From NCBI GenBank assembly GCA_965178125.1, contig OZ237775.1:372001-436000 (forward strand): a stretch of DNA of 64,000 bases. Direction: 5' to 3'. Position 1 is the stretch's first letter. Each line of letters starts with the position of its first letter. The notes under the pieces were generated by a model. It did no database searches, had not been told where the DNA came from, and saw nothing but the letters and a program-made list of their open reading frames with translations. Source of the DNA: Bilabrum cf. latius (lineage: Eukaryota). A program made the position numbers and the translations under genes. Below, piece by piece: positions 1-64,000 of the stretch.

Positions 1-3000
1 ACCCACCAATGAATGCTAAGGATTGACCGAATCCTTCGAATGCCCCGGCCCCAGTCGCACGAGCTGCCAGCGCTGCTTCTCTTCCCAGGCCCCTGCTTGC
101 AACCCACCCCGGCACACCACGAAGACCTGCGTGATTCACTGCTGGTGCAATGGCATTGACATGCAGTACGCGCGCCTAGATATTGCCAGACTCTCCAAAG
201 GTGGGTAGCACATCTGCTAGCACGACCCGGCCCTACCCCTCGAATGCACCGGGGGCACCAATGGCGAGAATGATCCGGCCATCTGCTCCTGCTGGCCGTT
301 CACCAGACAGTGAAGCCCTCGGAAGCACAGACAAGCTTGCACCAAACATGTAACTCTCGCTGGCGCACCCCAGCACTCCAGACATGATCTAGAATCCACT
401 GCAATCAGTTGCTTCTAGCCGAGCCACAGACACAACTGGCTACTGCGAGTCTAGCGAGCTTCCAACGCCGTCGAACTTGGACCGAGGAGAACTATCGACT
501 GAAAACGAGAGCCTCAAAGCCATAATCTCGACAACTCCTTTCTGCGAATCTTCCTTTGGAAGCCCAGTCGCTATCAAGTGCACCCCGCTTCTTGCCAGTG
601 GAGCAACTGCGCCGCCCGCGGCAGCGCTATAAATCGGATATGTCCTACCAAGGGAAGCCACCGAGGCGCCAAGCGACACATCGGTGGTCTTGATACTTAA
701 AGCGTTGTCAATTTCCGATGAGACAATGGAAGATGCCACCACCTGCACCTGGGGTGCCTTTAAGCCCTAGCCTGCACCCTCTTGGGTGTTAGTGATGAAA
801 ACAATCGCAATGGCACCCTAGCCGCCGGTTGCATCGACAGCTCCCTGCTTGAACAATGGTACACCCATGGCGACTGCTGTGACTGGCGCTAGCACGACAT
901 GCTTTTTGGTCGTGCCGCAGCTCTCGGACGGCATGGCAGGGAAGCCAGCGAGTGTCACCTCTGGCAAGGATCTAAACCTTGCGACATCCAATGCTCCTTC
1001 TTGGTTAAAGTACATGCTAGAGTTTTGATCGTCCGCCAGACAAGCCCCAAGGTACAGGCCACCGCCAAGGATATCGAGGGATGTCACAGATGCCCCATCG
1101 GTAGATTCCCATTCAGGGTTTGTGAGCTCTGTACGGTGGGATGCCGCAGCGTTGATGGCTGGTGCCAGGGACACGCCAGCAACAGGCTGTGCGCTGGAAA
1201 TCGTGCCACTAGAGCTGCGTAGGCCGTGCACGAACGGTGACGATAGCAGCAATGGCTTTCCATTTGACTCGGCAGCTGACATGATCGTTGATGCTCCTGA
1301 TTGCGTACTTGATGCGGGTCGCAGTCCAGAAGAGTTGGCATTGCTGCCAAGCGCGCCCTGCAGGCCCTAATCAGTGAGTGACGGGTGACTGCCGACACCG
1401 TATGACACACACCCTGAGCATACTGCCGTGACATGCCCAACCACCGCTGTCCTTCCGAAGAGAGAGGACCGCACCATTGACTGGCTGGAAGTATAACCGG
1501 AGGAGCCAGTCGGCTAGCCTGATGTAGATGCACCCACGTCACACACTGGACTATCGGCGGGAATGGCAAGTCCACGCAGCAAGCTAGCAGCCTATTGCGC
1601 AGTCATGTCCGCCCACCCGGCGCTGCATCCATCCAGTACAATCGAGTACGTCACCTCAACATCGGTTGAGCTGCTGCTGCCAACTGGCACGGACGGAGCA
1701 CCTGGCGAGCCCAGGCACGTCACCCATGCCAGTGACTCAGGCCCTCCTCGAGGCATGCCCGATTGGAATCGCCCCATCGCGCCCACCTAGCACGGCGTCC
1801 CTCCGATCCTAATGCTCTCAAGCACAGCCCTCGCCCTCCTGGTGCCGATCGCCCCATCCGTTTGCACAGCACCACGACCGATAGAATCCGTCTCGTTCTA
1901 AACCAGCACGGGCGGCCAAATTCGCTGCATCGACTGCGACGCAAGCTCAGCACCTTGAACTTGACGTGACCCTTGGCCGTGGATGGCAGCCAGCAGCGGA
2001 ATGGTCGGTCCTGTCGGCGTGCCTTCTTGCATCGGGTGCAGTGGCACTCCCGCAGGAACATCGACCACAACATCGAGATTGCCTGCCTCCACTCCTGGTG
2101 GAAGTCGAAGGGCGAACACCGCCCCTGACACCCGGGACGACCACTCCAGCATGCTGGCGTCCGTGTCAACTCGTATACCACCCGGCTGAGCGCCACCCAG
2201 CAACTGCTCCACCTGCCTTGCACTCGCCAGCGCGCCCTCTGTCACGTTAGGAATGCCTGCACCTCCTGGGTGCAGCACGACATTTGTATCACCCAAGCCA
2301 TTGATTGAGGAGTGTGAATCGCCAGACTAGAATGGTCGAGTCAGCGTCGGCATCACGTCCTCCTCATACGGGACTCCTGCCGCAAGAGCAGACAGGGACC
2401 TCAGCCGGTGCATGAGCTTGGCTAGCACTGCTGGGGAGAGTGGAGGCTCCCCTTCGTGCAGTGCATTTAATTGCTGCATTGCCTTGCTATCGTCATATTC
2501 TGAGGATGCCTGCACTGCATTGACACGCTGAAGCTTGGCTTGCAGGAGCAGAGAGGCCGCGTATCCAGTAGCATCATCAATTCCGATAGACATGGGGGCC
2601 ACATCGGCTGGATGTAGAAGCGATGACAAGCAATTGCTACTAAGGTATCGCCCTGCTGCAGCCAGTGGGGTCGAGTTGTCTTCGAGCACTGCCAACACCT
2701 CTGTCGGCGTGCAAGCATCTGACACTCCGCGGCGACGTGCAGGTCCGAATTCGTCGCGATGCAATGCATCCCATACTGTATCGTTCGCCTGCATTGCCAT
2801 CTGAAGCCTCAGCGGCGAGTATGCAGCCTCACTGCTGCTGGGCAGAGCAGACCCGCTGTAGTGGTCGGGGTGGCAGTGCGAGCTGAACTGCCGCAGGTTC
2901 TCCGCAGATGCCACAGAGCAAGAGGAAATCATTCCTTTACCTGCAAGAGCGATCGTGCCTGCATCCCTGCCGCCTCCAAGCCAGAAGAATCCGCGCCGTG

Positions 3001-5956
3001 GCGATGCTCCAGTGGTTGCGGCTAGGGAGCCTGAAGAGCCGCCACTGATGGTCCAAGGCAGTGCAACTGCCGCCGCTGCCGAGCTGCCTCGTTGGTTGGA
3101 GCTATCCGACTCATTGCGGAGGAACGAAAGTGCACCGCCCGACACATTGAGCACTGGATTTACCAGCACTTCAGAATAGCGCCTCACCGCAGTGCTGCAG
3201 GCCATGGGCCCGCCGATCGATCGGGAATGCCCGGGAGACTGACCGCCAGCTGCTAGGGGCAGGTGGCGACTCATCCAAGCACCCAATTCTCCGCTCCGAC
3301 ACCTGGAACCAGCATGAGAAGTTCCCTTTGAAGCCGCGTCTTCCGTGTGCTTCAGTGGGATGATCAGGTCGAGAGACCCGGTGCCTGGCACGCCTTGTGA
3401 CTCCCAGGCGGATCGCAGCAGAGGCAGCGCCATCCTGCCGTCTGTCGTGCCCCCTTCAGGGTCATCCTGCTGTGCACCTGTAGATACGTTCAGGTCTACT
3501 TCACCGATTCTGTACGTGCTCCAGGCCATGCCTTCATCGGGTACCGCCATGCGAGGACTCAGCACATCCTCGGTCAATATGGAGGCGCGAGCGAGATCTG
3601 ACGCTGCCCCTGAGCGGGCTTCAACAGCTGGGCCAAGCTCAGCAAGCGGCGAAACTTCGGCGATCCACTTGATTGCAGCCCGACGAAGACCACCCAGGCC
3701 GATGCTGCCGACTGAAGCAATCGGCTTCACGTGCTTTGCCGCGTCATTCAGGTCCTTGTGGATAGGACGCAAGCAAATTGCGTTGAAGGACGTCGGGAGC
3801 CCGCCCAGCGCTCTCTTCTGCTGCCAGCGGATTCCAGATATCTAGCTGCCAGTTTTCAATGCATCCTGCATGACCCATGATCGAGCAGCACCGAACGCGT
3901 TGGATGGACGCGTTTCATCACTCTCCCTCGACCACAGGTCTAGGCCTACTGGGTGCGAGCCAGGCTGCAGGGAGCCATCACCCAATCGCATGAACGGCGC
4001 TGCGTCGCTCTCAGAGGTAATACCGAGCAGAGAAAGACCCGTTGTTGAGATTTCCTCGATCTGGACGGCCCCTTGGATGGTCCGGGGGGCAGCCAGCTCA
4101 CCCTCGAGGGGGTCCGCACGAGTTCCAAGGCAATCTGCAGCAGCGGCATCTCGACTCTCAGCGGAAGAATACTCCATCACAACAGCACACTTCCCGACAT
4201 CTTCGGCCCAGACGTGGGTGTTGTTCGTGGGCGTGCTGCTCTTTGATGGCGCCACGTTGCAGTGGAGCGGTGGCTGGTCTGGTAGGTCGTGCTGTGTGCC
4301 CTGCACTGCGAGCAGCACCCTGCCGTCCAGCAGGCCTGTGGGATCATCGACGTTCTACGCGAAACTGTCCGATGTGTTTTGGGATAGTGACTCGACTCCT
4401 AGTTTGAAGACGTTGTGACCAAAACCCTTGACCACGCGGTCTCCCCACCTGGATGCCTGGGGGACGCGCTGCTGGCTGCTGGTGTCCCCTCCATCGAGCT
4501 CGGAGGCTGCAGGGGCAACGACAAAAGGAGACAAGATGTAGCCGTCCTTTCGGACCGGTGGCGCACGAATGATCTCCGCTGCTGCCACTGCAAAGGCCCC
4601 ACCTGCCGATTCTCCGCCATTGGCAGGACGCAAAGAGCGCGGAACAGCCACGATCGAGGCGATGACGACTGCGCCTGCCCCGTAATCGAGCCCGGGGGCA
4701 CCGATCGCGACAACCATATGATTCATGCACGCGATGCCTGCCCCGAGATGGAACAAATCCCCGCACTTGCCCTCCCACCGACCAGACCCCCTCGCCAGGG
4801 GGCCCGTCTCGAGCACCGCCACGGACGTTCCAAGCGCAGCACCGTCCTGGCCCAGCTCGGCAGGGAACCCCCCTCTCCCGCCCACGGATAGCCTGGCAGA
4901 TGCAACCACATGCTAGCCCCGAAATGAGTCGCTGCATCCGAACTCGGTACTTGCACTTGGTTCCGTGGAAAACTGGGCTCGGGCAGCCTGCGACACATCG
5001 CTGCAAGGCGAATCGTCCGAGCCGTCATGGAAAGCAAGAATGGCAACAGCACCGGTGGCAACTCCACTGTAAGAAATTGAACCAACGAATCCTTCTGGGC
5101 CAAGGTCTGGGATCGATTCTGCTTTCGCTCCAGGCATGCCGACAGCCATTGCTCGCAATTTGGGTGTAAAGTCCTCTGCTGGACCAGTGCTAGAAAGACC
5201 ACGTGGCTGCAGCTTTTCAGCGAATCCAGGGCTCAAAACACCTGCGTATGCTATCGAAGCCCCGAACTAGTCGCCATCGGTGCACATTTGGTCCGGAATA
5301 CCACTATAGCCGGGCTGGAGCACCGCGGAAGGTCTGACGCCAACGCCTGCTTGACTGCCGCCTAGAGGAGCCAACTCAAGAAGCAGTACGGCACCTGGTC
5401 GAGACATGTGGGATTGGGAGCCTGGCAAAGTTATAGTCTATTGCGGTACTGGGGCCCTTGGCATACCGATAGACAAGATTTGCCCTGGCGCTCCACTGGT
5501 AGACGTCAGACCACCAAGGAACCGAGTGAGCCTCTCTCCCTCCTCCACAGTCAGCAGATTGGTAGAACTAGAATTGCAACCGCGACGAATCGGAACATTT
5601 CCAGCCCAAGCTAGGCTAGTTGCCACGGAAAGTGCTGGCTAGTCAGTCCGAATAGTAGCATGTTCGCAGACAGCTGCAAGCTGAGCTGGGAGCTGCGTGG
5701 CAGTGATTGGCGCAGGGAAAACGTTTGTATCCCTGCATGAAGCCTGTAGGATTCCGTAGAACGCTTGAGCCGCCTTCAGATTTTGTTCTCGTGGATGAAG
5801 CAAACGAACACTGAGCAAATTGCTGGCACTTGCCAACACGAACACACTCGAAATAGTCCACAGTTGTACGTTGATCATCATTCGTTGTTGCACTTTAAAA
5901 TTGCCTGGTCGATCTAACTTCTCAGGTTGCGGCTGGGGCGATTTCGTCAACTTCAT
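1..5956 (-). CDS. Very large, probably secreted FG-GAP/integrin-alpha-like repeat protein (>1950 aa; 3' end runs off the window); read with TAG=Gln
   Basis: ORF fragments 5639..5956, 5438.., 4913.., 4355.., 3842.., 2327.., 1898.., 1592.., 818.. and 440.. share one frame and each ends in TAG. No in-frame TAA/TGA between 440 and position 2. Signal-peptide-like MMINVQLWTISSVFVLASA near 5880. FG-GAP-like motifs VAIGAPG, MAVGMPG, FGASLSVL, ILAIGAPG. Confidence 0.6.
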
Positions 5957-6314
5957 GCTCTCAGGGTCCTAGGCGGGAATATGATATATTTTCCAAAAGT
6001 ATACGCTATCGGAATATGCATCAGCCCTGCAGGCCTTGCTTTGAATAGTTAATGACATGAGCGTAGATGTGCGCACCTGAGCTTTTCATGGTAGTAATAC
6101 CAGCGAGTTTACCCGTTGTCATTGCCAGTGGTCGCATGGGGGCCTTGGTCGCTGCCAGTGGTCGCGTCCGGATCAACAGTTGCGACCAACAATCGTAGGT
6201 CTAAACAAAGCTATCTTGCAAAAGGCTGAACTTTTGAGAAGAAGACTAGATCAAAACCACTCTGATATCAACACCGAGCCGCATCGAGCAACCGGATAGA
6301 TGCTCGAGTTAGTC

Positions 6315-8353
6315 TTAGTCATCGTCATCATCCTCGTCGTCCTCCACGATGACTGCATTCTCCACGATGTCGCGGAGAGCCGCAAGCTCCTTGGCCGCCT
6401 TGGCAGCCGCCTCCTCCTTGGACAGGCCCTCATCCCTCATAATCTTCGAGGCCGTGCGGATCATTGCCTTGCTGGCCGACCTCTGCACCACCAGGCGCTG
6501 CACGTGAGCGGCGAGCTCAGGCTGCAGCACCTTAAGCAGCTCAATCCCGCGCCACTGCATCTGCCCGTCTTCTATTAGGCGGGCCAGCGCCGAGCGGACG
6601 ATTCCCACGCCGCCAGCCGCCTTCACGCGGGCCAGGCACTCCTCTGCAAAATAAATTAAATAAATACAGATAAGCAACTTCTGTCGCAATCGAGGCGGAG
6701 GCGGCGGCTTTGGAGTGCTCGTGTGACAGGAATCGATATGACGCAGGGCTGCGGCCTGGAAAAGCCCCGTACAAATGGTGGCGCATCCGATGATAACGCG
6801 TTGAATCTCACCATTTTTGCACAGAGATAGCAGCAGCTGAGTGCCCCTAGTTTGCACCTGATAGTCTCCGTCGCAACGCGTCATGCCCAGGCAGACGGCC
6901 TCGCAGGCGCCTTCCTCTGCCAGCTTGTCGGGGTATGCGGAGCTCAGGGCAGTGAGCGCGGTCAGCCTGGGGTGGTAGGAATAGAAATAGGAAGACGAGA
7001 CGAGGAGTAGATAGGTCATACACGATGCGGCTGCACGTGGTGACGGCTAGCTACACGCTGTGCGATGCAGACTGGCATGCTATAGCAAACGAAGGAACAG
7101 GCTGAGGCAAACCGGGCGGAGGCTGTACATGCCAGCCAGTCGGACACACTCGTCACACAGTCTCACCCCCGCGCCTGGATTTCGGGCACCCACGAGTGCC
7201 TCTGCATCGCGAACACGGTTTTGCCGATGCCTCCGGCGTCCTGAGCGGGAAAGAAAGAAAGAAGAGCTCAGAGCGAAAGACGAATAAGACGTACGTGGAA
7301 GCTCGCGAACAAAGCTGGCCAAGCGGTGAACCGCGATGCAATGCATTGCACTGCACTCACCACGAACTCTTTGCAGGCGTCCTCGTCCCCTGTCAGCATT
7401 GTTGAGAACGCGTCCAGGGTCCACAGAAGAACCTCCTGGCTTCTAGCACGCTCCAGCATGAAGGTAATGAGCGCCTTGGGTCCGGATTTCATCACCTCGG
7501 CCACCTGGGCCGAGACGCCGTGCTTCCCCGGAATGTTCCCGAGGGCGATTTCCTTGGCCTTTCCGGCCTTGACCGCCCCACGCAGCATGCCCCATGTCTT
7601 CTTCTTTGCAACCAGCGTGGCCGCAGCGGCCTGGTCCGCTCCGCTGAGGCCCCGAATCGCCTCTAGCACTTGCCCGGCCCTGAAGGCGAGCATTGCGTCC
7701 TGAGCGTGCTGCTCGACGATCCCAGTGAGGACTTCGGCTGCCTCCGCCGCGAATGCTCGCAGAAGGTTATCTCGTGTTCCTTTCGGGGCATCGCCGTCGG
7801 TGGATCCGAATGTTCCGGTCAGGCGCTCGAGGCACTTGACGCCGTCCGTCGCAGCCTGGTGGTCGTCGGGGTTAGAGCGAATCCCGCGCACAACCTGCTC
7901 CACGATGCCAGCCGCTCCCAGCTCCGTGGCAAACGCCCCAGAAAGCTTTGCAATCAGGCGGAAAGCGCGAGACTGGACGGTGCTGTTCCATTGGTACAGC
8001 CTCAGCGCGCTTTCCAACGTCTTGACTGCATCAGCTTTCATGGCAGCCTCCTCTTCCGCGTCATTGTCGCCAACAGTCTACTCTAATGCTTCCAGTCCAG
8101 CGATGACTGCTTCCTGGCTTCCCATTTTGGACTCGATGCACGCAACAAGCGCAGCGCCACCCGCTTTCGATGCGGTCTCGACTGCCAGCAAATTCTCGTC
8201 TGGGCCGTCTCCAGCTGCACCGCCACCGGGGCCGGACATAGCCACAGGCTTTTCAACTGCTGATGCTCCTGCTACAGAGGCCTGCGAACGCAATTATATG
8301 ACGCAAAGAGGCCTACTAACCTCACATATCGGGTGCTTATCAAGACGCTCCAT
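6315..8353 (-). CDS. ARM/HEAT-like helical repeat protein with acidic tail, paralogue A (multi-exon)
   Basis: Exon peptides match the 14462..16700 gene (GNIPGKHGVSAQVAEVMKSGP; DYQVQTRGTQLL; QMQWRGIELLK). GT-AG introns near 8282-8320, ~7240-7367 and others. One in-frame TAG at 8078. Ends TAA at 6315. Start codon uncertain. Confidence 0.65.
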
Positions 8354-8818
8354 AGCACCCAGCTGTGGGGCAGCAACATGGCACATCCGCAGCAGTAGTC
8401 TAGATTGGACATGATAATCCACAAGAGCGAAATAAACAAACGATTTGGAGGCATTGTGGCTAATTGATCGCTGTTGCTGCCTCACCATTCTTCAATCTCG
8501 AAATTCAGGATCGCTTTGTGGTAGCACTGCTGGGAAAGCCGTACTGTGCTTATCAATGTTTAATCAACAAATTTTCGCTTGCTTACGCGTGCAGTCCCCG
8601 CTTATCGCAAGTAGCCCTATGCGAACCGGTTTCGTGCTTTTTGGTCGGGTCGCTGTTTTGGTCGCAAATGGCCACTGGCAGTCGTCCAGTCGCCAAGCAA
8701 GAAAGCAAGCACTTCGATTCGAGGCACTTCAATCCGGTGGCTATGAGAATCAAATATTTTACTCGCACGAAGACGAGTGGAAATCCGACACAAGTGTGCA
8801 CTGAGTAATGTATCAATC

Positions 8819-11800
8819 TCAAAGCCTGAGCCTCCTGCCAGAAGCCGCTGCCCGCCCGGAGCTGCCAGCGGAACGAGAGACGCGAGCCAGCCCATCCATT
8901 CCGGCACTTGCACCTGCACCGCTTCCATCCGAAGCCTGTCTGGCAAAACCCCCGTAGGAGCGGCCAGCCCAGAGAGTTGTCTCAGGTGGTGAACGTCCTA
9001 CCCGCCTCCCATCCCCTCGGAGGTGCTCCCTTGAATGCTCTGAGTTATCCAGCCCCATCTGAACCTTCTCCGGCGAATGGTTTTGCTTCTACAGCATCGT
9101 GACGAGTGCAGATTCCGCCGTTCGAGTGTTTCGAATGTCCCGCGCCTGGGACATGGTCAGCGGGTCGAATTCAGAACCACCACTACCTCCCCAACCCATG
9201 CCATTGGACAGCTGCACCTCCTCTTGCACCCCACGGGCGGCGCGGCGACCCTCAGCGAACCTTCGCTAGAGAACCTCGTGAGCCACCCGCGCGCGATGGG
9301 CGGCGCCAGTGCGACCGTCCCCGTCGCGTTGGAGCCAGCGCTCCCTTGCTTCCATCACCAGCCAGGAAGGAGCCCACCCCTGGGGGAGCGAACCTTCCTT
9401 CCGGGGTCGGTTGCCCGACCACTCGCACGCGTGAAGCAGGAGCACCCGCGCGCTGATCTAGGCTGGAAGCGCAGGCCTAGAGGGCTGCATGCAGCGAACG
9501 TTCCTAGCAAGTTCGGCGTGGACCTGGAGCTCCAGGGGGTCAGTGGGGGCTCTGTCAATCCATGACTAGGGACTGTGTGACGAGTGCATGCCCTCGTCCA
9601 CTCGCTCCTCTTGACCACTGCTGCTCATGCCAGCACTGCCGCTGCTATTTGTTGCTCCGGATTGCTGCAGCGCATGGCTGACGGCACTCGACAAAAAAGT
9701 GGCAGCACCGCCAGCCCACGCCGGTGTTGCAGGGTACTCTCCAGAGCCAAAGCCTTCCAGCACACCGTGTGTGACGAGTATTATATCCCTCTGTCTGTCC
9801 AGGATGGCGTGCAGCAATGCCTATCCACCCGGCATCTCTGCCACAATGCAGTGCACCCCATCGTGCTTCCCTGGCAGACTGCCTCCAATCCTGGCGAGCT
9901 TCCACAGGCCCGCCGACATGCTTCCAGCGGGGAAGGGGCAGCGCTCAACTGCTCTTGCTCTTGCCCTTGCGCTCTCGTCAGGGCCCAGCGGGCCACTGAA
10001 GCCATCCCCCCTGCCGAGCATTCTCCCCCGCGTGGGGTTAAAGAACTCCCGGGGGTCCCTCTTGCGGGGGGCTTCGCTCGTCACACCTTCAGCGGCAGCT
10101 GCAAGGCGGCATGCTGACGCAGGGCCCATCTCCTTGGAAAGAACACTGACAATCCGAGCTAACGGACTCTGCATTGGTGGCGCATGCGAATGCAAGCTTG
10201 CCTCCAGACCGAACTGAGGAGAGGGACTGGCACCGAAGCAACCGGTACCTGCATGCCAACCCCAACCTGAATCGTCCGTTATATTCTGCCCGACGGGTCG
10301 ACTGTATTGCCACCACGCCGAGTTCAGGGCCTCGCCCGACAGCTTCACAACCGCATCGCCGTTGCTACCTCGTGAGGTGTCATGGCCGCTGGCATTGCCC
10401 CAGCCACTTTCGGGTTCGGATCTCCTGCTTAGTCTGGCGTCCACGGCCCGTAGCAGGCTGGTGTCGGGCAGCACTCCCACTGACGGCCGCCGACTAACGG
10501 GGGGAAGCAGGCTCGCGATGACGCATCTGACGTCACTGCGGGCCGCAGCGTAATGCAATGGCAGGAACCCATCGTTGTCCCGGTGCCCAAGGCATGCGCT
10601 GTCGTGCTGCAGCAGCAGCAGAAGCACGTCGGTCGCCCCGCAAGCGGCAGCAACGTGGGCCGGGTTCAGACCCGCCAGGGAACAAGGCAGCCTCGAGGGG
10701 AGTCTTGCCTCCAAAATACGTGCCGTCGCCGAAGCGTTGCCGCATCTCGCAGCATAGTGCAGTGCAGTCTCGCCCTTGCTGTCCTGTGCGTCGATCAGCC
10801 AAGCAGCTCGCGTGTCGATCCTTGCCCTCCGAAGGAGTGCCAGGGCGCATGCGACGTGCCCGCCAACTAGGGAAGCCATGAGCGGTGAGGCCAATCGACG
10901 AACGACCTTACCTTGCTCGTCACACTCTTCACGTTTGGCCGGCGGGCCCCCGGCCTCGCTCGGTCCAATGCGTCCGCTGACAGCGTCCAACGCAGGGATA
11001 CCGACTCTGCCAGCGGCAGCTGCATCACGCATCAACCGGTTCTAATCCGATCCGATTCCCTTGTCTGTTCCCCAGGGAACAACGACGTCACCGGCGCAGA
11101 GAAGGTGTCCGCTCTGCAAACCCACCAATCGCCGCTGCACCGCCAACAGGCTGCCAGCCTTGGCCGCTTGGAACAGGGTAGCGGCAATGAGCGTGCGGTT
11201 TCTCGCGCGCCTGAACTCAACAATGGCCACCCTCTTGGTCGGGCTCGCAGGAAAACGAACGTTCGCGAACTCGCTGCCGCACCACCGGCTCAGTAGGCCC
11301 TGCAGCAGATTTGGCCGGCGCTCGCAGTACCTGATCGCCGACATGAAGCCGGGACTAAAGACGGGCACGCCGCACGAGGTCACTGGTTTCACTCGATCAC
11401 CCTGCGTTGCAGACGGACGGCGTCCTCCTGCCGCATATGCTGTCTTCGGGCCGCGGGCAGTCCGAGCACCCCAACCAGGTCCCGAGCTAGGGCTGCTTGC
11501 GCTCCCAAGGCGGGCATTGCCCTTTCGGCCGCTTATTCTTGCCAATATATCACGAATGGCCCGCGGGTCGTCTTTGATCCGATCACCCGGAATCGGAACT
11601 CGCCGGTCGTGAGCTTGCGCCGCGTCGTCGCGGGGCATCCCCCGTCTTAAAAAACCCTGCCGGTCGCGAACCATACTATCATGTATGTCAGAGCCACTTG
11701 GCGGTTGCTGCAGAGCTGTCGGAATGTATTCCGATGCTTCAGGACAATTTGTGAGTACCCTTGCCACCATGCTCTCCCAAATGAAGTCCTGGGATTCGAC

Positions 11801-13953
11801 AAACTCTGCAAACCAGCCGCGACAGTGCTCCGTCCCAACTAGCTCCTGAATCGCAGCTAGCTGCTCTGCGCGTGCCGATGCTGAGGCAGCAGCAGCAGCA
11901 GCGCTTGCACGAAGACTAGATTGATGGTCACTGGGGGAGGCACTGCCTTCTTCGCTGGCGCCGCCATCGAATCCCTTATCGCAACGGCTGGCTGGCGTCG
12001 GCCCAATGTTTACTGGAGTCGCGTGCCTGGGCCCAGATGGATTCGACGCTGTAGCGTGATCGGGCCAAAAATGGATTGCTCCAGGCGCGTGCCTAGGCCC
12101 AAAAGCGGCATCCCGAGGCTACCCACCCCTCCCATCCGCAGGCTACACGGACAACGCAATGTCATGAAGACCGTTAGTTCTTGCCAGGAACACGAGACCG
12201 GCAAGTTCAGCGTATTCGATTGCGTCCCTGCCACACTCATCCTTCACGTCCAACCGTGCACCATTTTGAAGCAGCATCATGACCCGGCCCGCCCGCCCAG
12301 ATGCGCAGGCAAGATGCATGGGTGTGATGCCGCCGCTTACAATCTGCGACAAAGAGCAATCGAAGGGCATGGGACGGAGCAGGAAAGGGTGCAACGGGAA
12401 GTAATTGACGAGCTGCCGGTGCCGGGCCAGGTGAACGGGTCTCCGCAAGCCCCAATTGCAATTTTGCGGCAAGTAGCGAAACAACCAAAATCAGGCCATT
12501 AAAAGGACATGACACACCACCAAGAAGGGAAAAACTCCCCCCAAAAAAAACTTACCGGTGCATTGGGATCGAAAGCACCAAGCTCCAGCAAGGCAGCCAA
12601 GGGACCGTCGACTTCCGATTCTCGGTCGCAAACCATATCCGGATCCGAGTCCCCATTTACGCTTGAATTGTCACGGCGATCGCTGAAGTTCGGCGGCTAC
12701 CAGATAATTTCCCAGATAGGTCTGGATGCAATAGGCGTCTGGCGGCGGGGGGCACCCCACGGTGCGGGGCCCGGTGGTGGGCTGGCTGCGCGCTCCTGCT
12801 GCGGCGTTGTCTTGTGGTGGGAGGCACCCCACGGTGCGGGGCCCGGTGGTGGGCTGGCTGCGCGCTCCTGCTGCTGCGGCGTTGTCTTGTGGTGGGAGGC
12901 ACCCCACGGTGCGGGGCCCGGTAGTGGGCTGGCTGCGCGCTCCTGCTGCTGCGGCGACGTCTGGCGGCGGGGGGCACCCCACGGTGCGGGGCCCGGTAGT
13001 GGGCTGGCTGCGCGCTCCTGCTGCTGCGGCGTTGTCTTGTGGTGGGAGGCACCCCACGGTGCGGGGCCCGGTGGTGGGCTGGCTGCGCGCTCTTGCTGCT
13101 GCGGCGTTGTCTTGTGGTGGGAGGCACCCCACGGTGCGGGGCCCGGTGGTGGGCTGGCTGCGCGCTCCTGCTGCTGCGGCGTTGTCTTGTGGTGGGAGGC
13201 ACCCCACGGTGCGGGGCCCGGTGGTGGGCTGGCTGCGCGCTCCTGCTGCTGCGCAGATTCATCCGTCAACCCACATTGTGGGGGGGACCATGGGCTGGTT
13301 GCGCGCTGCTGCGCAGATTCATCTGTCAACCCACGTAGAAGGGGGGACCATGGGCTGGTTGCGCGCTGCTGCTGCGATGGTCCCACGCCCGATGCTTCTT
13401 TCGCGACCTTCTTATCTGAGTCGGGAACCAAAATTCGAATGCTGGAGCTGGTTTTCATGCGCTGGTCGCTGGTGCCGTCGCCAGACTTTGCATCTGGCAC
13501 ATCATCCACAGTGTGCAAAGCTGCCTGAGCAGGTAGAAGCCGAGCAGCCTGATGAACCGGCTGGCTCAGCAACTCTCCAGATGATGCTATGCTCGATGGA
13601 CTCGAGGGACTCGAGGCGTGCGTGTGCGCCTGCCCTGACGTCGCTTGGGGACGGGCCTACCACAGGATCTGCGGCGGCGGCGGCACAGCAGCACCATCGG
13701 GTGATGATATCCTATCGTGTGAAGTGCCCTTAGCCTACCAACTGCTAAACACGTCCGGGTCTCCTTGTCCCTAGGCATCGTGGTATACGGATCCTTGGAG
13801 TGATCCGGTCTGTGACGGTCGCTTGTGCTCGGCGTCACGGTCCCATGGCTATTGACCTAAATTATGATTGTCGGGGGTTCGCTCCGGAGGCTGGAGAAGA
13901 TGGGAGTTGCCAGGCTCCAGCATAAATTCTTTCACATCTTCCAATCGAAGCAT
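8819..13953 (-). CDS. Large ankyrin-repeat protein with N-terminal Pro/Gln-rich tandem repeats; read with TAG=Gln
   Basis: Ankyrin motifs ITPMHLACASG, GETALHYAARCG, LNPAHVAAACG, FLPLHYAAA. Fragments 12143.., 11042.., 9821.., 9566.. and 8819.. share a frame; ends TGA at 8819. Intron ~12343-12555 (GTAAG donor). 5' end unresolved and may extend to ~14297. Confidence 0.65.
12739..13257. repeat. Coding minisatellite, 75-bp unit x ~7 (QQQERAASPPPGPAPWGASHHKTTP), followed by two shorter degenerate units
   Basis: gcaccccacggtgcggggccc recurs at 12752, 12824, 12899, 12974, 13049, 13124 and 13199. Confidence 0.95.
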
Positions 13954-14461
13954 CGGGTACGTACAAGCCAGCACTCCTGCCAAGCCGAGTGCATGTGCAC
14001 CACGCCCATTTATACCATTCTGCACATGGACACGCAAGCAAATGGAGATGCTCACATTCAATCAACAGAGGTACCAAAGCCTTGTTGGGTGGGTGGCTTT
14101 ATGCACAGTGGGCTCACATCGTTCTTTTCAGGCTTCAACATGAGTTTAGCTACCACCCGAGTCATGGAATACGATCCATAAATAACTGCCCTGCACATCG
14201 TGGTGCTGCGATGGTAGGGGGATGAGCTACTTGCGTATACGTTTGGTACAAGATCCATCCACATCTCTACTACAAGCTGACGAATTTTCGGTACCATATC
14301 TCTGACCCATCTGTCTGCATATTTGTAAACTAATAAACTCCTAAAGAATCCGACTTATTCGTGAAAACGACTTGTTCGAGATGCAAGAACGAGGAAATAG
14401 ATCGGCGCCGCGCATTCACCAGCCATGGGCCGGTTCCGCTAAAGACGGTCAAGCTAGCTGG

Positions 14462-16700
14462 TCAGTCCGAATCGTCACCGTCTTCGTCATCCTCCACGAT
14501 GACCGCGCTTTCGACGACCTCTTTGAGCGCCGCCATCTCCGCGGCCGCTTTCTTCTCCGCATCCTCGCGCGATAGACCCTCTTCGTTCATGATCTTCGTT
14601 GCCGTGCGGATCATCGCCTTGCTTGCAGTGCGCTGCACCACGGCGTTCTTCACCTGTTCGGCCTGCTTGGGCTCCAGCAGCTTCAGCAGCTCTATCCCGC
14701 GCCACTGCAGCTGCCCGTCCTCGGGGTTCTTGGACAGCGAGTACTTGACAAGGTCTACGGCCTTGTTCTCCTTGGCGCGGCGGAGACACTCGGCTGCGAG
14801 AAAACAAGCAAAAGAAATAGCAAGCAAAATATGATAGGGGATGAAGCGAGGCAGCACACAGCCAAGATGCCTGCAAATGGATACGAAGCAAGTGCTCGAG
14901 TCGCTCCCGTCATGATGCTCGCTCTCTCGCTCTCCCCTCTCCTCTCACGGTCCTTGCACAGCTGTCCAAGCAGCTGTGTCCCGCGCGTCTGCACCTGGTA
15001 ATCGTCCTGGTTGTTGGTCATCCCAGCGCACACCGCTTCCACGCCCCCTTCCTCTCCGATCTGCTTGGAGTACTCCGAAGACATGGCGGTCAGGGCCTTG
15101 TACCCGTTTGCCTGCACCCGCTCGTCCCATGCGTATTTCCTGAGGCCCCAAACCAGCTTCGCGATCCCGTTGGCACCCTGCGAGCGAGAAGGAGCGGAAG
15201 AGTGCAGCAGGAACAGGGGAATCAGAAGAGCAGCGCACGATGCCAGCTATGTCAGTGCAGCCAACGAGTACGAGAGACACCCCCCTCCCCCAGTAACAAA
15301 CCAAATCGGACATATGGACATACGGACGGACGGAAAGGCAACACTTCCGCCGTTCCAAAGGAACTCACCGCCAGCTCAGCACGATAATCGTCCCTCCCCG
15401 CGAGAATGGTCGCAAACGCGTCAAAGCACCAGACCAGTGCCTCCTTGCTCCGCACGCGCTCCAGCATGAATGTGATGAGTGCGGCCGGTCCCTCCTTCAT
15501 CACCTGAGCCACCTGGGCCGAGACGCCGTGCTTCCCCGGCACGTTACCGGAGGAGATCTCCTTGGCCTTGCCTGCCATGACAGCCTCTCTCAGCATGCTC
15601 CAGGCCTTCTTGTCCCTCGCCGCCAGCGATTTCGCGCGGGTCACCTCCTCCTCGGAGAGCCCCTGCAGCTGGGTGAGCACGCTGCTAGCGCGGAAGGCGA
15701 GCGTGCCGTCCGACCCGTGCTGCTCCAGCACCTGCTGGATGACGTCCACGGCGCCGACTCCGTATGCCCGAAGCAGGTTCTCAGAAGCTCCAGATGGCGC
15801 TTCATTGGTCGTAGCGGCCGCTGCAGCAGACTGCACCGTTAACCGCCGAAGGCACGCTATTCCCTCCTGCGCGCACTGCTGCTCCTCCGAATTAGAACGG
15901 AGTCCGGCAACCACGGCGTCCACTGCCCCCTGCCTGCCGAGCACTTGAGCGAACCGGCCTGCCATGACGGCGATGTACCTGAACCCAGCCGATTGTACGT
16001 CTGGGATCCATCGGTACAACCGCATGGCTTGCATGACCTGCGTTCATTCACGATTTGAAAAAAAATGAACATGTTGAACAGATGTAGGCTTGTTGGTAGT
16101 TGGGGGTGGGAAGCGCTTGGTGCTTCGGTGCAGACAGATGCCTCGATATACAAAACCGCACGCTACTCTTACCTCTTTGGACCCGTCGGACACGTGCAGT
16201 GCGCTCTGCTGCTGCTCGTCACCCACAGTCACCTCGGCCATGGCGTTGATGGTGAGCACCACCACGTCCTCGTCCTGCATGTTGCCGGCGAGGTACCGCG
16301 CGAGGGCGGCAGCCCCTTTCTTTGCTTCTTCTTCGACTTTGCCGGCCGTGCCAGGGTCGGCGGTACCCGGTGTCTTGCCCCCGTTGGCGGTGCTACCCCT
16401 CCTGGTACCCCGCTTTGGGGTCACTTCCGCAGGGGAGTCCCCCGCCCCCGCCGCCGCAGCCGCGCCGCCCCCGTCTCCCGAAGCCGGCTGTGCTTCGATT
16501 TTCTTGTCCGGTTTCTCTGCAGGCGCCTGCGCTGGCTTGTCGCTGGAATCAGCTCCAGCGGCGACCGCGCCAGATGTCGAAGCGTTGGTACCCGCGGGTG
16601 TGGGTGCATTGGACTGCGGTGCCTGCTTGCTCTCCGCTGCGTTGTCGGCGGGCGCAGGTGCCGCGGCGACTGCCTGTGGCTTGGATGCTCCGCAACCCAT
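14462..16700 (-). CDS. ARM/HEAT-like repeat protein, paralogue B, with N-terminal MGCGAS dual-acylation motif (multi-exon)
   Basis: Starts MGCGASK, a myristoylation/palmitoylation-type motif. Exons are colinear with 6315..8353. Several GT-AG introns. Ends TGA at 14462. Confidence 0.7.
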
Positions 16701-17503
16701 GCTACCAGATTATCTCTAATCGATGCAGTTGACCCGAGAGCTTCTTTGCTTGCTCAGTTGGTTGCCTTCGTAGCGGTGACCGGGCAGGTGACCGGCGACG
16801 AGCGTTGAGGCAAGCTAGATTACAGAGCGCAGTAGTTGCCAGTAGCCTTCTGCGAAGGGAACTCAAATAGCATGCATGGCACAGGCCGTCAGCATTCCTC
16901 ATACTCTGAATCAAGTGAATTCACCCAGCGGCTGCTTCATTTCGTGGTAGCTGCAAGTCCGACCCTCCAGGAGCCTTACTGCTTCCATCCAACACGAACC
17001 ATGTTCGTTCAAAGTAAAGGCAACATCTTTGAATCGTAGGAACAATTTGATGAGTTTCCCATGGTACATATCAAGCCGATCTGATTCATGCCGCGCCATC
17101 CAACCCACGATACCAGCTAGCTTTTCAGACACCAGGACAGCACATCACCACAACCAAGTTACAAAGAGTATACATACTGGGGACAATACCCTAACTTCCA
17201 TGCTGAGGTCGCAACCTTGGGATGTTCGCACAACCAGATATCCGTACCCCTCCACAGAGCTGAACGGTAGCTATGTAGCAGAGGCAGGGGACCTTGCATA
17301 CTGCATCACTATTGAAAATATTCGACAAGATTCAAAATAACTCACGCTCAGCACGACTAATACGTCGCAGAGGACGCCAGGTGGTTGTTTGGAATCGATC
17401 CGTTTTGGCTGTGGCGCCGCCGGCGTGGCGAACTTTCGGTTTGAAGGTGACGAACCTTTCGTTGAGTGAAGAGTATATGCAAGATTTGCGAGTTTGCAAG
17501 TAC

Positions 17504-19727
17504 ATGAAAAGCACAAAGGATGGTAAGAGCATGTCAACACAAGCGTATCACTGCGCGTAGCCGGCATCGCACATCTTGGTTCCTTTGATAGGTTGACAAG
17601 CAACTACCTGGCAGATTCTCCCCAACTCCGTTTCTGTATACTCCATATCATTTGCCAGCAGATGAGTATGCTTGGGAAAAGACATATGAGCGAACCTGGG
17701 ATACAGTGTAGGAAGGCAAGGACGGGCGGCTACGAGTTGATGGAGAGCTTGTTGGAGGGGCCACCGGACGCCGGGCTGTGGCTGCAGCCGCAGCCCGCAG
17801 GCACGCGAGGGAAGAAGCAGCTGCTGCCGAAACCGGCAAACGAAGGCGGTTGTTGCGCTGCCTGATGGTAGTGATCGACTATTCCCAGGCGATGCGGCCC
17901 TCGGACTTCAAGCCGTCCCGCGCTCAGGCGGCCATTCAGGCAACCAGGCAGCTCGTGAGGGGCTTCTTCGCCGAAAATCCGATTTCGTACGTCGGTATAC
18001 TAATCACGCACAATAAAACCGCCCGCATCGTCAGCAAGCCCTCGAGCAACGGCGCCAGGCACCTGCGGGTGCTGGACAGCTTGGAGCGAGCCTCGAGCAA
18101 AATCGAGGGAGCCGCCTCGTTCGTGCGATCCCTCCAAATGGCGAGGGAGTGCTTCCGGTTTGTGCCCCCTTACGCTGACAGGGAGATTCTAGTGATCCAC
18201 GGGGCGCTCTCCTCGCTCGATCCAGTAGACAGGGACGTGTACGAGCTGGCTGCAGAGCTGTCCGAAGAGGGCACGCGGTGCAGCTTCGTGGGGATCGCTG
18301 GGGAAGTGTACGTCGCGAGAGAGGTGTCGCGGAGAACAGGGGGTAGGTGGGGGGTAGCTGAAACCGAGGAACAGCTCACTTCGCTGGTGTGCGACTCGTT
18401 GACCCCGCCCACGACCTCGCAAGGTGACAAGCTGGTCGCAACCATGGAGCTGATGGGCTTCCCCCCCAGGGAACACAACCCCGCCGGGGTCACCATCTCG
18501 CAGCAGGGCGCGTCCGCCCACGTGCAGGTAGTTCCGGTTTCGCACCCCTGCCCCCGGTGCTCCACCAGGGCGGCGCAGGTGCCCTCTTAGTGCGCCGTAT
18601 GCGGGCTGCAGCTGGCATCCGCGCAGCAGCTGGCGAGGAGTTACCACCACCTGTATCCCGTGCCCCCATTCGTTGAGCTGCCTCGGAGGTGCAAAGGGGC
18701 AGTGGCCGTGATTGGAAGGATTCGGAGTCGAATCGCGGGCGCCGCAGCGGCGGGACAGGGGACGGCTGAGCCGGGGGCAGTACCGAGAGAGGCATCCTCG
18801 AAGGCGACTGCATCGGCTGCCAGCCCAGAAGGCGGGTCGAGTGACGAGGCGGGGCCGGCATCGCAACCGCCGATGGAAGATGAGGACGGGGGGGCTGGGG
18901 CTGTGGCCGGGAAGGGTGCATCGCATGCACGTGCATCGCATGGAGAGGCACAAGCAAGTGGTATTACCCGAAGCGGCAAGGGCGACCAGGGCTTGGTCCT
19001 GCCCAGCTTGCCGGCTGATCCGATCATAGTGAACCCGATCGAAGGTTCGTTATCTTCCAGGTCGGGGTCACTTCGAGCGGCATTGCGGGCTGCTGATTCG
19101 GTTCCGCACAGCTCATCGGCACGGCGCATCAGGGTTGAGGTGATGTTTGGCACCTGGAACGACTGCAAGGCGGAGCACGGGAAAATGCGGCGCCGCGCAT
19201 CTGCGACCCCATCTAGCGCACCATCGGTATCGGCAGATGACTCGAGGCCCAAGGTGACTCTGACCGAGAACGCCGCGGCGCATTGCACTGCAGTGGAAGC
19301 GCTCAACGAGGCAACTGTGACGACTCGACCGCTACGTGACGCTGACCCGGGAGACCCGGCTTCGGCTGTAAGCGGGGGATCGCCGTCGGATGCATCGCAC
19401 GAAAGTGCGTGGATCGAGGCGCTGCGTCCCTCCCAGCTGCCCATGCTGGCCCCCTCCTCCCTTGTTGCGTTCGCGGTGTACTACCGGCCATGGTCTCACT
19501 TGGGGGCGTCGGCTGAAGGTGGTTCGCAGATCGGTATGAGTGGCAGTGGTGGCGGCGGTGGCTCATTGCCTGCACCTGCTCCTGCTTGCTGCGGGTGCTG
19601 CAGCAGTCCCTTCCGGCAGCTGGACCCGAGTTTCGTGTGCGTACGGTGTCATGCTGTGTTCTGCTCGTCGTGTGACGAGCTGGTGCACGAGGTGGCGCAC
19701 GTGTGCCCAGGATGCTCGCTCGAATGA
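17504..19727 (+). CDS. GTF2H2: TFIIH subunit p44/Ssl1 (vWA domain, C4 zinc finger, C-terminal Cys/His RING-like domain)
   Basis: YAWEKTYERTW; LMVVIDYSQAMRPSDFKPSR; FFAENPISYVGI; CPRC..VPS*CAVCGLQLASAQQLARSYHHLYP; CVRCHAVFCSSCDELVHEVAHVCPGC. In-frame TAG at 17709 and 18588. Predicted intron 17523-17658. Ends TGA. Confidence 0.9.
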
Positions 19728-20327
19728 CATTAACTCGTTCGTGTGGATTGGGTTTAGCTGTATACCACCCTGTAGGGGCAGTGACGTACATTGCGAGGGC
19801 TCTCCAAAGGATGGAAGGCAGCGCAATTGTGGTACTTCAAATCGATGTTTGACGGATGTCGGAGAGCAAATTGATTGATGGATAAGCTATCAATCTCAAT
19901 TGGATGCTGCAGTGAATGAACGTGGAAAGGGCACTTGTGTCGCCCTCTGCCACTCGCACTGTGGTGCACCTTGGCTCGACAATCGCACCTGGCATCCAGC
20001 TACGCTAGGCAAATGCACTCAAGTGTGCACAAGTGTGCTGCGAACGATTCCTTCGATCGGGATCTCTTGCCGCTACAGGTCTGCGATCAAGAGCCGCCCG
20101 TGCTCCCGCCTGCACCTGCGCCGCTTGCGGGGCCTGTTGGTCCAGTTCCTGTGGCTCCTTGGGCGGGTGCAGCTGCGGCACCGGTGCCTGCAGGTTGTGG
20201 TGGGCCTGCTCCTGCGCCTCCTTGGGCGGGTGCAGCTGCGGCACCGGTGCCTGCAGGTGGTGGTGGGCCTGCTCCTGCGCCTCCTTGGGCGGGTGCAGCC
20301 GCGGCACCGGTGCCTGCAGGCGGTGGT

Positions 20328-20332
20328 GGGCC
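20328..20332 (+). other. Left copy of 5-bp target-site duplication GGGCC (right copy 23970-23974)
   Basis: Left flank ends gtggtGGGCC and right flank starts GGGCCtgctcc. The paralogous empty site gtggtGGGCCtgctcc at 28077-28092 has one copy. Confidence 0.9.
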
Positions 20333-21008
20333 GGGGGGGGACAACGGGTGGTGGTAGGTACACCAAGCGTTGAGGACGAGGGCTACGCTACGCTCGCCCC
20401 TCCTTTAAAGGCATATTTAGCAACTCAAGTGTTTTCCCTATAAACCTAGATGATTTCCCAAGGGGTTCCCCAAGAACCCCTATAGAACCCCTCTATGTAC
20501 CCATTTTCAGATATAAAATTTACTCCTACGAAGTAGGGGTAAATTGAAGAATTCTAATCTTTATCCCCCTTATAAACTCTAACAGCAAAGACAGAGATGT
20601 TTTAGTAAAGTAGGAAAAAATGAAGAAATTAACCAAGTGTCAAAAACCTCTCTGTGTTTGCTGTAGGAACGAAAGGATGAATTCCCAAGAGACCAAGAGA
20701 CCAACCGAGGATTTTCCCAAGAGAACAAGGTATTTTATCAAGAGAACAAGGTAGTTACACCAAGCGACAAACCGATGAACCGACCGATGAACCGACCAAG
20801 GATTTCCCAAGGATTTCCCAAGGATTTCCCAAGGATTTCCCAAGGATTTCCCAAGCGACTAAATTGTTCTCCGAAGCAACCAAACCGATTACCCAAGAGA
20901 TGATACATTATAAGGAAAACGAAAACAAATTATAATTGTATTTTAAGTCCCTTTGGAAAAGTCCCCCAAAAATTGAGAGATTTGACAGGTCAATTATAAG
21001 AGACTTAG
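20333..21008 (+). repeat. Left terminal inverted repeat (676 bp)
   Basis: Reverse complement of 23295..23969; position p pairs with 44303-p. The ORF track shows the same 67-aa ORF on opposite strands (20640..20843 and 23460..23663). Confidence 0.95.
20796..20855 (+). repeat. 11-bp tandem repeat (CCAAGGATTTC)x5 within the TIR (mirror copy 23448-23507)
   Basis: Directly visible. Related TTCCCAAG motifs are dispersed through the TIR and occur once internally near 22905. Confidence 0.9.
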
Positions 21009-21295
21009 GTTTGTAACTCTTTCCTTCGTTTTGGATTAATAGAATTCCGCAATACTCTTACATCACTTGACAACAATTTCCACTAAGTATATATTTTACC
21101 TCCATTCACCGGACAAATCTGTTGTCCTATCTCAAGCAATAATTCTATGTGCTCCTCAGTTTCTTCCTTTTTGGTTTTGAGTAGATTATACTACTTCTTA
21201 AGGTCAAAATATGCTTTCCTTGCAATTAAATAATCTTTATATACTTCCATATACCTTTTCCAATTACCATATTTCCTTGGTCGTCCTGCTGACAT
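21005..21295 (-). CDS. Element ORF1: 96-aa basic protein with N-terminal AT-hook-like GRPRK motif
   Basis: MSAGRPRKYGNWKRYMEVYKDYLIARKAYFDLKK*YNLLKTKKEETEEHIELLLEIGQQICPVNGGKIYT*WKLLSSDVRVLRNSINPKRRKELQT. Two in-frame TAG; ends TAA at the TIR boundary. Confidence 0.6.
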
Positions 21296-21469
21296 TTTTT
21301 TAATTGTGTCTGTGTATCGTTGGGGAAAATGTATCAATTTTTCTTGGGGACTTTTTAATACCGATTTGTTTTCCACAAATTCCTAAATGGATTTTGTAGA
21401 AATACTTCTACACTTAAATAGTGGTTAAGAGAATTCATCTCCCCCAATATATATGTATATAATAAATCT

Positions 21470-22024
21470 ATGGATTATGCTCTTAGCGATAGTGATATTC
21501 GTGTTCTCCTCCAAAATCCACCAAATATTAAAGGATTTCTTCCTACGTCGGTAAATATTGTACCTTATACCGAATTAGGATAGTACAATAGTATTGATGG
21601 ATTGTTTTCCCGTTGTAATTGTTGCATTATTTTGTATCAAGAAGAAATAAACTCTGGACACTGGGTGTGCTTATTTAAGCGTAATAAAACAATATACTTC
21701 TTTGACAGTTATGGAATTCGTCCTGATAGGCAATAGCAGACAATGAGTGAAAGCGTGCGGAAACGTTTTTATGAAGACCCTGAGTTAATTTATTTAATGT
21801 ATCATTCTCCGTATAAGATTGACTATAACCCATATTAGTTTTAGGCGGATGGAATGGATATAGCAACCTGCGGGAGACATTGTATAGTTCGTCTTTGGAA
21901 TAGAGCGAAAAACGCTAATTAGTATAAAAAGTGGGTGGATAAGGTTTGTAAGAAACATACATTAAATCCTGATGAATTAGTGTATTTATTGACGTATCAT
22001 CTTAATGATATACAGGAAATATAA
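21470..22024 (+). CDS. Element ORF2: virophage/Polinton/adenovirus-type (adenain-like, clan CE) cysteine maturation protease, 184 aa
   Basis: Missed by the ORF track. Manual translation gives SGHWVCLFKRNKTIYFFDSYG ... YNPY*F*ADGMDIATCGRHCIVRL, i.e. catalytic His, Asp and Cys in family order. TAG at 21581, 21734, 21836, 21842 and 21920. Ends TAA 22022-22024. Confidence 0.9.
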
Positions 22025-22066
22025 ACGGGCATACATTAAATATTATTATATCACTTTATAGAAATA

Positions 22067-22378
22067 ATGCGTTGGACTTCAAAAGACCAAGATAAATGTA
22101 TGAGATTAAGAAATAAAATAGAAGACAAAATATGTAATTTAAACGTCAAACAAGGTGTTCTATCAGAAACAGCAATTAAGGAAATTTAGAGTTTATTTTA
22201 TAATATAACATTATTTGAAAAGGAACCTGAGAAGTATCATGAACAAATTCAATCACTGACAAATATGGTGGAAAACATTATATTTGAAGAGCAAGTAGAG
22301 TATCTTGTAAAATAGGCGAAAACACGAATTCTTAACAAAGACGAAATCAAAGAGATAATCGGTAATGTATCTAAATAA
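22067..22378 (+). CDS. Element ORF3: 103-aa helical hypothetical protein
   Basis: MRWTSKDQDKCMRLRNKIEDKICNLNVKQGVLSETAIKEI*SLFYNITLFEKEPEKYHEQIQSLTNMVENIIFEEQVEYLVK*AKTRILNKDEIKEIIGNVSK. Two TAG; ends TAATAA. Starts 42 bp after the protease stop. Confidence 0.65.
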
Positions 22379-22438
22379 TAAAGATGATATTAAGTCCCCA
22401 TAAAATTCTGATGCTTCTTGCTGTTAAAATGGTGTCAT

Positions 22439-22723
22439 TTATGAACTCCAAAGGTAAAAATGTGAGAAGAACTTTGGGGTTCTTGGTTTTACTTCGATAC
22501 CGTGTCGTTTGAAGTATCTAAATTGGCGGTCCGTATCTAAATGATTTAAATGGCTGTAATACCCTATTCTATCGTAAAATTGCTAATACCGCCTATCACC
22601 AAACGATGTAATATATTCATCATTTTCGTCAAAAACATCATACTTCTTATTCTTGCGTCTTGAGGGTGCTTTAAATTGAAAATTTTCAACAACCTTTTCA
22701 AAATCGTAGGTATGTGGCTTCAT
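22439..22723 (-). CDS. Element ORF4: 94-aa Tlr6F-like protein (family found in Polinton-like viruses, virophages and some giant viruses)
   Basis: PSRRKNKKYDVFDENDEYITSFGDRRY*QFYDRIGYYSHLNHLDTDRQFRYFKRHG...TPKFFSHFYLW fits my recollection of the family pattern S.RK.KKY.V...FG...Y...H.D..R...Y..RH...S...LW. One TAG at 22583; ends TAA. Family assignment is from memory, not a search. Confidence 0.65.
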
Positions 22724-22754
22724 AAGTACTTTATAGTATAGTCTTCTACTTATA

Positions 22755-22868
22755 TCAAAGCCCGAGCTTCTTGTATTCCTTTAGTTTTTCGTGTAATTTT
22801 TTCCAAATACGTGGATTAATTTGCTTGACAATATGCTCTATCATCAACTCCTTTAAAAATGGGTTCAT
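22755..22868 (-). CDS. Element ORF5: 37-aa basic micropeptide
   Basis: MNPFLKELMIEHIVKQINPRIWKKLHEKLKEYKKLGL, TGA stop. Preceded by the same upstream motif as ORF3. Confidence 0.4.
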   Translation of the reverse strand: MNPFLKELMIEHIVKQINPRIWKKLHEKLKEYKKLGL

Positions 22869-23294
22869 TTACTATAGTGATATAGAATGGCTTAAATTAT
22901 CATCTCTTGGGAAATCCTTGGAAAATAAATTTTAATATTTCTTTGTATCCTATATTGTCAAAATTTTTCAATCAATTTTTGTGTTTTTAATTGGAAAACA
23001 ATTATAATTTGTTTTTTATTTTCCTTTTGATTTTTATGGTGGCATCATAGGAGTTACAACATTTAATTTTAATCTTTGAAAAAGATATCAAAAGAGCGGA
23101 GGGCAAAGCCCGAGCATCTTGGGAACTTAATTTATTCTTTCTAAGTCTCTTATAATTGACCTGTAAAATTGACAAGTTTTTTGGGGACTTTTCGAAAGGG
23201 ACTTAAAATACGTTTTCGTTTTCCTTTTAATTTTAATGGTGGCATCATTGGAATTATAACATTTAATTTTAATTGGAAAATATATTTATTCTTT

Positions 23295-23969
23295 CTAAGT
23301 CTCTTATAATTGACCTGTCAAATCTCTCAATTTTTGGGGGACTTTTCCAAAGGGACTTAAAATACAATTATAATTTGTTTTCGTTTTCCTTATAATGTAT
23401 CATCTCTTGGGTAATCGGTTTGGTTGCTTCGGAGAACAATTTAGTCGCTTGGGAAATCCTTGGGAAATCCTTGGGAAATCCTTGGGAAATCCTTGGGAAA
23501 TCCTTGGTCGGTTCATCGGTCGGTTCATCGGTTTGTCGCTTGGTGTAACTACCTTGTTCTCTTGATAAAATACCTTGTTCTCTTGGGAAAATCCTCGGTT
23601 GGTCTCTTGGTCTCTTGGGAATTCATCCTTTCGTTCCTACAGCAAACACAGAGAGGTTTTTGACACTTGGTTAATTTCTTCATTTTTTCCTACTTTACTA
23701 AAACATCTCTGTCTTTGCTGTTAGAGTTTATAAGGGGGATAAAGATTAGAATTCTTCAATTTACCCCTACTTCGTAGGAGTAAATTTTATATCTGAAAAT
23801 GGGTACATAGAGGGGTTCTATAGGGGTTCTTGGGGAACCCCTTGGGAAATCATCTAGGTTTATAGGGAAAACACTTGAGTTGCTAAATATGCCTTTAAAG
23901 GAGGGGCGAGCGTAGCGTAGCCCTCGTCCTCAACGCTTGGTGTACCTACCACCACCCGTTGTCCCCCCC
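23295..23969 (-). repeat. Right terminal inverted repeat (675 bp)
   Basis: Reverse complement of 20333..21008, one terminal base shorter (C7 vs G8). Confidence 0.95.
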
Positions 23970-25942
23970 GGGCCTGCTCCTGCGCCTCCTTGGGCGGGCG
24001 CAGCCGCGGCTCCAGCTCCCCCGGCCGCTTGCATCGCTTGTGGCTGAGCATGGGCAGCGACCCTGTGCAGTATCAGCGCAGCTGCTCTAGTTGGCGGTAT
24101 GTCTGCCCCGTACATGACGTGGTAGTCGCGCAGCAGCTACGCGCACTCGGCGTGTCCGCCTTGCCATGCCTGACCTATTGGCAGACTTCCCCCGGCAGTG
24201 CATGGTGTTGTGAGCAGTCGTGCGGTGCACGAGTGTCTGAGCCTTTTTGCGAGCTCAATTGGCCTGCCCTCGGTCGCTGCTTTGCACACGAATGGAAGCG
24301 TCAGCCTCGACGCGGGCAGCTTTGCGGAAATCCAGGAGATGCTGCACCCTTGGCGATCGCGGCCATCCACCGATGTCAATGCCCTGTATGAGCCCTGCCC
24401 CAAGCCGAAAGACGTGGGGAATGTTCCGGTTGCCCAAGACTCTGCCAGGAGGACGGAGGGCTGCAGCCAAGGCGGCAGGCGTGGCGGTTCGCAGGCCACG
24501 ATTCCATTCTCTGACACCATCAGGTAAACTAGAAAGTAGCTGAAAGTCTCTGCAGAATTGTAGTCCATGGCGGACCCAGTCCACTATGTACGTCTTGGTG
24601 GCGTCGGCGGGGTCGTTTTCGTGGAGCTCAACGAGGGCCCGGCACTTCATGAGGTCTACTCTGTCCTCGCCACCAACCGCCCCTTGCAGTCGCCGTTGTA
24701 ATTGCAGTAGTGAACTCGCAACTTGTCGCTCCTCTTGAGACAGGAATACCTCGCGGTTTGTTGGTACGATAGGACTAGGGGCTGCGCCAGCTGGGGGTAC
24801 TCGTTCCCATCAGCTCTAGTACCATGATCACGTGTTTACCCGCCTCTTCAGGTGCCAGATCCAAGTACACGGAGTGTGACACATGCAAAGCCTTGTCCTC
24901 GTAGAGCTTTATCCTGAATCTCATAGTATGCAATGCCGCGGAGGTAAACGGATCGCGCATTGAATATCGAGAGACCTGGACTGGTCCAATACGAGTTAGC
25001 ACCCGCCCTGTCGGCGTGTCAAGTTCAATGCTGAGGGGATTAACCCGGACAGCTATCACCATATGGTCACGAGCCGCCGTGTATACGGTGAATGTAGGCG
25101 GCGGGGGACCACTCGCAGCAAGAATCTTCTGCTGGTTTGCGAGCCGGATCCTCTACTGCCGGCCGCTTCCACGGACGGCCGAGTGGGCTTGAGAAAGTAG
25201 GACTAGCACAGACAGCAAAACGGCAAGAGGAACCGTGCGCATATTGTTGTAGTGTGTACGACGTGGGCGTTCATCAGGGCGGTTGCCGGCGGAAGCCAAC
25301 CGATGAGATCTCTGATCAGCGACGCCGGTCGCTACCGCCGATATAGCTGTTCCACACACACAGAGGGGTAATGCGAAGTCAGAAGCATATGTGCAACATT
25401 GAAAAGTTGGTCAAGTAAGACTGAACTCTCACAACTTGCGCAAGCTTCAGCATACCTTGATGATGGCCTGAAGCAGCCCAGGGCAGCGACTTTTTCTTCG
25501 CAGCGCAACTGATGCCGTCGCAGATGCTAGCGAGTTTGCAAGTGCATTCGACAAGTATCCTGTAAAATATGACAAAACAGGAGACGGGCTCTGTGCTTTG
25601 GTGAGTGCGTGCGTCCTCGCGAATTAATGCTGCACTGGTGCACCCCCACTGCGAACCCGTTTACACCTGAAATTACAGTCGCAGCTGCATGCAATACTGT
25701 GGAATGGAAAGCCCATTGGCGTATTTGAGGCTGCACTACAGCGAGGATGTGAGATGCAAGGCAGACAGATGCAGCCGCAGGAGCAAATTCGATATCCCGG
25801 CAGAGTGAGCGATTCGGCAGACTTTCCGAAATGAACCATGACTGTGGCGAGCATATGTTGCACTAAATGCACGAATACATTCTAGACGTAATGAAACGCA
25901 TCGCAGAATCGCACTGAAAGCATGATGACTGTAGCTAGCAGG

Positions 25943-26906
25943 ATGCAATCACTTGCTGCAGTGCGGTTGTTGGCAAAGCACGGCGCAGACGCAACAGAGG
26001 ATGATTGGATGAACACAGTGAGAGCAGGGAGGGCGTAGACATGGTAGCATTTGTATCTGGTGCAAGCGATAACCAGCCTAGTCCACGTTACGAATTCGAT
26101 CTTACAACAGAGGTACCGGCCATTGACGGTAGTTGCTGCTCAGGAGCCATTGGTAGTGAGAGCGCTGATAGAGCTGGGCTGTGATGCCAAGCTAGCTATT
26201 CCGGAAGAGTATGATAACTACATCTCGGCGGTGAGCAAAGCAGTCTCTGCAGTCGATTCATCGATTCGTGTTCTTCATCTGTTGCTTGTGTTTCACACGA
26301 GCCAGCTCCCCGATGCAGACATTCGCAACGCCACTGCACTGCTAGTTATACGCCACCGTCTCCCACGACATTCGACGGGATGAGAGGCCAACCCCTGCTG
26401 CCGTCACGTAGTGCTGCGCAGAGCTCCTGGCAGCCGGGGCAGACCCTCATGCGAGCACAGCGCGCGGGGACACGCCCCTCGATATCCTGAAGCTGCACTA
26501 CTGTCCCAAGATGCCGCTGCTCCAGCATGCCATCGAGCACTGCCGGGGCGACAGCCGCAAGTGCCTCCAGCTCATGTTCGACCGCGACACGGACGGCGTG
26601 CTCGCCCGCAGGAGGCTCATCCACCCGCGGGTGAGGGCGCTGATCGACCACAGGAGGGCGGTGGAGGCCAAGAGGGACGCGCGATTGTTGTTTCAGGCGG
26701 CGAGCGAGGGCAGGCCTCTGGAGCTCGGGAAGCGGCTGAGGCTGGGCAAGCTGGCGGGCGGGCTGGATGTGCGTGGCGAGGTGGAGGGCGGGGCGGGGGC
26801 AACTCACGTCGTGACGGCGCTGGAAGCGGCTCGGCTGGGGGGTCATGATGAGTGCGCCCGTGTGGTGTCTGACGCGCTGTGCCTGATGGGCAGGGCCAGG
26901 CTGTGA
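25943..26906 (+). CDS. Ankyrin-repeat protein, duplicate A (multi-exon; 5' end unresolved)
   Basis: RLLAKHGAD, ALIELGCD, AELLAAGADP..GDTPLD, TALEAARLGGHDECARVV. Intron ~26231-26318. In-frame TAG at 26343 and 26409. Ends TGA. Confidence 0.65.
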
Positions 26907-26984
26907 GCATGGTCGCTGGCTTGAAACGACTCAGGCTGCAGGACGGAGAGTATCCGGCGGCGCGCAGGAAAATGCTACTCCGTT

Positions 26985-27498
26985 TAGCGGACCATCGGTG
27001 TCGGCAGATGACTCGAGGCCCAAGGTGACTCTGACCGAGAACGCCGCGGCGCATCGCACTGCAATGGAAGCGCTCAACGAGGCAACTGTGACGACTGGAG
27101 CACTGCGTGACGCTGACCCGGGAGACCCAGCTTCGGCTGCAGGCGGGGCATTGTTATCGGGTGCATCGCACAAAAGTGCGTGGATCGAGGCGCTGCGTCT
27201 CTCGCAGCTGCCCATGCTGGCTTCCTCCTCCCTTGTTACGTTCGCGGTGTACTACCGGCCATGGTCTCACTCGGGGGCGTCGGCTGAAGGTGGTTCGCAG
27301 ATCGGGATGAGTGGCAGTGGTGGCGGCGGTGGCTCATTGCCTGCACCTGCTCCTACTTGCTGCGGGTGCTGCAGCAGTCCCTTCCGGCAGCTGGACCCGA
27401 GTTTCGTGTGCGTGCGGTGTCATGGTGCGTTCTGCTCGTCGTGTGACGAGCTGGTGCACGAGGTGGCGCACATGTGCCCAGGATGCTCACTCGAGTGA
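26985..27498 (+). pseudogene. Duplicated 3' fragment of TFIIH p44 (C-terminal zinc-binding domain only)
   Basis: Near-identical to 19214..19727; lacks the vWA domain. Confidence 0.7.
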
Positions 27499-27840
27499 CT
27501 GGCATCAACTCGTTTGTTTGGACTGCATGGCAGTGCAGTACATTGCGAGGGCTATCCAAAGGATGGAAGGCAGCGCAATTGTGCTTGTTGCGACTCGATG
27601 TTTGACGGATGTCGGAGAGCAAATTGATTGATGGATAAGCTATCAATCTCAATTCGGATGCCGCAGTGAATGAATGTGGAAAGGGCACTTGTGTCGCCCT
27701 CTGCCACTCGCACTGTGGTGCGCGTTGGCTCGACAATCGCACCAGGCATCCAGCTACGCTAAGCAAATGCACTCAAGTGTGCACAAGGGTGCTGCAAACG
27801 ATTCCTTCGATCGGGATCTCTTGCCGCTACAGGTCTGCGA

Positions 27841-29358
27841 TCAAGAGCCGCCCGTGCTCCCGCCTGCACCTGCGCCGCTTGCGGGGCCTGTTGGTCCAGT
27901 TCCTGTGGCTCCTTGGGCGGGTGCAGCTGCGGCACCAGTGCCTGCAGGTTGTGGTGGGCCTGGTCCTGCGCCTCCTTGGGCGGGTGCAGCTGCGGCACCG
28001 GTGCCTGCAGGTGGTGGTGGGCCTGCTCCTGCGCCTCCTTGGGCGGGTGCAGCCGCGGCACCGGTGCCTGCAGGCGGTGGTGGGCCTGCTCCTGCGCCTC
28101 CTTGGGCGGGCGCAGCCGCGGCTCCAGCTCCCCCGGCCGCTTGCATCGCTTGTGGCTGAGCATGGGCAGCGACCCTGTGCAGTATCAGCGCGGCTGCTCT
28201 AGGGGGCGGTATGTCTGCCCCGTACATGACGTGGTAGTCGCGCAGCAGCTACACGCACTCGCCGTGTCCGCCTTGCTATGCCTGAACGATAGGCAGGCTT
28301 CCCCCTGCAGTACATGGTGTCGTGAGCAGTCGTGCGGTGCACGAGTGTCTGAGCCTTTTTGCGAGCTCAATTGGCCTGCCCTCGGTCGCTGCTTTGCACA
28401 CGATTGGAGCGTCAATGGCGTGCTGGGCAGCTTTGCGGAAAACCAGGAGCTGCTGCATCCTTGGCGAGCGCGGCCCTCCCCCGATGTCGATGCCGTACGG
28501 CAGCCCAACACCCTGGCGAAGGACATGGGGAATGTTCCGATTGTTCAGGACTCTACCAGGAGGACGGAGTGCCGTATCCTTGCCTTGTGCCGAGGCTCCA
28601 AACAATCCTAGAACCATGCCGTTCTGATCGGAAGTGATGCCAGGAAGGAGCTAAAAATGGTCGCAAAGAGTAAGAGCTCTGCGTACCCAGGTAAGTATAT
28701 ACTGGCGGTGTTGGACTGTAGATTCGTGGCCGTTCAACGCGAGGAGAGCCCGGCATGTGGAGAGATCCTCTCGGTCTTCCTCGCTCAACGTCCCACGCAG
28801 ACTCCGGTGCAGCTGGACCCAAGCGCTCGCTACTTCTCTTTCTTCTGGAGAATAAACGACTTCCGCTGGCATCACCCGGATGGGACTGGGAGCTGCTCCG
28901 CCAGGCGATCCTTGCAGCAGGAGCTCCCGCAAGATCGGCACGTGATCGTCCACCTGCTCTTCGTCCAAATCCAGGCGCACAGAATGCGACACATGCAGAG
29001 CCTGGTCTTCGAAGAGTTTCATCCTGAATCTCATAAAGTGAGATTTTACGAGACTGCCTCGATCCCGAACCGAAAAGTGCGAGACCTCCACTGGTCCAAT
29101 ACGAGTTCGTACCGCTCCTGCCGGCGTGTAAAGCAAGATCCTGAGGGGATTGACCCGGATAGAAATCGTCATCCCAACACCGGCAGCCGTGACCACGGAG
29201 AACTTGGGCGGTAGGGGGCCACTCGCAGCAACTTGAAGACTCTTCTGCTGGTTTGCGAGCCTGATCCGCTGCTGCCGGCCGCTTCCACGGACCGCAGAGT
29301 GAGCTTGGGAAGATGGTACAAGAGCACACAGCAAGATGGCGACGACGAGTCTGAGCAT
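27841..29358 (-). CDS. 505-aa protein with signal peptide, degenerate ankyrin-like segment and C-terminal Pro/Gly/Ala repeats; read with TAG=Gln
   Basis: Starts MLRLVVAILLCALVPSSQA. Fragments 28651.., 28276.. and 27841.. share a frame and are joined by three TAG. Ends TGA at 27841. Confidence 0.75.
27905..28125. repeat. 63-bp coding tandem repeat (GAGPPPPAGTGAAAAPAQGGA) x ~3.5; the homologous array in copy A is split by the element
   Basis: The unit gcctgctcctgcgcctccttgggcggg... recurs every 63 bp here and at 20150-20332 plus 23970-24010. Confidence 0.9.
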
Positions 29359-30056
29359 ACTGTTATTCCCTGTATGATGTTGTAGAAGCAATGGAAGCAA
29401 CCGCGCAATCGCGGGAGGTCCTATCGAACGGCCGGTAGCTCGTGGTTTCGCCACACAATTGCCGTTTAGTGACAAGCAATGGAGGGCCAATAGCACCTAG
29501 GTAACCTCGGGAAACTGGACCAGTTAGACAAACCCACAAGGATGTGCAGCGCAAGTACTCCCACCGCCATGGTACAAAGTCAGAATTTAGTGCCCGACTG
29601 ACCTCATCGCAGCGCTGCTAGTATCGCCACAGACGCTGATGAGTTCACTGCCGCATTTGACCGATATCCAGTTGTACTAGACAGTACTAATGACGGTCTT
29701 TATGTTGTTGTGAGGTTTCTCGGTTGCAAGAGCGCGAAGCGATTCAAGTTGCAGTACGTACAACCCTGATGTTCCACCTATGCCCGAAAAGTTGCAGCTA
29801 AACGCAGTACTGGAGCGTGATAGGCCAACTGAGGTTTTCGAAGCTGCACTGTAGCGCGGGTGCGAGATGCAAGGAAGATACCTTCAGATGAGCGAACGAC
29901 GTCGACCTTTCCCCCGGATTGTGAGTTTTATTCTCAAAGTCATCCCTCCAACTGCTAAGTCATGATGCCTGTATTGCTATGTTAACGATGCTCATCCAGT
30001 ATTGACAAACGCTTCAGAATCGCTGTGAGAGCATCGCGACCGTCGCCGTTCGTGAG

Positions 30057-31013
30057 ATGCAATCGCTGGCTGCGATTCGGCTGTTGGCTAAGCACGGCGC
30101 TGACATAGCGGAAGATGATTAGTTCAATCCTGTGAGATAGCACATCTGTGGATTCATTGCACTGAGGTACCATTCTGAAACTGGTCCTGGATCCGTAGAC
30201 TCCTCGCGACATGATGTGGTGCAGAGGTTCCGGCCGTTGATTGCTGCACAAGAGCCATCCTTGGTAAGAGCGCTCATAGAGCTAGGATGCGACCCGAAGC
30301 TGCCGATTACTGAAAAGTATGACTGTATCAATCCAGATGTGAGCTTATTCACATTGACTGCTGCATTGAAACGATGTGGTCCAAAGTGTCTTGTTTATCT
30401 CAATGCTTTGATCCAAGCGTCGCAGACTTGCGCAACACCGCTGCATTGCCAGTTATACGCCACTCTTACCCCTAGTATTCGGCACGACTTGCGGCCAGCA
30501 CCCACTGCCGCGATACAGTGCTGCGCAGAACTCCTGGCAGCCGGGGCAGACCCTTGTGCACGCACAACGTGCGGGTATACACCGCTTGACAAAATGAAGC
30601 TGTACAACAAGCCCAAGATGCCGCTGCTCCAGCATGCCATCGAGCACTGCCAGGGTGACAGCCGCAAGTGCCTCCAGCTCATGTTCGACCGCGACACGGA
30701 CGGCGTGCTCGCCCGCAGGAGGCTCATCCACCCGCGGGTGAGGGCGCTGCTCGACCACAGGAGGGCGGTGGAGGCCAAGAGGGACGCGCGATTGTTGTTT
30801 CAGGCGGCGAGCGAGGGCAGGCCTCTGGAGCTCGGGAAGCGGCTGAGGCTGGGCAAGCTGGCGGGCGGGCTGGATGTGCGTCGGGAGGTGGAGGACGGGG
30901 CGGGTGCAACTCACGTCGTGACGGCGCTGGAGGCGGCTCGGCTGGGGGGTCATGATGAGTGCGCCCGTGTGGTGTCTGACGCGCTGTGCCTGATGGGCAG
31001 GGGCAGGTTGTGA
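30057..31013 (+). CDS. Ankyrin-repeat protein, duplicate B (multi-exon; 5' end unresolved)
   Basis: Paralogue of 25943..26906; CAELLAAGADPCARTTCGYTPLD. Probable intron ~30339-30425. Ends TGA. Confidence 0.65.
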
Positions 31014-31368
31014 GCGTGGGTCATGATGTGGGAAGTACTGACAGCATCGCGTTGCAGTGGACTGCCAGTGCCGCAGGCGGCTGTTGTCGCGGATCGCCGG
31101 CGGATCGGGTCGTGTGTGGTGAGTTGGAGGCAACGGACTGTGTTGTATTGAATCTGGATATAATCGTTGGATATCGGCCACCTTAGCGTGCATGGATGGA
31201 TGTTTTGTCGGCCCAAGGCCACCGATCTGGAGCTAAGGAGCTATTGGCGAACTCTGCGAACGTTCCATTTTCTGCCGTCGCAGAGATATCCAAGATCGCC
31301 CTTCACGCATCAGGTGGCCCCAATTCCTGTCGTTCCTTTGCGACCGTGCATTGTTTGAGAAACGTTGC

Positions 31369-34300
31369 ATGTCGTCTCTGCCGCACGAATCACGTGCGAG
31401 CGTAACGAACGATGGCAAAGGTGCTGCTTCCGATTCAGGAGCGTCGCAACCATCAGTTCGCATCAGTGTCCCTCCGAATGACGAGATGAAGGGCGCCCAG
31501 CTAAACTTAGAAGCATGGAAAACCTCACAGGTGTCTCAAAGGCAAGTAGACGAGAACGATCGCAGCCAGCCAGCGTCAACTGGCGAGCACGGAGGCGACG
31601 AACTCTTGCCCCTTGTGGACTACTTCCCCCTGCTGCAAGAAATCGAACTTTTCATCGGTAAGAATTCAAATAGATTATTTTGATACGTGCAGCAGGCGTG
31701 CGTATCCCGCATTCGCAATCGATTGCTCCTCGCCATGAATCGCCGACCATTGCAGACTTGGAGAATCGGCGAATTCGCGGACGGACTGTCCTGTACGTTA
31801 GAAGGTATGCTCGCCGCGGCGCACGACCGCCCAAAGCGATTCGGCTGCATTGCACGCCGGCAGTGCCGCCAGCGCCCGTTGGGCCAGCCGCTGCGTCGCC
31901 AGCTGCAGCCGCTTCTCAAGCCAGAGCGGCCGGGCAGGCGAGCATGTCGGACGCTGACGGCCCCTCCTCACTCGTCACGCAGCGATCCAGCACCCCATCA
32001 ACACTCGTCACACCTCGATCAGGCGGCGTAGTGGTGGGCCGCTGCTTCGTCGACGGGCAGCCGGCCCCTCACAGGCACGAACACCCGGATCTGGCCCCTG
32101 CCTTTTTGTGGTCCGACCTAGACGATCGGAGCGGTGAGGCATCTGGACAGGCCGAGATGGGGGGCGATGCTGGGAACGGATCGTTGCCACCACCATCGAC
32201 CTCGACTTCGTCATCAGGGGCAGCAGCAGCATCCGCCACTGCCAGGCGCGCAGTGATCGACACGGACGGGCTGCGGGTGTCTTACAGGGCGGCCCAGCGC
32301 AGGAAGCGGATGGGGGAGCTGGCGATCCGGTGGCCTGCGGAACCAAGCGGCGCCGCGCAATCCGCCGACGAGGGCGAGGGGTGGGTATCCTCCAGCCACG
32401 CGGTCGTGGTTGAATTCGCGGCGGTTGGGCCCATCCAGGGCCTCGTGTTCTCTGGCGGAACCGGCGCCACGCAATTCACCCGCGGCGGTAGCTCCAAGCT
32501 GCCATCCCCCGCTAGTTTCGTGCTCGCCCCACCGACCCCCGAGCGCACTTGTTCCCTGGCGTGGGAGGGGCTCGGGGGCCGCCGCTGGATGCCCTGCGTG
32601 GACCTGCCCAACGCGAGGTACATGTTCCGGTTTCGGGTTGTTCCCTGGGATGCCTGCTCTGGGCTCTAGCCAGTTGCGTCGGCGACAGCAGCGGCAACTT
32701 CACCTGAGTCACCTGAGTCAGCCGCTGCGGCGAAGCTACACCGCGTTGGCAGCAAGCCGCAGCCCCCACTGGTTGTGATCGCCCCGGGCCCATTCCAGGG
32801 ACGGGTATCACATGGTGGGACGAGTGATAGGGCGGGGGATGTGATGAGTGGGTCGGGCTAGGCATCGATGGAAGCGGACGATGACGACGAGCAGGAGAGG
32901 GGGCAATCCACCGGTGGACTGATCGGACTAGCCGAAGACCCCGTCCCGCCGCAACTGCGCAGAGGCAAAACTGACACCTAGCGAGACAAAACTGACACCC
33001 AGTCCTCCCCTTCCTCCGGCTGCTGGCAGTTCCGGTTTGGCGAGTGGATGCCCATGGCTGCCGCAGACGCGGCAATCGCGGCGGGCCGCTGGGCCGCCAC
33101 AGACCTGGGGTCGGCCACAGGCCGAACCCCAACCACCTCGACGCACTCGTCACACCAGACGCAGCAGGGAGAGTCGGCTGGACCGGCGGTTGGTGCAGCG
33201 GGTTCTGGGCCCACAGAACAGTCGAAGGGATCTGCCAAAGCAGTCACGAGAGGCGCGGCTTCGTCCTTGTCCCGGTCTTCGTCGTCCCCGTTGAAACCAG
33301 CCTTGCCCAGCAGCACCAGCACCGCTCTCGCCGTGGGAGCCGGCGCCGCGCAATTGGTTCCGCTGAGGCAGGTGTCGATCACGGGCCTCTCGCCGCCGGC
33401 TCTAGCGGCCCTTGCAGCGGATCACGGCATGAACCCAGAGACGGGTACCGTCGTACGGTTGGGACCCCCCGCAGAACGCCTCCATCATCATCACCATCAT
33501 CACCATTCGCAGAGCCGGCCGGGGCGGGAACCGGTTCGTGCGCGGCGCCAGCGGTCCGGTTCCGCAGGCCGAGATGAGATGCTGGGCGGCGCCCCGCCCA
33601 CAATGGCTCGGGAGTCATCGACCGCAAGCGCGAAAACCGCATCGCACGGTGGTGCGGCCGCTGGGTCAGGGGCGCAGTGGAAGGATGGCCCGGGGTCCAT
33701 GCTGCGGTTCCGCTTTTGCGCGGCGCCGTCTGCCGGAGACGGTCGCCTGTTGTCTCCCGCCGGCATGCTGACGTGCTTCCAGGACACTCTCGGGACGTTT
33801 CCCGGAACGTTCCTGGGACATTCTCGGACGTTTCTTGCCTTCGTCCCGGGTCTGGAGGCGGCCTGCGCGCCCCTCCTGCGGCACGCCGCCATCCTGGGAA
33901 ACGGCCCGCTGCCGGGCTTCTCTGCGTCGCCCACATCGCACTTCCTATCCCGTATGGCGGCCGAGCGGGCCACGGGGGGGGGTGCTGGAGGTCGCGCGGG
34001 CGGGGGGTTTGGGTGTGCAGCGGCCTGTCCTGTGCCCGGCGCCGGCGTGCTGCTTCCCCTATCTCTGCTGTCGTCACACCTGAGGCCAGACGCGGCGCTG
34101 GACGCCAGGTGCGGGGTGGCCTGGGGACTCGCCCTCGCCTGCGCCAAAGGTGCACTGCCTTGCAGCGGCTGGAGGCACGAGTGGATGGTGCCTGCGCTTG
34201 CTTACCACCTTTGCTGGCAGTGGCTGGAGAGGGCGCTGGGCCAGCCAGGGAACAACGGATCGGGGAACAACGCGGGGGCCGAGGCGAGAATCCGCGTGTT

Positions 34301-37300
34301 CCTCGCCCAGAGGGTTGCAACCGCCATGGCGGAGGCTGCGGTGCAGGCCGGGCCGCTTTGCCCACCCCCTGCAGTGGAGGACGAAACTGACCCCGGCTGG
34401 GACAGGGAGATCGCCGGTCTCACCGCGACTGACACCACCGTGATCGGACCAGGCAGCGGAACATCATCGCGCGGCGCCACCGCAGTCCGTCCCCTTGCGG
34501 GGGTCGAGGTGGCGGAAGGAGACCCCCTGCCCTACCTCCTCGAGCCCTGGCGGTCCGCCTCTGTGGGCGCCCGCACATGCCTCCTGCTCCGATCTCTGGC
34601 GTCCACGCTCGGGGCCGGCCCATCGAGGCACGCGCTTCGGCGGGCTGTGGGGCAGGCGGCGGCGGCGGCGGCGGCGACCGGAGCCAGGCAGCGCCAGGCG
34701 GCTGCCATGGCAGAGCGCGAAGTAACCGCTCGGTGGCGGCTTCAGGTCGCAACTGACGGTGATGCGGTTGCAACCGGTGATTTGCAGTCGTCACACTCGG
34801 GAACGCTGGGCACGCCCAAGACCAAGCTGCCGCAAGCCTCTTCCTCACCATCGACATTGTCATCGTCATCCCACGCTCCTCCGGGCTAGAGCAACGGCGC
34901 CGGCACGGCTAGCTCCAAAGCAACAGGACTTGCAGACGGTGGGACGAGCCCGAGCAGGCAAACCAAGGCCCAAAGTTAGGCCAAAACCCAGGCCAATGGC
35001 TCCGCAGCCCCTGCACCCCTCGCGCCCCACAGAAGCAGATCAGCGCTGGTCGCCCGCAAGGCGCAGACCGCACTCGTCACACTGACCTCCAAGATTCTCG
35101 CCGCCATGGGTGGTCACTCGTCACACGCTGCGGGTGGATCCGCTGCGGACGCCATGTCCCCAAGGACCCCGGGGGGTACCACCCCAAAGGGGATGGCATC
35201 CCCGCGATCCCCGGGCTCCGGCGGGGGCAGTGTGGGTGGTAAGAGCCGGCCTGAGCACGCCCTTCGAAGACTTCCCGCCGTAGCCGCTGCAAGCCGGTTC
35301 GCAGGTGGATCCACTCCGCTGAGCGGTTTCGGCCTCCCGCCCCTGCTGGCCCTCTGCGGCCGGTCCATGGCGCTCCACGCCGAGAACGCGCACTCGATGG
35401 GTGCATCGCACGATGGTGATAGCACCAGAGGGGATCTGCCTGCCACCGCGCTGGCCCTGGCAGGCGGGATTTGGTGGTGCGGCGCCGGCACGCGCGATTT
35501 CGAGGGCCTGCTCCTTCGAGTGGCCAGCGCGACGCAGAGGCTGCCCGTGGCGCAGTGGGCGCAGGGTTCGCTGTACTCGGCGAACGTTCCTCAGGTGCAG
35601 CTCTCGTACCAGTTCTCCAAGCAGCGGAAGTGCCTCTACGTGGCGCTCACCCAGGAGGCCTCCGCTGGTTCCGCAAGCGCGGCGCCGCTGGCCACGCTGT
35701 GCGACTACGTGATGGGCGGGGCGGGCGGGGCTTCGGCTGCCGGGGTCGGGCTGTGCTCTGCCTCCGCTGCTGCGGCGACATACGCATCCGCGATCCGGCT
35801 GGGCCAGACCCTGGCCGCAGAGCATTCGTCACACGCCGCTAGATCCTCCTCCTCGTCGTCGTCCTCGCGCCGCGGCAGGGGATTCGGAGCCGGAAGCGAT
35901 GCCTCCCACGGTGAATTCGCCTCGCACCTGCTCAGGTGCATGTCCTCGGTGCGCGCCACGGGCGGTTCCGCAAGCGCGGCGTGGTCCGGTCCGCTCGTCA
36001 TCTTGGTACAAGAGAAGGACGGGCTCCAGTGGAAGCACACGCTGCGGGCGGGAAGCTACGCGGGGGCGGGCCTGCAAGCCGACGCGGACGGCGCAGAGGC
36101 CGCCGGCGCGGGGGCCGGAGGATCATCACTCTCCAACAGGAAGGGCCGGAAACCGACGAGACTGACACCGGGTGCCGCCGCCACGCTGGCAGCCCAGGAA
36201 GCGGCACGAAAAGCGGAAGCCAGCGGGATGCAGGCCGCCGGTGACATCGCGCTTGGCGGAGCCCCGGCAGCTCACGTCCCTGTGCTCCACCAGCGGTTCC
36301 TTGTGCCTGTGCACGCGGCGCCGGAGCGGGTCAAGTCCAGGAAAATCTCGTTCTAGAGGAAAAGGGAGCGGCCCAGCAACAAGCCGACGGCCAGGGTGCA
36401 TCGTATTGCGGAGCGCATCAACGACACCTCCGTCGCGACCATCTCCACGGACCCCTACCTGCAGCAGTGGATGTCGGTCACCGCACTCGTCACGCCACTG
36501 TTCGCCGCGCAGGCGCTTCAGGTGCAGGATGATGCCGCGGCGCAGCTGCGGGCCATCGAGCAGCTCGGCTCCATGGTAACCCGGTCCCTCAGCGACGCAG
36601 AGCAGCACAACACCCTGTCGGCGAGAGCGGACCGGCCCCCCTCGGAACCGCTTGGGACCGGCATGCAGCTCATGTGCCTGAGAGTGTTGGTCGATACCGG
36701 TTGCAACCGCCAGGGCCGGTTCCACCCCTTCGTGCGCGAGGCCGCGTGGGTGGCCGTGGCGGAGTGGCAGTCAAGGAGGGCGGGGCCACTCGCACCCCTG
36801 TGGGGCCTGGGGCCATCAGCGGCGAAAGAGTACCGCGTGGATCTGGACGCGGGTGGTGGTGGGGGCGCGAGTGCGGGAATGGGCGTCTAGGGGGGCGTTG
36901 GTGCGAGTTGGGGGCCGGCTGGTGGTGCTGGGGTTTTGGGTCTTGGATGGGGTGCACCGCACGGTGGTGAGGTGGACGCGCGCGATGCCTCCAGCGGCAC
37001 CGGCGCCGGCGCCGCGCAATCGCTGGGCACGCTTGCCTTGGTTCCGCTTCCCCGCGCGAGCCAGAACGCGTCCCCTCAGCGACTTCAGCTCGTCAAAGGG
37101 AGCGGCTGGGCGGGTCGGGGCGCGGGCGCGTGGGTGGCATTTGACTCGATGCAGTTCGAGATGGGCCGGTTCTGGTGGTGCCTCGAACGGGACCTGCCAC
37201 CACCTCCGGGTGTCAGGCGCTCCGGACACCTCGCCGAACGGTTAGCTCCGAAGGGCCTCCCCGCGGCGCGCTGGTTCACTGCAGACGACCTGCAGAACCA

Positions 37301-38745
37301 CGTGGATCTAGTCGATGCGGGCGAGGCACGAGACGCCGGCACGATCGGGTACGGCCTTCGGGGCGGGGAGGAGGAGGAGGAAAGGGGGGTACAGCGTCGG
37401 CGCTTGCAACCGGGTAGGTTCCGCACCGGGAAGGGCGCCGCGCAATCGTCGAAAGCGGCCTTGCTGCCGTGGGAGGCTGACACGGCAGGTGGCCGCGCGA
37501 GCAGGGCGGGGCTCGTCTCCGGGCTGGGCTGCCTCCGCGGTTCCGACGGAACTTCGGCGCCGCGCGCTGTGGAGCTGTTGCTTCGCTGCGGTGCCGCGCT
37601 CTCCATCCCGCTCTCGGAAGCGGAGCGGGCAGTCTCGCTGACCCAGTGCGAAGCGTCGTACGCCTGCGTTCTGATCCGATCCATGGCGTCGGCCGTCGCT
37701 GCGAGCCCGTGGGCGGGACAGGCCAGGAGGCGCGGTGACGGGGGCGGCGGTGCGGCAGCTTCGCCAACGTTCGATGGACTCGGAATCGAGTCCGCGTCGG
37801 CGGAGGCTGTCGCGGACGAGGCCGCCAAGCGACTGACTTCCCCTTCCCCTCTCCCTTCCTCCTCCGCTTCCTCCTCGACAGCAGGATCAGGATCAGCTTC
37901 AGGATCAGTGTCGTCTCTATCCGTGGGTCTGCTCGCGGGCGCTGGCGCCGATGCGACCGCGAAACAGATTCCTGACCCGCTGGGGCTCGCGCTCGCCCCA
38001 GGCTCCAAGTACGGCCCATCTGGCGCCGCGCTAGCGGAACCGGGGGCCAGGCACCCGGCCGCAGCTCGCGGTGCCGTGGTGGTTCGCGCCTCGCTGCCCT
38101 CGGCCGTCGACAGCAACGGCAGCCCGGCCGGTCCAGGCCCTGGCTTCGGCATCGATTCTGTGATGTCTGCTGCTGCTGCTGCCGCCTCGGGTGGGGCGGG
38201 TGGGGCGTTGCGACCAACAGGGGGGGCAGGTCCTCCTTCAAACGGTCGCACTGGCCCGGCCCGTCCCAAGTCAGTCAGGGTCGTAGCGGGTCCCATCGCA
38301 GGGTACGGCGCTGGCGCCGCGCATCGTGCCTACGGTATGTTCCGCACGTGGCTGTTTGCAGCAGTGCAGCGGCTTGACCTGGCGGCGCCGCGCACTGGTT
38401 CCGCAGCGCGGCTACTCCCGCGCGTGGTGTCACGGGAGGGGGCCGAGGCCGTCGGGGTCGAGTGCTGCCGCGCCCTTGCGGAACTAAGCCGGTGCGGAAT
38501 GCGCGGCGCCGCATCGCAGATGCGACAAGTGGCGGCTCAGCTCGGGCTTCCGCACGGGCTGCGTGTTGCGGCGTTGCGCGGCGCCGCCATTGCGGAACTC
38601 ATTGCGCGCCCGCCAAGGCAGTGGCCAGCGGGTTGGGCCCCGCGATCAGGATCGTCTTCATCTTCATCTTCGAAGCATGGTTCCAAACGCGCCGCGAAAG
38701 CATCCTCCGGGGCGGCTGCATCGGCTCTGGCTGCGGGAGCGGCGG

Positions 38746-38779
<34 letters not shown>

Positions 38780-39989
38780 CCATTCGCGAGCTGCTCGCCT
38801 GTTGCAAGGCAGGGACAAGCAAGAAGCCGGGCGGTACGCGCGCGCGTGGCACTAGTGGTGCGCCCGCGCTCGTCACATCCTGGCCCTGGCACAGTCAATG
38901 GATTCGGAATCAGATTTCCCGACCGGACTAGCGGGGGAGTCGCTGCTTCTGGCGACGCGCGGCGCCGCGGATGGCGGGACCTCGAGTGGAGCCAAGTTTG
39001 GGCAAAAGGCCTTGGCGGCCGCTGGCCAAGCACTGGGGGGTCACACGGCGTTCTTGCAGAGTGGTGGTCCTATCATAGCCCGGGACTCGGCCCAGGGTAT
39101 CCGGGCGGAGTTAGGTTCCGCAATGCGCGGCGTCTTCGCTCCGCTCGCCGACACGCAGGCGGTCGCGATCCTGCAGCAGATGCATCGCGGCGGACTCGCC
39201 GAGGCTGGTTCCGCAATGCTTGCGGGGCGCCGCGCGACGCTGCAGCTGTGGAGCATCGCTACGTGGCCCTGGAGCCCCGGTGCGCCTGACGGCCGCTCGC
39301 TGCCGGCCGGGTCGCTGGGCGGCGGTGGTCGCGGGGCGGCAGTGGCCCTGTGGCACGGAACGTTCGGCAGGGCCCCACCGCCGTTCGTCGAAGGACACGC
39401 CGCAGGCACCGCAGTGCAGTGCATGCAAGATGACATGAGCATGCTGCGGAACCGACAGTGGCGCCGCGCATTGCGGAACGTGCAGTCTGCGTGGCCGGGT
39501 CCGTCGGCTTCCGCCTCGGGAATCCGGAAGAAGGGCAGCTCAGCGGATGCCGACTCGGACTCCGATCTAGATGAGGCATCTGCAGGGTCAGATTCCGCAG
39601 ACGCGCGAGGTACCCACGCGGCGCCGGCGTGGGCCACCGCGTCCGCGGAGCTCCTGCGTCACGAGCGCGCGAGGTGGAGCAGGGCATGGTAGCAGACGGC
39701 CCGGAGAATGGACGTGGCTGCGGCCGCGGCCCGTGCAGGCAGCCAGGCGGGCGGACGAGCGGCTCTGGAGGAGTTGCGTGCACATACGAAGCGCGAGCAG
39801 GATATCGCGCGGGCCAAGGCGCAGGCCAAAGAGGCCAAGGAGACCGAGAGGGGGCGAAGCGGGGGGGGCCGTGGGCGTGGACGCGGGCGCGGGCGGGGCA
39901 GGGGCAGGGGGAGGGGAAGGGGCAGGCGCTCGTCATCCCTGGGTGCAGGGGGCGGTGGTGCACCGCCTCCGAAGCGGGCGAGAACGTAA
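31369..39989 (+). CDS. TAF2: TFIID subunit 2-like protein (M1 aminopeptidase fold), ~2800 aa with long low-complexity insertions; read with TAG=Gln
   Basis: Splicing intron 31658-31755 gives LLQEIELFIDLENRRIRGRTVLYV. Also RRWMPCVDLPNARYMF, LAYHLCWQW, LVQEKDG, QDDAAAQLRAIEQL, FHPFVREAA. Seven same-frame fragments joined by TAG; RG-repeat tail; ends TAA. Confidence 0.7.
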
Positions 39990-40725
39990 CGTTCATGACC
40001 CGTGAGATCCGGATGATACCTGCTGGGTGGTTCTGTGGGCTGCTGCCTGATGGGTCAGTGGAGTGCCAGACATGGGTGGGACGATCGTTCGTGATTCATA
40101 CAATCATATCGAGGTGTAACCGTTAGAGCATGTGTGCTCCCGAAAGATGAACCCTACGGGATGTATGTGGTTCGGTGGGGACTGCGGATCCGACCAAATC
40201 TGATATTCCGTTAGAAACACCTTACAAACCGGCTAACGGCCCTCTCGGACATTTTCCCTGCTTAGTGAGGTACGAACGCCGAGTTGTGCACAGATACGTA
40301 TGATTTGAAATGATAAGTATTCATGGACCTATCCAGGGATCTGTGAATACCCACGTTTGTTTGATCGCGACGGCAGACGCTAAGCTCCATCCTGCAGTAG
40401 TATAGTAGTGTTCTGCTCGGATCATTGTCGCCCACCCAGTCGTATTCGAATGCACAACTTGCCACATATTTTGCAGATATGCACGGGTAGAGATCCAGAG
40501 GGCGTTCGAGCCGAGGTCCAGCCCGTGGGGGTGCTGGCCGAAATGCCAAACCGCCGGCCGGACGAGCTTCTGGTGGAGCCGCACGCCGAAGGCGGGCACC
40601 GAGGGTGGAAAGAAAGGAGGAGATCGATGATAGCCTTGTGAGAACTCGATCGGTTGGTCGCTGAAGTTCTGATTGCTTTTGGGAACGTCGACGGATCGAA
40701 CCAGTCCATCTCCCATGCCTCGCAG

Positions 40726-42876
40726 GACCAGCGCGTAGTAATCCCCGAAGACCAGATCAAGCTAACAGAGAAGGAAATGCAGGAGTAGATTCCTCGCGTT
40801 TTGACCGCCAACGACCCAAACGTTGCAACGAACCTCGTGTATTACTCGTTCGCCGAAAACGCCCACAAGGGTGTCCCCGGCTCTGCAGAGAGCGAGCACG
40901 TGCGCTTTCACTTCGCGCTAGACGGCACTTTGGTCGCCAAAGAAAGCGAAGAGGGCGAGAAGCAGCTCGCGGCCGTGCGTGAAACGCGCAAAAAGATGGC
41001 GGACCGCGAGAAGGAGCTGGAGCGAGAGGCGAGGCAGCAGGGCAAGGATGTGGAGGAACTCCGGGAAGAGGTGGGGGACGCGGGCGGTCGCAACCAGTTC
41101 AACTACTCGGAGAGGGCGGCCCAGACCTACAACCCTCCTATGAAATCGAGGGGAGTGGCCACAAGGCCGCCCGACAGCGCCGTCTTTGCCGGCAGCGTGT
41201 CGCGGTGGGATATCTACGACGCGTACATGGGCGAGTTCGAGCGGCTCGTCGCCAAGGAGGAGGAAGAGGCCAGCAAGGGCAAGCGCGGAGCCGCCGCCGC
41301 CAAATCGCACGCGCACAAGCCCAAGGCCAGGACGGGCGAGGCCGTAGTGCACGGGGATGCGTGCGGATGGAGTCTCAGGGTTATGGAGCGGATGGTGTGC
41401 CAGAACCAGTGGGACGACTACTATAGCGACCTCAAGTACTGGGACGACGAGTCCGATCCACTCAAGCCAGGTGGCATGGGCACCCTGCTTCCCCTTTGGA
41501 AGTTTACGGAAGAGAGGGCACTCCGATCGAAAATGGTCACTGCCATCAAGTGGAACCCGAGGTACCCTGACATGTTCGCGGTGGCGTACGGGTCTTACGA
41601 TTTCATGAAGCAGGGCTCCGGGCTGGTGTGCGTGTACACGCTCAAGAACGTGAGGTATCCGGAGTATCTATTCACCCTGGAGTCGGGGGCCGTGTCCATC
41701 GACTGGCACCCGACCAGGCCAGCGCTCCTCGCCGTGGGGTGCTACGACGGAACCACCAAGGTATTCGACGTGAGAAAGAAAGAGAACAAGCCTCTGTACG
41801 CTGCAGACGTGCGGTCGGGCAAGCACACGGACCCGGTGTGGGGCGTGCGATGGATGCCGGATGCGGGCGGCGCGGAGCTCGGCTTCATGTCAGTTAGCTC
41901 TGACGGCAAGGTAGCTGGGTGGGTGCTCTCCAAGAACGACCTGCAGATGGAGCCCGTGATGTCACTGAAGCTGGTACAGACCGCGGCTGCGTCTTCGGGC
42001 GGTGGTGCCAGCGGGTCCGGTGCCGGTGGAGGGCCCATGGTGGTAGCAGAGGACGAGAGCTCGTTGAGCGGGCTGGCGGGCGGGTGCTGCTTCGATTTCA
42101 ACCCCTTCAACGAGAACATCTTCCTCGTGGGCACAGAGGAGGGCAGGATCCACAAGTGCTCAAGGGCGTACAGCGGCCAGTACCTGGAGACGTACGAAGG
42201 GCACCACATGGTGGTCTACAACGTCCAGTGGTCTCCGTTCCACGAGAGGGTTTTCCTCAGCTGCAGCGCTGACTGGACGGTCAAGATCTGGGACCATTTG
42301 TGCCCTCGCGCGGTCATGTCGTTCGACCTGCAGAATGCTGTGGGTGACGCATGCTGGTCCCCTTTCAGCTCAACCGTGCTGGGCGCGGTGACTGCCAACG
42401 GCAAGGGGGTTGTGTTCGACCTCGCTGTCAACAAGCACGAGCAGCTTTGCGACCAGAAGCTGGTCAAGAAAGCGCAGCTGACCCACGTGTCTTTTGCCAC
42501 ACCCGCCACGGCGGGGCAGGGAACAATCGGAGAGATCGCCGCGGAGGAGATCACGGACCCCGCTGCCGCCAACGAGGCCGCCAACGACCAGACGTGGATG
42601 CTCCTCACCGGCGACTCCAAGGGCTGGGTGAGGTCGTATAAGCTGTCCCCCAACCTGCGTAAAGTCACGCCCATCCCAGTCCCGGAGGTAAAGAAGGGCC
42701 AGGTGCCCCCGCCCCCGCCAACGAGGCTGGAGGTGGAGGTGGCCAAGCTCAACAAGATCATGGCGGCGGCAGACGTCAAGGCAAGCGTGCCCATCACGGC
42801 GTGGGACGGGTCTCTGGGTAGGAAGGCCAAGGCGGCTGAGGGAGAGGGTGGCGCAGCATCGGGGGCTGGAGACTGA
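40726..42876 (+). CDS. DNAI1: Axonemal outer-arm dynein intermediate chain (WD40; DNAI1/IC78-like); 5' exon(s) unresolved
   Basis: PEDQIKLTEKEMQE*IPRVLTANDPN, RNQFNYSERAAQTYN, LLPLWKF, DMFAVAYGSYDFMKQ, KHTDPVW, FLVGTEEGRIHKCS, FLSCSADWTVKIWD. One TAG at 40786. Ends TGA. Confidence 0.9.
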
Positions 42877-43235
42877 TCTTGGCATATATTTGCGATTGAA
42901 TGATCGACTGATAAGTGATTTCTGATCAGTAATTGTGCTTACTCACGTGTGGTGCATAGGGTAGGCAAGCCGGAACACACGCTGTGGTGTGGTGCTGGCC
43001 GGTGAGGACGCCGCACACAGACAACCAGCTTCGCATAATTCTAGCTGGGTTCTATTTTGCAGACATTATTCATTTGTCTGCGGGTGCAAGCTGGTGCTGG
43101 TCCATATTGTTTGGATACAGTTCAACAACTTGGCAAGTCACAGTCGACTTTGGTTGGCAGGTTCCTTCTTGGTACAGCTGTGCGGTTGCACCAATTAGGT
43201 GACCCAACGCTGACTATATACAGACACATTATAAT

Positions 43236-46200
43236 ATGAAACTGGACATTGCTGCAGTTGGGATCGCTCTGATTGCCGTCAATGGGCTGACGGTTGCTGA
43301 AGAGTTGTGTGCCGCAGCCTCTATTTCTCTCCAAAAAGGTATATCAGCCGGAGACAACCTAGTGTGCGCATTGAATGCTGATCGTGGAAGTCGTATATAC
43401 TGCTTTGGGTCGTCCGGCGAGGTTTCAGTGGAGCCTTGGCATACGGAGCCAGCGCTTGCAGTAACAGTATAGAAGGGTGCTTCCCCTGATCAGCGAGGCA
43501 AGGTATTCGCAATCGAAAGCGCATCCAAGCAAGTGATTAATCTAAATGAACCATTTCCTGGGCAAGTCGCCCCGGCGGGATAGTACCAGTATCTGTCGGT
43601 GGGCGAGGCCCACGGCTGCTTGATTGGCATGCACGACGGCAAGGCAAAGTGCTTCGGCTCTTCGGCGAATTCGAGGCTAGACGTACCCACCAACATATCA
43701 GGAGGCATGTGGCGGTCTGTATCTGCGGGGATGGATGACAGCTGCGGGATCGACTCTGCTGGGCAACTGCACTGTTGGGGGACGGCCAGTTCGGAACTCG
43801 TGGCTGCCGCGCCCGACGTGCCGGGGGAATGGCGCCACGTGGATCTGGCGGATACTCACGCGTGCGGATTATGGAGCCATCCCGAAGATGCCCCGCCGGG
43901 GGGAGGGGGGGAGGTCGGCCTGCGAATGGCATGCTGGCACGGCTCAGTGTCGGTTGGCGGGCACGCGAACGTGCCGGAAAGCTCACACAACTGGACAGAC
44001 GTGTCCACGAGGTACTCTAGGACCTGTGCCATCGAGGCGGTCACCGGCATTCTGCGATGTTTCGGAAGCCCTCCCCTTCAGGGAATGTCCTCTATGGAAG
44101 GCGTCCGATGGACGGTGGGCAGCAGCATGAATTTTGGGTGGTGCGGGGTTGAAGCCAACTCCAGCATGGTGCGATGCGTTGGCACGTACGGAGACGGATC
44201 GACGCCTTTGATCGCCCCTGCGGGCCTGAGAGCCATCGCGCAACCCTTGCTATGCCGACCAGCTGTGGTGAGTCAGCTGGCGTCAGCAGGCGCGAATCCG
44301 AACGTGACTCACCTCGACCTTACCAACTCCACTGGGCTGGTTGCGTGGCCAGCAGCACAGGGCGGAATCCTGAAGGGATGGACGGGACTGCGCTGGATCT
44401 CACTGCCTGGATCTCTGGAGTCCTTACCGGCTGGACTGCTGCGAGGCATTCCTTCGATCGGAGCCGTGGATCTGTCGGCTTGTTCCCTGGTTGGATCTCT
44501 GCCGCCCCACTCGTTAGGCACGGACAACGGCACGCTAACGGTGGCAAAGCTGCCAGAGGGGTTGCACACAATCGAGGCAGGCGCGTTTCTGTCAGAAGAC
44601 GGCCCGCCCAATTCGAGACTAGATGCGCTCACGATCCCGTCCTCTTTGACCACCCTGGAGCCGGGGGCGCTGGTCGGCGCTGGCCACATGACCTCGCTTG
44701 ATCTTTCAGGGGCCAGCATCCAGGTGCTCCAGAAGGGCGCACTCGCTGGGCAAGACAACATCAGCGAGATCCTGCTGCCTCCCACACTGACCACCATGGA
44801 GCCGGGGGTGTTTCTGAACCTGTCCAATGTCGAGACGCTGGATCTGTCTGCCACAAACGTCACAACACTGCAGTCCGGCGCGCTGGCTGGGCTGTCGAGC
44901 TTGCGCCAGGTACTGCTTCCTGCTGTGCTCGAGGACCTGGAGGGCCATGCCCTTCCCGCTGAATCATCGCTTTCATTTGACACCAGCAGTCTCGATCTGA
45001 GGCCCACCAGGCTGCGGGTCCTCAGGGCCAATGCTCTGGTAGGGGTCACCCAACGGTACAATGCGTTCTTGCCGCCGACACTGCAAGACATTGAAGCCGA
45101 TGCGTTCAACGGCACCATCATAGGAAGTTCGCCGATCCAGATTCTTCGTATTTTCGACCAGAATGTATCGGTGCTTCGGACGGGGGCCTTGCGTGGGCTG
45201 CCTGCCCTCACCGGATTCGGAGCCGGTTCAAGGGCGCCGCCTAGCCTCGCCAGGATTTAGTCGGGGGCCTTCCACAACCCCACCCCAGGCGTCCTTGAGC
45301 TTGAAATGCAGGACTGCCCCATGGAGAGGCTCGAAACGGGGGCGTTTGCTGGACTGACGGGGCTGTTAGGCGGCCGGCTTGAGCTCCCCAGGGCTCTTCG
45401 GGCGATCGAGCCCGGTGCGTTCGTCCACTCACCTCAGCTGACCCAGCTCGACTTCCGCGGCACACAGGTAGGCGTGTTTCCGACTGGGATGATGCGGGGC
45501 TTGGGGGGTGTGACTCGGCTGTTGGCGTCGCCGCACCTTCAGAGGATCGAGCCGTGGGCTCTTCTGAACGGCACCTCGCTGGAAGAGATCGACCTTCGTG
45601 GAAGCGGCCTCGCAGTGCTGGAGACTGGCAGCCTTGTGGGGCCAGTCGACCTGACCGAGCTGCATTTTCCCGCCAATCTTACCGCCGTTCGTGCCGGTGC
45701 CCTGCCAGTCGCACCCAACCTCGAAACGCTCGATCTCGGTGTGACGAGTGTACAGGTGCTCGAGTCAGGGTCGCTGTCCTAGTTGACAGGCGTGTGCGGG
45801 TCTGGCACCAGCTCGAGCTGCTTCACGCTGCCACCCACCCTTCGTGAGATTCAGAGAACGTCCATGCCAATCGTGACTTCGTCTGTACCAGCAAGTCTTG
45901 ATGTATCCCACACTCGGCTTGAAGACTTGCCTGAGGGCGCATTCGACGGATTGGCTAGAATATCGAGCTTGATGCTCCCATCAACTGTGCGTCGCATTCG
46001 AGGAGGTGCATTCAGAGGCCTGAATAGCTTGACATACCTTGACATTGGGAGCACCGGGGCCACCAGGCTAGAATCGAGGTCACTCCATGGCCTCTCAAAA
46101 ATGACCAGGATTGATCTACCTGATACGCTGGTTGTCATCGAGGAGAACGCGTTTGACCCGTTGACATCGCTGGAATCGCTTGATCTCAGCAGCACTGCCA

Positions 46201-49200
46201 TCGAGGTGTTGGGTGCTGGCGCGTTTAGTGGTCTTAATGGGGAATTTTTGACGTCTGTGCTGCTGCCATTTGGGTTAACGGAGGTGCAAGGGGGTGCTTT
46301 CAGGAATTCTACTGGCCTTTCCGACCTCGAGTTTTAGGACACGCAGTTGCACACCCTCAGAACCGGGGCATTCGATGGGCTCACATCGTGGACGGATGAC
46401 AACCTCGAGCTGCCACCCACGGTGACAGTGATCGAGGGTGACTCGTTAGGGACAGCAGACATTGGTGCCATCACCTTTGAGAACACCCAGGTGACAGAGC
46501 TACTCCCGCGTGTCTTTGCCGGGCCCAAGCTGCCAGAAAATATCAATCTACCCTCTGCATTGCACCGTATTCACCCTGGTGCCATGGATGGAATCAGGGG
46601 TAGACTAAACCTTGAGCTGTCAGATACGCAGGTGACAGTGCTTGAGACGGGGTCACTGTCCGGTCTTCACTCAGCAGGACAGTTGGACTTTCCGAGGGCT
46701 CTATCGGGTATAGAGCCACATAGCCTGCCGGAATCAGATGAAATCACGGTAATTGACCTGTCGGACACGCAAGTGCGGCGGCTAGTGAACGGGTCGCTTT
46801 CTGGTGCCCGCAGAGTGCACGACAACCGGCTGTCCCTGCCGCAGGTGCTCGAGACGATTGAGCCTGGCGCCTTCAGTGAAATGTCACTCGTCAAATCCCT
46901 GGACTTGAGAAACACGCTCGTCACGTCGCTTGCCGAGGACGCTCTCCACGGCTTGACAGGCTTGAGGCAGCTCTTCCTGCCAGCTGGGTTCAGTCGGCTG
47001 CGCTCTGGTGCCCTCAGGTCATGCAGGTCTTTGGCGTCTCTGGACCTGAGCGGGACTAGTGTGACTCGACTGGTGTCTGGCGCACTGGAGGGCATGAGCA
47101 GCATGATGTCTGTATCATTGCCAAGGAACCTGACCGTGATTGAAGGAGGGGCGTTCCAAGGGGCGTCCGCATTGAACTCGGTTGATCTGCGGGGCACTGC
47201 GGTGACCGAGCTGCCGAGCCTATCGCTAGCAGGGGCGCGCAACTCGACCTCAATTGCGCTGTCGAGTATCATTGAAGTCATCCACCCGGGTGCATTCAAC
47301 GACAGTGGAAGGACCGATGCTTTGGATCTGTCAAGCACTCAGATCGTGAACTTTTAGGTTGGTGCGCTAATGGGCCTGACAGGGTTCAGCCAGCTGTTGC
47401 TGCCGCATGCCGTGACGAAGCTGCACGCCGGATTTCTGGAGGGATCGAAACCCGCTGCCTCGCTTACAATCTCTGCACCCGGTGTGACGAGCGCTGACGC
47501 CGGGGCGTTCCGCGGCGTGGCGTCTCGGCTGTAGGAGCTGACACTCGTTGCCCCGCTGCTCGGCACGGTGCCCGACCAGCTGTTTGCTGACCTTCCATCT
47601 CTTGAATCGCTTACAATCAGCGCTGGGGAGTCATTCCAGGCTACGGTGTCAAGCCTACCGTGCCGGCTCTTTGTTGGCTTGCCGGGCCTGCGATAGCTCG
47701 TTGTAAATGCGACAGGTTCGCAGAACGTGTTCGGACAGGAGCTGGATCTTGCCACCGGGGGATTTCGCGGGTGTTCGTTTGCTGATTCGATTCGAACGAT
47801 GCACCTGCACGGGCTGGACCTGCGCTCTTCGGAGTGGACCGCGAATACGTTTGCTGGACTTGCTGGGATTGAGGTGTTGTAGGTCACGGGCTGCTCAGGA
47901 CAACGATCGTTTAGCATCGCTGGCGATTTTCTGACGCCGCTGATTGATCTTCACACCTTAGACCTGGCTGGAAACGGCGTTGAAACGCTGCCGCAGCTCA
48001 CCAAGTCCCCAGCGGGCGTGCTGCGGTCCATCGACCTCCGATCCAACCCTCTGGACGTGGTTGTCGCCACCCCCTTTGAGAACCTGTTCCGACTGGAAAC
48101 CGTACACGTTGACCTGCAGAAGACGTGCGACCCAGGCACGGTCAAACAGCCTGTGACGGTGCTCAACGGCGAGGACGCTGCAGTTTGCGTGATGTGTCCG
48201 GCAGGGCACTACTGCCCCGACGGCCTAGCCCTCATCGAGTGTGCCGAGGGCTCTTTCAATCCAGCGGCCATGTCAAGCCTACCAGAGGCCTGCATCATTT
48301 GCCCGCAGGGCACAACGACGACCTTTCCGGCCGCTTAGCGAGAAACTCAGTGTGTGTCAGTGCCCCTCACGTGTGCGCCAGGCACTGCCGGGTTTGACTG
48401 CGACGCTTGCGGGCCTGGCACGTTTTCTGTGGGGGGCAACGTATAGGAATGCGGCGTCTGTCTGCCTGGCACGGTTTCTCGAAAAGCAAGGCTCTCTCTC
48501 GGGTGTGACGAGTGCCCTACGGGCAGCTACATGCCTCTCGCGAGGCAAGCCGGGCTGGACAGCTGCCTCCTGTGCGGCGAGGGGCTGGTTTCCGATTCCG
48601 GGTCGTCTTCGTGCTCCGGGTGCACTGGTGGCTCGGTGCTGGACACATCCTCGGGTACCTGCATCAATGCGCAGGACGGAGAATGCGACGGTATGACGAG
48701 TGCGTGCCTTCCGGGGCTGCCCGAACCCGTGGCCGCTCCCGTGCAGATCTCTCGCGTGATGGCGTCTTTGCCGCTGCCTCTCGGCGGGATCGGCGGAGCT
48801 ACGAGCCCGGATGATGGCCAACAGCAAGCGGCCCTCAGCTCCATCGATCTTTCCTCCGCAAGCTCTGCGTCAGGTGTGACGAGTGAAACGGGGGGTGGCT
48901 AGTCCCAGGAGTAGACGAGCGGCATGGCGCGCCGGCTGGGCACCCACGGCACTGACCGCGAGTTTGCAAAGGTGCTTCGGACTGCGGGCAGTTTACACGG
49001 TGCTCCCACGATCCCTGTGCAGCAGTCCAGGGATCGTTTCCTGCAGGCTTCGTCAAATGAAGGCGACAGCGAGGGTGAGGGCACGAGTGCCAAAGTGCGG
49101 CAGTCAGCTGACTACACGAGCAACGTGAACATCGTCGGTGCAGAGAACATCGTGTGGGCGGTCAGCAGCAGCCTGATCGCCAGCGTTGCCATGATGCTCC

Positions 49201-50771
49201 TTGTTCCCCCGGCCAGGCCCCCCATGCAGTGCTGTCTGCAGAAGATAGACGCCATGTCTTCCGATCACCAGCCGGAGTAGTTCTCTGCGGTGCGGAGGAT
49301 CAGCACGCCTCTTGGCGGGTGGTGCACTGTGGCGGCCATTCTCGTGGCGCTGGGTGCCTCTTCCAGCCTCATACTAGAGTGGGCCTATCTGAATGCGTCA
49401 AGCACGGACGGGCTCCAGGTGGCGGCCACTGGCGTGCCTGGCGCCGACAGGGCAGCTGCAGCGACTGCCGACATCCTGCTTGACGTAGTGTTTCAGCCAG
49501 CCTCGTTTATACCTTGCAGTGACTCAGCGGTGCTACACGTAGCATCAAGTAGTGACTTAGCATCGTCGGAAGATCTGCCGGGATCGAGCAGGATGGAGCA
49601 AGCGGCGGCGTCAAGCACGATGGTGCAGATGGCTGCGACTGTGGGCATCCAGGACCTGCGTGTCACAAAGGGTAATGCCACAGAGGATCAGCACCGCCTC
49701 TGTTGGCTCCGTGCTTCGTGTGATGACTGTGGGCTTCCAGCGGTGGTGGAGCTGTCTGTCAAGTCGCACTGGTCGGTGCAGGTGATGGGATGGAGGCTGG
49801 CGACCACCGATGCCGAGGATGGATGGGCCTTTGCCAATGGCACCGCGCTGTCACCGGCCGCGGATGCAAGTACGTAGAACGAGACGGAACTGAACGGGCT
49901 GATGCTTGATACCCGCAGCGAGACCATAGCATTCGTGGGTCACATACTTGATGACGACAGGGGTGGGGAGCTGCGACAGACAAACGGATATCGAGTGCAA
50001 GACATGCGGTCTGGGGCCAGCACCACCCGCCCAGTAGGCGCAATCGATCCCGTAGATTCGTCGACCACGCTGCAGCTGCAGATTGGGAGGTCGGCGGTAT
50101 TTGCCTCCACCAAGATTTCCACTGTGTACTCGTTCGGCCAGGTGGTTTCCTCTGTGGTGGGTCTCACGGTGGGCATCCTGGGTGGGTTCAAAGCGGCGTT
50201 TGCGGCGTTCGAACGCGTGTTTGGATCGCAGCTGGTGTGGTTGTGCGGCATGAATGGCCGCGTGGTCACGGAGGAGGAGGCGATGGCTCGCAAGTCAGAG
50301 CTTGATCTTCTGGAGAGGGCTGGGCAGGGCCACGGGGGCGGTTGCTGCAATGCGGCAGGTGGCAGCATGGGTGGTAATGGTGGTAATGGTGGTGCTGGTG
50401 GTGGGCGCCAGGGTGGGGCCATACAGACGGGGAAACTGAGGAAAAGCAATGCATAGGCACGTAACCCGCTCCACCCTTAGCGGGATAGATCGCGGGAATT
50501 CAGCGCCTCTGCGCGATTCGAGGGAAAGCGGTCGCAGCAAAGCCTATCTGTCGTGTCACCTCTCTTGTATGCTACTGCAGGTGGCAGGACCCAGCCAGAG
50601 CGGTCTGCATTGGATAGTGTCACTGCAGATCGAGCAACGATGGTTGAGAATGCGCGCCGCCTCCGGTTGAGCTCGCAGAGGGGAGGGGGCGGGCCCATGG
50701 TGGCCAATCCTCTGCCTGGGCAGGCCGGAGGGAAATCGGCGCAGGGCTCGACGGCGGCTGTAGCCACGTGA
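43236..50771 (+). CDS. ~2510-aa membrane protein: signal peptide, RCC1/BLIP-II-like repeats, long BspA-type LRR array, GCC2/GCC3-like Cys-rich repeats, ~3 TM segments; read with TAG=Gln
   Basis: Eleven same-frame fragments from ATG 43236 to TGA 50771 are separated by TAG. Motifs include VSAGMDDSCGIDSAGQLHCWG, LPxxLxxIExGAF..LxxLDLSxTxV and CPAGHYC..CAEGSF. Hydrophobic stretches near 49150, 49330 and 50150. Confidence 0.8.
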
Positions 50772-51123
50772 GCTATTTTATGTCTACTTCACTGTGCGTT
50801 TAGTGTACGTGTTATAATTCTATAGCCTTGGTATAGCGGCATATCCTTCATCTACAAAATCGGGAATGATTTAGACACAGCAACTGGGACAGGGGCTCCA
50901 GCACTGCTGTGGCCCTGCAACCGGCGCAAATTAGAGGCCAACGTGCGCCGCTTGATAACAAATACTAATATTTTGCCTTTTCCATGCTCTAGTTGAGACC
51001 GAATGGTTCTATTTCATCCTCATTTCATATTTCTGCGGGGATCCAGGTGGACTCCGATCCAATCTGATGTGAGGCAAATTAATTACGCCCGTGAATGCAA
51101 CATAATCTGCCAACAATTCACAA

Positions 51124-53319
51124 ATGCGCTCCGTTATTGGCATTGCTGTAATGGTAATGTCTACATTTGGTGATCAAGCGGTAATTGATCCGTCAGGAAG
51201 CCGTATTGAAAAGCAGGACGTTCCGGAGCGGTGCTGCGTGAATACAGTCAACATCGCACCGCAATCCCTATCAGGATGTGGTGGTGATCGCTGGACAGGG
51301 CTCCCATTTGCAACCAGATCGCCTGCTCTCGGCGTCAATGGAGCAGCAGCAAGCTCGCAGCCCATGGTAACTTAGACGGCGATCGACGTTCTGAAGAGCG
51401 GCGGCAATGCAATCGATGCTGCTGTTGCGGCAAACGCGATGCAAGGCCTGGTTGAGCCCATGTCGAATGGCGTTGGTGGCGATGCAATGATCATTGTGTG
51501 GGAGCCTAGTTCCAGCTCTGCTTCCGCGGAAGATGGAGCCAATTCAAGCGGCAAAGTGATCGGGTACAACGGATCGGGGCGCTCTCCCAAGGGAATGTCC
51601 TACGACCAGCTCATCGCCAGCCTTAGGGGGTCACCCCTTATTCCAATTGTGGGTCCTCTTCCCGTGAGCACTCCGGGAGCCGCCAAGGCCTGGTGCGACA
51701 TGGTCGAGGAGCACGGCTCAGGCATGCCGTTCGAGCATCTCCTCGCCCCCGCCATCCAGGCAGCACGGACGGGATTCCCCGTGACGCAGGTCATCGCAGC
51801 CGAATGGAGAGACACTGTGCTTTCCTTGATCGCCAATAACGACACGATCACCAGCCACGGGCAGTTTCCTAACGCCCTCGACGGCTTCCTGATGACCTAC
51901 ACCATCCCAGATCCGGATGCAGCAGAGGGCGAGGCAGCTGATACCGATGGCGCCTCCGCTGTGTAGCATGAGGAGAAGTCTAGAGACAGCACGGCAGTCC
52001 TGGCCCGCGCCCACGAGGTGGAGGTGCTGCCCGGTGACCTGGCAGAGGCGCAGGTGCTCCTCGCGCACACAGGAAGCGAACAGATGCGGAACCTTCCGGC
52101 GCCGCGCATTGCCTTCGCCATCGCCGCGCTGCGGGCCTCTGGTCGCCACAGCCCTGAGCAGGGCGAGATCTTCAGGAACCCCGCCCTCGCTAGCACCTAC
52201 CAGGCCATGGCGGAGGGAGCGGCCAAGGCTGGGAGTGCGCAGGGCGCCTGCGACGTGTTCTACAACGGGAGCATCGCTCAGAGGCTCTCGGAGTATTTCC
52301 CAACCGTCGGAGTCAGGCTGACGTCAGAAGATCTCGCGGGTCACCATGGCGACCACGTCGAGCCTGCCTTTGTGACGTACCGAAACGAGAGCACGCGGGT
52401 CTACGAGCTACCTCCCAACCCCCAGGGGCTGGCTGCACTGCAGATGCTCAACATGATGGAGTTGGGGCCTGACCCCCACGGCCCCGGAGGCCACAACGGT
52501 GCCGATTTCCTGCACTGGTCCGTCGAGGCCAAGAAGCTGGCATTCGCGGATCGAGCTAAGTACTACGCCGATCCAGATTTCGCAAACGTGCCAGTGGAGG
52601 GTCTGATCAGCAAGCAGTACGCTGCCGAAAGGGCTAAACTCATCGACACCTCTCGTGCCGCCAAGCAGGTAGACCCGGGCAATCCCTTCGCTCAGAACTA
52701 GGAAGAGCCCGGTGCCGGCGACACGATCTACCTGACGACAGCCGACAAGGACGGGAGGATGGTCTCTTGGATTCAGAGCAACTATTACCCCTTTGGCAGT
52801 GGGCTGGCAGACCCTGAGTGCGGGTTTGCTCTGCAAAATCGCGGCAATCTGTTCCGCACCTGGCCGAGGAACTCGTCCAACGTGTACGCGCCTGGCAAGA
52901 GGCCATTCCATACCATCATGCCGGGCCTGTTGGTTGTTAACGGCGAGGTGTTCTCCAGCTTTGGGGTGATGGGGGGCAACATGCAGCCCCAGGGGCACGT
53001 GCAGGTCGTCTCGAACATGATTGATTTCGGAATGAACCCCGTGGAGGCAGGAGACGCCGCGCGCTGGCGGCACAGCGGCTCGCAGCAGCCTACCGGCACG
53101 AACATGACGGACGGCGGCAGCTTGAGCCTGGAGGGCGGCATATGCCCAGGAGTGCGGGCAAACCTGACGTCCAGGGGACACGAGCTGCGGTACGAGGCAG
53201 GCGGCTTCGGGGGCTACCAGGCAATCCAGAGGCTTCGGGTGAGGAACGGGACGGGGTTCTCGCACGTGTACGCGGCTGGAACCGAGAAGCGGAAGGATGG
53301 AAGCGCGATGGCGTACTGA
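51124..53319 (+). CDS. ggt: Gamma-glutamyltranspeptidase (Ntn hydrolase, YwrD-like), 731 aa; read with TAG=Gln
   Basis: SSQPMVT*TAIDVLKSGGNAIDAAVAANA, EPMSNGVGGD, YELPPNPQG, catalytic Thr in GDTIYLTTAD, KRPFHTIMPG, GVMGGNMQPQGHVQV. TAG at 51373, 51964 and 52699. Ends TGA. Confidence 0.92.
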
Positions 53320-53582
53320 TCGGATATGTCCCGATTCTGATCCGAATTTTGGACCTATTTGGAGCCCGGATCTGAGTAACTGTGAGGGCCCACATCCAGG
53401 ACCCTGATCAGATAGCATGAAACGATTATTACCTAAAGTCTTGCTTCCAGCCAATCAACCACGCTGTAGAGATTTACCGACCGATCCGAATGATCCTGGG
53501 GATGCGGGATGCTCAGAGTCTGTCCGGACCGGATCGGCTCCAGTGCAGCCGAGTTGCAATCTGCGCGACGCAATCGTCACCG

Positions 53583-56500
53583 TTACCGATACGAAGTGTA
53601 TGTACCCAGGGTCTCAGGTTGATTTGAGTCTACCTCTCCTGGCTGGGCTACCCTTGGCTGGTTCGTTTTACCAAGGGGAGCGTAAGGCTCGAAATCTCTG
53701 CGATTGCGACTACCAGTTGCACCCCGGTTCTTCATAGCCATCGGATTGAATACGCGAAGCATGGCAGGCATTCCAATGCTAGCCCGCCAGCTTGCAAGTT
53801 CTTTCACGTGAGCCAGATCATCGGTGCGAACTCGGATTGGGAGCAAGTCAGTGCCCAATTCTGCAGGCGGCTCGAACAGAACCCCCCCGACTCCCAGCAA
53901 GTCGCGCTCATGCTAGGCATCAGCATGGATATCGTGCTGAATTTGCTGCGTAGAAATAGGCTGGGCTAGAGCTTGAGTAGATCTATGTTGGTCGTCGGCA
54001 GAACCAGCACCGCCTACTGCTTCACGTCGTATGCCGCCAGACTTAGGCTGTTGGTATTGGCGCACCGTCGGAATGGACCTGCTGCCTGTCTCCAAGTCCT
54101 CAAAGGTCACTGTGGACCCCTCTAACAGCCCAACCCTGCTTGCAATCACTGCCTCCGGCTGGCCTAGGCATTTAGGGATCGGCAGCTCGTTCGGCTGCAT
54201 CCCAAGCTGCCTGGCAATGTCAGCCATCGTGCCACCTCGAATTGGAACTCGGATCTTCCTAGACTTCGAAAGGGATGCACTTGTAGCTTGTGTATCAGAC
54301 GGGCTCGAATCGGGCTGCAGCACCTGCACATGCATCTCCATCACGCCTGCAGCGGCTCGCGCCAAGATTCGATGCAATGGTAGGTGACCACTCACAATCG
54401 CCGAAATTAGCGCGTCCTACAGCTTCGGGTCATCCTCGTTCCCGCCTGGCATAATGCACAGTTGCACGCGGATTGGAGGCAGCTCGTGCTTCCTGTACTT
54501 GCACTCGGCGAAGAAATCACCCACGGCACTGGTGATGATCCTTGCCCCCTCAGTGATGCCCAGCCCGTGCATGCCCGACCAGATGGGGATACGGAGCACC
54601 ATCGGTACCTAGTGGTCACGTGGTGTTATATCCGCAGGTCTTCTCAGCGGCACAGGCTCCTCCTCGCTGGACGGGTCTTCCTCTGTGTCTACCACAATTG
54701 AGCGCAATCTACCGGTTGACAAGAACCGATCGAGGTCAGAATACGGATTCGTACCATCATCACCTCGTCTAGTAAGTGAGCTGGACTGCCTTGACTCCTC
54801 AGATCTTCCATGTGTTCCTGCAGCACATGCTGTTTGGCAAGCGGTTTGGCTTTGACCACTCGCTTGTTGTGCTCCGTCGATCGATGCAGCGGCGCCCCCC
54901 CCCGGAAAACGTATATCGCGGTGCAGTCCGTCTAGCTCAGTCATGGGCTCTGCATGTACCCGCTTACTGTGTTCTTGCTATCGCCGCCGCGGCGACTTTT
55001 TGCCAACTGAGTGAAGCAACCGCGCACCGCACGGATCGGCGTCATACCACCTTGCTGTTCCATCGTTGATGGTATCATATCTACGTTGAGCTGCGCAGGC
55101 CTGAGCCATTGCAGCGCTCTCATCTTCATTGACCTCATCGTCGATGCGATAACCTCTTGCCCTGCACTCGTCAAGTACAGCCTTAACCAGGAAATGCCTT
55201 GTTCCCTCGAACAGTCCGATCTTTCGACTAGCTAAGCATGCCATGTTCTATCGGGCCTCGTGTATCTCGCTGTCTGTAGTTCGAGCGTCGCTAAGGTATG
55301 TCCCTCTCAGGCCATCTTGCATTTCGTACACTTCTTCGTTATTCTGCACCGCGGGGCGCAACGTCTCGACGCAGTATATCGCACACGTTCCCGAATCTCG
55401 TTCGGGTGCGACTGGCTGCCCACTTCGCTCTCGTGCCGTGCTTGCACCACTTGCAGGCGCCTGCTAGTGGTGCTCATTGCATGGGTTACTCAAGACTTTG
55501 CGAAGGCAATGGGCCCTGCGGAACGACCGGGGAGCTTCACCGCGGAGATCTCCAATGCTGGCGCCTAATCCATTCTTCTCAAGCTTTGTTACATACATGT
55601 CATTCTCTCGCTTGATCAGCGTGTCTTGCCACTCCTCAGGGAATCCTTCGATTGTGATTGGCAAGCAACCGGCTTCATGAGTACGCAAACGCTTGATGAC
55701 CCAGCCTTCAAGACAAAGAAACGGATGGCTGTCAATGAGGTCTTCCTGTTCGTCTGGTTGCGAACTATTGCGGCGTGCGAGGCCAGGAATTGAAGCAGTT
55801 GTAACCTGACTTGTGGTTTGGCCGGTACGCAAATCGGTACCTCTCGCCTAAGGCGCTGATGGCTGGCGCACCCTCGACACTACGCTTGGCATCACGGCAA
55901 CTGCTACGCTAGCACCTCCTTGATAACCCTGTGTGAGTTCTTTCCAGCTCATCTTGCAGCAGAGCAGCTCTGCCCTCCCGGCCCCTCCATCCGATGCACC
56001 GGCAGTGCTGCCACAGACTGTGTCTGCAACACCAGGCCCGGTAGCTGCATCAGGTACTTGACAATTCCCGTGCGAGGGACAGTCGACATTGAGTGCGCCA
56101 AAGTCGTGCTGGGAAGCATCGGCGGGGACGCTCCAGCCCTACGATGCTAGTCTACGCACGAAATCTGTCATCTTGTCGTATGCGTCTGGCCAATTGAACA
56201 CGATGGTGTGGGTTCCACGGTGCGAGAGATGCTCCTTGCACTTGGTCTTGAACTCCAAGAGATCTTGTTCGTACTTCTTCACCATTTCTATGCGCTTCGA
56301 ATCCGAAAGCTTGAGATACTCCGTCTTGTCAAACTGTGGCGCTACTGTAAGGAAAAAGTGGGGACCCACGTCGCCCACCACCTCGATCGCTTGATCTAGG
56401 CCAGCTAACACGTCTCTATCCTCCAGCCCAAATCCATAGAACATCAGGCTGTAGTCGGAGGCGATCATTCGAAGCATCTGCATTGTCATCGTGTCTGCAT

Positions 56501-59500
56501 GCACCAGTCTCCTGAAATCCTCATGGCTCGACACAAACTCGCCCATGCCACCAGGGCTAATATCGCCGTGCAGCTTAACGAGAGCAGGCACGTCGGATTG
56601 TGATTGCAAGTGGGCTCGCAGTCGCTTGATATCCTTGCGGAAGATTTTAAGAAGGGAAAACTGCCTTTGTACCATGTACTCACCTTTATGTCTGACGGGG
56701 AGGTGGTTCATCCGCTTTAAGGCCTGATAAGCATCTCTCGGCCGCTGCACATGATCGTTTTGGGATTCTCCTCCGGGTGCTCCGTGTTGTCTTGCTGCAT
56801 GCAAAGCAGCCATTACCTTCCAAGTCTCCTCAAAAAGAAGGTCCCAGTTGGTCGTAACGATGGCCGGGAAGGGGCCGGAAAGGAGGGCTGCGTGACGATC
56901 GAGGCTTCCTTTGATGGCAAGCTTCTGGATAACATCTACATCAACATCTACATCTACAGCCGCACCTGCGCCTATGCGAGCATTAGTGCCAGCAGTACCA
57001 GCTGCACCTGCGCCAGAACCAGCGCCAGAACCAGAACCAGCGCCAGAACCAGAACCAGCGCCAGAACCAGCGCCAGAACCAGCACCTGTGCCAGCATTAG
57101 CGCCAGCACTAGTACCAGCACCAGCGCCAGCGCCAGCACTTTCAGGAAAAAGCGTACCCCTCTTGCCATCCTCAATGACACCTTTCACGCATTTTTTAAA
57201 CTCTTTGGCGCCGAACTTCCCAATGAGTTGCAATGTAAATGCATCCAGCTTCACGCCAGAACGATTGATACTGTCATTGAAGCGCTCATATCCGGCTTCC
57301 GTTGGAACATCGTCGTGGACATCAGGAGGGTTCAATGCGTTCCTCAACCTGAGATACACGCAATAGAGCAAAGTTTTCCAAGTGGGAACAAGGCCGTTGC
57401 TCACCCCTGCCCCGGCAAAGGGAATCACCTTCCGGCACCGCGTTCGCTCCAGCAGCAGCCTCACCGACCCCTTGGGGTACTCCATGAACACTAGATTCTT
57501 GTCGTCTTCCAGCGGTGGATTGAGAAGATCCTTGAGAGGAGCTGCAGCTGGTGCAGGGTCTGGGGTTAGACCTGGACCTGGGGCTTGAGCTTGAGCTGGA
57601 GCTGGAGCTGGAGCTTGAGCTGGAGCTGGAGCTGGAGCTGGAGCTGGAGCTGGAGCTGGAGCTGGAGCTGGAGCTGGAGCTGGAGCTGGAGCTGGAGCTG
57701 GAGCTGGAGCTGGAGCTGGAGCTGGAGCTGGAGCTGGAGCTGGAGCTGGAGCTGGAGCTGGAGCTGGAGCTGGAGCTGGAGCTGGAGCTGGAGCTGGAGC
57801 TGGAGCTGGAGCTGGAGCTGGAGCTGGAGCTGGAGCTGGAGCTGGAGCTGGAGCTGGAGCTGGAGGAGCTGGAGGAGCTGGAGCTGGAGGAGCTGGAGCT
57901 GGAGCTGGAGCTGGAGCTGGAGCTGGAGCTGGAGCTGGAGCTGGAGTTGGAGCTGGAGCTGGACCAAGGCCACTGGGAGCTGCATCGCCTGATCCTGCAC
58001 TAGCAAGGCGCCACCAGTGAAGGTCAATTCGACCGGGAGCTGCGAGCGGAACGAGAGCCCCGCGAGATTCCAGCTACGGGCTGGATGCGGTGCTGCCTAC
58101 CTAATCACGATCGATGCCCATCGTAACGAGTTTCTCTCTTGCACAGGCTACCATTTCGTCTGCTTGGTCAGACTAAGCATCTTGCAATCTGGCCACACAC
58201 CACGCCAAATCTCCGACGTAATCTGCTCGTGGTCTGCAACTTGACATGCATGCCCGTACCAAAGGCTCTGAGATCGAAGGGAGGCCTATCTCGCTTGGCC
58301 AAGACCAAGCAAGTCTCCTGTCTATCCAATCGCCCCAACTCTGTATGCAAGGCTCACCCACACGTGATTCACGAGCTGATCTTGACGAGGCACCCTCGCC
58401 ACCGTCTGCAGCAGTCCTTGATACTTCTGCTACTTCTCGCAGCTCAGGTGGCTCAACTGGCTGCCTGGTGAGAATCGTGAACATGATGCAGCCGAGGGCA
58501 TACACATCGCTAGCTTCCGTACGGCGTGCCTTGGGCTCGTTTAAAAACCTCTCTGGTGGCGCGTGCGGCTCAAACCACACATCCGGCGGAGGATCGCTGA
58601 ACCGTCGAGACAGGCCCAAATCAACGAGGGTGGCCCAAAATCGTGTAGACCGTGCTGGATCTGCCCTACTGCTACTAGCAAGTGGGGCGTGATGCACTCC
58701 GAATCGAGACTAGTGCGTCATCCGATGCCGCAGCATAGCCTCCTCGTCGGCATTGGCCTCCCTGAGTACGATGTTGCCGCAGTGGATGTCGCCGTGTGCC
58801 AGTCCTAGCGCGTGCATGGCAGAAACAGCGTCGGCTATCTGGGCACAGATGCAGAAACGCTGCCCCATGCTCAGATCAACTCCGATACCGTCATAAGGGG
58901 CCGGCCACTAGGCCATCGATGTTCTGCCTGCCTCGTGCAGCAGTAATCTCCGGGTGGAGCTGGCGTCGGACAGTGGCGGTGAAGTCATAGCTGCAGCTGA
59001 TGACTTGGGCATGGCCTTCGTGTTAGACTCAACTATTGCTGCACTTTGTACCACATGACCCAAGCCGCTGTAATAGGAAGCTCCCCAAAGCGTTGCTGTG
59101 TGGCACTGAGAACCTCTCGCAGCTAACCGTGCGGCTTCCGTGAGCATGCTGGCTGCAATAAGCTCATACGAAACTCGATCAGAACTCCTAGATTTTTTGG
59201 CAGGGGTATAGCCCGAGCCCTTGCCTTCCCGACCAGCAGAAATGCTGGTGAGTTTAGCATCGCGTTCGCTTTCGATGGATTTCATTTTGATCGTTTTCAG
59301 CAGAAACGCCGAGTGCTCTGTTCCTCGCAGGATAGATTGCGACAGCACTCTAGCCCATTGCTGTACTCGTATCTCCCGCAGCTCCCCAAAATTCCCCTGG
59401 CCCGAAATCGTATTTGTTCGGATCACTGCAGCTTCGGGTATGATTGGAAGCACGCGTACGACGAGCGAATCATCTTTATTTCCGGCAGCCGCAGAAGTTG

Positions 59501-62161
59501 GCCCTGCATTTGCCGTATCACGAGCTGGCACATCCCGTGGCGAAAGCAACATGACGTTGGTTTTCAACGATGGTGGGGCCATGCATATCGGCAGGCGGCC
59601 GGCCGCGACTGATGACTCTGCACGCGCGCACAAAGAAGCACCAGCTTCACAAAGCTACCGAGCACACGCTGATGGCTGGCTATCGACAGCACCGGATGGC
59701 GCAGGCATGTACACAGAGGCATCACCAGTGCCGAAGCCAAGAGAGAGACCATTCCCTAGCCAGTTGATCCACGCCGACTCGTCTAGTTGCTGGCACAGAG
59801 CAGGCCAGGCACTGCGCGAAAGCAAATCTCCACTTCCCCACGTCTCCATGTTCAGCAGCAGCATTGCCCGGGCCCTGGGTTGAACAAGTGGCACGATCGG
59901 GGGCAGGAAGCACGCCGTGTGCTCCGAAAGGGTGGACAGGTCGAGGTGCTGCCTCGCCGCGGCACACGCGTCCTCCCACTCGCGCACCTTGCGCCAAGCC
60001 TGTGCGCGGGCATCATCAGCAGCAGGCGTGATGGGCAATCCCAGCAGGCTCTAGCGCCAGGACACGTCCTTGCGAGACCTGAACATGTCACACAAGCTGC
60101 TGGTACCAGCATTCGATCCGGCCATAGTTTCACAATACCGCTGCTTTGCGAAATCTTCATCATAACACGTGACCTTGGTCTGACGGATGCACCTTATTTG
60201 CAGCTGAGGATCTCGAGACAGCCTCTTCTCCTCATCTTCGTGCATGCACACGAGCACGGTGGGGTCCGTCTCCGACGCTGATATCCGCAGGGCAAAGCAT
60301 ACTGACAGTTTCTCTGTGCTCATTATGTGCTGCTTCTCACTAGTTGCGTTCGCCTCCCGCAGGCGCATGTATGCCTCATCACCTCGACTGCGGCTAGACA
60401 CGAGAGACTCACCGAAAGCGCCTGGTAGGGGACAGGGCAGCTGCGATGCCCACATCAACTAGGATATACGGCCGCTTGAATCGGAATACTACAGGCAACT
60501 GATGACGCCCGCAATCCGTTCTTTGTCTGACTGCAGCAGCATCATTGGGGATACCTCGTCATCTGGTACTCCATGTTGAACCCCCTACCCGCCACCCGCA
60601 GAACTCCCGGCGTGTTCACCGGTCGTCGCGAGCGTCAAACCTCCTTCTACGAGGTCTGTTCCGAGGCCAGCGGCACCTGCATGTGATGCATCCGTGCCTG
60701 CATGCGATGCACCTCCATGAGACCCGTTAAGTCTCAGGGACATTTGCCCATACTCATTCACGTGCACGTCCAACCGGTAGTGATGTACGGTGAGGTGCTG
60801 CTGGCGCCCGACTGCAGAGGAGCCACCGCTCGGTCCAGAACTAGGCGCGGGAGCGTGATCCATGTCAGTGCTCCATGTGAATAGAGCTCTTTCTTTAACG
60901 ATATGGCCCTGCAGCGCCGCAAACGTGACACCGTCTCTACTCGGCTGCAATACTGATGGCGCAGTGTACCCGGCAGCATGCTCGGCAGCTGCTGCGTCCA
61001 AGCCTGGCGTGTCCAAAAAGCCAGCCCCCCGCCCTGCACCGGGTACACCTGCAGTCTTGGCGCCAGAGTCTGTTGCGCCTACTTTTGCAGCTTCATCTCC
61101 AGCACCATCTACTTGGCCCCCGGCTGTGTCTCTGGTTCGACTGCCAGCTAGGCCAGAGCTGAGCTCGGGTGCCTGAAGCTCCCTCAGGTGCTTATGTACA
61201 GCGGGACACACGATCTGAAACGGTGTGATGAAAGATCTTCCGATGTCATCATCACCTGCCGTTCCAACCGCATAGAGGGCCGGAGATTCTTCGGGATGCT
61301 GGGCTGCAGAAGATCCTGTCATTGCACCACCTTGCGCTGCACCCTGGCTTGAAGAAGCACCGTGAGCCGTGGGCGCCGAGATGCGCAGATGTGACGTGGT
61401 CTGGCCCCGAATCATGCCGCTGCTGCCATCTAGCCCAAGCCCTATGACGAGTGCAGCGGCAGCCAGAGCACAGGGGTACTCCCCGCTGACCGTCTTCATG
61501 CCATTGCCCCCGCCCCGCCCCGCCGACAGGATCAAACCCTCTCCGTACTCGCTCGGATTCAACCGCACCAGCCAAGGGTCCTGTCTCTCGATCGACGACA
61601 GCAGCAGGTCGGCGGCCGGGCGAGACATCATCCCCTGCATGCCGGGCAAGGCAGCGTCCAGGGCCAGCAGCCGGTGGGATGCCGCGAGGATCACACGATC
61701 AGGTGTTCTAGCTTGATTGCCATCCGGCATGATGCCAGCTCGCAGGATGTGGAGAAGGCCGGCAAAATCCAGGAAAGGCACCAGAAGGCTCTTGTCTTCT
61801 TTCTCTTGGAGCCTGGGAGGCGTGTCGAGCTGCCCGAGAGCTGCGCGCCAGGCTTCAATGCATCGATTAACTGCATTACCACCAATCTGATCGACCGAGT
61901 ATTTCTTGCTGTTATCGCTTCCGGATGTGAGAGTCTCGCGGATGCGGCGTTCGATCGTTTGCCAAGGCAGCGCCGGGAGCAAGTCTTTGGTTTCCTGCCT
62001 GCACCAACAAGAGTAGGGCAAAAGTAGAATCGCCTACAAATGTAATACAAGATGCATGCCAATGTGACAGCGGTCAGCTCTATCGGCATGCAATGACATG
62101 ACATGCCACACGTACGATCTTACCGTAGGAATGATGCCCAAACCGCTGTAGAAGCTATCAT
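53583..62161 (-). CDS. ~2800-aa multidomain protein: N-terminal region, Ser/Thr protein kinase, (Ala-Pro)n linker, SIR2-like (SIR2_2) domain, possible Macro-like C-terminal region; read with TAG=Gln
   Basis: Twelve same-frame fragments joined by TAG; ends TAA at 53583. Predicted exon 1 at 62124-62161, intron 61999-62123. Kinase motifs GQGNFG, LLKTIK, HGDIHCGNIVL, DLGLSR, HAPPE, SDVYALG. SIR2 motifs IPFAGAGVS..PTWKTLL, IVTTNWDLLFE, LVKLHGDI, LMFYGFGLEDRDV. Confidence 0.8.
57583..57963. repeat. Hexanucleotide microsatellite (GCTGGA)n, ~60 units, encoding an (Ala-Pro)n linker on the minus strand
   Basis: Directly visible. In the frame of the kinase-SIR2 gene it reads GCT CCA repeats with no stop. 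Confidence 0.95.
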
Positions 62162-62628
62162 TACCACTGACTCAGAGAACACTTCAATTGTATGCGTGTA
62201 ATGCCAACGTCGCCAGTAGTTTCTGGCAGAAGTGTACTGAACCGAATTTGGTGTGGGCTGTGGCAATCTTGATTAGTTGAATATACACGGCTCAATCAAA
62301 ATTTGGACTCCCCAAGCGCTTCCCACCCCGAATCCAAGAAGCAGGCGCAGGAAGGAGCCGGTGCCCAGGCACTCACATAGGACAGCTGTCAGTGATGTTC
62401 ACAGTAGACCCAAAAACCAAGCGGGCGCTCGTGATACGAGCCGAAAAGAGGCCGCCGCGACAGGGCGCCCCACGCCCCGATCCTCGACAGGGCGACAGCA
62501 ACCATAGTAGCCCCTGCCTCCATCCTGGACACACGTTCACAGGGCACGTGGCCAGCCGTCTCAAAGAGCACCAGCAGGGCCTCGACAATGCAGAAGCCGA
62601 CTGTCGCCCTCGGCCACACAGCTGGCCC

Positions 62629-64000
62629 TCAGTCCCGTCCGTATTGATCCTCTGGGGCTGCGGAATACACCATGTCGTGCGCACGTTGACCGATCAAACT
62701 GCGCCACTTCTCCAGCAGAGACTACAATCGCTGTGCATCTGTTTCTGGAGCAGCGCCCTATGAACTTGCAGCTGACGACTGCCGGCCAAGTGGTGCTCCC
62801 GGTTTGCCTCCGTCCGAGTCGCTGGACTCCTGGGGTGCCTTCCGAGGCGTGTCACCGTCGTCATTGGATTTGCCACCACCTAGTCCCTTGCCCGATTCTG
62901 CCCCTGACCCCTCGCTCGTAGTTGCAACAGTTTCTGCCTTACCAGCCGATGATTCTTTGCCGCCTTCAGCACCGGTGCTAGCTGTTCTGAAGCGCACCGG
63001 AAGCAAGTCAGTGCCGTACTCCGCTGGAGGCTGGAACAAGATGCCACCGCCTTTCCAGGCTTCCCTGCCCTGCAATCCCTCGCTTTCCTCTTCCACCTTT
63101 CTGAGTCCCTCCAGATCGATGAAAGAGACCGCAGAGCCTTCCAAAATCCCAACACGGCTGGCAATCACGTCAGCTGGCTTATCCATGAAACTAGGAAGGG
63201 GCAATTCACACGGAAGGAGACCCAGCTGCTGAGCCACGTCGGCCAAAGTGCCGCCTCTGATGGGGATGCACATCCTCCTCGACTTGACCACACGTGCCAT
63301 GTGATGAGTGCCAGAGCGCACTGCAGGGTTGGTCCGTCTGCTGCTGCCAGGGTTGGCGGCGCTGGGTTGCCGACCCGTCTCCTGTATTGGAGGGGGCATG
63401 CTTTTGGATTCTGCTCCAATCGACCCTGCGGCAGCACCCGAACCCGCTGCGGTTGCCTTCGCAGGATCATTTGGTTCTCTGGCTGCTGTAGCATCACCAA
63501 TCCGAGAGTCAGTGGCGTCTCCAGGAAAGCCCCCACTCGTTTGTGCGAGATGACCTGCGTCAAGCACCTGCACATGCACTTCCATCATGCCATCGACGGC
63601 TCTGGCCAGTACAGACTATAAACAAAGCTGCCCACCAGCGATTGCAGTCGTTAGGGCATCCTGGAGTTGAACACATGTACCGTCCAATTGCCTGTCCTCG
63701 CATGGCATGATGCACAGCTGCACACGAATCGGAGGCAGCTCGTGCTTCCTGTACTTGCACTCGGCGAAGAAATCACCCACAGCACTGGTGATGATCCTTG
63801 CCCCCTCAGTGATACCCAGCCCGTGCATGCCCGACCAGATGGGGATGCGGAGAACAATTTCCCGGTCGCCACTGCAAGTGGCTTGCAGAGAGTGAATGCG
63901 GCCAAGTTCACCTTCCTGTGTCTCGCAAGCGTTGCTGCTCGTGACTGTTGAAGACTCAGAAGCGATCGCCGCAGGTTCGCTCGGCTCGCTTGGTGTAAAC
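62629..64000 (-). CDS. 3' part of a tandem paralogue of the 53583..62161 gene (5' part outside the window)
   Basis: Shares GMHGLGITEGARIITSAVGDFFAECKYRKHELPPIRVQLCIMP, IPIRGGTLADVAQQLG, VIASRVGILEGS and GGILFQPPAE.GTDLLP. TAG-joined fragments; ends TGA at 62629. Confidence 0.75.

Follow-up and report, generated by a model that had tools for sequence, protein, structure and literature searches.

The window, by which we mean the whole 64,000-nucleotide stretch of DNA analyzed here, has a GC content of 59% and carries genes on both strands. It opens within a frame of 2,028 codons (2..6085, minus strand), which runs off the window start and contains 19 in-frame TAG triplets and no TAA or TGA. This frame belongs to no Pfam family, and a protein search matched it to a single 87-residue fragment that covers none of the TAG sites. 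Next on the minus strand is a frame with three in-frame TAGs (6315..7766), which ends with the TAA at 6315 and has a paralogue at about 14465-15611. An ankyrin-repeat protein of 1,223 codons (8819..12490, minus strand; eight in-frame TAGs) ends with the TGA at 8819, and a frame with 75-nt tandem repeats (12499..14061, minus strand; five in-frame TAGs) ends with the TAA at 12499. The gene for the TFIIH subunit p44/Ssl1 (17589..19727, plus strand) has TAGs at 17709 and 18588 and ends with the TGA at 19725. Its 5' exon probably lies further upstream, as no in-frame ATG precedes the conserved N-terminal motif.

An AT-rich element of 3,637 bp (20333..23969; GC 0.35) has been inserted downstream of p44. 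Inverted repeats of 680 bp form its termini, and a 5-bp target sequence (GGGCC) is duplicated at the insertion. The ORFs of the element (21008-22723) match no Pfam family above the cutoff, DUF5754 coming nearest with 26.0 of the 27.4 bits required; their PHROG matches are weak only, and no phage match was obtained. Matches of the same ORFs to PDB entries proved to be spurious sums over WD40 repeats. One ORF of 184 residues has a His, an Asp and a Cys at a spacing that may resemble the one in adenain/Ulp-type cysteine proteases; TAGs lie a short way upstream of this Cys.

Two pairs of paralogues follow. A secreted-type protein (copy B, 27841..29523, minus strand; four in-frame TAGs, ending with TGA) could be compared codon by codon with its copy A at 23970-25410. 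A small ankyrin-like protein (copy B, 30006..31013, plus strand; two in-frame TAGs, ending with TGA) has its copy A at 25895-26903. A frame of 2,775 codons (31662..39989, plus strand; ten in-frame TAGs) ends with TAA. The C-terminal 1,100 codons of this frame have an orthologue, likewise ending with TAA, on a metagenome contig of a close relative, L001. The preliminary description labelled this frame TAF2, a name that has no support: the frame shows no Pfam family and, for residues 200-1300, no PDB sequence match at E ≤0.01.

The main exon of a DNAI1/IC78-type outer-arm dynein intermediate chain (40726..42876, plus strand; 1e-147 against Chlamydomonas IC78) contains a TAG at 40786 and ends with the TGA at 42874. 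It is preceded by an 88-nt GT..AG intron (40638..40725, plus strand). A leucine-rich repeat (LRR) giant of 2,522 codons (43203..50771, plus strand) combines LRR_8, BspA-type LRR_5 and Ephrin_rec_like domains, has 17 in-frame TAGs and ends with TGA. It is followed by gamma-glutamyltranspeptidase, GGT (51106..53319, plus strand; Pfam 1e-113), with TAGs at 51373, 51964 and 52699 and a terminal TGA. The largest frame, a protein kinase + SIR2_2 giant of 2,862 codons (53583..62171, minus strand; 19 in-frame TAGs), ends with TAA; a protein search with it returned seven low-complexity matches through a Pro-Ala repeat. A long repeat is present at 57617-57865. A paralogue of the C-terminal part of this giant (62629..63999, minus strand; three in-frame TAGs) ends with TGA and is open at the window end. 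Homology thus upholds the identities proposed earlier for p44, DNAI1 and GGT, and adds those of the LRR giant, the ankyrin protein and the SIR2_2 + kinase giant.

Reading frames and in-frame stop triplets

The preliminary description proposed that UAG encodes glutamine with UAA and UGA kept as stops, and that several giant ORFs are interrupted in frame by TAG alone. The interruption of the giant ORFs holds: 14 frames with 16,220 codons contain 97 TAG, 0 TAA and 0 TGA. The proposed code is borne out by these frames, by the gene ends and by the codons facing TAG in L001 (see below). The out-of-frame counts per frame, taken over the same 14 frames, are 110.5 for TAG, 56 for TAA and 303.5 for TGA. 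The absence of TAA and TGA is partly a matter of construction, because these two triplets were used to set the frame boundaries. The real test of their absence is the length of the frames and not the zero count. Out of frame, a TAA or TGA occurs about once in 45 codons, yet there are frames of 2,028 to 2,862 codons without either.

Under the standard code, the window holds six frames of at least 500 residues, the longest of 695. With TAG as sense, there are 13 such frames, the longest of 2,862; with TAA as sense, there are eight and the longest remains at 695; with TGA as sense, there are 23, the longest of 1,076. The genes validated by homology (p44/Ssl1, DNAI1 and GGT) contain no in-frame stop triplet other than TAG. 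UAG accounts for about 14% of the Gln-type codons of the window.

The inserted element follows the same pattern, its inner frames being open only with TAG as sense. The summed length of its frames of at least 80 codons is then 774, a value attained in 0 of 300 shuffles, whereas the value obtained with TAA as sense was attained in 44 of 300. UAG is a sense codon in this DNA, and TAA and TGA are its stops, as can be read directly from the window.

Gene ends

The 13 gene ends listed in the preliminary description are all correct. Three of them are TAA (6315, 39987 and 53583) and the others are TGA (8819, 14462, 19725, 26904, 27841, 31011, 42874, 50769, 53317 and 62629). Two more were located, a TAA at 12499 and a TGA at 15252, so that the 15 ends comprise 11 TGA, four TAA and no TAG. 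Many genes terminating at TAG would have refuted the proposed code; none of the 15 does so. The orthologues on L001 end with the same TGA or TAA as the window genes, and none of the three gene ends seen on that contig is TAG.

These numbers bear on the possibility that the code is ambiguous or context-dependent, with UAG read mostly as glutamine and also terminating some genes. Stop codons with such a double meaning, set by context, are found in Condylostoma and in karyorelict ciliates. The tally leaves room for this possibility in that it is a small sample (15 ends in the window and three on L001) and circular in its definition of frames: a gene truly ending at TAG would appear too long, its frame being cut at the following TAA or TGA, and in some frames the tail after the last TAG is indeed short (30 to 109 codons). 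Fifteen gene ends are too few to rule out that UAG terminates a gene now and then. Had a quarter of the genes used TAG, an assumed rather than measured share for a GC-rich genome, the chance of finding none among 15 ends would be ~0.013. Where the tails can be checked, conserved sequence continues beyond the last TAG, namely in the 2,775-codon gene (compared with its L001 orthologue) and in the 2,862-codon gene together with its neighboring paralogue. The termini of DNAI1, GGT and p44 coincide with those of their homologues. Furthermore, TAG is not visibly avoided within genes, since it is as frequent in frame as out of frame (97 and 110.5). An ambiguous code is improbable, and we prefer the reading of UAG as a sense codon.

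Exchange of TAG and CAG

L001 is syntenic with window positions 36654-42877 and has a GC content of 0.596. Its DNAI1 is about 90% identical to that of the window in protein and 77% in DNA. The genes of L001 carry in-frame TAGs of their own and end with TGA or TAA. The comparison of the two sequences yields eight rows with a TAG, and all four of those in well-aligned flanks pair TAG with CAG, two in each direction: the window TAGs at 40786 and 39690 face CAG in L001, and the window CAGs at 41038 and 37293 face TAG. The two DNAI1 genes have the same residue at 645 of 715 aligned codons, 337 of them by a different codon. Gln-type pairs among these codons are CAG/CAG (17), CAG/CAA (3) and TAG/CAG (2); among the 58 Glu rows there is no TAG opposite GAG or GAA. 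When the other window proteins (the big ORF, LRR, GGT and p44) were compared with 80 loci, a match was obtained in L001 only. An ORF downstream on L001 has no counterpart that we could find in the window.

The paralogues and repeats within the window give a CAG partner in six of 15 rows. Global alignments were used for the paralogue tally; blastn alone yields three rows, with short HSPs. The TAG/CAG pairs reported earlier are all as described: 25153/29269 and 28651/24540, 26343/30450 and 26409/30516 (the TAGs at 26343 and 26409 of the ankyrin-like copy A facing CAGs of copy B), and 32979/33000 in a local repeat. TAG 54417 of the kinase + SIR2_2 giant faces CAG 63661 of its neighboring paralogue, and TAG 63616 of that paralogue faces CAT (His) in the giant. 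Two TAG/TGG pairs between paralogues, 28276/24164 and 30120/26006, were omitted from the preliminary description. In all, 23 within-lineage rows contain a TAG (L001, paralogues and repeats combined). CAG is the partner in ten, GAG or GAA in none, and AAG or AAA in none. The other 13 rows, which mostly lie in poorly aligned flanks, have TGG, CAT and GGG twice each, TAG, GGC, GCT, GCA, CGA and GCG once each, and one gap. Protein fragments of the same family (P0132, P0169, P0134 and P0150) have Gln at three TAG sites of the 2,862-codon frame; such fragments also give Arg, Leu and Ser at TAG sites.

TAG and CAG replace each other as synonymous codons do, and the use of TAG as sense is common to the two sister species. 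Glutamine as the meaning of UAG is a well-supported inference whose basis is the partner codons in the relative and in the paralogues.

Distant homologues and the identity of the residue

Distant homologues give a less uniform picture, and on them draws the alternative that UAG is a sense codon for some other residue, mainly glutamate, with lysine or tryptophan less likely. UAG encodes glutamate in peritrich ciliates and in Blastocrithidia. The preliminary description warned that TAG 40786 of DNAI1 and TAG 18588 of p44 stand where homologues often have Glu, and the warning was justified. At 40786, 120 homologues have E in 89 cases, D in 21, a gap in six, P, T, S or L in one each, and Q in none, so that E or D occupies 110 of the 114 non-gap positions. 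TAG 18588 of p44 faces E in human p44; opposite TAG 17709, the human and yeast proteins alike have K. At TAG 45258 of the LRR giant, E is the commonest residue (four of seven aligned repeats); as a test of the residue, however, the internal repeats of this protein do not discriminate, with R, Q, H, N and E lying within 3.5 log units. In GGT, three solved homologues have Q, S and Q opposite TAG 51373, the sole site tested against distant homologues that faces Q. Tryptophan has the two TAG/TGG paralogue pairs in its favor.

The closer comparisons speak against this alternative. None of the 23 within-lineage rows places TAG opposite a Glu or Lys codon, whereas ten place it opposite CAG. Both TAGs of the DNAI1 orthologues, which have 90% identical residues and heavy synonymous change, face CAG, and the 58 Glu rows are without a TAG. 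L001 has CAG exactly at the acidic DNAI1 column; as a close relative carries CAG at this site, the lineage has Gln there. Tryptophan is further opposed by the lack of aromatic residues in any of the homologue columns. A residue other than glutamine is thus very improbable, and glutamine remains the preferred assignment.

Transcript-like contigs

The 88-nt intron of DNAI1 is skipped in contigs assembled from runs X5 and X7 and retained in X1. The X5 and X7 contigs have no letter differing from the window over 40726-42896, 51117-53434 (an X5 contig that spans GGT), 53428-54504 and 54561-57042, and their depth shifts gene by gene. TAG 40786 is unchanged in the spliced contigs, 60 nt inside the exon, and 11 further TAGs are unchanged in X5 contigs. 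The same letters are found in four runs from four studies. X5 is typed as "probably DNA" and X7 as "RNA?", and no run is recorded as RNA; the two are read as transcripts because they carry a spliced joint and their depth follows the genes. Several bins are without read cover in X6 and X7, from which no inference was drawn. To the extent that these two features establish the RNA nature of the runs, it can be inferred that UAG is present, unedited, in mature mRNA. As the transcript-like contigs show no differing letters, the TAGs that they cover are neither edited sites nor assembly errors. An absence of the TAGs from reads or transcripts, which would have counted against the code first proposed, is not observed; they are kept in the four runs, the spliced contigs included.

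The notion that the code is unchanged, the TAGs being pseudogene lesions, assembly errors, edited sites or unrecognized introns, can draw on one real intron near a TAG (40638-40725) and on one paralogue copy broken by an insertion, but it is hardly credible when lesions would also bring TAA, TGA and frameshifts and only TAG is found over 16,220 codons, when the four runs have identical letters and the spliced contigs keep the TAG 60 nt into the DNAI1 exon, and when a second species has the same pattern at different sites.

The organism and its decoding apparatus

Among named organisms, Cafeteria roenbergensis gives the best match to the window DNAI1 (56% identity), and many stramenopiles come next. 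A quick tree of DNAI1 alone places the window sequence and P0001, the DNAI1 of the relative in the protein library, as sister to the Cafeteria group (SH-aLRT 99). A relative on the Cafeteria side, L002, has no in-frame stop across 614 aligned DNAI1 residues. The position of DNAI1 beside Cafeteria identifies the organism as a stramenopile, although this placement rests on one gene; an Rfam search gave no match in the window, which contains no rRNA. The "GC-rich flagellate" of the preliminary description was right and can now be narrowed, by the DNAI1 match and tree, to a stramenopile nearest to Cafeteria roenbergensis. Halocafeteria seosinensis was rejected as the source, since its genome is reported to have 47% GC, compared with 59% for the window. 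We are largely confident that the window derives from the nuclear genome of a heterotrophic flagellate among the stramenopiles, with Cafeteria as its nearest named relative, in which UAG stands for glutamine while UAA and UGA still terminate.

UAG is presumably decoded by a tRNA-Gln with the anticodon CUA, a molecule that is inferred and has not been seen: ARAGORN found no tRNA gene in the window or in L001. The release factor eRF1, which is not encoded in the window and is likewise unseen, may have lost or weakened its recognition of UAG, as has been proposed for Iotanema spirale (PMC5304391).

Comparison with known codes

To our knowledge, UAA and UAG almost always change their meaning together. 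The few changes confined to UAG that one survey lists are those of a rhizarian, Iotanema, Scotinosphaera and a few ciliates (PMC11687900). The closest of these is Iotanema spirale (Fornicata), described as using UAG for Gln and UAA and UGA as stops (PMC5304391; PMC11687900); its eRF1 carries T32G in the GTS motif, and UAA is its primary stop (PMC5304391). Its codon table is that of the window organism, with only UAG reassigned, to Gln, and UAA kept as a terminator, and both are flagellates, free-living or endobiotic, outside the ciliates. The main stop differs, being UAA in Iotanema and TGA in the window (11 of 15 ends). Iotanema belongs to Metamonada and the window organism to Stramenopila, and an origin independent of Iotanema would follow from this difference of supergroup.

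Among ciliates, the survey names Protocruzia tuzeti and two phyllopharyngean lineages as having UAG alone reassigned to Gln with UAA kept as a stop (PMC11687900), in which they resemble the window organism. Ciliates are known to change their code more readily than any other group, and the phyllopharyngeans examined have a GC content of 27-54% (PMC11687900), whereas the window is from a stramenopile with 59% GC, ordinary-looking nuclear genes and few introns. Other cases are the rhizarian exLh (Leu), Scotinosphaera (Ser) and the ciliate PL0344, with UAG as Glu and UAA as Lys (PMC11687900). These share with the window organism the uncoupling of UAG from UAA and differ in the residue; in the window lineage it is CAG that exchanges with TAG, and not a codon for Leu, Ser or Glu. 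Codes with both UAA and UAG as Gln are attributed to ciliates (table 6), hexamitin diplomonads, Ulvophyceae, Streblomastix and Amoeboaphelidium (PMC11687900). They resemble the window code in the new meaning, presumably acquired through mutated tRNA-Gln anticodons, and differ in that UAA is reassigned too; in the window TAA is absent in frame, ends four of 15 genes and, taken as sense, brings no gain in frame length.

Implications

The window presents a known rare code in a new lineage. No stramenopile with a reassignment of UAG alone was found in the literature searched, a negative that is consistent with the "further independent case" suggested in the preliminary description. Whether this is the first known nuclear stop-codon reassignment in stramenopiles, with the rare change of UAG alone to Gln having arisen independently in an intron-poor, bicosoecid-like lineage of 59% GC with at least two species (those of the window and of L001), we regard as evenly balanced.

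Gene callers applying the standard code would cut the proteins of this organism at every TAG; the DNAI1 of the relative in the protein library (P0001) begins 232 residues late. Unless TAG is translated as Q, such cutting will fragment the proteomes of the lineage and the phylogenomic matrices and metagenome bins that include it.

If the inserted element follows the code of its host, the mobile or virus-like elements of the host are adapted to its code or confined by it, which hints that the change of code shapes which mobile elements and viruses can inhabit the host. If the change is independent, it would provide another natural experiment on how eRF1 gives up UAG while keeping UAA, set in a further supergroup and a GC-rich genome whose main stop is TGA, and would bear on whether GC pressure or a mutation of tRNA-Gln opens the way to a change in the meaning of UAG.

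Reading frames and gene ends

UAG very probably encodes Gln in this organism, with UAA and UGA serving as stops. This reading, put forward in the preliminary description, is supported by the reading frames, the gene ends and the exchange of TAG with CAG in a related species.

Except for a single AT-rich island at 20-24 kb, the window has a GC content of 59%. Under the standard code the whole window contains six frames of at least 500 aa, the longest being 695 aa. When TAG is taken as sense, there are 13 such frames, and the longest four reach 2,862, 2,775, 2,522 and 2,028 aa. Taking TAA as sense barely alters the frames (eight of at least 500 aa, maximum 695 aa), and taking TGA as sense opens many (maximum 1,076 aa), as is expected of GC-rich DNA. 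Fourteen frames, comprising 16,220 codons, contain 97 TAG codons and no TAA or TGA; the two out-of-frame readings of the same DNA contain, per frame, 110.5 TAG, 56 TAA and 303.5 TGA. Since these two triplets served to delimit the frames, the absence of TAA and TGA is partly built in. Frame length is not: out of frame, about one codon in 45 is TAA or TGA, whereas four frames are longer than 2,000 codons. With 437 CAG and 180 CAA codons in the 14 frames, TAG would represent ~14% of the Gln codons.

The 13 gene ends of the preliminary description are all TGA or TAA on re-reading, and every TAG and CAG coordinate in it is correct. Together with two ends added here, TGA terminates 11 and TAA four of 15 genes. 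As only 15 + 3 gene ends have been seen, it cannot be excluded that the code is ambiguous and that UAG terminates some genes too. This is nevertheless improbable: conservation extends beyond the last TAG wherever this can be checked, and TAG, being about as frequent in frame as out of frame, is not avoided.

Predicted genes

Judged from their sequences, the long frames are real genes. They include TFIIH p44/Ssl1 (17589-19727), the outer-arm dynein intermediate chain DNAI1 (40642-42876; top solved match Chlamydomonas IC78, 1e-147), gamma-glutamyltranspeptidase (GGT, 51106-53319), an LRR protein of 2,522 aa, an ankyrin protein and a protein of 2,862 aa that combines kinase and SIR2_2 domains. 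The label TAF2, formerly attached to the large gene at 31662-39989, finds no sequence support in Pfam or PDB.

Near its 5' end DNAI1 is split by an 88-nt GT..AG intron. A first exon possibly begins with the ATG at 40479, which is in frame; this putative exon would contain TAG 40488. The p44 gene probably has a 5' intron as well, because a conserved N-terminal motif (frame residues 25-45) precedes any in-frame ATG, the first of which is not found before residue 93. Introns thus seem to be few, short and 5'-biased. The 2,862-codon gene contains a long Pro-Ala dipeptide repeat (57538-57963), and the frame at 12499-14061 contains 75-nt tandem repeats at 12736-13372 that are 89-96% identical. A tandem segmental duplication of ~4.1 kb (19155-20332 and 23970-26912 vs 26922-31019, 73-91% identical) holds two paralogous gene pairs and a copy of the C-terminal part of p44 (26887-27495), which has 87% protein identity to p44 residues 538-712.

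Taxonomic position and a sister species

In a library search with DNAI1 the top named match is Cafeteria roenbergensis (56% identity), followed by ochrophytes, oomycetes and other stramenopiles (46-54%). A quick single-gene tree places the window and P0001, a library protein, as sister to the Cafeteria group (SH-aLRT 99), with a long path of ~1.4 changes per site. On the evidence of this one gene, the organism is therefore a stramenopile of the bicosoecid side, not a close relative of Cafeteria, and its earlier designation as a flagellate can be sharpened accordingly. Identity with Halocafeteria is unlikely, as the available part of the source gives a genome GC content of 47%, compared with 59% here. 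No rRNA or other RNA families were found in the window.

P0001 is encoded on L001, an 8-kb metagenome contig (GC 0.596) that is syntenic with window 36654-42877. L001 has three in-frame TAGs in the final 1,073 codons of the large gene and one in DNAI1, and the TAA and TGA that terminate these frames match those of the window in position. L002, a contig of the same collection that belongs to the Cafeteria side, has no in-frame stops across 614 aligned DNAI1 residues. The code change is therefore common to at least two species and, as far as these contigs indicate, may not extend to the Cafeteria side. Downstream of DNAI1, L001 carries a membrane-protein-like frame (6645-8021, minus strand; 459 codons, five in-frame TAGs, ending in TAA), for which no counterpart was found in the window; synteny thus ends there.

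The residue encoded by UAG

The possibility that UAG encodes another residue, above all Glu, is favored by the columns of distant homologues. A caution to this effect in the preliminary description is upheld, since Gln is missing from distant homologues at several sites. Among 120 homologues of DNAI1, the column of TAG 40786 contains E in 89, D in 21, a gap in six, P, T, S and L once each, and Q in none. In p44, TAG 18588 lies opposite E of the human protein, and 17709 lies opposite K of both human and yeast. GGT 51373, for which three solved chains have Q, S and Q, is the sole such site facing Q. Had only distant homologues been considered, Glu would have been a reasonable choice. In a representative library, kinase-SIR2 family fragments have Q at three TAG sites (P0132, P0169, P0134, P0150) and R, L or S at others.

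Codon exchanges within the lineage contradict Glu and make it very unlikely. DNAI1 of the window and L001 has the same residue at 645 of 715 aligned codons, 337 of them through a different codon, so that synonymous sites are heavily changed. TAG 40786, at a column that is acidic elsewhere, lies opposite CAG in L001, and L001 TAG 4221 lies opposite window CAG 41038. In the large gene, window TAG 39690 faces an L001 CAG, and L001 TAG 574 faces window CAG 37293. TAG is thus paired with CAG in all four rows with well-aligned flanks; the other four L001 rows (GGG, GGC, GCT, GCA) come from low-complexity sequence that aligns poorly. The Gln-type pairs of DNAI1 are CAG/CAG (17), CAG/CAA (3) and TAG/CAG (2), and none of its 58 Glu rows involves TAG.

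Ten rows come from the tandem duplication (23970-26912 vs 28082-31019), with CAG in four, TGG in two, TAG in one, and CAT, CGA and GGG once each, the last three with badly aligned flanks. The TAG/CAG pairs among paralogues reported previously hold, although the two TAG/TGG pairs had been omitted. The partner in the 6315/14465 paralogue pair is GCG; those between 53586-62171 and 62632-63999 are CAG, CAT and one gap; and in a local repeat TAG 32979 faces CAG 33000. Over all 23 rows that compare a TAG with L001 orthologues or with window paralogues and repeats, the partner is CAG in ten and a codon for Glu or Lys in none. TAG therefore acts like a codon synonymous with CAG, from which a single transition separates it, and the sister species, by comparison of codons, settles the residue as Gln.

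An AT-rich inserted element

An insertion of 3,637 bp (20333-23969, GC 0.35) disrupts one copy (copy A) of a duplicated gene. Its terminal inverted repeats measure 680 bp (20329-21008 vs 23295-23974, 99.85% identical), and the target duplication is GGGCC, 5 bp long. The interior enclosed by these repeats (GC 0.31) contains no frame as long as 80 codons, whether read with the standard code or with TGA as sense. Taking TAG as sense yields six such frames, the longest of 221 and the shortest of 82 codons, and their sum of 774 is attained in none of 300 first-order shuffles; the result with TAA as sense is within chance (44 of 300 shuffles). Small ORFs of 123, 184, 103 and 94 aa contain one to five in-frame TAGs apiece, and none of the element's ORFs has a family match above cutoff (DUF5754, 26.0 bits vs 27.4). 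GC-rich composition therefore cannot account for the pattern, and the element, to judge by its frames, uses the host code. Integrated virophages and polinton-like viruses likewise combine low GC with long inverted ends and a duplication of 5-6 bp, as known in part from the available portion of a Halocafeteria preprint; the element is far smaller.

Transcript-like contigs

The stretch is present in eight public runs from four studies, and contigs from four runs were mapped onto 40000-57600. Run X1 has an even depth of ~22 and spans the mapped stretch, with no joint at the DNAI1 intron. In runs X5 and X7 depth varies by gene (in X5, ~1 ahead of DNAI1, 109-142 over it and 2-7 across the LRR gene), and each has a contig omitting 40638-40725 (88 nt, GT..AG ends). 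The contigs of X5 and X7 are inferred to be transcripts; no run is recorded as RNA, and X5 is labelled 'probably DNA'. TAG 40786 is intact in the spliced contigs, and X5 contigs across 51117-53434, 53428-54504 and 54561-57042, which include all three GGT TAGs and eight in the 2,862-codon gene, have no differing letters. These unchanged TAGs, together with the frame counts and the sister species, exclude lesions, pseudogene decay, sequencing errors and editing as their source.

The X5 DNAI1 contig stops 20 nt past the TGA (window 42874-42896), and that of X7 at 42862, still inside the coding sequence. Very short 3' UTRs are hinted at by these positions, but where an RNA truly ends cannot be read from contigs. 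Another highly expressed gene, with short matches to both places, is the probable source of X5 (depth 266) and X7 (depth 46) contigs that reach 41235 and 52524, the two being separated by 38 other letters.

Possible mechanism and relation to known codes

By analogy with published cases, the likeliest mechanism is a change of the tRNA-Gln anticodon from CUG to CUA, which would allow the tRNA to read UAG and not UAA, as shown for Tetrahymena tRNA-Gln(CUA) (cited in the accessible part of PMC5304391). Likewise, eRF1 would lose affinity for a third-position G and keep UAA and UGA; in Iotanema, the proposed eRF1 change is T32G within the GTS motif (same part of PMC5304391).

According to the portions of these sources available, the identical code occurs in Iotanema spirale (PMC5304391, PMC11687900), Protocruzia tuzeti and two phyllopharyngean ciliate lineages (PMC11687900). 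UAG encodes a different residue in a rhizarian (Leu), Scotinosphaera (Ser) and PL0344 (Glu), and the common UAR = Gln codes differ in scope (available part of PMC11687900). No report of nuclear stop-codon reassignment in a stramenopile was found in the full-text literature, which leaves out most subscription journals; in the accessible part of a 2024 stramenopile overview 'genetic code' occurs only among the references. The depositors may already be aware of the code, as the runs date from 2025. It is a rare code, well supported, in a new supergroup, and probably of independent origin.

The public gene call for the DNAI1 of L001, P0001 (L001 4596-6086), begins at an internal Met that lies 232 residues into a frame of 729 codons and 125 residues beyond the in-frame TAG at L001 4221. 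It illustrates how gene calling with the standard code truncates proteins in this lineage.

Follow-up and report, generated by a model that had tools for sequence, protein, structure and literature searches.

A 3.6-kb TIR-flanked element in Bilabrum cf. latius that reads TAG as glutamine is probably a defective derivative of an endogenous virophage

Background

The 64-kb stretch of Bilabrum cf. latius DNA analysed here, referred to as the window, contains an AT-rich island of 3,637 bp (20333-23969) that is best explained, with a probability of about 0.62, as a defective element, non-autonomous and derived from an endogenous virophage, and as one of several family members in this protist genome. 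Virophages are small viruses parasitic on giant viruses, and their endogenous forms are thought to be inducible defences against these. To our knowledge, hardly anything has been established about how endogenous virophages decay, recombine or spawn parasites of their own. We read the element as an extreme, recoded variant of the truncated, TIR-flanked endogenous virophages that are already known.

Results

Architecture and insertion site

The island is set apart from the GC-rich protist chromosome by its GC content of 0.27-0.40, compared with 0.52-0.71 in the remainder of the window; it is the sole AT-rich island of the 64 kb, and its DNA had no other match in the rest of the window. A preprint puts host GC at 47% for Halocafeteria, lower than here, which argued against that genus as the host. 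A repeat search placed TIR arms at 20329-21008 and 23295-23974, and an exact check showed that 20334-21008 was identical at 675 of 675 positions to the reverse complement of 23295-23969. One further, unpaired G at 20333 gives the left TIR (20333-21008, plus strand) a length of 676 nt and a G8 tip; the right TIR (23295-23969, minus strand) has 675 nt and a C7 tip. The lengths, the G8/C7 termini and the AT-rich composition reported by the first-pass annotation were thus reproduced. A perfect inverted repeat of 675 bp is far beyond chance, and the TIRs account for 37% of the element. Tandem arrays with units of 8, 21, 12 and 11 bp lie inside the left TIR at 20685-20855, for example CCAAGGATTTC repeated 5.5 times at 20796-20855. 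The repeat search also revealed a non-coding block at 22893-23294 composed of degenerate direct copies of an inner-TIR unit (units of about 150-200 bp, families D5, D6, D7 and D9), with 23119-23211 matching 23273-23365 at 86%.

The 5-bp TSD that had been proposed could be read directly from the sequence as GGGCC at 20328-20332 and again at 23970-23974. The target was a GC-rich host tandem repeat with a 63-bp unit (D2, D4) that occupies 20147-20332 and resumes at 23970-24013. Because the host unit reads ...GGTGGTGGGCCTGCTCC..., exactly 5 bp were duplicated; the undisrupted target site in the unit is GGTGGTGGGCC followed directly by TGCTCC. As claimed, the element has kept its cis ends, together with a TSD like those that rve integrases produce. 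In contigs (k = 31) from four public runs of one study on the same organism, those with host sequence only began exactly at 23970 in all four runs. No joint bridging the whole element occurred among the listed contigs, and since the site is a tandem repeat this is uninformative on an empty allele. With regard to disruption of a host gene, excision would remove 3,642 nt, a number divisible by 3, but in a model of the empty site all six frames were open, the longest (305 aa) containing no Pfam family. Rfam gave nothing at E ≤ 0.1 for 19000-25000 and ARAGORN found no tRNA in the 64-kb window. Since the TIRs are perfect and the ORFs intact, the element is probably young.

The protease

The element carries five compact ORFs, as first annotated, all of which were intact only when TAG was read as Gln; in the standard code, 10 in-frame TAGs broke them. 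PRO (21470-22024, plus strand) was assigned by fold and alignment as a virophage-type clan-CE cysteine protease of 184 aa with five TAG-encoded glutamines, one of them the catalytic Q125. The catalytic set H64, D79, Q125 and C134 occupies columns that are invariant or nearly so; 26 homologues were found, and GHW, YG and CG were invariant in alignment A1. The best viral match of the AF2 model (pLDDT 91) in Foldseek was Sputnik V9 (E 8.6e-15, TM 0.84/0.86, 35% identity, rmsd 2.2 Å), compared with E 8e-6 for adintovirus adenain, and the fold matches in the PDB were adenovirus protease, OtDUB, SseL, Ulp1, I7L and pS273R. Sequence-profile matches to the PDB were weak (E 0.38-0.76), and no CE model in Pfam recognised PRO. 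WD40 matches from a single-sequence PDB search were spurious, the product of repeat-summing. On its predicted fold and intact catalytic residues, PRO is a putative maturation protease of the Sputnik V9 type, which it resembles in size (184 vs 175 aa), fold and H-D-Q-C order; it differs from V9 in its TAG-encoded Gln residues and in having no capsid substrate in cis. In the protease tree, PRO paired with P0001, a variant from the same organism, with the protease of L001 (below) next, and this clade was nested among proteases of contigs with Sputnik-type MCPs. P0001 as a single query against viral contigs found nothing.

Other genes and absent functions

The Tlr6F-like protein (DUF5754/PF19058; 22439-22723, minus strand, 94 aa) matched the Pfam family at 27.6 bits, just over the gathering cut-off of 27.4 (E 3e-6); Tlr6f is equated with PF19058 in the text excerpted from PMC12220804. 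It has 22 homologues with identities of up to 67%, retains 16 invariant columns when aligned with 17 of them, and has its one TAG codon in the conserved 'RYQQF'. Its AF2 model (pLDDT 94.7) had no usable structural match, the best Foldseek E value in the PDB being 0.44 and the best Z in the wide VIA-align search 3.2 over 48,161 chains. Both genes named by the first-pass annotation, an intact adenain-type protease and a Tlr6F-like protein, are thus corroborated by fold, alignment, Pfam or homologues. A small ORF of 37 aa (22755-22868, minus strand), with TATAGTAA immediately upstream of its ATG, was recognised by its homology to the central part of an L001 ORF of 72 aa (59% identical across 32 aa; pairwise E 8e-12).

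ORF1 (21005-21295, minus strand; 96 aa from Met, two TAG codons), taken from the ORF list, encodes a small protein with an N-terminal GRPRK motif, and its stop codon lies one codon into the left TIR. Its single homologue, P0051 (103 aa), aligned at 37% identity over residues 5-94 against 6-91 (pairwise E 2e-15); it belonged to no Pfam family and had no relative among 160 virophage-like loci. ORF3 (22067-22378, plus strand; 103 aa, two TAG codons) is an orphan, helical by composition, in a copy-specific segment at about 21994-22431; neither proteins of 56-181 aa nor the same 160 loci yielded a homologue. PHROGs matches of the four ORFs scanned were all insignificant.

No capsid (MCP) ORF or remnant was present in any of the six frames of the element, nor was a gene or remnant of a penton, a packaging ATPase (FtsK/HerA-type), a polymerase or an integrase. 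Neither Pfam nor a comparison of L001 proteins with the six frames revealed a transposase or any kind of rve or PolB, and Pfam showed no helicase or other transpoviron-type gene. When the 15 L001 proteins were compared with the six frames, the matches were to PRO, Tlr6F and the small ORF alone; matches of locus ORFs to reading frames in the TIRs were chance alignments. The lack of replication, integration and capsid genes asserted in the first-pass annotation was thereby upheld, and because it has no capsid, ATPase, polymerase or integrase gene the element is non-autonomous.

A full-length relative and the TAG code

The closest full-length relative was L001, a metagenomic virophage on a 17.8-kb contig, 13.5 kb of which was examined. 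It encodes both Sputnik MCP domains (PF21915, 5.6e-27; PF22031, 1.7e-25), a penton-like ORF, an ATPase and a protein-primed PolB, and has in common with the element PRO (58% identical), Tlr6F (67%) and the small ORF (59%). No rve integrase was found in the 13.5 kb; among the relatives scanned, L052 alone has one. In L001, as in the element, the small ORF and Tlr6F are located close to one end and point inward. However, PRO and Tlr6F are on the same strand 4 kb apart in L001 and are convergent neighbours in the element, which lacks the full L001 gene set (MCP, penton, ATPase, PolB and others). There was no similarity at the DNA level beyond coding regions, and none of 14 whole relative contigs of at least 9 kb had TIRs. 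The genomes of the relatives measure 15-25 kb, compared with 3.6 kb for the element; in virophage contigs, genes for the protease and Tlr6F are often adjacent. A scan of 21 distinct PRO+Tlr6F loci found Sputnik MCP domains in 12; the weak-protease loci L002, L005, L019 and L086 had no Sputnik MCP. A promoter-like motif, TATAG[TA]A, defined post hoc, lies upstream of 7 of 14 L001 genes (2.4% of random windows); in the element it precedes ORF3 and the small ORF and is present in each TIR.

The two also agree in their genetic code. TAG accounts for 10 of 27 Gln codons in the element and 65 of 184 in L001, and TAA terminates 4 of 5 and 11 of 14 ORFs, respectively; in both, TAG alone is reassigned and TAA remains a stop. 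The host likewise reads TAG as sense. L001 was the only one of 103 loci of at least 6 kb with strong TAG recoding. A literature search returned no paper on a recoded virophage genome, the nearest being PMC6905037, which contains a hint of an ochre-suppressor tRNA, and PMC10120064. The latter (Bellas et al. 2023) describes, for Streblomastix strix, endogenous viral elements written in the TAA/TAG=Gln code of the host. As here, a small DNA virus is integrated in the deviant code of its host; those elements, however, have capsids of the Polinton-like type, and TAA is reassigned as well as TAG, whereas the present ones are virophage with TAG only.

Family members in the same organism

In the read-derived contigs, one version of the TIR had 14 differences and an additional 12-nt unit, the Tlr6F block occurred in a variant form, and a variant of the protease showed 24 differences over 527 nt. 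The last is P0001 (N16T, A146G), located on a contig of 12,842 nt, and 14 of its 16 changed codons relative to PRO are synonymous; the protease copies thus appear to be under strong purifying selection, which may all predate the truncation. Different sequence adjoined at 21372, 22442 and 22969, a joint from 21993 to 22432 marked a commoner variant with the ORF3 segment missing or replaced, and other joints collapsed or skipped repeat units of 22893-23294 in other family members. Because the contigs hold diverged TIR, protease and Tlr6F sequences with other neighbours, this genome has a multi-member family of such versions.

The ORF1 and ORF3 segments occurred in the form seen in the window only, each covered by error-free contigs (21009-21442, with ORF1, solely by contigs with 0 differences). 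Word depth there was like that of the host flanks, which is weak evidence, as contig word depth is not usable as copy number and 'single copy' is a hint only. In three of the four runs the ORF1-segment contig extended 79-83 nt into sequence unlike the left TIR of the window; either this segment has a second context or the 21008/21009 junction varies between samples. Further loose ends lay at 23298/23303, and no listed contig spanned the whole stretch. The short structure was not seen a second time, either in the 64-kb window or in the read-derived contigs.

Discussion

Origin of the element

The first-pass annotation had called the island virophage/Polinton-like. The virophage half of that label stood and the Polinton half did not: the element is virophage-derived because PRO folds like Sputnik V9, and L001 and 12 further protease-bearing loci carry Sputnik-type MCPs. 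It is most improbable that it is instead a fragment of a Polinton/Maverick or Polinton-like virus, or an unrelated TIR DNA transposon with a captured protease. Such an origin would suit TIRs and a TSD, which are generic to transposons, the weak-protease loci devoid of a Sputnik MCP, and Tlr6F, which is commonest in Polinton-like viruses according to the excerpted text of PMC4642659; but the far better match of PRO to V9 than to adintovirus adenain, the nesting of its clade among contigs with Sputnik-type MCPs, the three genes in common with L001 and the lack of any transposase, rve or PolB all argue against it.

The element probably descends from a full-length member of the family through deletion and recombination, since the series PRO, convergent Tlr6F, small ORF, repeat units and TIR arm is common to the commoner copies and the ORF1 and ORF3 segments are copy-specific. 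No full-length element with the same TIRs was seen; such a parent presumably existed, and the TIRs would have been either kept or regenerated. Gene content suggests dependence on a helper: replication, packaging and movement, if any, would occur in trans through the polymerase, capsid and integrase of a full-length relative during giant-virus infection, and the element would then resemble a defective-interfering genome. Some findings weigh against deletion. ORF1 aligns almost end to end with P0051, and PRO and Tlr6F are complete. The first-pass annotation had taken a single copy with a core colinear with a full-length element, and with genes truncated at the junctions, as the mark of a decayed provirophage; the gene order is not colinear with that of L001, which speaks against simple deletion of L001, and no junction gene is visibly truncated.

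Five intact ORFs and perfect TIRs would be equally expected of a selected satellite, as proposed by the first-pass annotation: a short genome for which a full-length virophage would provide, in trans, replication from the TIRs, packaging and integration, and whose own protease and Tlr6F were selected because they help or interfere with helper capsid maturation. The intact TSD, the lack of a truncated gene at any junction, the retained catalytic and invariant residues, the promoter-like motif (post hoc as it is), the frequent adjacency of protease and Tlr6F in virophage contigs and the excess of synonymous protease changes are in keeping with this reading. It is nevertheless unlikely, if deserving of serious consideration: no second short copy was seen, the ORF1 and ORF3 segments had one form at host-like depth (weak evidence), ORF3 is an orphan, purifying selection may all be older than the truncation, and packaging is uncertain at a size far under that of the relatives. 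Nothing was found to indicate amplification as a unit or a protease kept for its own function. Rather doubtful, too, is the reading of the element as a functioning parasite of the third tier: the protein-primed polymerase of a helper would copy it from its G-run TIRs, packaging and integration would occur in trans, its protease and Tlr6F would tap or sabotage helper capsid maturation, and its lineage would be co-adapted to the TAG-only Gln code.

An assembly artefact, in which a full-length integrated virophage collapsed between repeats or the TIR-core junctions were mis-joined so that the real element is longer, is improbable. It would account for the non-TIR continuation to the left of 21009-21442 in three runs, for the loose ends and for the lack of a contig covering the whole stretch, and the family is repetitive, a setting for such errors stressed in the excerpted texts of Bellas 2023 and Hackl 2021 (PMC10120064, PMC8547959). 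However, the 3.6 kb are bordered on both sides by unique host sequence, the 5-bp TSD is clean and the host repeat around it is otherwise continuous, and both internal unique segments are covered by error-free contigs. The loose ends are ordinarily explained by other family members, because contigs built at k = 31 should break off or extend wrongly where TIRs are present in several copies.

Comparison with known elements

As a defective virophage derivative, the element is closest to the EMALEs of Cafeteria burkhardae, described in the excerpted text of Hackl et al. 2021 (PMC8547959) as truncated and TIR-flanked, 5-15 kb long, with TIRs that 'must have regenerated'. It resembles them as an AT-rich island in a GC-rich protist chromosome, with a short TSD and long TIRs kept or regenerated despite gene loss, and as a member of a multi-member family in one genome; EMALE08 likewise has no morphogenesis genes. 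According to the same text, TSDs are 5-6 bp in mavirus and mostly 3-5 bp in EMALEs, and 'MPEs generate 5-6 bp'. The element differs in having only PRO, Tlr6F and three small ORFs in 3.6 kb, all in the TAG=Gln code, and in that neither it nor the examined part of L001 has an rve integrase. Next to the 5-15 kb of the Cafeteria elements given there, it is the smallest TIR-flanked virophage derivative that we found described. Defective-interfering genomes and MITE-like derivatives similarly keep cis ends and lose trans functions, and the element may, like them, have autonomous-looking relatives in the same genome; but it retains five open genes, and the short form was not observed to have amplified. 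Polintons/Mavericks have a protein-primed PolB, an rve integrase and a 6-bp TSD; the element has neither gene and a TSD of 5 bp. Transpovirons are linear TIR plasmids of giant viruses of about 7 kb that encode a helicase, which the element lacks.

Significance

With its five open genes retained, the element would make a clean test case for whether the ends of a virophage suffice by themselves for mobilisation in trans. Together with L001, it shows a virophage lineage in a TAG=Gln code, in which TAG makes up about one-third of the Gln codons. Standard gene callers would shred such genomes, and the recoding links these virophages, and by extension the giant viruses that help them, to hosts that have the rare TAG-only reassignment.

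Structure of the insertion

A single AT-rich island interrupts the 64-kb window (GC 0.27-0.40 over ~20400-23800, against 0.52-0.71 elsewhere). The repeat search returned inverted arms at 20329-21008 and 23295-23974, and in an exact comparison all 675 positions of 20334-21008 match the reverse complement of 23295-23969. An extra G at 20333 gives the element (20333-23969) a G8 tip on the left and a C7 tip on the right, and a 5-bp target site duplication (TSD), GGGCC, occupies 20328-20332 and 23970-23974. The insertion target was a GC-rich, 63-bp tandem repeat of the host, the undisrupted unit of which reads ...GGTGGTGGGCCTGCTCC..., so that exactly five bases were duplicated at insertion. Each terminal inverted repeat (TIR) contains tandem arrays (11 bp x5.5, 12 bp x2.2, 21 bp x2 and 8 bp x2.5), and the ~400 bp directly inside the right TIR consist of degenerate additional copies of the inner-TIR unit (families D5-D7 and D9). 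The element DNA had no match elsewhere within the window. The first-pass annotation had described an AT-rich island with long TIRs, G8/C7 termini, a 5-bp TSD and five compact ORFs, and this description was borne out.

The insertion-site repeat (20087-20344 and 23930-24646) has no stop in any of the six frames, and the length removed on excision is divisible by three, so excision would restore a host ORF of 305 aa on the minus strand, in which no known domain was found.

Genetic code of the element and its host

With the standard code the island gave ORF fragments only, while reading TAG as a residue produced five compact ORFs that lack internal TAA or TGA, four of them terminated by TAA. The same applied to the host, where TAA and TGA as the only stops gave ORFs of 2,863, 2,776, 2,523 and more than 2,028 aa with 10-19 in-frame TAGs each. 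These long ORFs are intron-poor (for example 53583-62171 (-), 31662-39989 (+), 43203-50771 (+) and 1-6085 (-)) and carry ordinary eukaryotic domains (TFIIH Ssl1, gamma-glutamyltranspeptidase (GGT), LRR, ankyrin and SIR2_2). The giant protein at 53586-62171 (-), 2,862 aa, combines the SIR2_2 domain with a kinase-like stretch, a Pro-Ala dipeptide run of ~170 residues and Gly/Ala/Ser-rich repeats.

The identity of the residue was read from three alignments: 1) all five TAG positions of the element's protease, PRO, are Gln in its 97% identical homologue P0001, one of them the nearly invariant catalytic Gln, 2) the TAG of the Tlr6F gene falls in the conserved motif RYQQF, and 3) Gln occupies one TAG position of the host GGT in two of the three solved homologues shown. 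In the host nuclear genome TAG is a sense codon, for Gln as these alignments imply, and TAA and TGA terminate. TAG accounted for 10 of the 27 Gln codons in the element, 65 of 184 in L001, its nearest full-length virophage relative, and 60 of 442 in the host ORFs. A nuclear code in which TAG alone is reassigned to Gln is rare among eukaryotes; such a code was described in Iotanema (Panek et al. 2017), and UAG reassignments were reported in phyllopharyngean ciliates in a 2024 paper.

Genes of the element

PRO (21470-22024, +) encodes 184 aa. It had 26 homologues, none of them named, and in their alignment G63-H64, Y81-G82 and C134-G135 were invariant and Q125 nearly so. No Pfam model recognised the protein, and the matches of its profile to PDB sequences were weak, yet all belonged to clan CE. 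The AlphaFold model was confident (pLDDT 91, pTM 0.89), and its top viral match was V9, the maturation protease of the Sputnik virophage (E 8.6e-15, TM 0.84/0.86, rmsd 2.2 Å, 35% identity), far ahead of adintovirus adenain (8e-6) and the Ulp1-like proteases of giant viruses. Matches in the PDB were adenovirus protease, OtDUB, SseL, XopD, Ulp1, poxvirus I7L and ASFV pS273R. In a tree of 41 proteases, the bootstrap of which was not fully settled, the element grouped with P0001 (100/97) and then with L001 (96/75), within a clade that includes the homologues P0002 and P0003 (98/94). This group was nested among proteases of contigs with Sputnik-type major capsid proteins (MCPs).

ORF4 (22439-22723, -) encodes a 94-aa Tlr6F protein that scored 27.6 bits against DUF5754/PF19058, the cut-off being 27.4; PF19058 is identified as Tlr6f in a 2025 paper (PMC12220804). 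It has 22 homologues, with identities of up to 67%, and retains all 16 invariant columns of the family alignment. Tlr6f was described as a small protein without known fold whose conservation extends to almost every Polinton-like virus, to several virophages and to many giant viruses (Yutin et al. 2015, PMC4642659). The model of the element's protein was confident (pLDDT 94.7) and consists of a four-stranded meander and two helices; a search of the PDB gave no structural match to this predicted fold (best Z 3.2).

The remaining ORFs are small. ORF1 (21005-21295, -; 96 aa) starts with a Met at 21295 and stops one codon inside the left TIR. The sole homologue found is a protein of 103 aa that aligns nearly end to end at 37% identity, so that ORF1 can be taken as a genuine small gene that is essentially complete. 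ORF3 (22067-22378, +; 103 aa) is an orphan for which neither a protein search nor 160 virophage-like loci yielded a homologue. A 37-aa ORF (22755-22868, -) aligns with the central part of a 72-aa L001 ORF (59% over 32 aa, E 8e-12). None of the frames retained traces of genes for capsid, penton, ATPase or polymerase, and the earlier view of the element as non-autonomous is certainly right: it cannot replicate, package or integrate itself by its own genes.

Relatives in metagenomes

Relatives of Tlr6F were found in 218 stretches of metagenome contigs and 168 of IMG/VR, and the best 80 of each, 160 loci, were taken. They lie mostly on contigs of 15-25 kb, some in giant-virus bins. The protease-family HMM matched 26 of the 160, often directly adjoining Tlr6F. 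The two genes adjoin on the same strand in L014, L023, L030 and L088 and on opposite strands in L029, L052/L053 and L146. This arrangement recurs across many virophage contigs that are unrelated to each other, a hint that the two genes are functionally linked. In the viral contig L143 the protease (9710-10243, +) is interrupted by a single in-frame stop; it is either a pseudogene or part of another recoded virophage.

The domain scan covered ORFs of at least 330 aa from the 21 distinct loci with both PRO and Tlr6F, 19 of which contributed 61 such ORFs (L018 and L029 had none). One or both Sputnik MCP domains were found in 12 of the 21; one scanned locus, L052, additionally had an rve integrase, and others had PolB or primase-helicases. 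The four loci with weak protease matches and scannable ORFs (L002, L005, L019 and L086) had no Sputnik MCP.

Among the best 160 loci, L001 was the nearest relative for both PRO and Tlr6F. It was analysed over 1-13499 (13.5 kb) of a 17.8-kb metagenome contig, and among the 103 loci of at least 6 kb it was the only one in which TAG read-through strongly opened ORFs (from 1,046 to 4,214 aa). It encodes a Sputnik-type MCP (5.6e-27 and 1.7e-25), a penton-like ORF below the cut-off, PRO, an ATPase, a protein-primed PolB, a DUF285 repeat protein, Tlr6F and the 72-aa ORF. With these genes L001 is a complete environmental virophage with a TAG=Gln code. Under standard gene calling, its protease is split, as are most of its other genes.

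Copies in the same organism

The stretch was present in four public runs (X1-X4) of one study, all labelled as the same organism; the window itself may derive from one of them, so they do not provide independent support. The comparison, based on Logan contigs, revealed a TIR variant (14 differences and an additional 12-nt unit), a protease variant (24 differences in 527 nt) and a Tlr6F-block variant (3-6 differences). Some contigs matched the window only to the right of 21372 or of 22969, and others only as far as 22442, with different sequence beyond these points. A joint of 21993 to 22432 occurred in three of the four runs; in the commoner form, then, PRO and Tlr6F meet at their 3' ends, and other sequence or none stands in place of the ORF3 segment. 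P0001, on a contig of 12,842 nt, is this protease variant and has exactly its two amino acid differences (N16T and A146G). Fourteen of the 16 listed codon changes relative to PRO were synonymous, including TCC to AGT (Ser-Ser), indicating that the copies diverged as working genes. In its TAG=Gln host, the element is one of a family with several members.

All contigs covering 21009-21442 (ORF1) and 21982-22478 (ORF3) had zero differences from the window, and their word depth, a hint rather than a copy number, was within the host-flank range. In three of the four runs (X1, X3 and X4), contigs of the ORF1 segment ran 79-83 nt leftwards of 21009 into sequence unlike the window's TIR. This added sequence holds a GGGGACTTTTCC-type motif oriented as on the element's right side. 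ORF1 may have a second context, or the junction may differ between samples. The word depth of element-specific relative to host-flank contigs, not a safe measure, was about half for X1 and X3 and exceeded one for X2 and X4. The variation could reflect GC bias, differences between strains or copies outside the chromosome.

Origin and significance

The element is a virophage-derived, TIR-bounded insertion. The first-pass annotation had called it virophage/Polinton-like; the virophage half of that reading held and the Polinton-like half did not, given the V9-type protease and its nesting among contigs with Sputnik-type MCPs. The annotation's interpretation was thus supported in part; the satellite status that it proposed is possible but less likely. 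The element is probably a young product of deletion and recombination from a full-length family member. The arm comprising PRO, the convergent Tlr6F, the small ORF, the repeat units and the right TIR would be common to the commoner copies, and ORF1 and ORF3 would be specific to this one. It may have integrated as a short unit or lost its middle after insertion; either course leaves the TIRs and the TSD intact.

Homopolymer tips suit the sliding-back step of protein-primed replication in PRD1/phi29-type systems. The G8/C7 tips would suit copying of this kind, and L001 encodes such a polymerase. The motif TATAG[TA]A, defined post hoc, was found in the 40 nt ahead of 7 of the 14 L001 genes, compared with 2.4% of random windows. 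In the element it stands upstream of ORF3 and of the small ORF, and each TIR has one occurrence. The distribution is suggestive of a shared promoter, probably of the helper-virus type. The 5-bp TSD is compatible with an rve-type integrase acting at insertion; TSDs are 5-6 bp in mavirus and mostly 3-5 bp in the endogenous mavirus-like elements (EMALEs) of Cafeteria (PMC8547959). Reactivation of a full-length relative could lead to expression and copying of the mini-element in trans, and perhaps to its packaging, much as with a defective-interfering genome.

Truncated EMALEs of 5-15 kb that still have TIRs at both ends were described by Hackl et al. EMALE types 1 and 2 contain Tlr6F (Hackl et al.), a Halocafeteria preprint gives a mean virophage TIR of 808 bp and includes partial elements, and in Streblomastix integrated Polinton-like elements use the host's TAA/TAG=Gln code (Bellas et al. 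2023, PMC10120064). The literature search found no description of a non-autonomous miniature virophage, although supplementary tables may list shorter elements, and none of a recoded virophage genome. The element is an extreme, recoded form of an already known kind of element, and would gain in significance should mobilisation of the short form be demonstrated.

Follow-up and report, generated by a model that had tools for sequence, protein, structure and literature searches.

The question raised by this locus is whether a protein kinase, an Ala-Pro repeat and a SIR2 domain are encoded as one protein in a protist and, if so, what such a protein might do. Within the window, by which we mean the whole 64,000-nucleotide stretch of DNA that was analysed, reading through TAG yields a single giant kinase-(AP)n-SIR2 frame, just as the preliminary description had proposed. 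Its 2852 codons contain no internal TAA or TGA, against 40–105 in each of the five other frames; about 65 would be expected by chance over this length, and the log10 probability of finding none is approximately −28.6. With 19 in-frame TAG codons, the fusion is indeed seen only if TAG is a sense codon. However, the earlier start at 62161 lies in the wrong frame, one full of stops; the open frame begins at 62141, and its earliest ATG codons are at residues 15 and 29.

Each of the 13 long ORFs of the window that were examined carries between 1 and 19 TAG codons, and they end in TGA (8), in TAA (4) or past the window edge (1). Because these ORFs were delimited with TAG as a residue, their closure in TAA or TGA cannot test for TAG stops. 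At aligned positions, TAG2575 of the giant frame lies opposite a CAG in the neighbouring paralogue, TAG2001 lies opposite Q in a relative's fragment (P0041), and TAG84 of the window's gamma-glutamyltranspeptidase is Q in two of the three PDB alignments listed and L in the other. We conclude that TAG is a sense codon across the window and, from the aligned positions, that it probably specifies glutamine in the source protist. Codon usage supports the giant frame over most of its length, with little signal over residues 2000–2470, and the 29 variant sites between copies fall mostly at codon position 3 (19 sites; the first position has 7 and the second 3). The N-terminal region is coding in the giant frame, as indicated by the third-position differences just given and by codon usage from about residue 100 onwards; here no Pfam match was found at E≤0.1 (residues ~15–904), nor any TM-like segment (no Kyte-Doolittle window above 1.8).

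Table 1. Features of the giant gene and its flank, in window coordinates, listed in the order of the protein.
Feature	Position	Strand	Remarks
Whole open frame	53583..62141	-	2852 codons, TAA stop, 19 in-frame TAG read as Gln
N-terminal region, aa ~15-904	59430..62099	-	no recognisable domain
Divergent eukaryotic-type protein kinase, aa ~905-1322	58176..59429	-	motifs, Pfam, PADLOC, PDB matches
Unique linker, aa 1323-1399	57945..58175	-	three TAG codons (1323, 1347, 1356); weak coding signal
(GCTCCA)n tandem repeat, translated (AP)n	57572..57963	-	period 6, 65.8 copies, 94% matches
SIR2_2 (defence-type, 'SIRim') domain, aa ~1545-1990	56172..57509	-	Pfam, motifs, profile, fold
Gly/Ala/Ser-rich repeat inside SIR2 domain, aa ~1668-1712	57006..57139	-	model pLDDT <50
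Middle region, poorly conserved, aa 1991-2513	54603..56171	-	holds motif TRHFLVKAVLDEC
Conserved motif TRHFLVKAVLDEC	55164-55202	-	common to relative L112; weakly P0036, P0037
Macro-like domain, C-terminal half, aa 2514-2610	54312..54602	-	profile, hhalign
Ubiquitin-like (beta-grasp) domain, aa ~2622-2687	54081..54278	-	model pLDDT >90
Short conserved tail motif LFEPPAELGTDLLPIRVRT	53823..53879	-	also in neighbouring paralogue
Upstream tandem paralogue, truncated by window end	62629..63999	-	last 456 aa repeat Macro-half + Ubl module

Profile and modelled fold both identify the SIR2 domain as defence-type (SIR2_2) and not a canonical sirtuin. Pfam SIR2_2 (PF13289) matches residues 1760–1952 at 52.7 bits, against a curated cut-off of 24.5, while the canonical sirtuin model PF02146 gives no match at E≤0.1. 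The motifs named in the preliminary description are all present (GAGVS at 1577, TTNWD at 1763, KLHGD at 1856, GFGLED at 1903), and it was also right that a Cys4 zinc module is absent, residues 1553–1990 containing four Cys and no CxxC. Alignment suggests Asn1765 (TTNWD) and His1858 (KLHGD) as the equivalents of the catalytic residues; the motif columns, including this Asn and His, are nearly invariant in an alignment of 29 sequences, and in the family profile TTNWD and KLHGD fall opposite TTNYD and KMHGD of ThsA, whose NADase activity is described as requiring N112 and H152 (10.1101/2024.09.18.613514). According to the same preprint, SIRim proteins lack the Zn-binding Cys tetrad. Searched against the PDB, the family profile gave 40 matches, 22 on the SIR2 side and 18 in the C-terminal module; the former include KomC/KomBC, ThsA, DSR2, FAM118B and the SIR2 proteins of the pAgo and HerA systems, and no canonical sirtuin is among the 40. 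Foldseek with the SIR2 fold model returned 58 matches at E≤1e-3, with ThsA, FAM118B, DSR2, KomC and SPARSA among them and no canonical sirtuin among the matches listed. The earlier claim that this domain is closer to antiphage effectors than to deacetylase sirtuins is thus borne out.

The preliminary description gave the architecture as kinase-(AP)n-SIR2; those parts stand, but it overlooked a C-terminal Macro-like half-domain and a probable ubiquitin-like fold, which assign the SIR2 part to a SIR2–Macro–Ubl family. This C-terminal module is common to the giant protein and 19 homologues. The family profile matches 14 Macro-domain PDB sequences, among them TTHA0132 (3e-5, the best), the PARP14 macro domain (3.8e-4) and macroH2A1.1 (2.7e-3, over ~140 positions), and the IPIWSGMHGLG of the giant protein is the equivalent of the family's hLPLLAxGGGxL loop. 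The signal is fainter by other routes: Pfam Macro matches weakly in 2 of 11 family members, and hhalign gives the module E 0.0016 with a probability of just 15.9%. The N-terminal half of the Macro domain can be traced in the giant protein as a short motif alone, 13–15 residues in common with L112 (a second TAG-recoded relative), and the bacterial profile of this half has no match in the middle region (residues 1991–2513). The TRHFLVKAVLDEC region is likely a remnant of that half, followed by an insert of ~190 residues. For the ubiquitin-like model, VIA-align found 35 chains with Z of 5 or more, none of them reaching 8, the best 50 rows being nearly all UBL domains (Z 4.8–6.4, 56–83 residues aligned); Foldseek rows for UBL proteins are weak, and the profile match to SAMP2 has E 0.69.

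A profile of the bacterial family matches the giant protein in four pieces at E 1.1e-53. The bacterial SIR2–Macro–Ubl proteins (P0018, P0024 and others) are compact, at ~520–600 residues, have ThsA as their top PADLOC model, and are collinear with the giant protein from SIR2 through the Macro-like part to the beta-grasp tail, without kinase or inserts. They occur in bacterial defence settings; P0024 lies in a defence island beside BREX genes, its neighbours being NUDIX, MrcB_N, BrxC/D and PglZ genes. None of the 55 homologues scanned has a Ser/Thr kinase, and the gene of L112 opens with an ATG immediately ahead of its SIR2 domain and is preceded by in-frame TGA stops; P0014 likewise begins at the SIR2 domain. 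Thus, in the 55 scanned homologues as in L112, the conserved unit does without a kinase, and the kinase fusion, as these sequences indicate, is derived and lies outside that unit. Regulatory input more likely comes from the C-terminal Macro-like/Ubl module than from the kinase.

The kinase itself was said to carry the expected motifs. The set was located (G-loop GQGNFG at 914, LLK at 947–949 with the beta3 Lys assigned by eye, HGDIHCGN at 1116, DLG at 1174, PPE at 1195), but the domain is non-RD, with the HRD Arg replaced by Gly and the catalytic-loop Lys of Ser/Thr kinases by His, and an insert of ~45 residues separates the catalytic loop from DLG. Pfam Pkinase covers the C-lobe alone, at 24.9 bits (E 1.5e-5), and so does not reach the curated cut-off of 31.7 bits. 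The PADLOC kinase model mad6 matches at 2.8e-12, and all 58 PDB sequences matching at E≤10 are protein kinases (top, CDK12, 0.0056), these weak matches aligning across the catalytic loop and APE–alphaF.

The preprint 10.1101/2024.09.18.613514 already describes SIR2(SIRim)–Macro proteins of eukaryotes as its clade C, which occurs in many eukaryotes and reportedly branches with bacterial ThsA-like proteins, so that the novelty of the locus is less than the preliminary description assumed. Compared by domains, the giant protein resembles that clade in having a defence-type SIR2 that lacks the Zn Cys tetrad and, probably, a Macro domain after it, of which the C-terminal half and a short N-half motif can be traced. 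It differs in ~1540 additional N-terminal residues (kinase and (AP)n), an insert that splits the Macro-like part, and a probable ubiquitin-like tail; neither 'kinase' nor 'ubiquitin' appears in the main text of the preprint. The kinase fusion is a new build on a described eukaryotic family. Thoeris ThsA (SIR2–SLOG; PDB 6lhx, 8bto, 8wc0) is the top fold match (8btp, E 5e-6) and among the best profile matches (~3e-14), shares GAG, TTN(W/Y)D and K(L/M)HGD, and similarly appears to place an N-terminal SIR2 effector ahead of a C-terminal nucleotide-binding sensor; unlike type I ThsA, the giant protein has a Macro-like sensor and no SLOG, in a eukaryotic giant fusion. Type II ThsA (TM–Macro), as outlined in PMC11204291, uses Macro as a sensor of ADPR-type ligands, with ligand-induced oligomerisation, a role that the Macro-like part of the giant protein may share; its effector, however, is a membrane domain, whereas the giant protein has SIR2 and showed no TM-like segment. 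Human FAM118B (PDB 9r0p, 9r3e) has a SIR2_2-type fold (fold E 2.2e-5, profile 1.1e-5) and, unlike the giant protein, is a single-domain vertebrate protein without Macro, Ubl or kinase.

Taking these results together, we favour, as somewhat the more probable reading, one real gene in which a kinase is fused to a defence SIR2–Macro–Ubl unit with a proposed NAD+-cleaving mechanism. The source would be a GC-rich protist with few introns, in which TAG is a glutamine codon, and the product, of ~2800 residues, would run from the N-terminal region through the non-RD kinase, (AP)n, SIR2 and the insert-split Macro-like domain to the ubiquitin-like tail. Its conserved core would be ThsA-like SIR2–Macro–Ubl, the kinase half having joined later in the source lineage. 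In the oligomerised protein, SIR2 would cleave NAD+ via Asn1765 and His1858, the Macro-like domain may serve as trigger or feedback by binding ADP-ribose or one of its derivatives, and the kinase would be an added second input or second output, in the service of conflict or stress signalling or of cell death. An immune or antiviral function and gating by phosphorylation are what we infer from this arrangement.

The kinase–SIR2 junction is the weak part of the case for a fusion. The preliminary ~60-unit Ala-Pro spacer is real enough, the repeat finder giving 65.8 units and the unbroken [AP] run occupying residues 1400–1507, and codon-usage signal is poor across residues 1250–1540, while over residues 1236–1399 a second frame is likewise free of TAA and TGA. 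One explanation is that the kinase and SIR2–Macro halves are separate products, arising through an internal promoter and a start at Met1553, through splicing, or through context-dependent termination at TAG1323, 1347 and 1356, which cluster just past the kinase; the giant frame would in that case exaggerate the fusion. The starts of the L112 and P0014 genes fit such a split, as does the position of Met1553, just 8–9 residues inside the homologous start. However, conserved sites leave little doubt that TAG is a sense codon, and likeness to P0012 continues upstream of Met1553 (PLEDDKxLV), where P0012 has Asp at the Met1553 position and an open low-complexity frame of at least 85 residues further upstream. 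Moreover, neither TAA nor TGA interrupts the kinase frame until 53583, so that any translation begun upstream must continue into the SIR2 part. We therefore regard two products as decidedly improbable. Less probable still, to the point of being very unlikely, is an artefact or decaying gene, either pieces wrongly joined in assembly within the simple repeat of 392 bases, or a pseudogene open by chance. The hexamer repeat, described as perfect, is too long for short reads to span, and the comparison of copies covered the sequence outside it; residues 2000–2470 show little coding signal; against this stand the absence of TAA and TGA from 2852 codons (P ~1e-28), the frame kept on either side of the repeat, the intact catalytic motifs, and the long low-complexity stretch that the closer relative P0012 also has ahead of its SIR2. 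At least 74% of sampled words recur in six sequencing runs from three studies, some of which may be the source sample. None of the eight matching runs is recorded as RNA, and the four that were compared consist of contigs.

Granting a real fusion, the protein could instead be a signalling or housekeeping enzyme, in which phosphorylation is coupled to ADPR signalling, to ADP-ribosyl transfer or to a weak processing of NAD+. FAM118B, among the best fold and profile matches, is described in 10.1101/2024.09.18.613514 as a weak NADase that acts in TLR signalling and not in NAD+ depletion, without killing cells, which makes NAD+ depletion or death an unsafe default. Furthermore, nothing viral or defence-related was found among its neighbours in the window, which encode a gamma-glutamyltranspeptidase, an LRR protein and a WD40 protein of dynein type, nor was a ThsB/TIR domain found in the 13 window ORFs scanned. 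Yet the closest bacterial relatives are ThsA-like and lie in conflict contexts, and the tandem paralogue (74% identity to the Macro-half/Ubl module over 101 residues, 40% over 152), together with partial extra copies in sequencing runs, suggests a diversifying family. On this evidence we consider a signalling enzyme unlikely. Returning to the kinase–defence fusion, its most elaborate form, which we consider rather unlikely, is a kinase-coupled Thoeris-like chain of bacterial SIR2–Macro–Ubl defence origin, with expanding tandem paralogues. In it, NAD+ depletion by SIR2 would depend both on an ADPR-type signal read by Macro and on phosphorylation by the non-RD kinase, and the Ubl tail would provide a link to ubiquitin-type signalling.

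If both parts do lie on one protein, phospho-signalling is joined in a eukaryote to the NAD+/ADP-ribose arm of bacterial-type immunity, and the locus offers a concrete construct for studying how SIR2–Macro proteins are switched on. Gene callers using the standard code fragment such genes; the relatives found here are pieces of 94–316 residues, so that the size of the family in recoded protists is underestimated. For the conserved core, a tractable model is provided by the compact relatives in bacteria, where they adjoin BREX and NUDIX genes.

Read with TAG as a residue, the giant kinase–(AP)n–SIR2–Macro–Ubl gene occupies window positions 53583-62141 of the reverse strand in a single frame of 2852 codons that ends at TAA (amino acid numbers below are its codons). 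The preliminary description gave the fusion as 53583-62161: the single frame with TAG as sense stands, but the upper bound overshoots the frame by 20 bases and is not in phase with it. The frame holds 19 TAG codons and no internal TAA or TGA, while the five other frames of the same DNA hold 40-105 TAA/TGA each, from which ∼65 would be expected here (log10 P ∼ -28.6). All 13 long ORFs in the window contain in-frame TAG (1-19 each) and they stop at TGA (8) or TAA (4), with one leaving the window open; ordinary eukaryotic genes are found among the window's ORFs, namely Ssl1/TFIIH p44, a WD40 protein, gamma-glutamyltranspeptidase, and ankyrin and BspA-type LRR proteins. Therefore, we conclude that the window is protist nuclear DNA in which TAG is a sense codon and TAA and TGA are stops.

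Judged from alignments, the best reading of TAG is glutamine. The neighbouring paralogue has CAG at the position of TAG2575 of the giant gene, and P0041, a fragment of a relative, has Q at that of TAG2001, while TAG84 of the gamma-glutamyltranspeptidase is opposite Q in two of the three PDB alignments shown and opposite L in the third. A code with UAG as Gln and UAA still a stop is described for the fornicate Iotanema spirale in the available text of PMC5304391.

By codon usage, most windows within aa ∼100-1240, 1550-1990 and 2480-2700 score in favour of the giant gene's frame, and the score is weak over aa 2000-2470. Diverged copies of its N-terminal segments were found on extra contigs from four sequencing runs of essentially the same strain; over the stretch compared, which excludes the (AP)n repeat, 19 of the 29 differing sites are at codon position 3, seven at position 1 and three at position 2. 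This excess at position 3 fits purifying selection on the frame and a multi-copy family. Upstream, at 62629-63999, there is a tandem paralogue. Across 58750-62030 the extra contigs, at roughly equal depth, match over short segments only (e.g. 59836-59985 and 61779-61932) with 8-12 differences before diverging; these are copies of the N-terminal region, as partial paralogues or as divergent alleles. The N-terminus and kinase show no similarity to any other ORF in the window, nor to the three metagenome contigs (L111, L112 and L113) that carry SIR2 homologues, and a whole-length search of a 5.8-billion-protein collection returned low-complexity (AP) matches only. Our conclusion is that the feature is real.

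Features of the giant gene, of the window and of metagenome contig L112
Feature	Location	Strand	Remarks
Protein kinase domain of giant gene	aa ∼905-1322	-	Pfam, PADLOC, PDB sequence search, motifs
Four collinear profile pieces in giant gene	aa 1559-1593, 1747-1780, 1826-1936, 2539-2651	-	profile of eleven compact proteins
2025-codon frame, open at window edge	2-6076	-	19 TAG, no Pfam match
2769-codon ORF	31680-39989	+	∼70% GC, 9 in-frame TAG, no Pfam domain
2511-codon BspA-type LRR protein	43236-50771	+	Ephrin_rec_like Cys-rich module, 17 TAG
L112 gene preceding SIR2 homologue	2029-5553		DNAAF5-like, unrelated; 9 TAG
L112 SIR2–Macro–Ubl homologue	5950-11682		14 in-frame TAG, at least 1911 residues, collinear with giant gene

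The kinase domain had been described as carrying the expected motifs, and a G-loop (GQGNFG), LLK, HGDIHCGN, DLG and PPE are indeed present, but Pfam Pkinase scores 24.9 bits, under the curated cut-off of 31.7 and over the C-lobe only, and the catalytic-loop Lys is replaced by His. PADLOC kinase models match with a best E-value of 2.8e-12, and every one of the 58 PDB sequences matching at E≤10 is a protein kinase, the alignments covering the APE–alphaF segment as well as the catalytic loop. By its sequence the domain is a non-RD kinase with large inserts and the Lys-to-His change. Non-RD kinases are linked with innate immune receptors. The (AP)n spacer, put at ∼60 units, measures 65.8 units, as a 392-base hexamer array with 94% matches.

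The SIR2 domain scores 52.7 bits against Pfam SIR2_2 (cut-off 24.5), and is interrupted by an inserted Gly/Ala/Ser repeat. Its GAGVS, TTNWD, KLHGD and GFGLED motifs were all located, and it has just four Cys and no CxxC, in agreement with the earlier view that it lacks a Cys4 zinc module. A model of aa 1528-2014 (pLDDT 72.7, pTM 0.72) was matched by 58 Foldseek entries at E≤1e-3; among the matches listed are ThsA (5e-6), FAM118B, SPARSA, DSR2, KomC/KomBC and SIR2-HerA, and no canonical sirtuin. Against PDB sequences, the family profile gave 40 matches at E≤1, 22 of them to defence-type or non-canonical SIR2 (KomBC/KomC, ThsA, 7uxt, DSR2, FAM118B, 9nah, SIR2-HerA, SIR2-APAZ and 9jap). On profile and fold evidence, then, the domain does not look like a housekeeping sirtuin; grouping with those would have counted against the preliminary description. 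Using the SIR2 part as a phmmer query against 1.84 billion representatives yielded 126 matches at E≤1e-3, of which 30 reach ≤1e-10; the weaker matches are in many cases Gly/Ala low complexity, and the two matches of a near-length search are dominated by Gly/Ala words. A search with the SIR2 core for longer proteins gave no match and also failed to recover relatives already known, so it carries no weight.

The preliminary description overlooked a further module of ∼190 residues at the C-terminus, which an iterated profile finds to be common to 19 of the better SIR2 homologues. Against a profile of eleven compact proteins (∼520-600 residues), the giant protein matches at E 1.1e-53 in four collinear pieces. 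Macro domains make up 14 of the 40 PDB profile matches (TTHA0132 at 3e-5, PARP14 at 3.8e-4, macroH2A1.1 at 2.7e-3, PARP9, YmdB-type and viral), with macroH2A1.1 matching over ∼140 positions; three more are designed hydrolases, on the same stretch as TTHA0132, and one is SAMP2 (E 0.69). Pfam Macro matches two of the eleven compact members weakly (best 0.0061), and comparing the family by hhalign with 30 bacterial Macro domains returns E 0.0016 at a probability of just 15.9%, with 'PLLAxGGGxLP' of the family placed opposite the 'FPaIstGvyGyP' loop of the Macro domains. These two comparisons are weaker than the PDB profile and point in the same direction. For the Macro N-terminal half, the sole part that the giant protein has in common with relatives is the motif TRHFLVKAVLDEC, which is followed by a ∼190-residue insert; a profile of the bacterial Macro N-half found no match in aa 1960-2620. 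A MAFFT alignment with the homologues was discarded, having misplaced the middle region onto their SIR2 part.

In an AlphaFold model covering aa 2500-2852, pLDDT is ≥90 for 104 residues. A Foldseek search with it gave nothing at E≤1e-3. Structural comparison of model residues 100-188 (aa ∼2599-2687) puts them with ubiquitin-like domains at Z 5.0-6.4, below 8 throughout, and UBLs make up nearly all of the top 50 rows. Thus, taking the profile, Macro and UBL matches together, the conserved unit is predicted to run from SIR2_2 through a Macro-like domain to a beta-grasp tail.

Of 55 homologues scanned, 52 have SIR2_2, one a histidine kinase and none a Ser/Thr kinase. L112 (1-11682, 55% GC) needs TAG as sense too, and the first codon of its homologue is an ATG immediately ahead of the SIR2 domain, preceded in frame by TGA stops. 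We infer that the kinase is not ancestral to the SIR2–Macro–Ubl unit. The kinase–SIR2 junction is the weakest point of the fusion. Coding signal is poor between aa 1250 and 1540, a second frame is likewise free of TAA/TGA over aa 1236-1399, and a cluster of three TAG codons directly follows the kinase. For a continuous frame, no terminator follows the kinase until 53583, conservation with P0012, a closer relative, does not stop at Met1553 but continues upstream, and in P0012 a low-complexity frame of at least 85 residues precedes the SIR2 domain. L112 also suggests that public metagenomes contain a second TAG-recoded eukaryote. At 2889-3740 of L113 (40% GC) lies a homologue whose SIR2 matches change frame across a 54-base gap; the gap looks like an intron, so this would be a eukaryotic copy in a metagenome.

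Among prokaryotes, at one genome per species, there is just one close relative, in a Myxococcota MAG (76% to the bacterial homologue P0018); upstream of it are an RNase_T–WYL gene and glycosyltransferases, with a 'GT4-conflict' match for one of the latter. A second bacterial homologue, P0024 (L111, 2202-4907), is directly 3' of a NUDIX gene in a BREX neighbourhood (trypsin-like protease, MrcB_N, DEAD/Lhr helicase, BrxC/D and PglZ), and the two may be a candidate NAD/ADPR-themed defence pair, perhaps undescribed. ThsA is the best PADLOC model for both P0024 (5.9e-15) and P0018 (4.7e-11). The bacterial defence setting is suggestive, resting on two contexts rather than a survey.

The giant gene has the architecture described; its catalytic-equivalent residues are intact, and it is homologous to ThsA-like SIR2 proteins and to Macro domains. 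By analogy with ThsA and FAM118B, whose filaments are the precedent (available text of PMC12700824; PDB titles), the SIR2 domain would cleave NAD+ upon oligomerisation. The Macro domain, like others of its named family, may sense an ADPR-type ligand, for which the available text of PMC11204291 gives precedent, and the kinase might, speculatively, be a gate or a second effector. A preprint (10.1101/2024.09.18.613514) describes a eukaryotic 'clade C' (83 species) of SIRim, its name for defence-type SIR2 proteins, that is typically SIRim–Macro and branches with ThsA-like proteins; therefore the core of the giant gene is known. The words 'kinase' and 'ubiquitin' are absent from the preprint's main text. 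A narrow literature search by title and abstract found no paper on a eukaryotic kinase–SIR2 fusion, which does not establish that none is published. What is new is the fusion to the kinase and (AP)n, together with a ubiquitin-like tail, a Macro domain that is split, and a genome in which TAG is recoded.

Elsewhere in the window, the BspA-type LRR protein with its Ephrin_rec_like Cys-rich module has an architecture typical of anaerobic-protist surface proteins. The 2769-codon ORF has a very high Ala/Gly/Ser content and an RG repeat at its end. Positions 20001-24000 stand out at 34-42% GC, against 56-70% elsewhere, with few long ORFs under either code; for this stretch a spacer, a repeat and the remnant of a mobile element are all possible.
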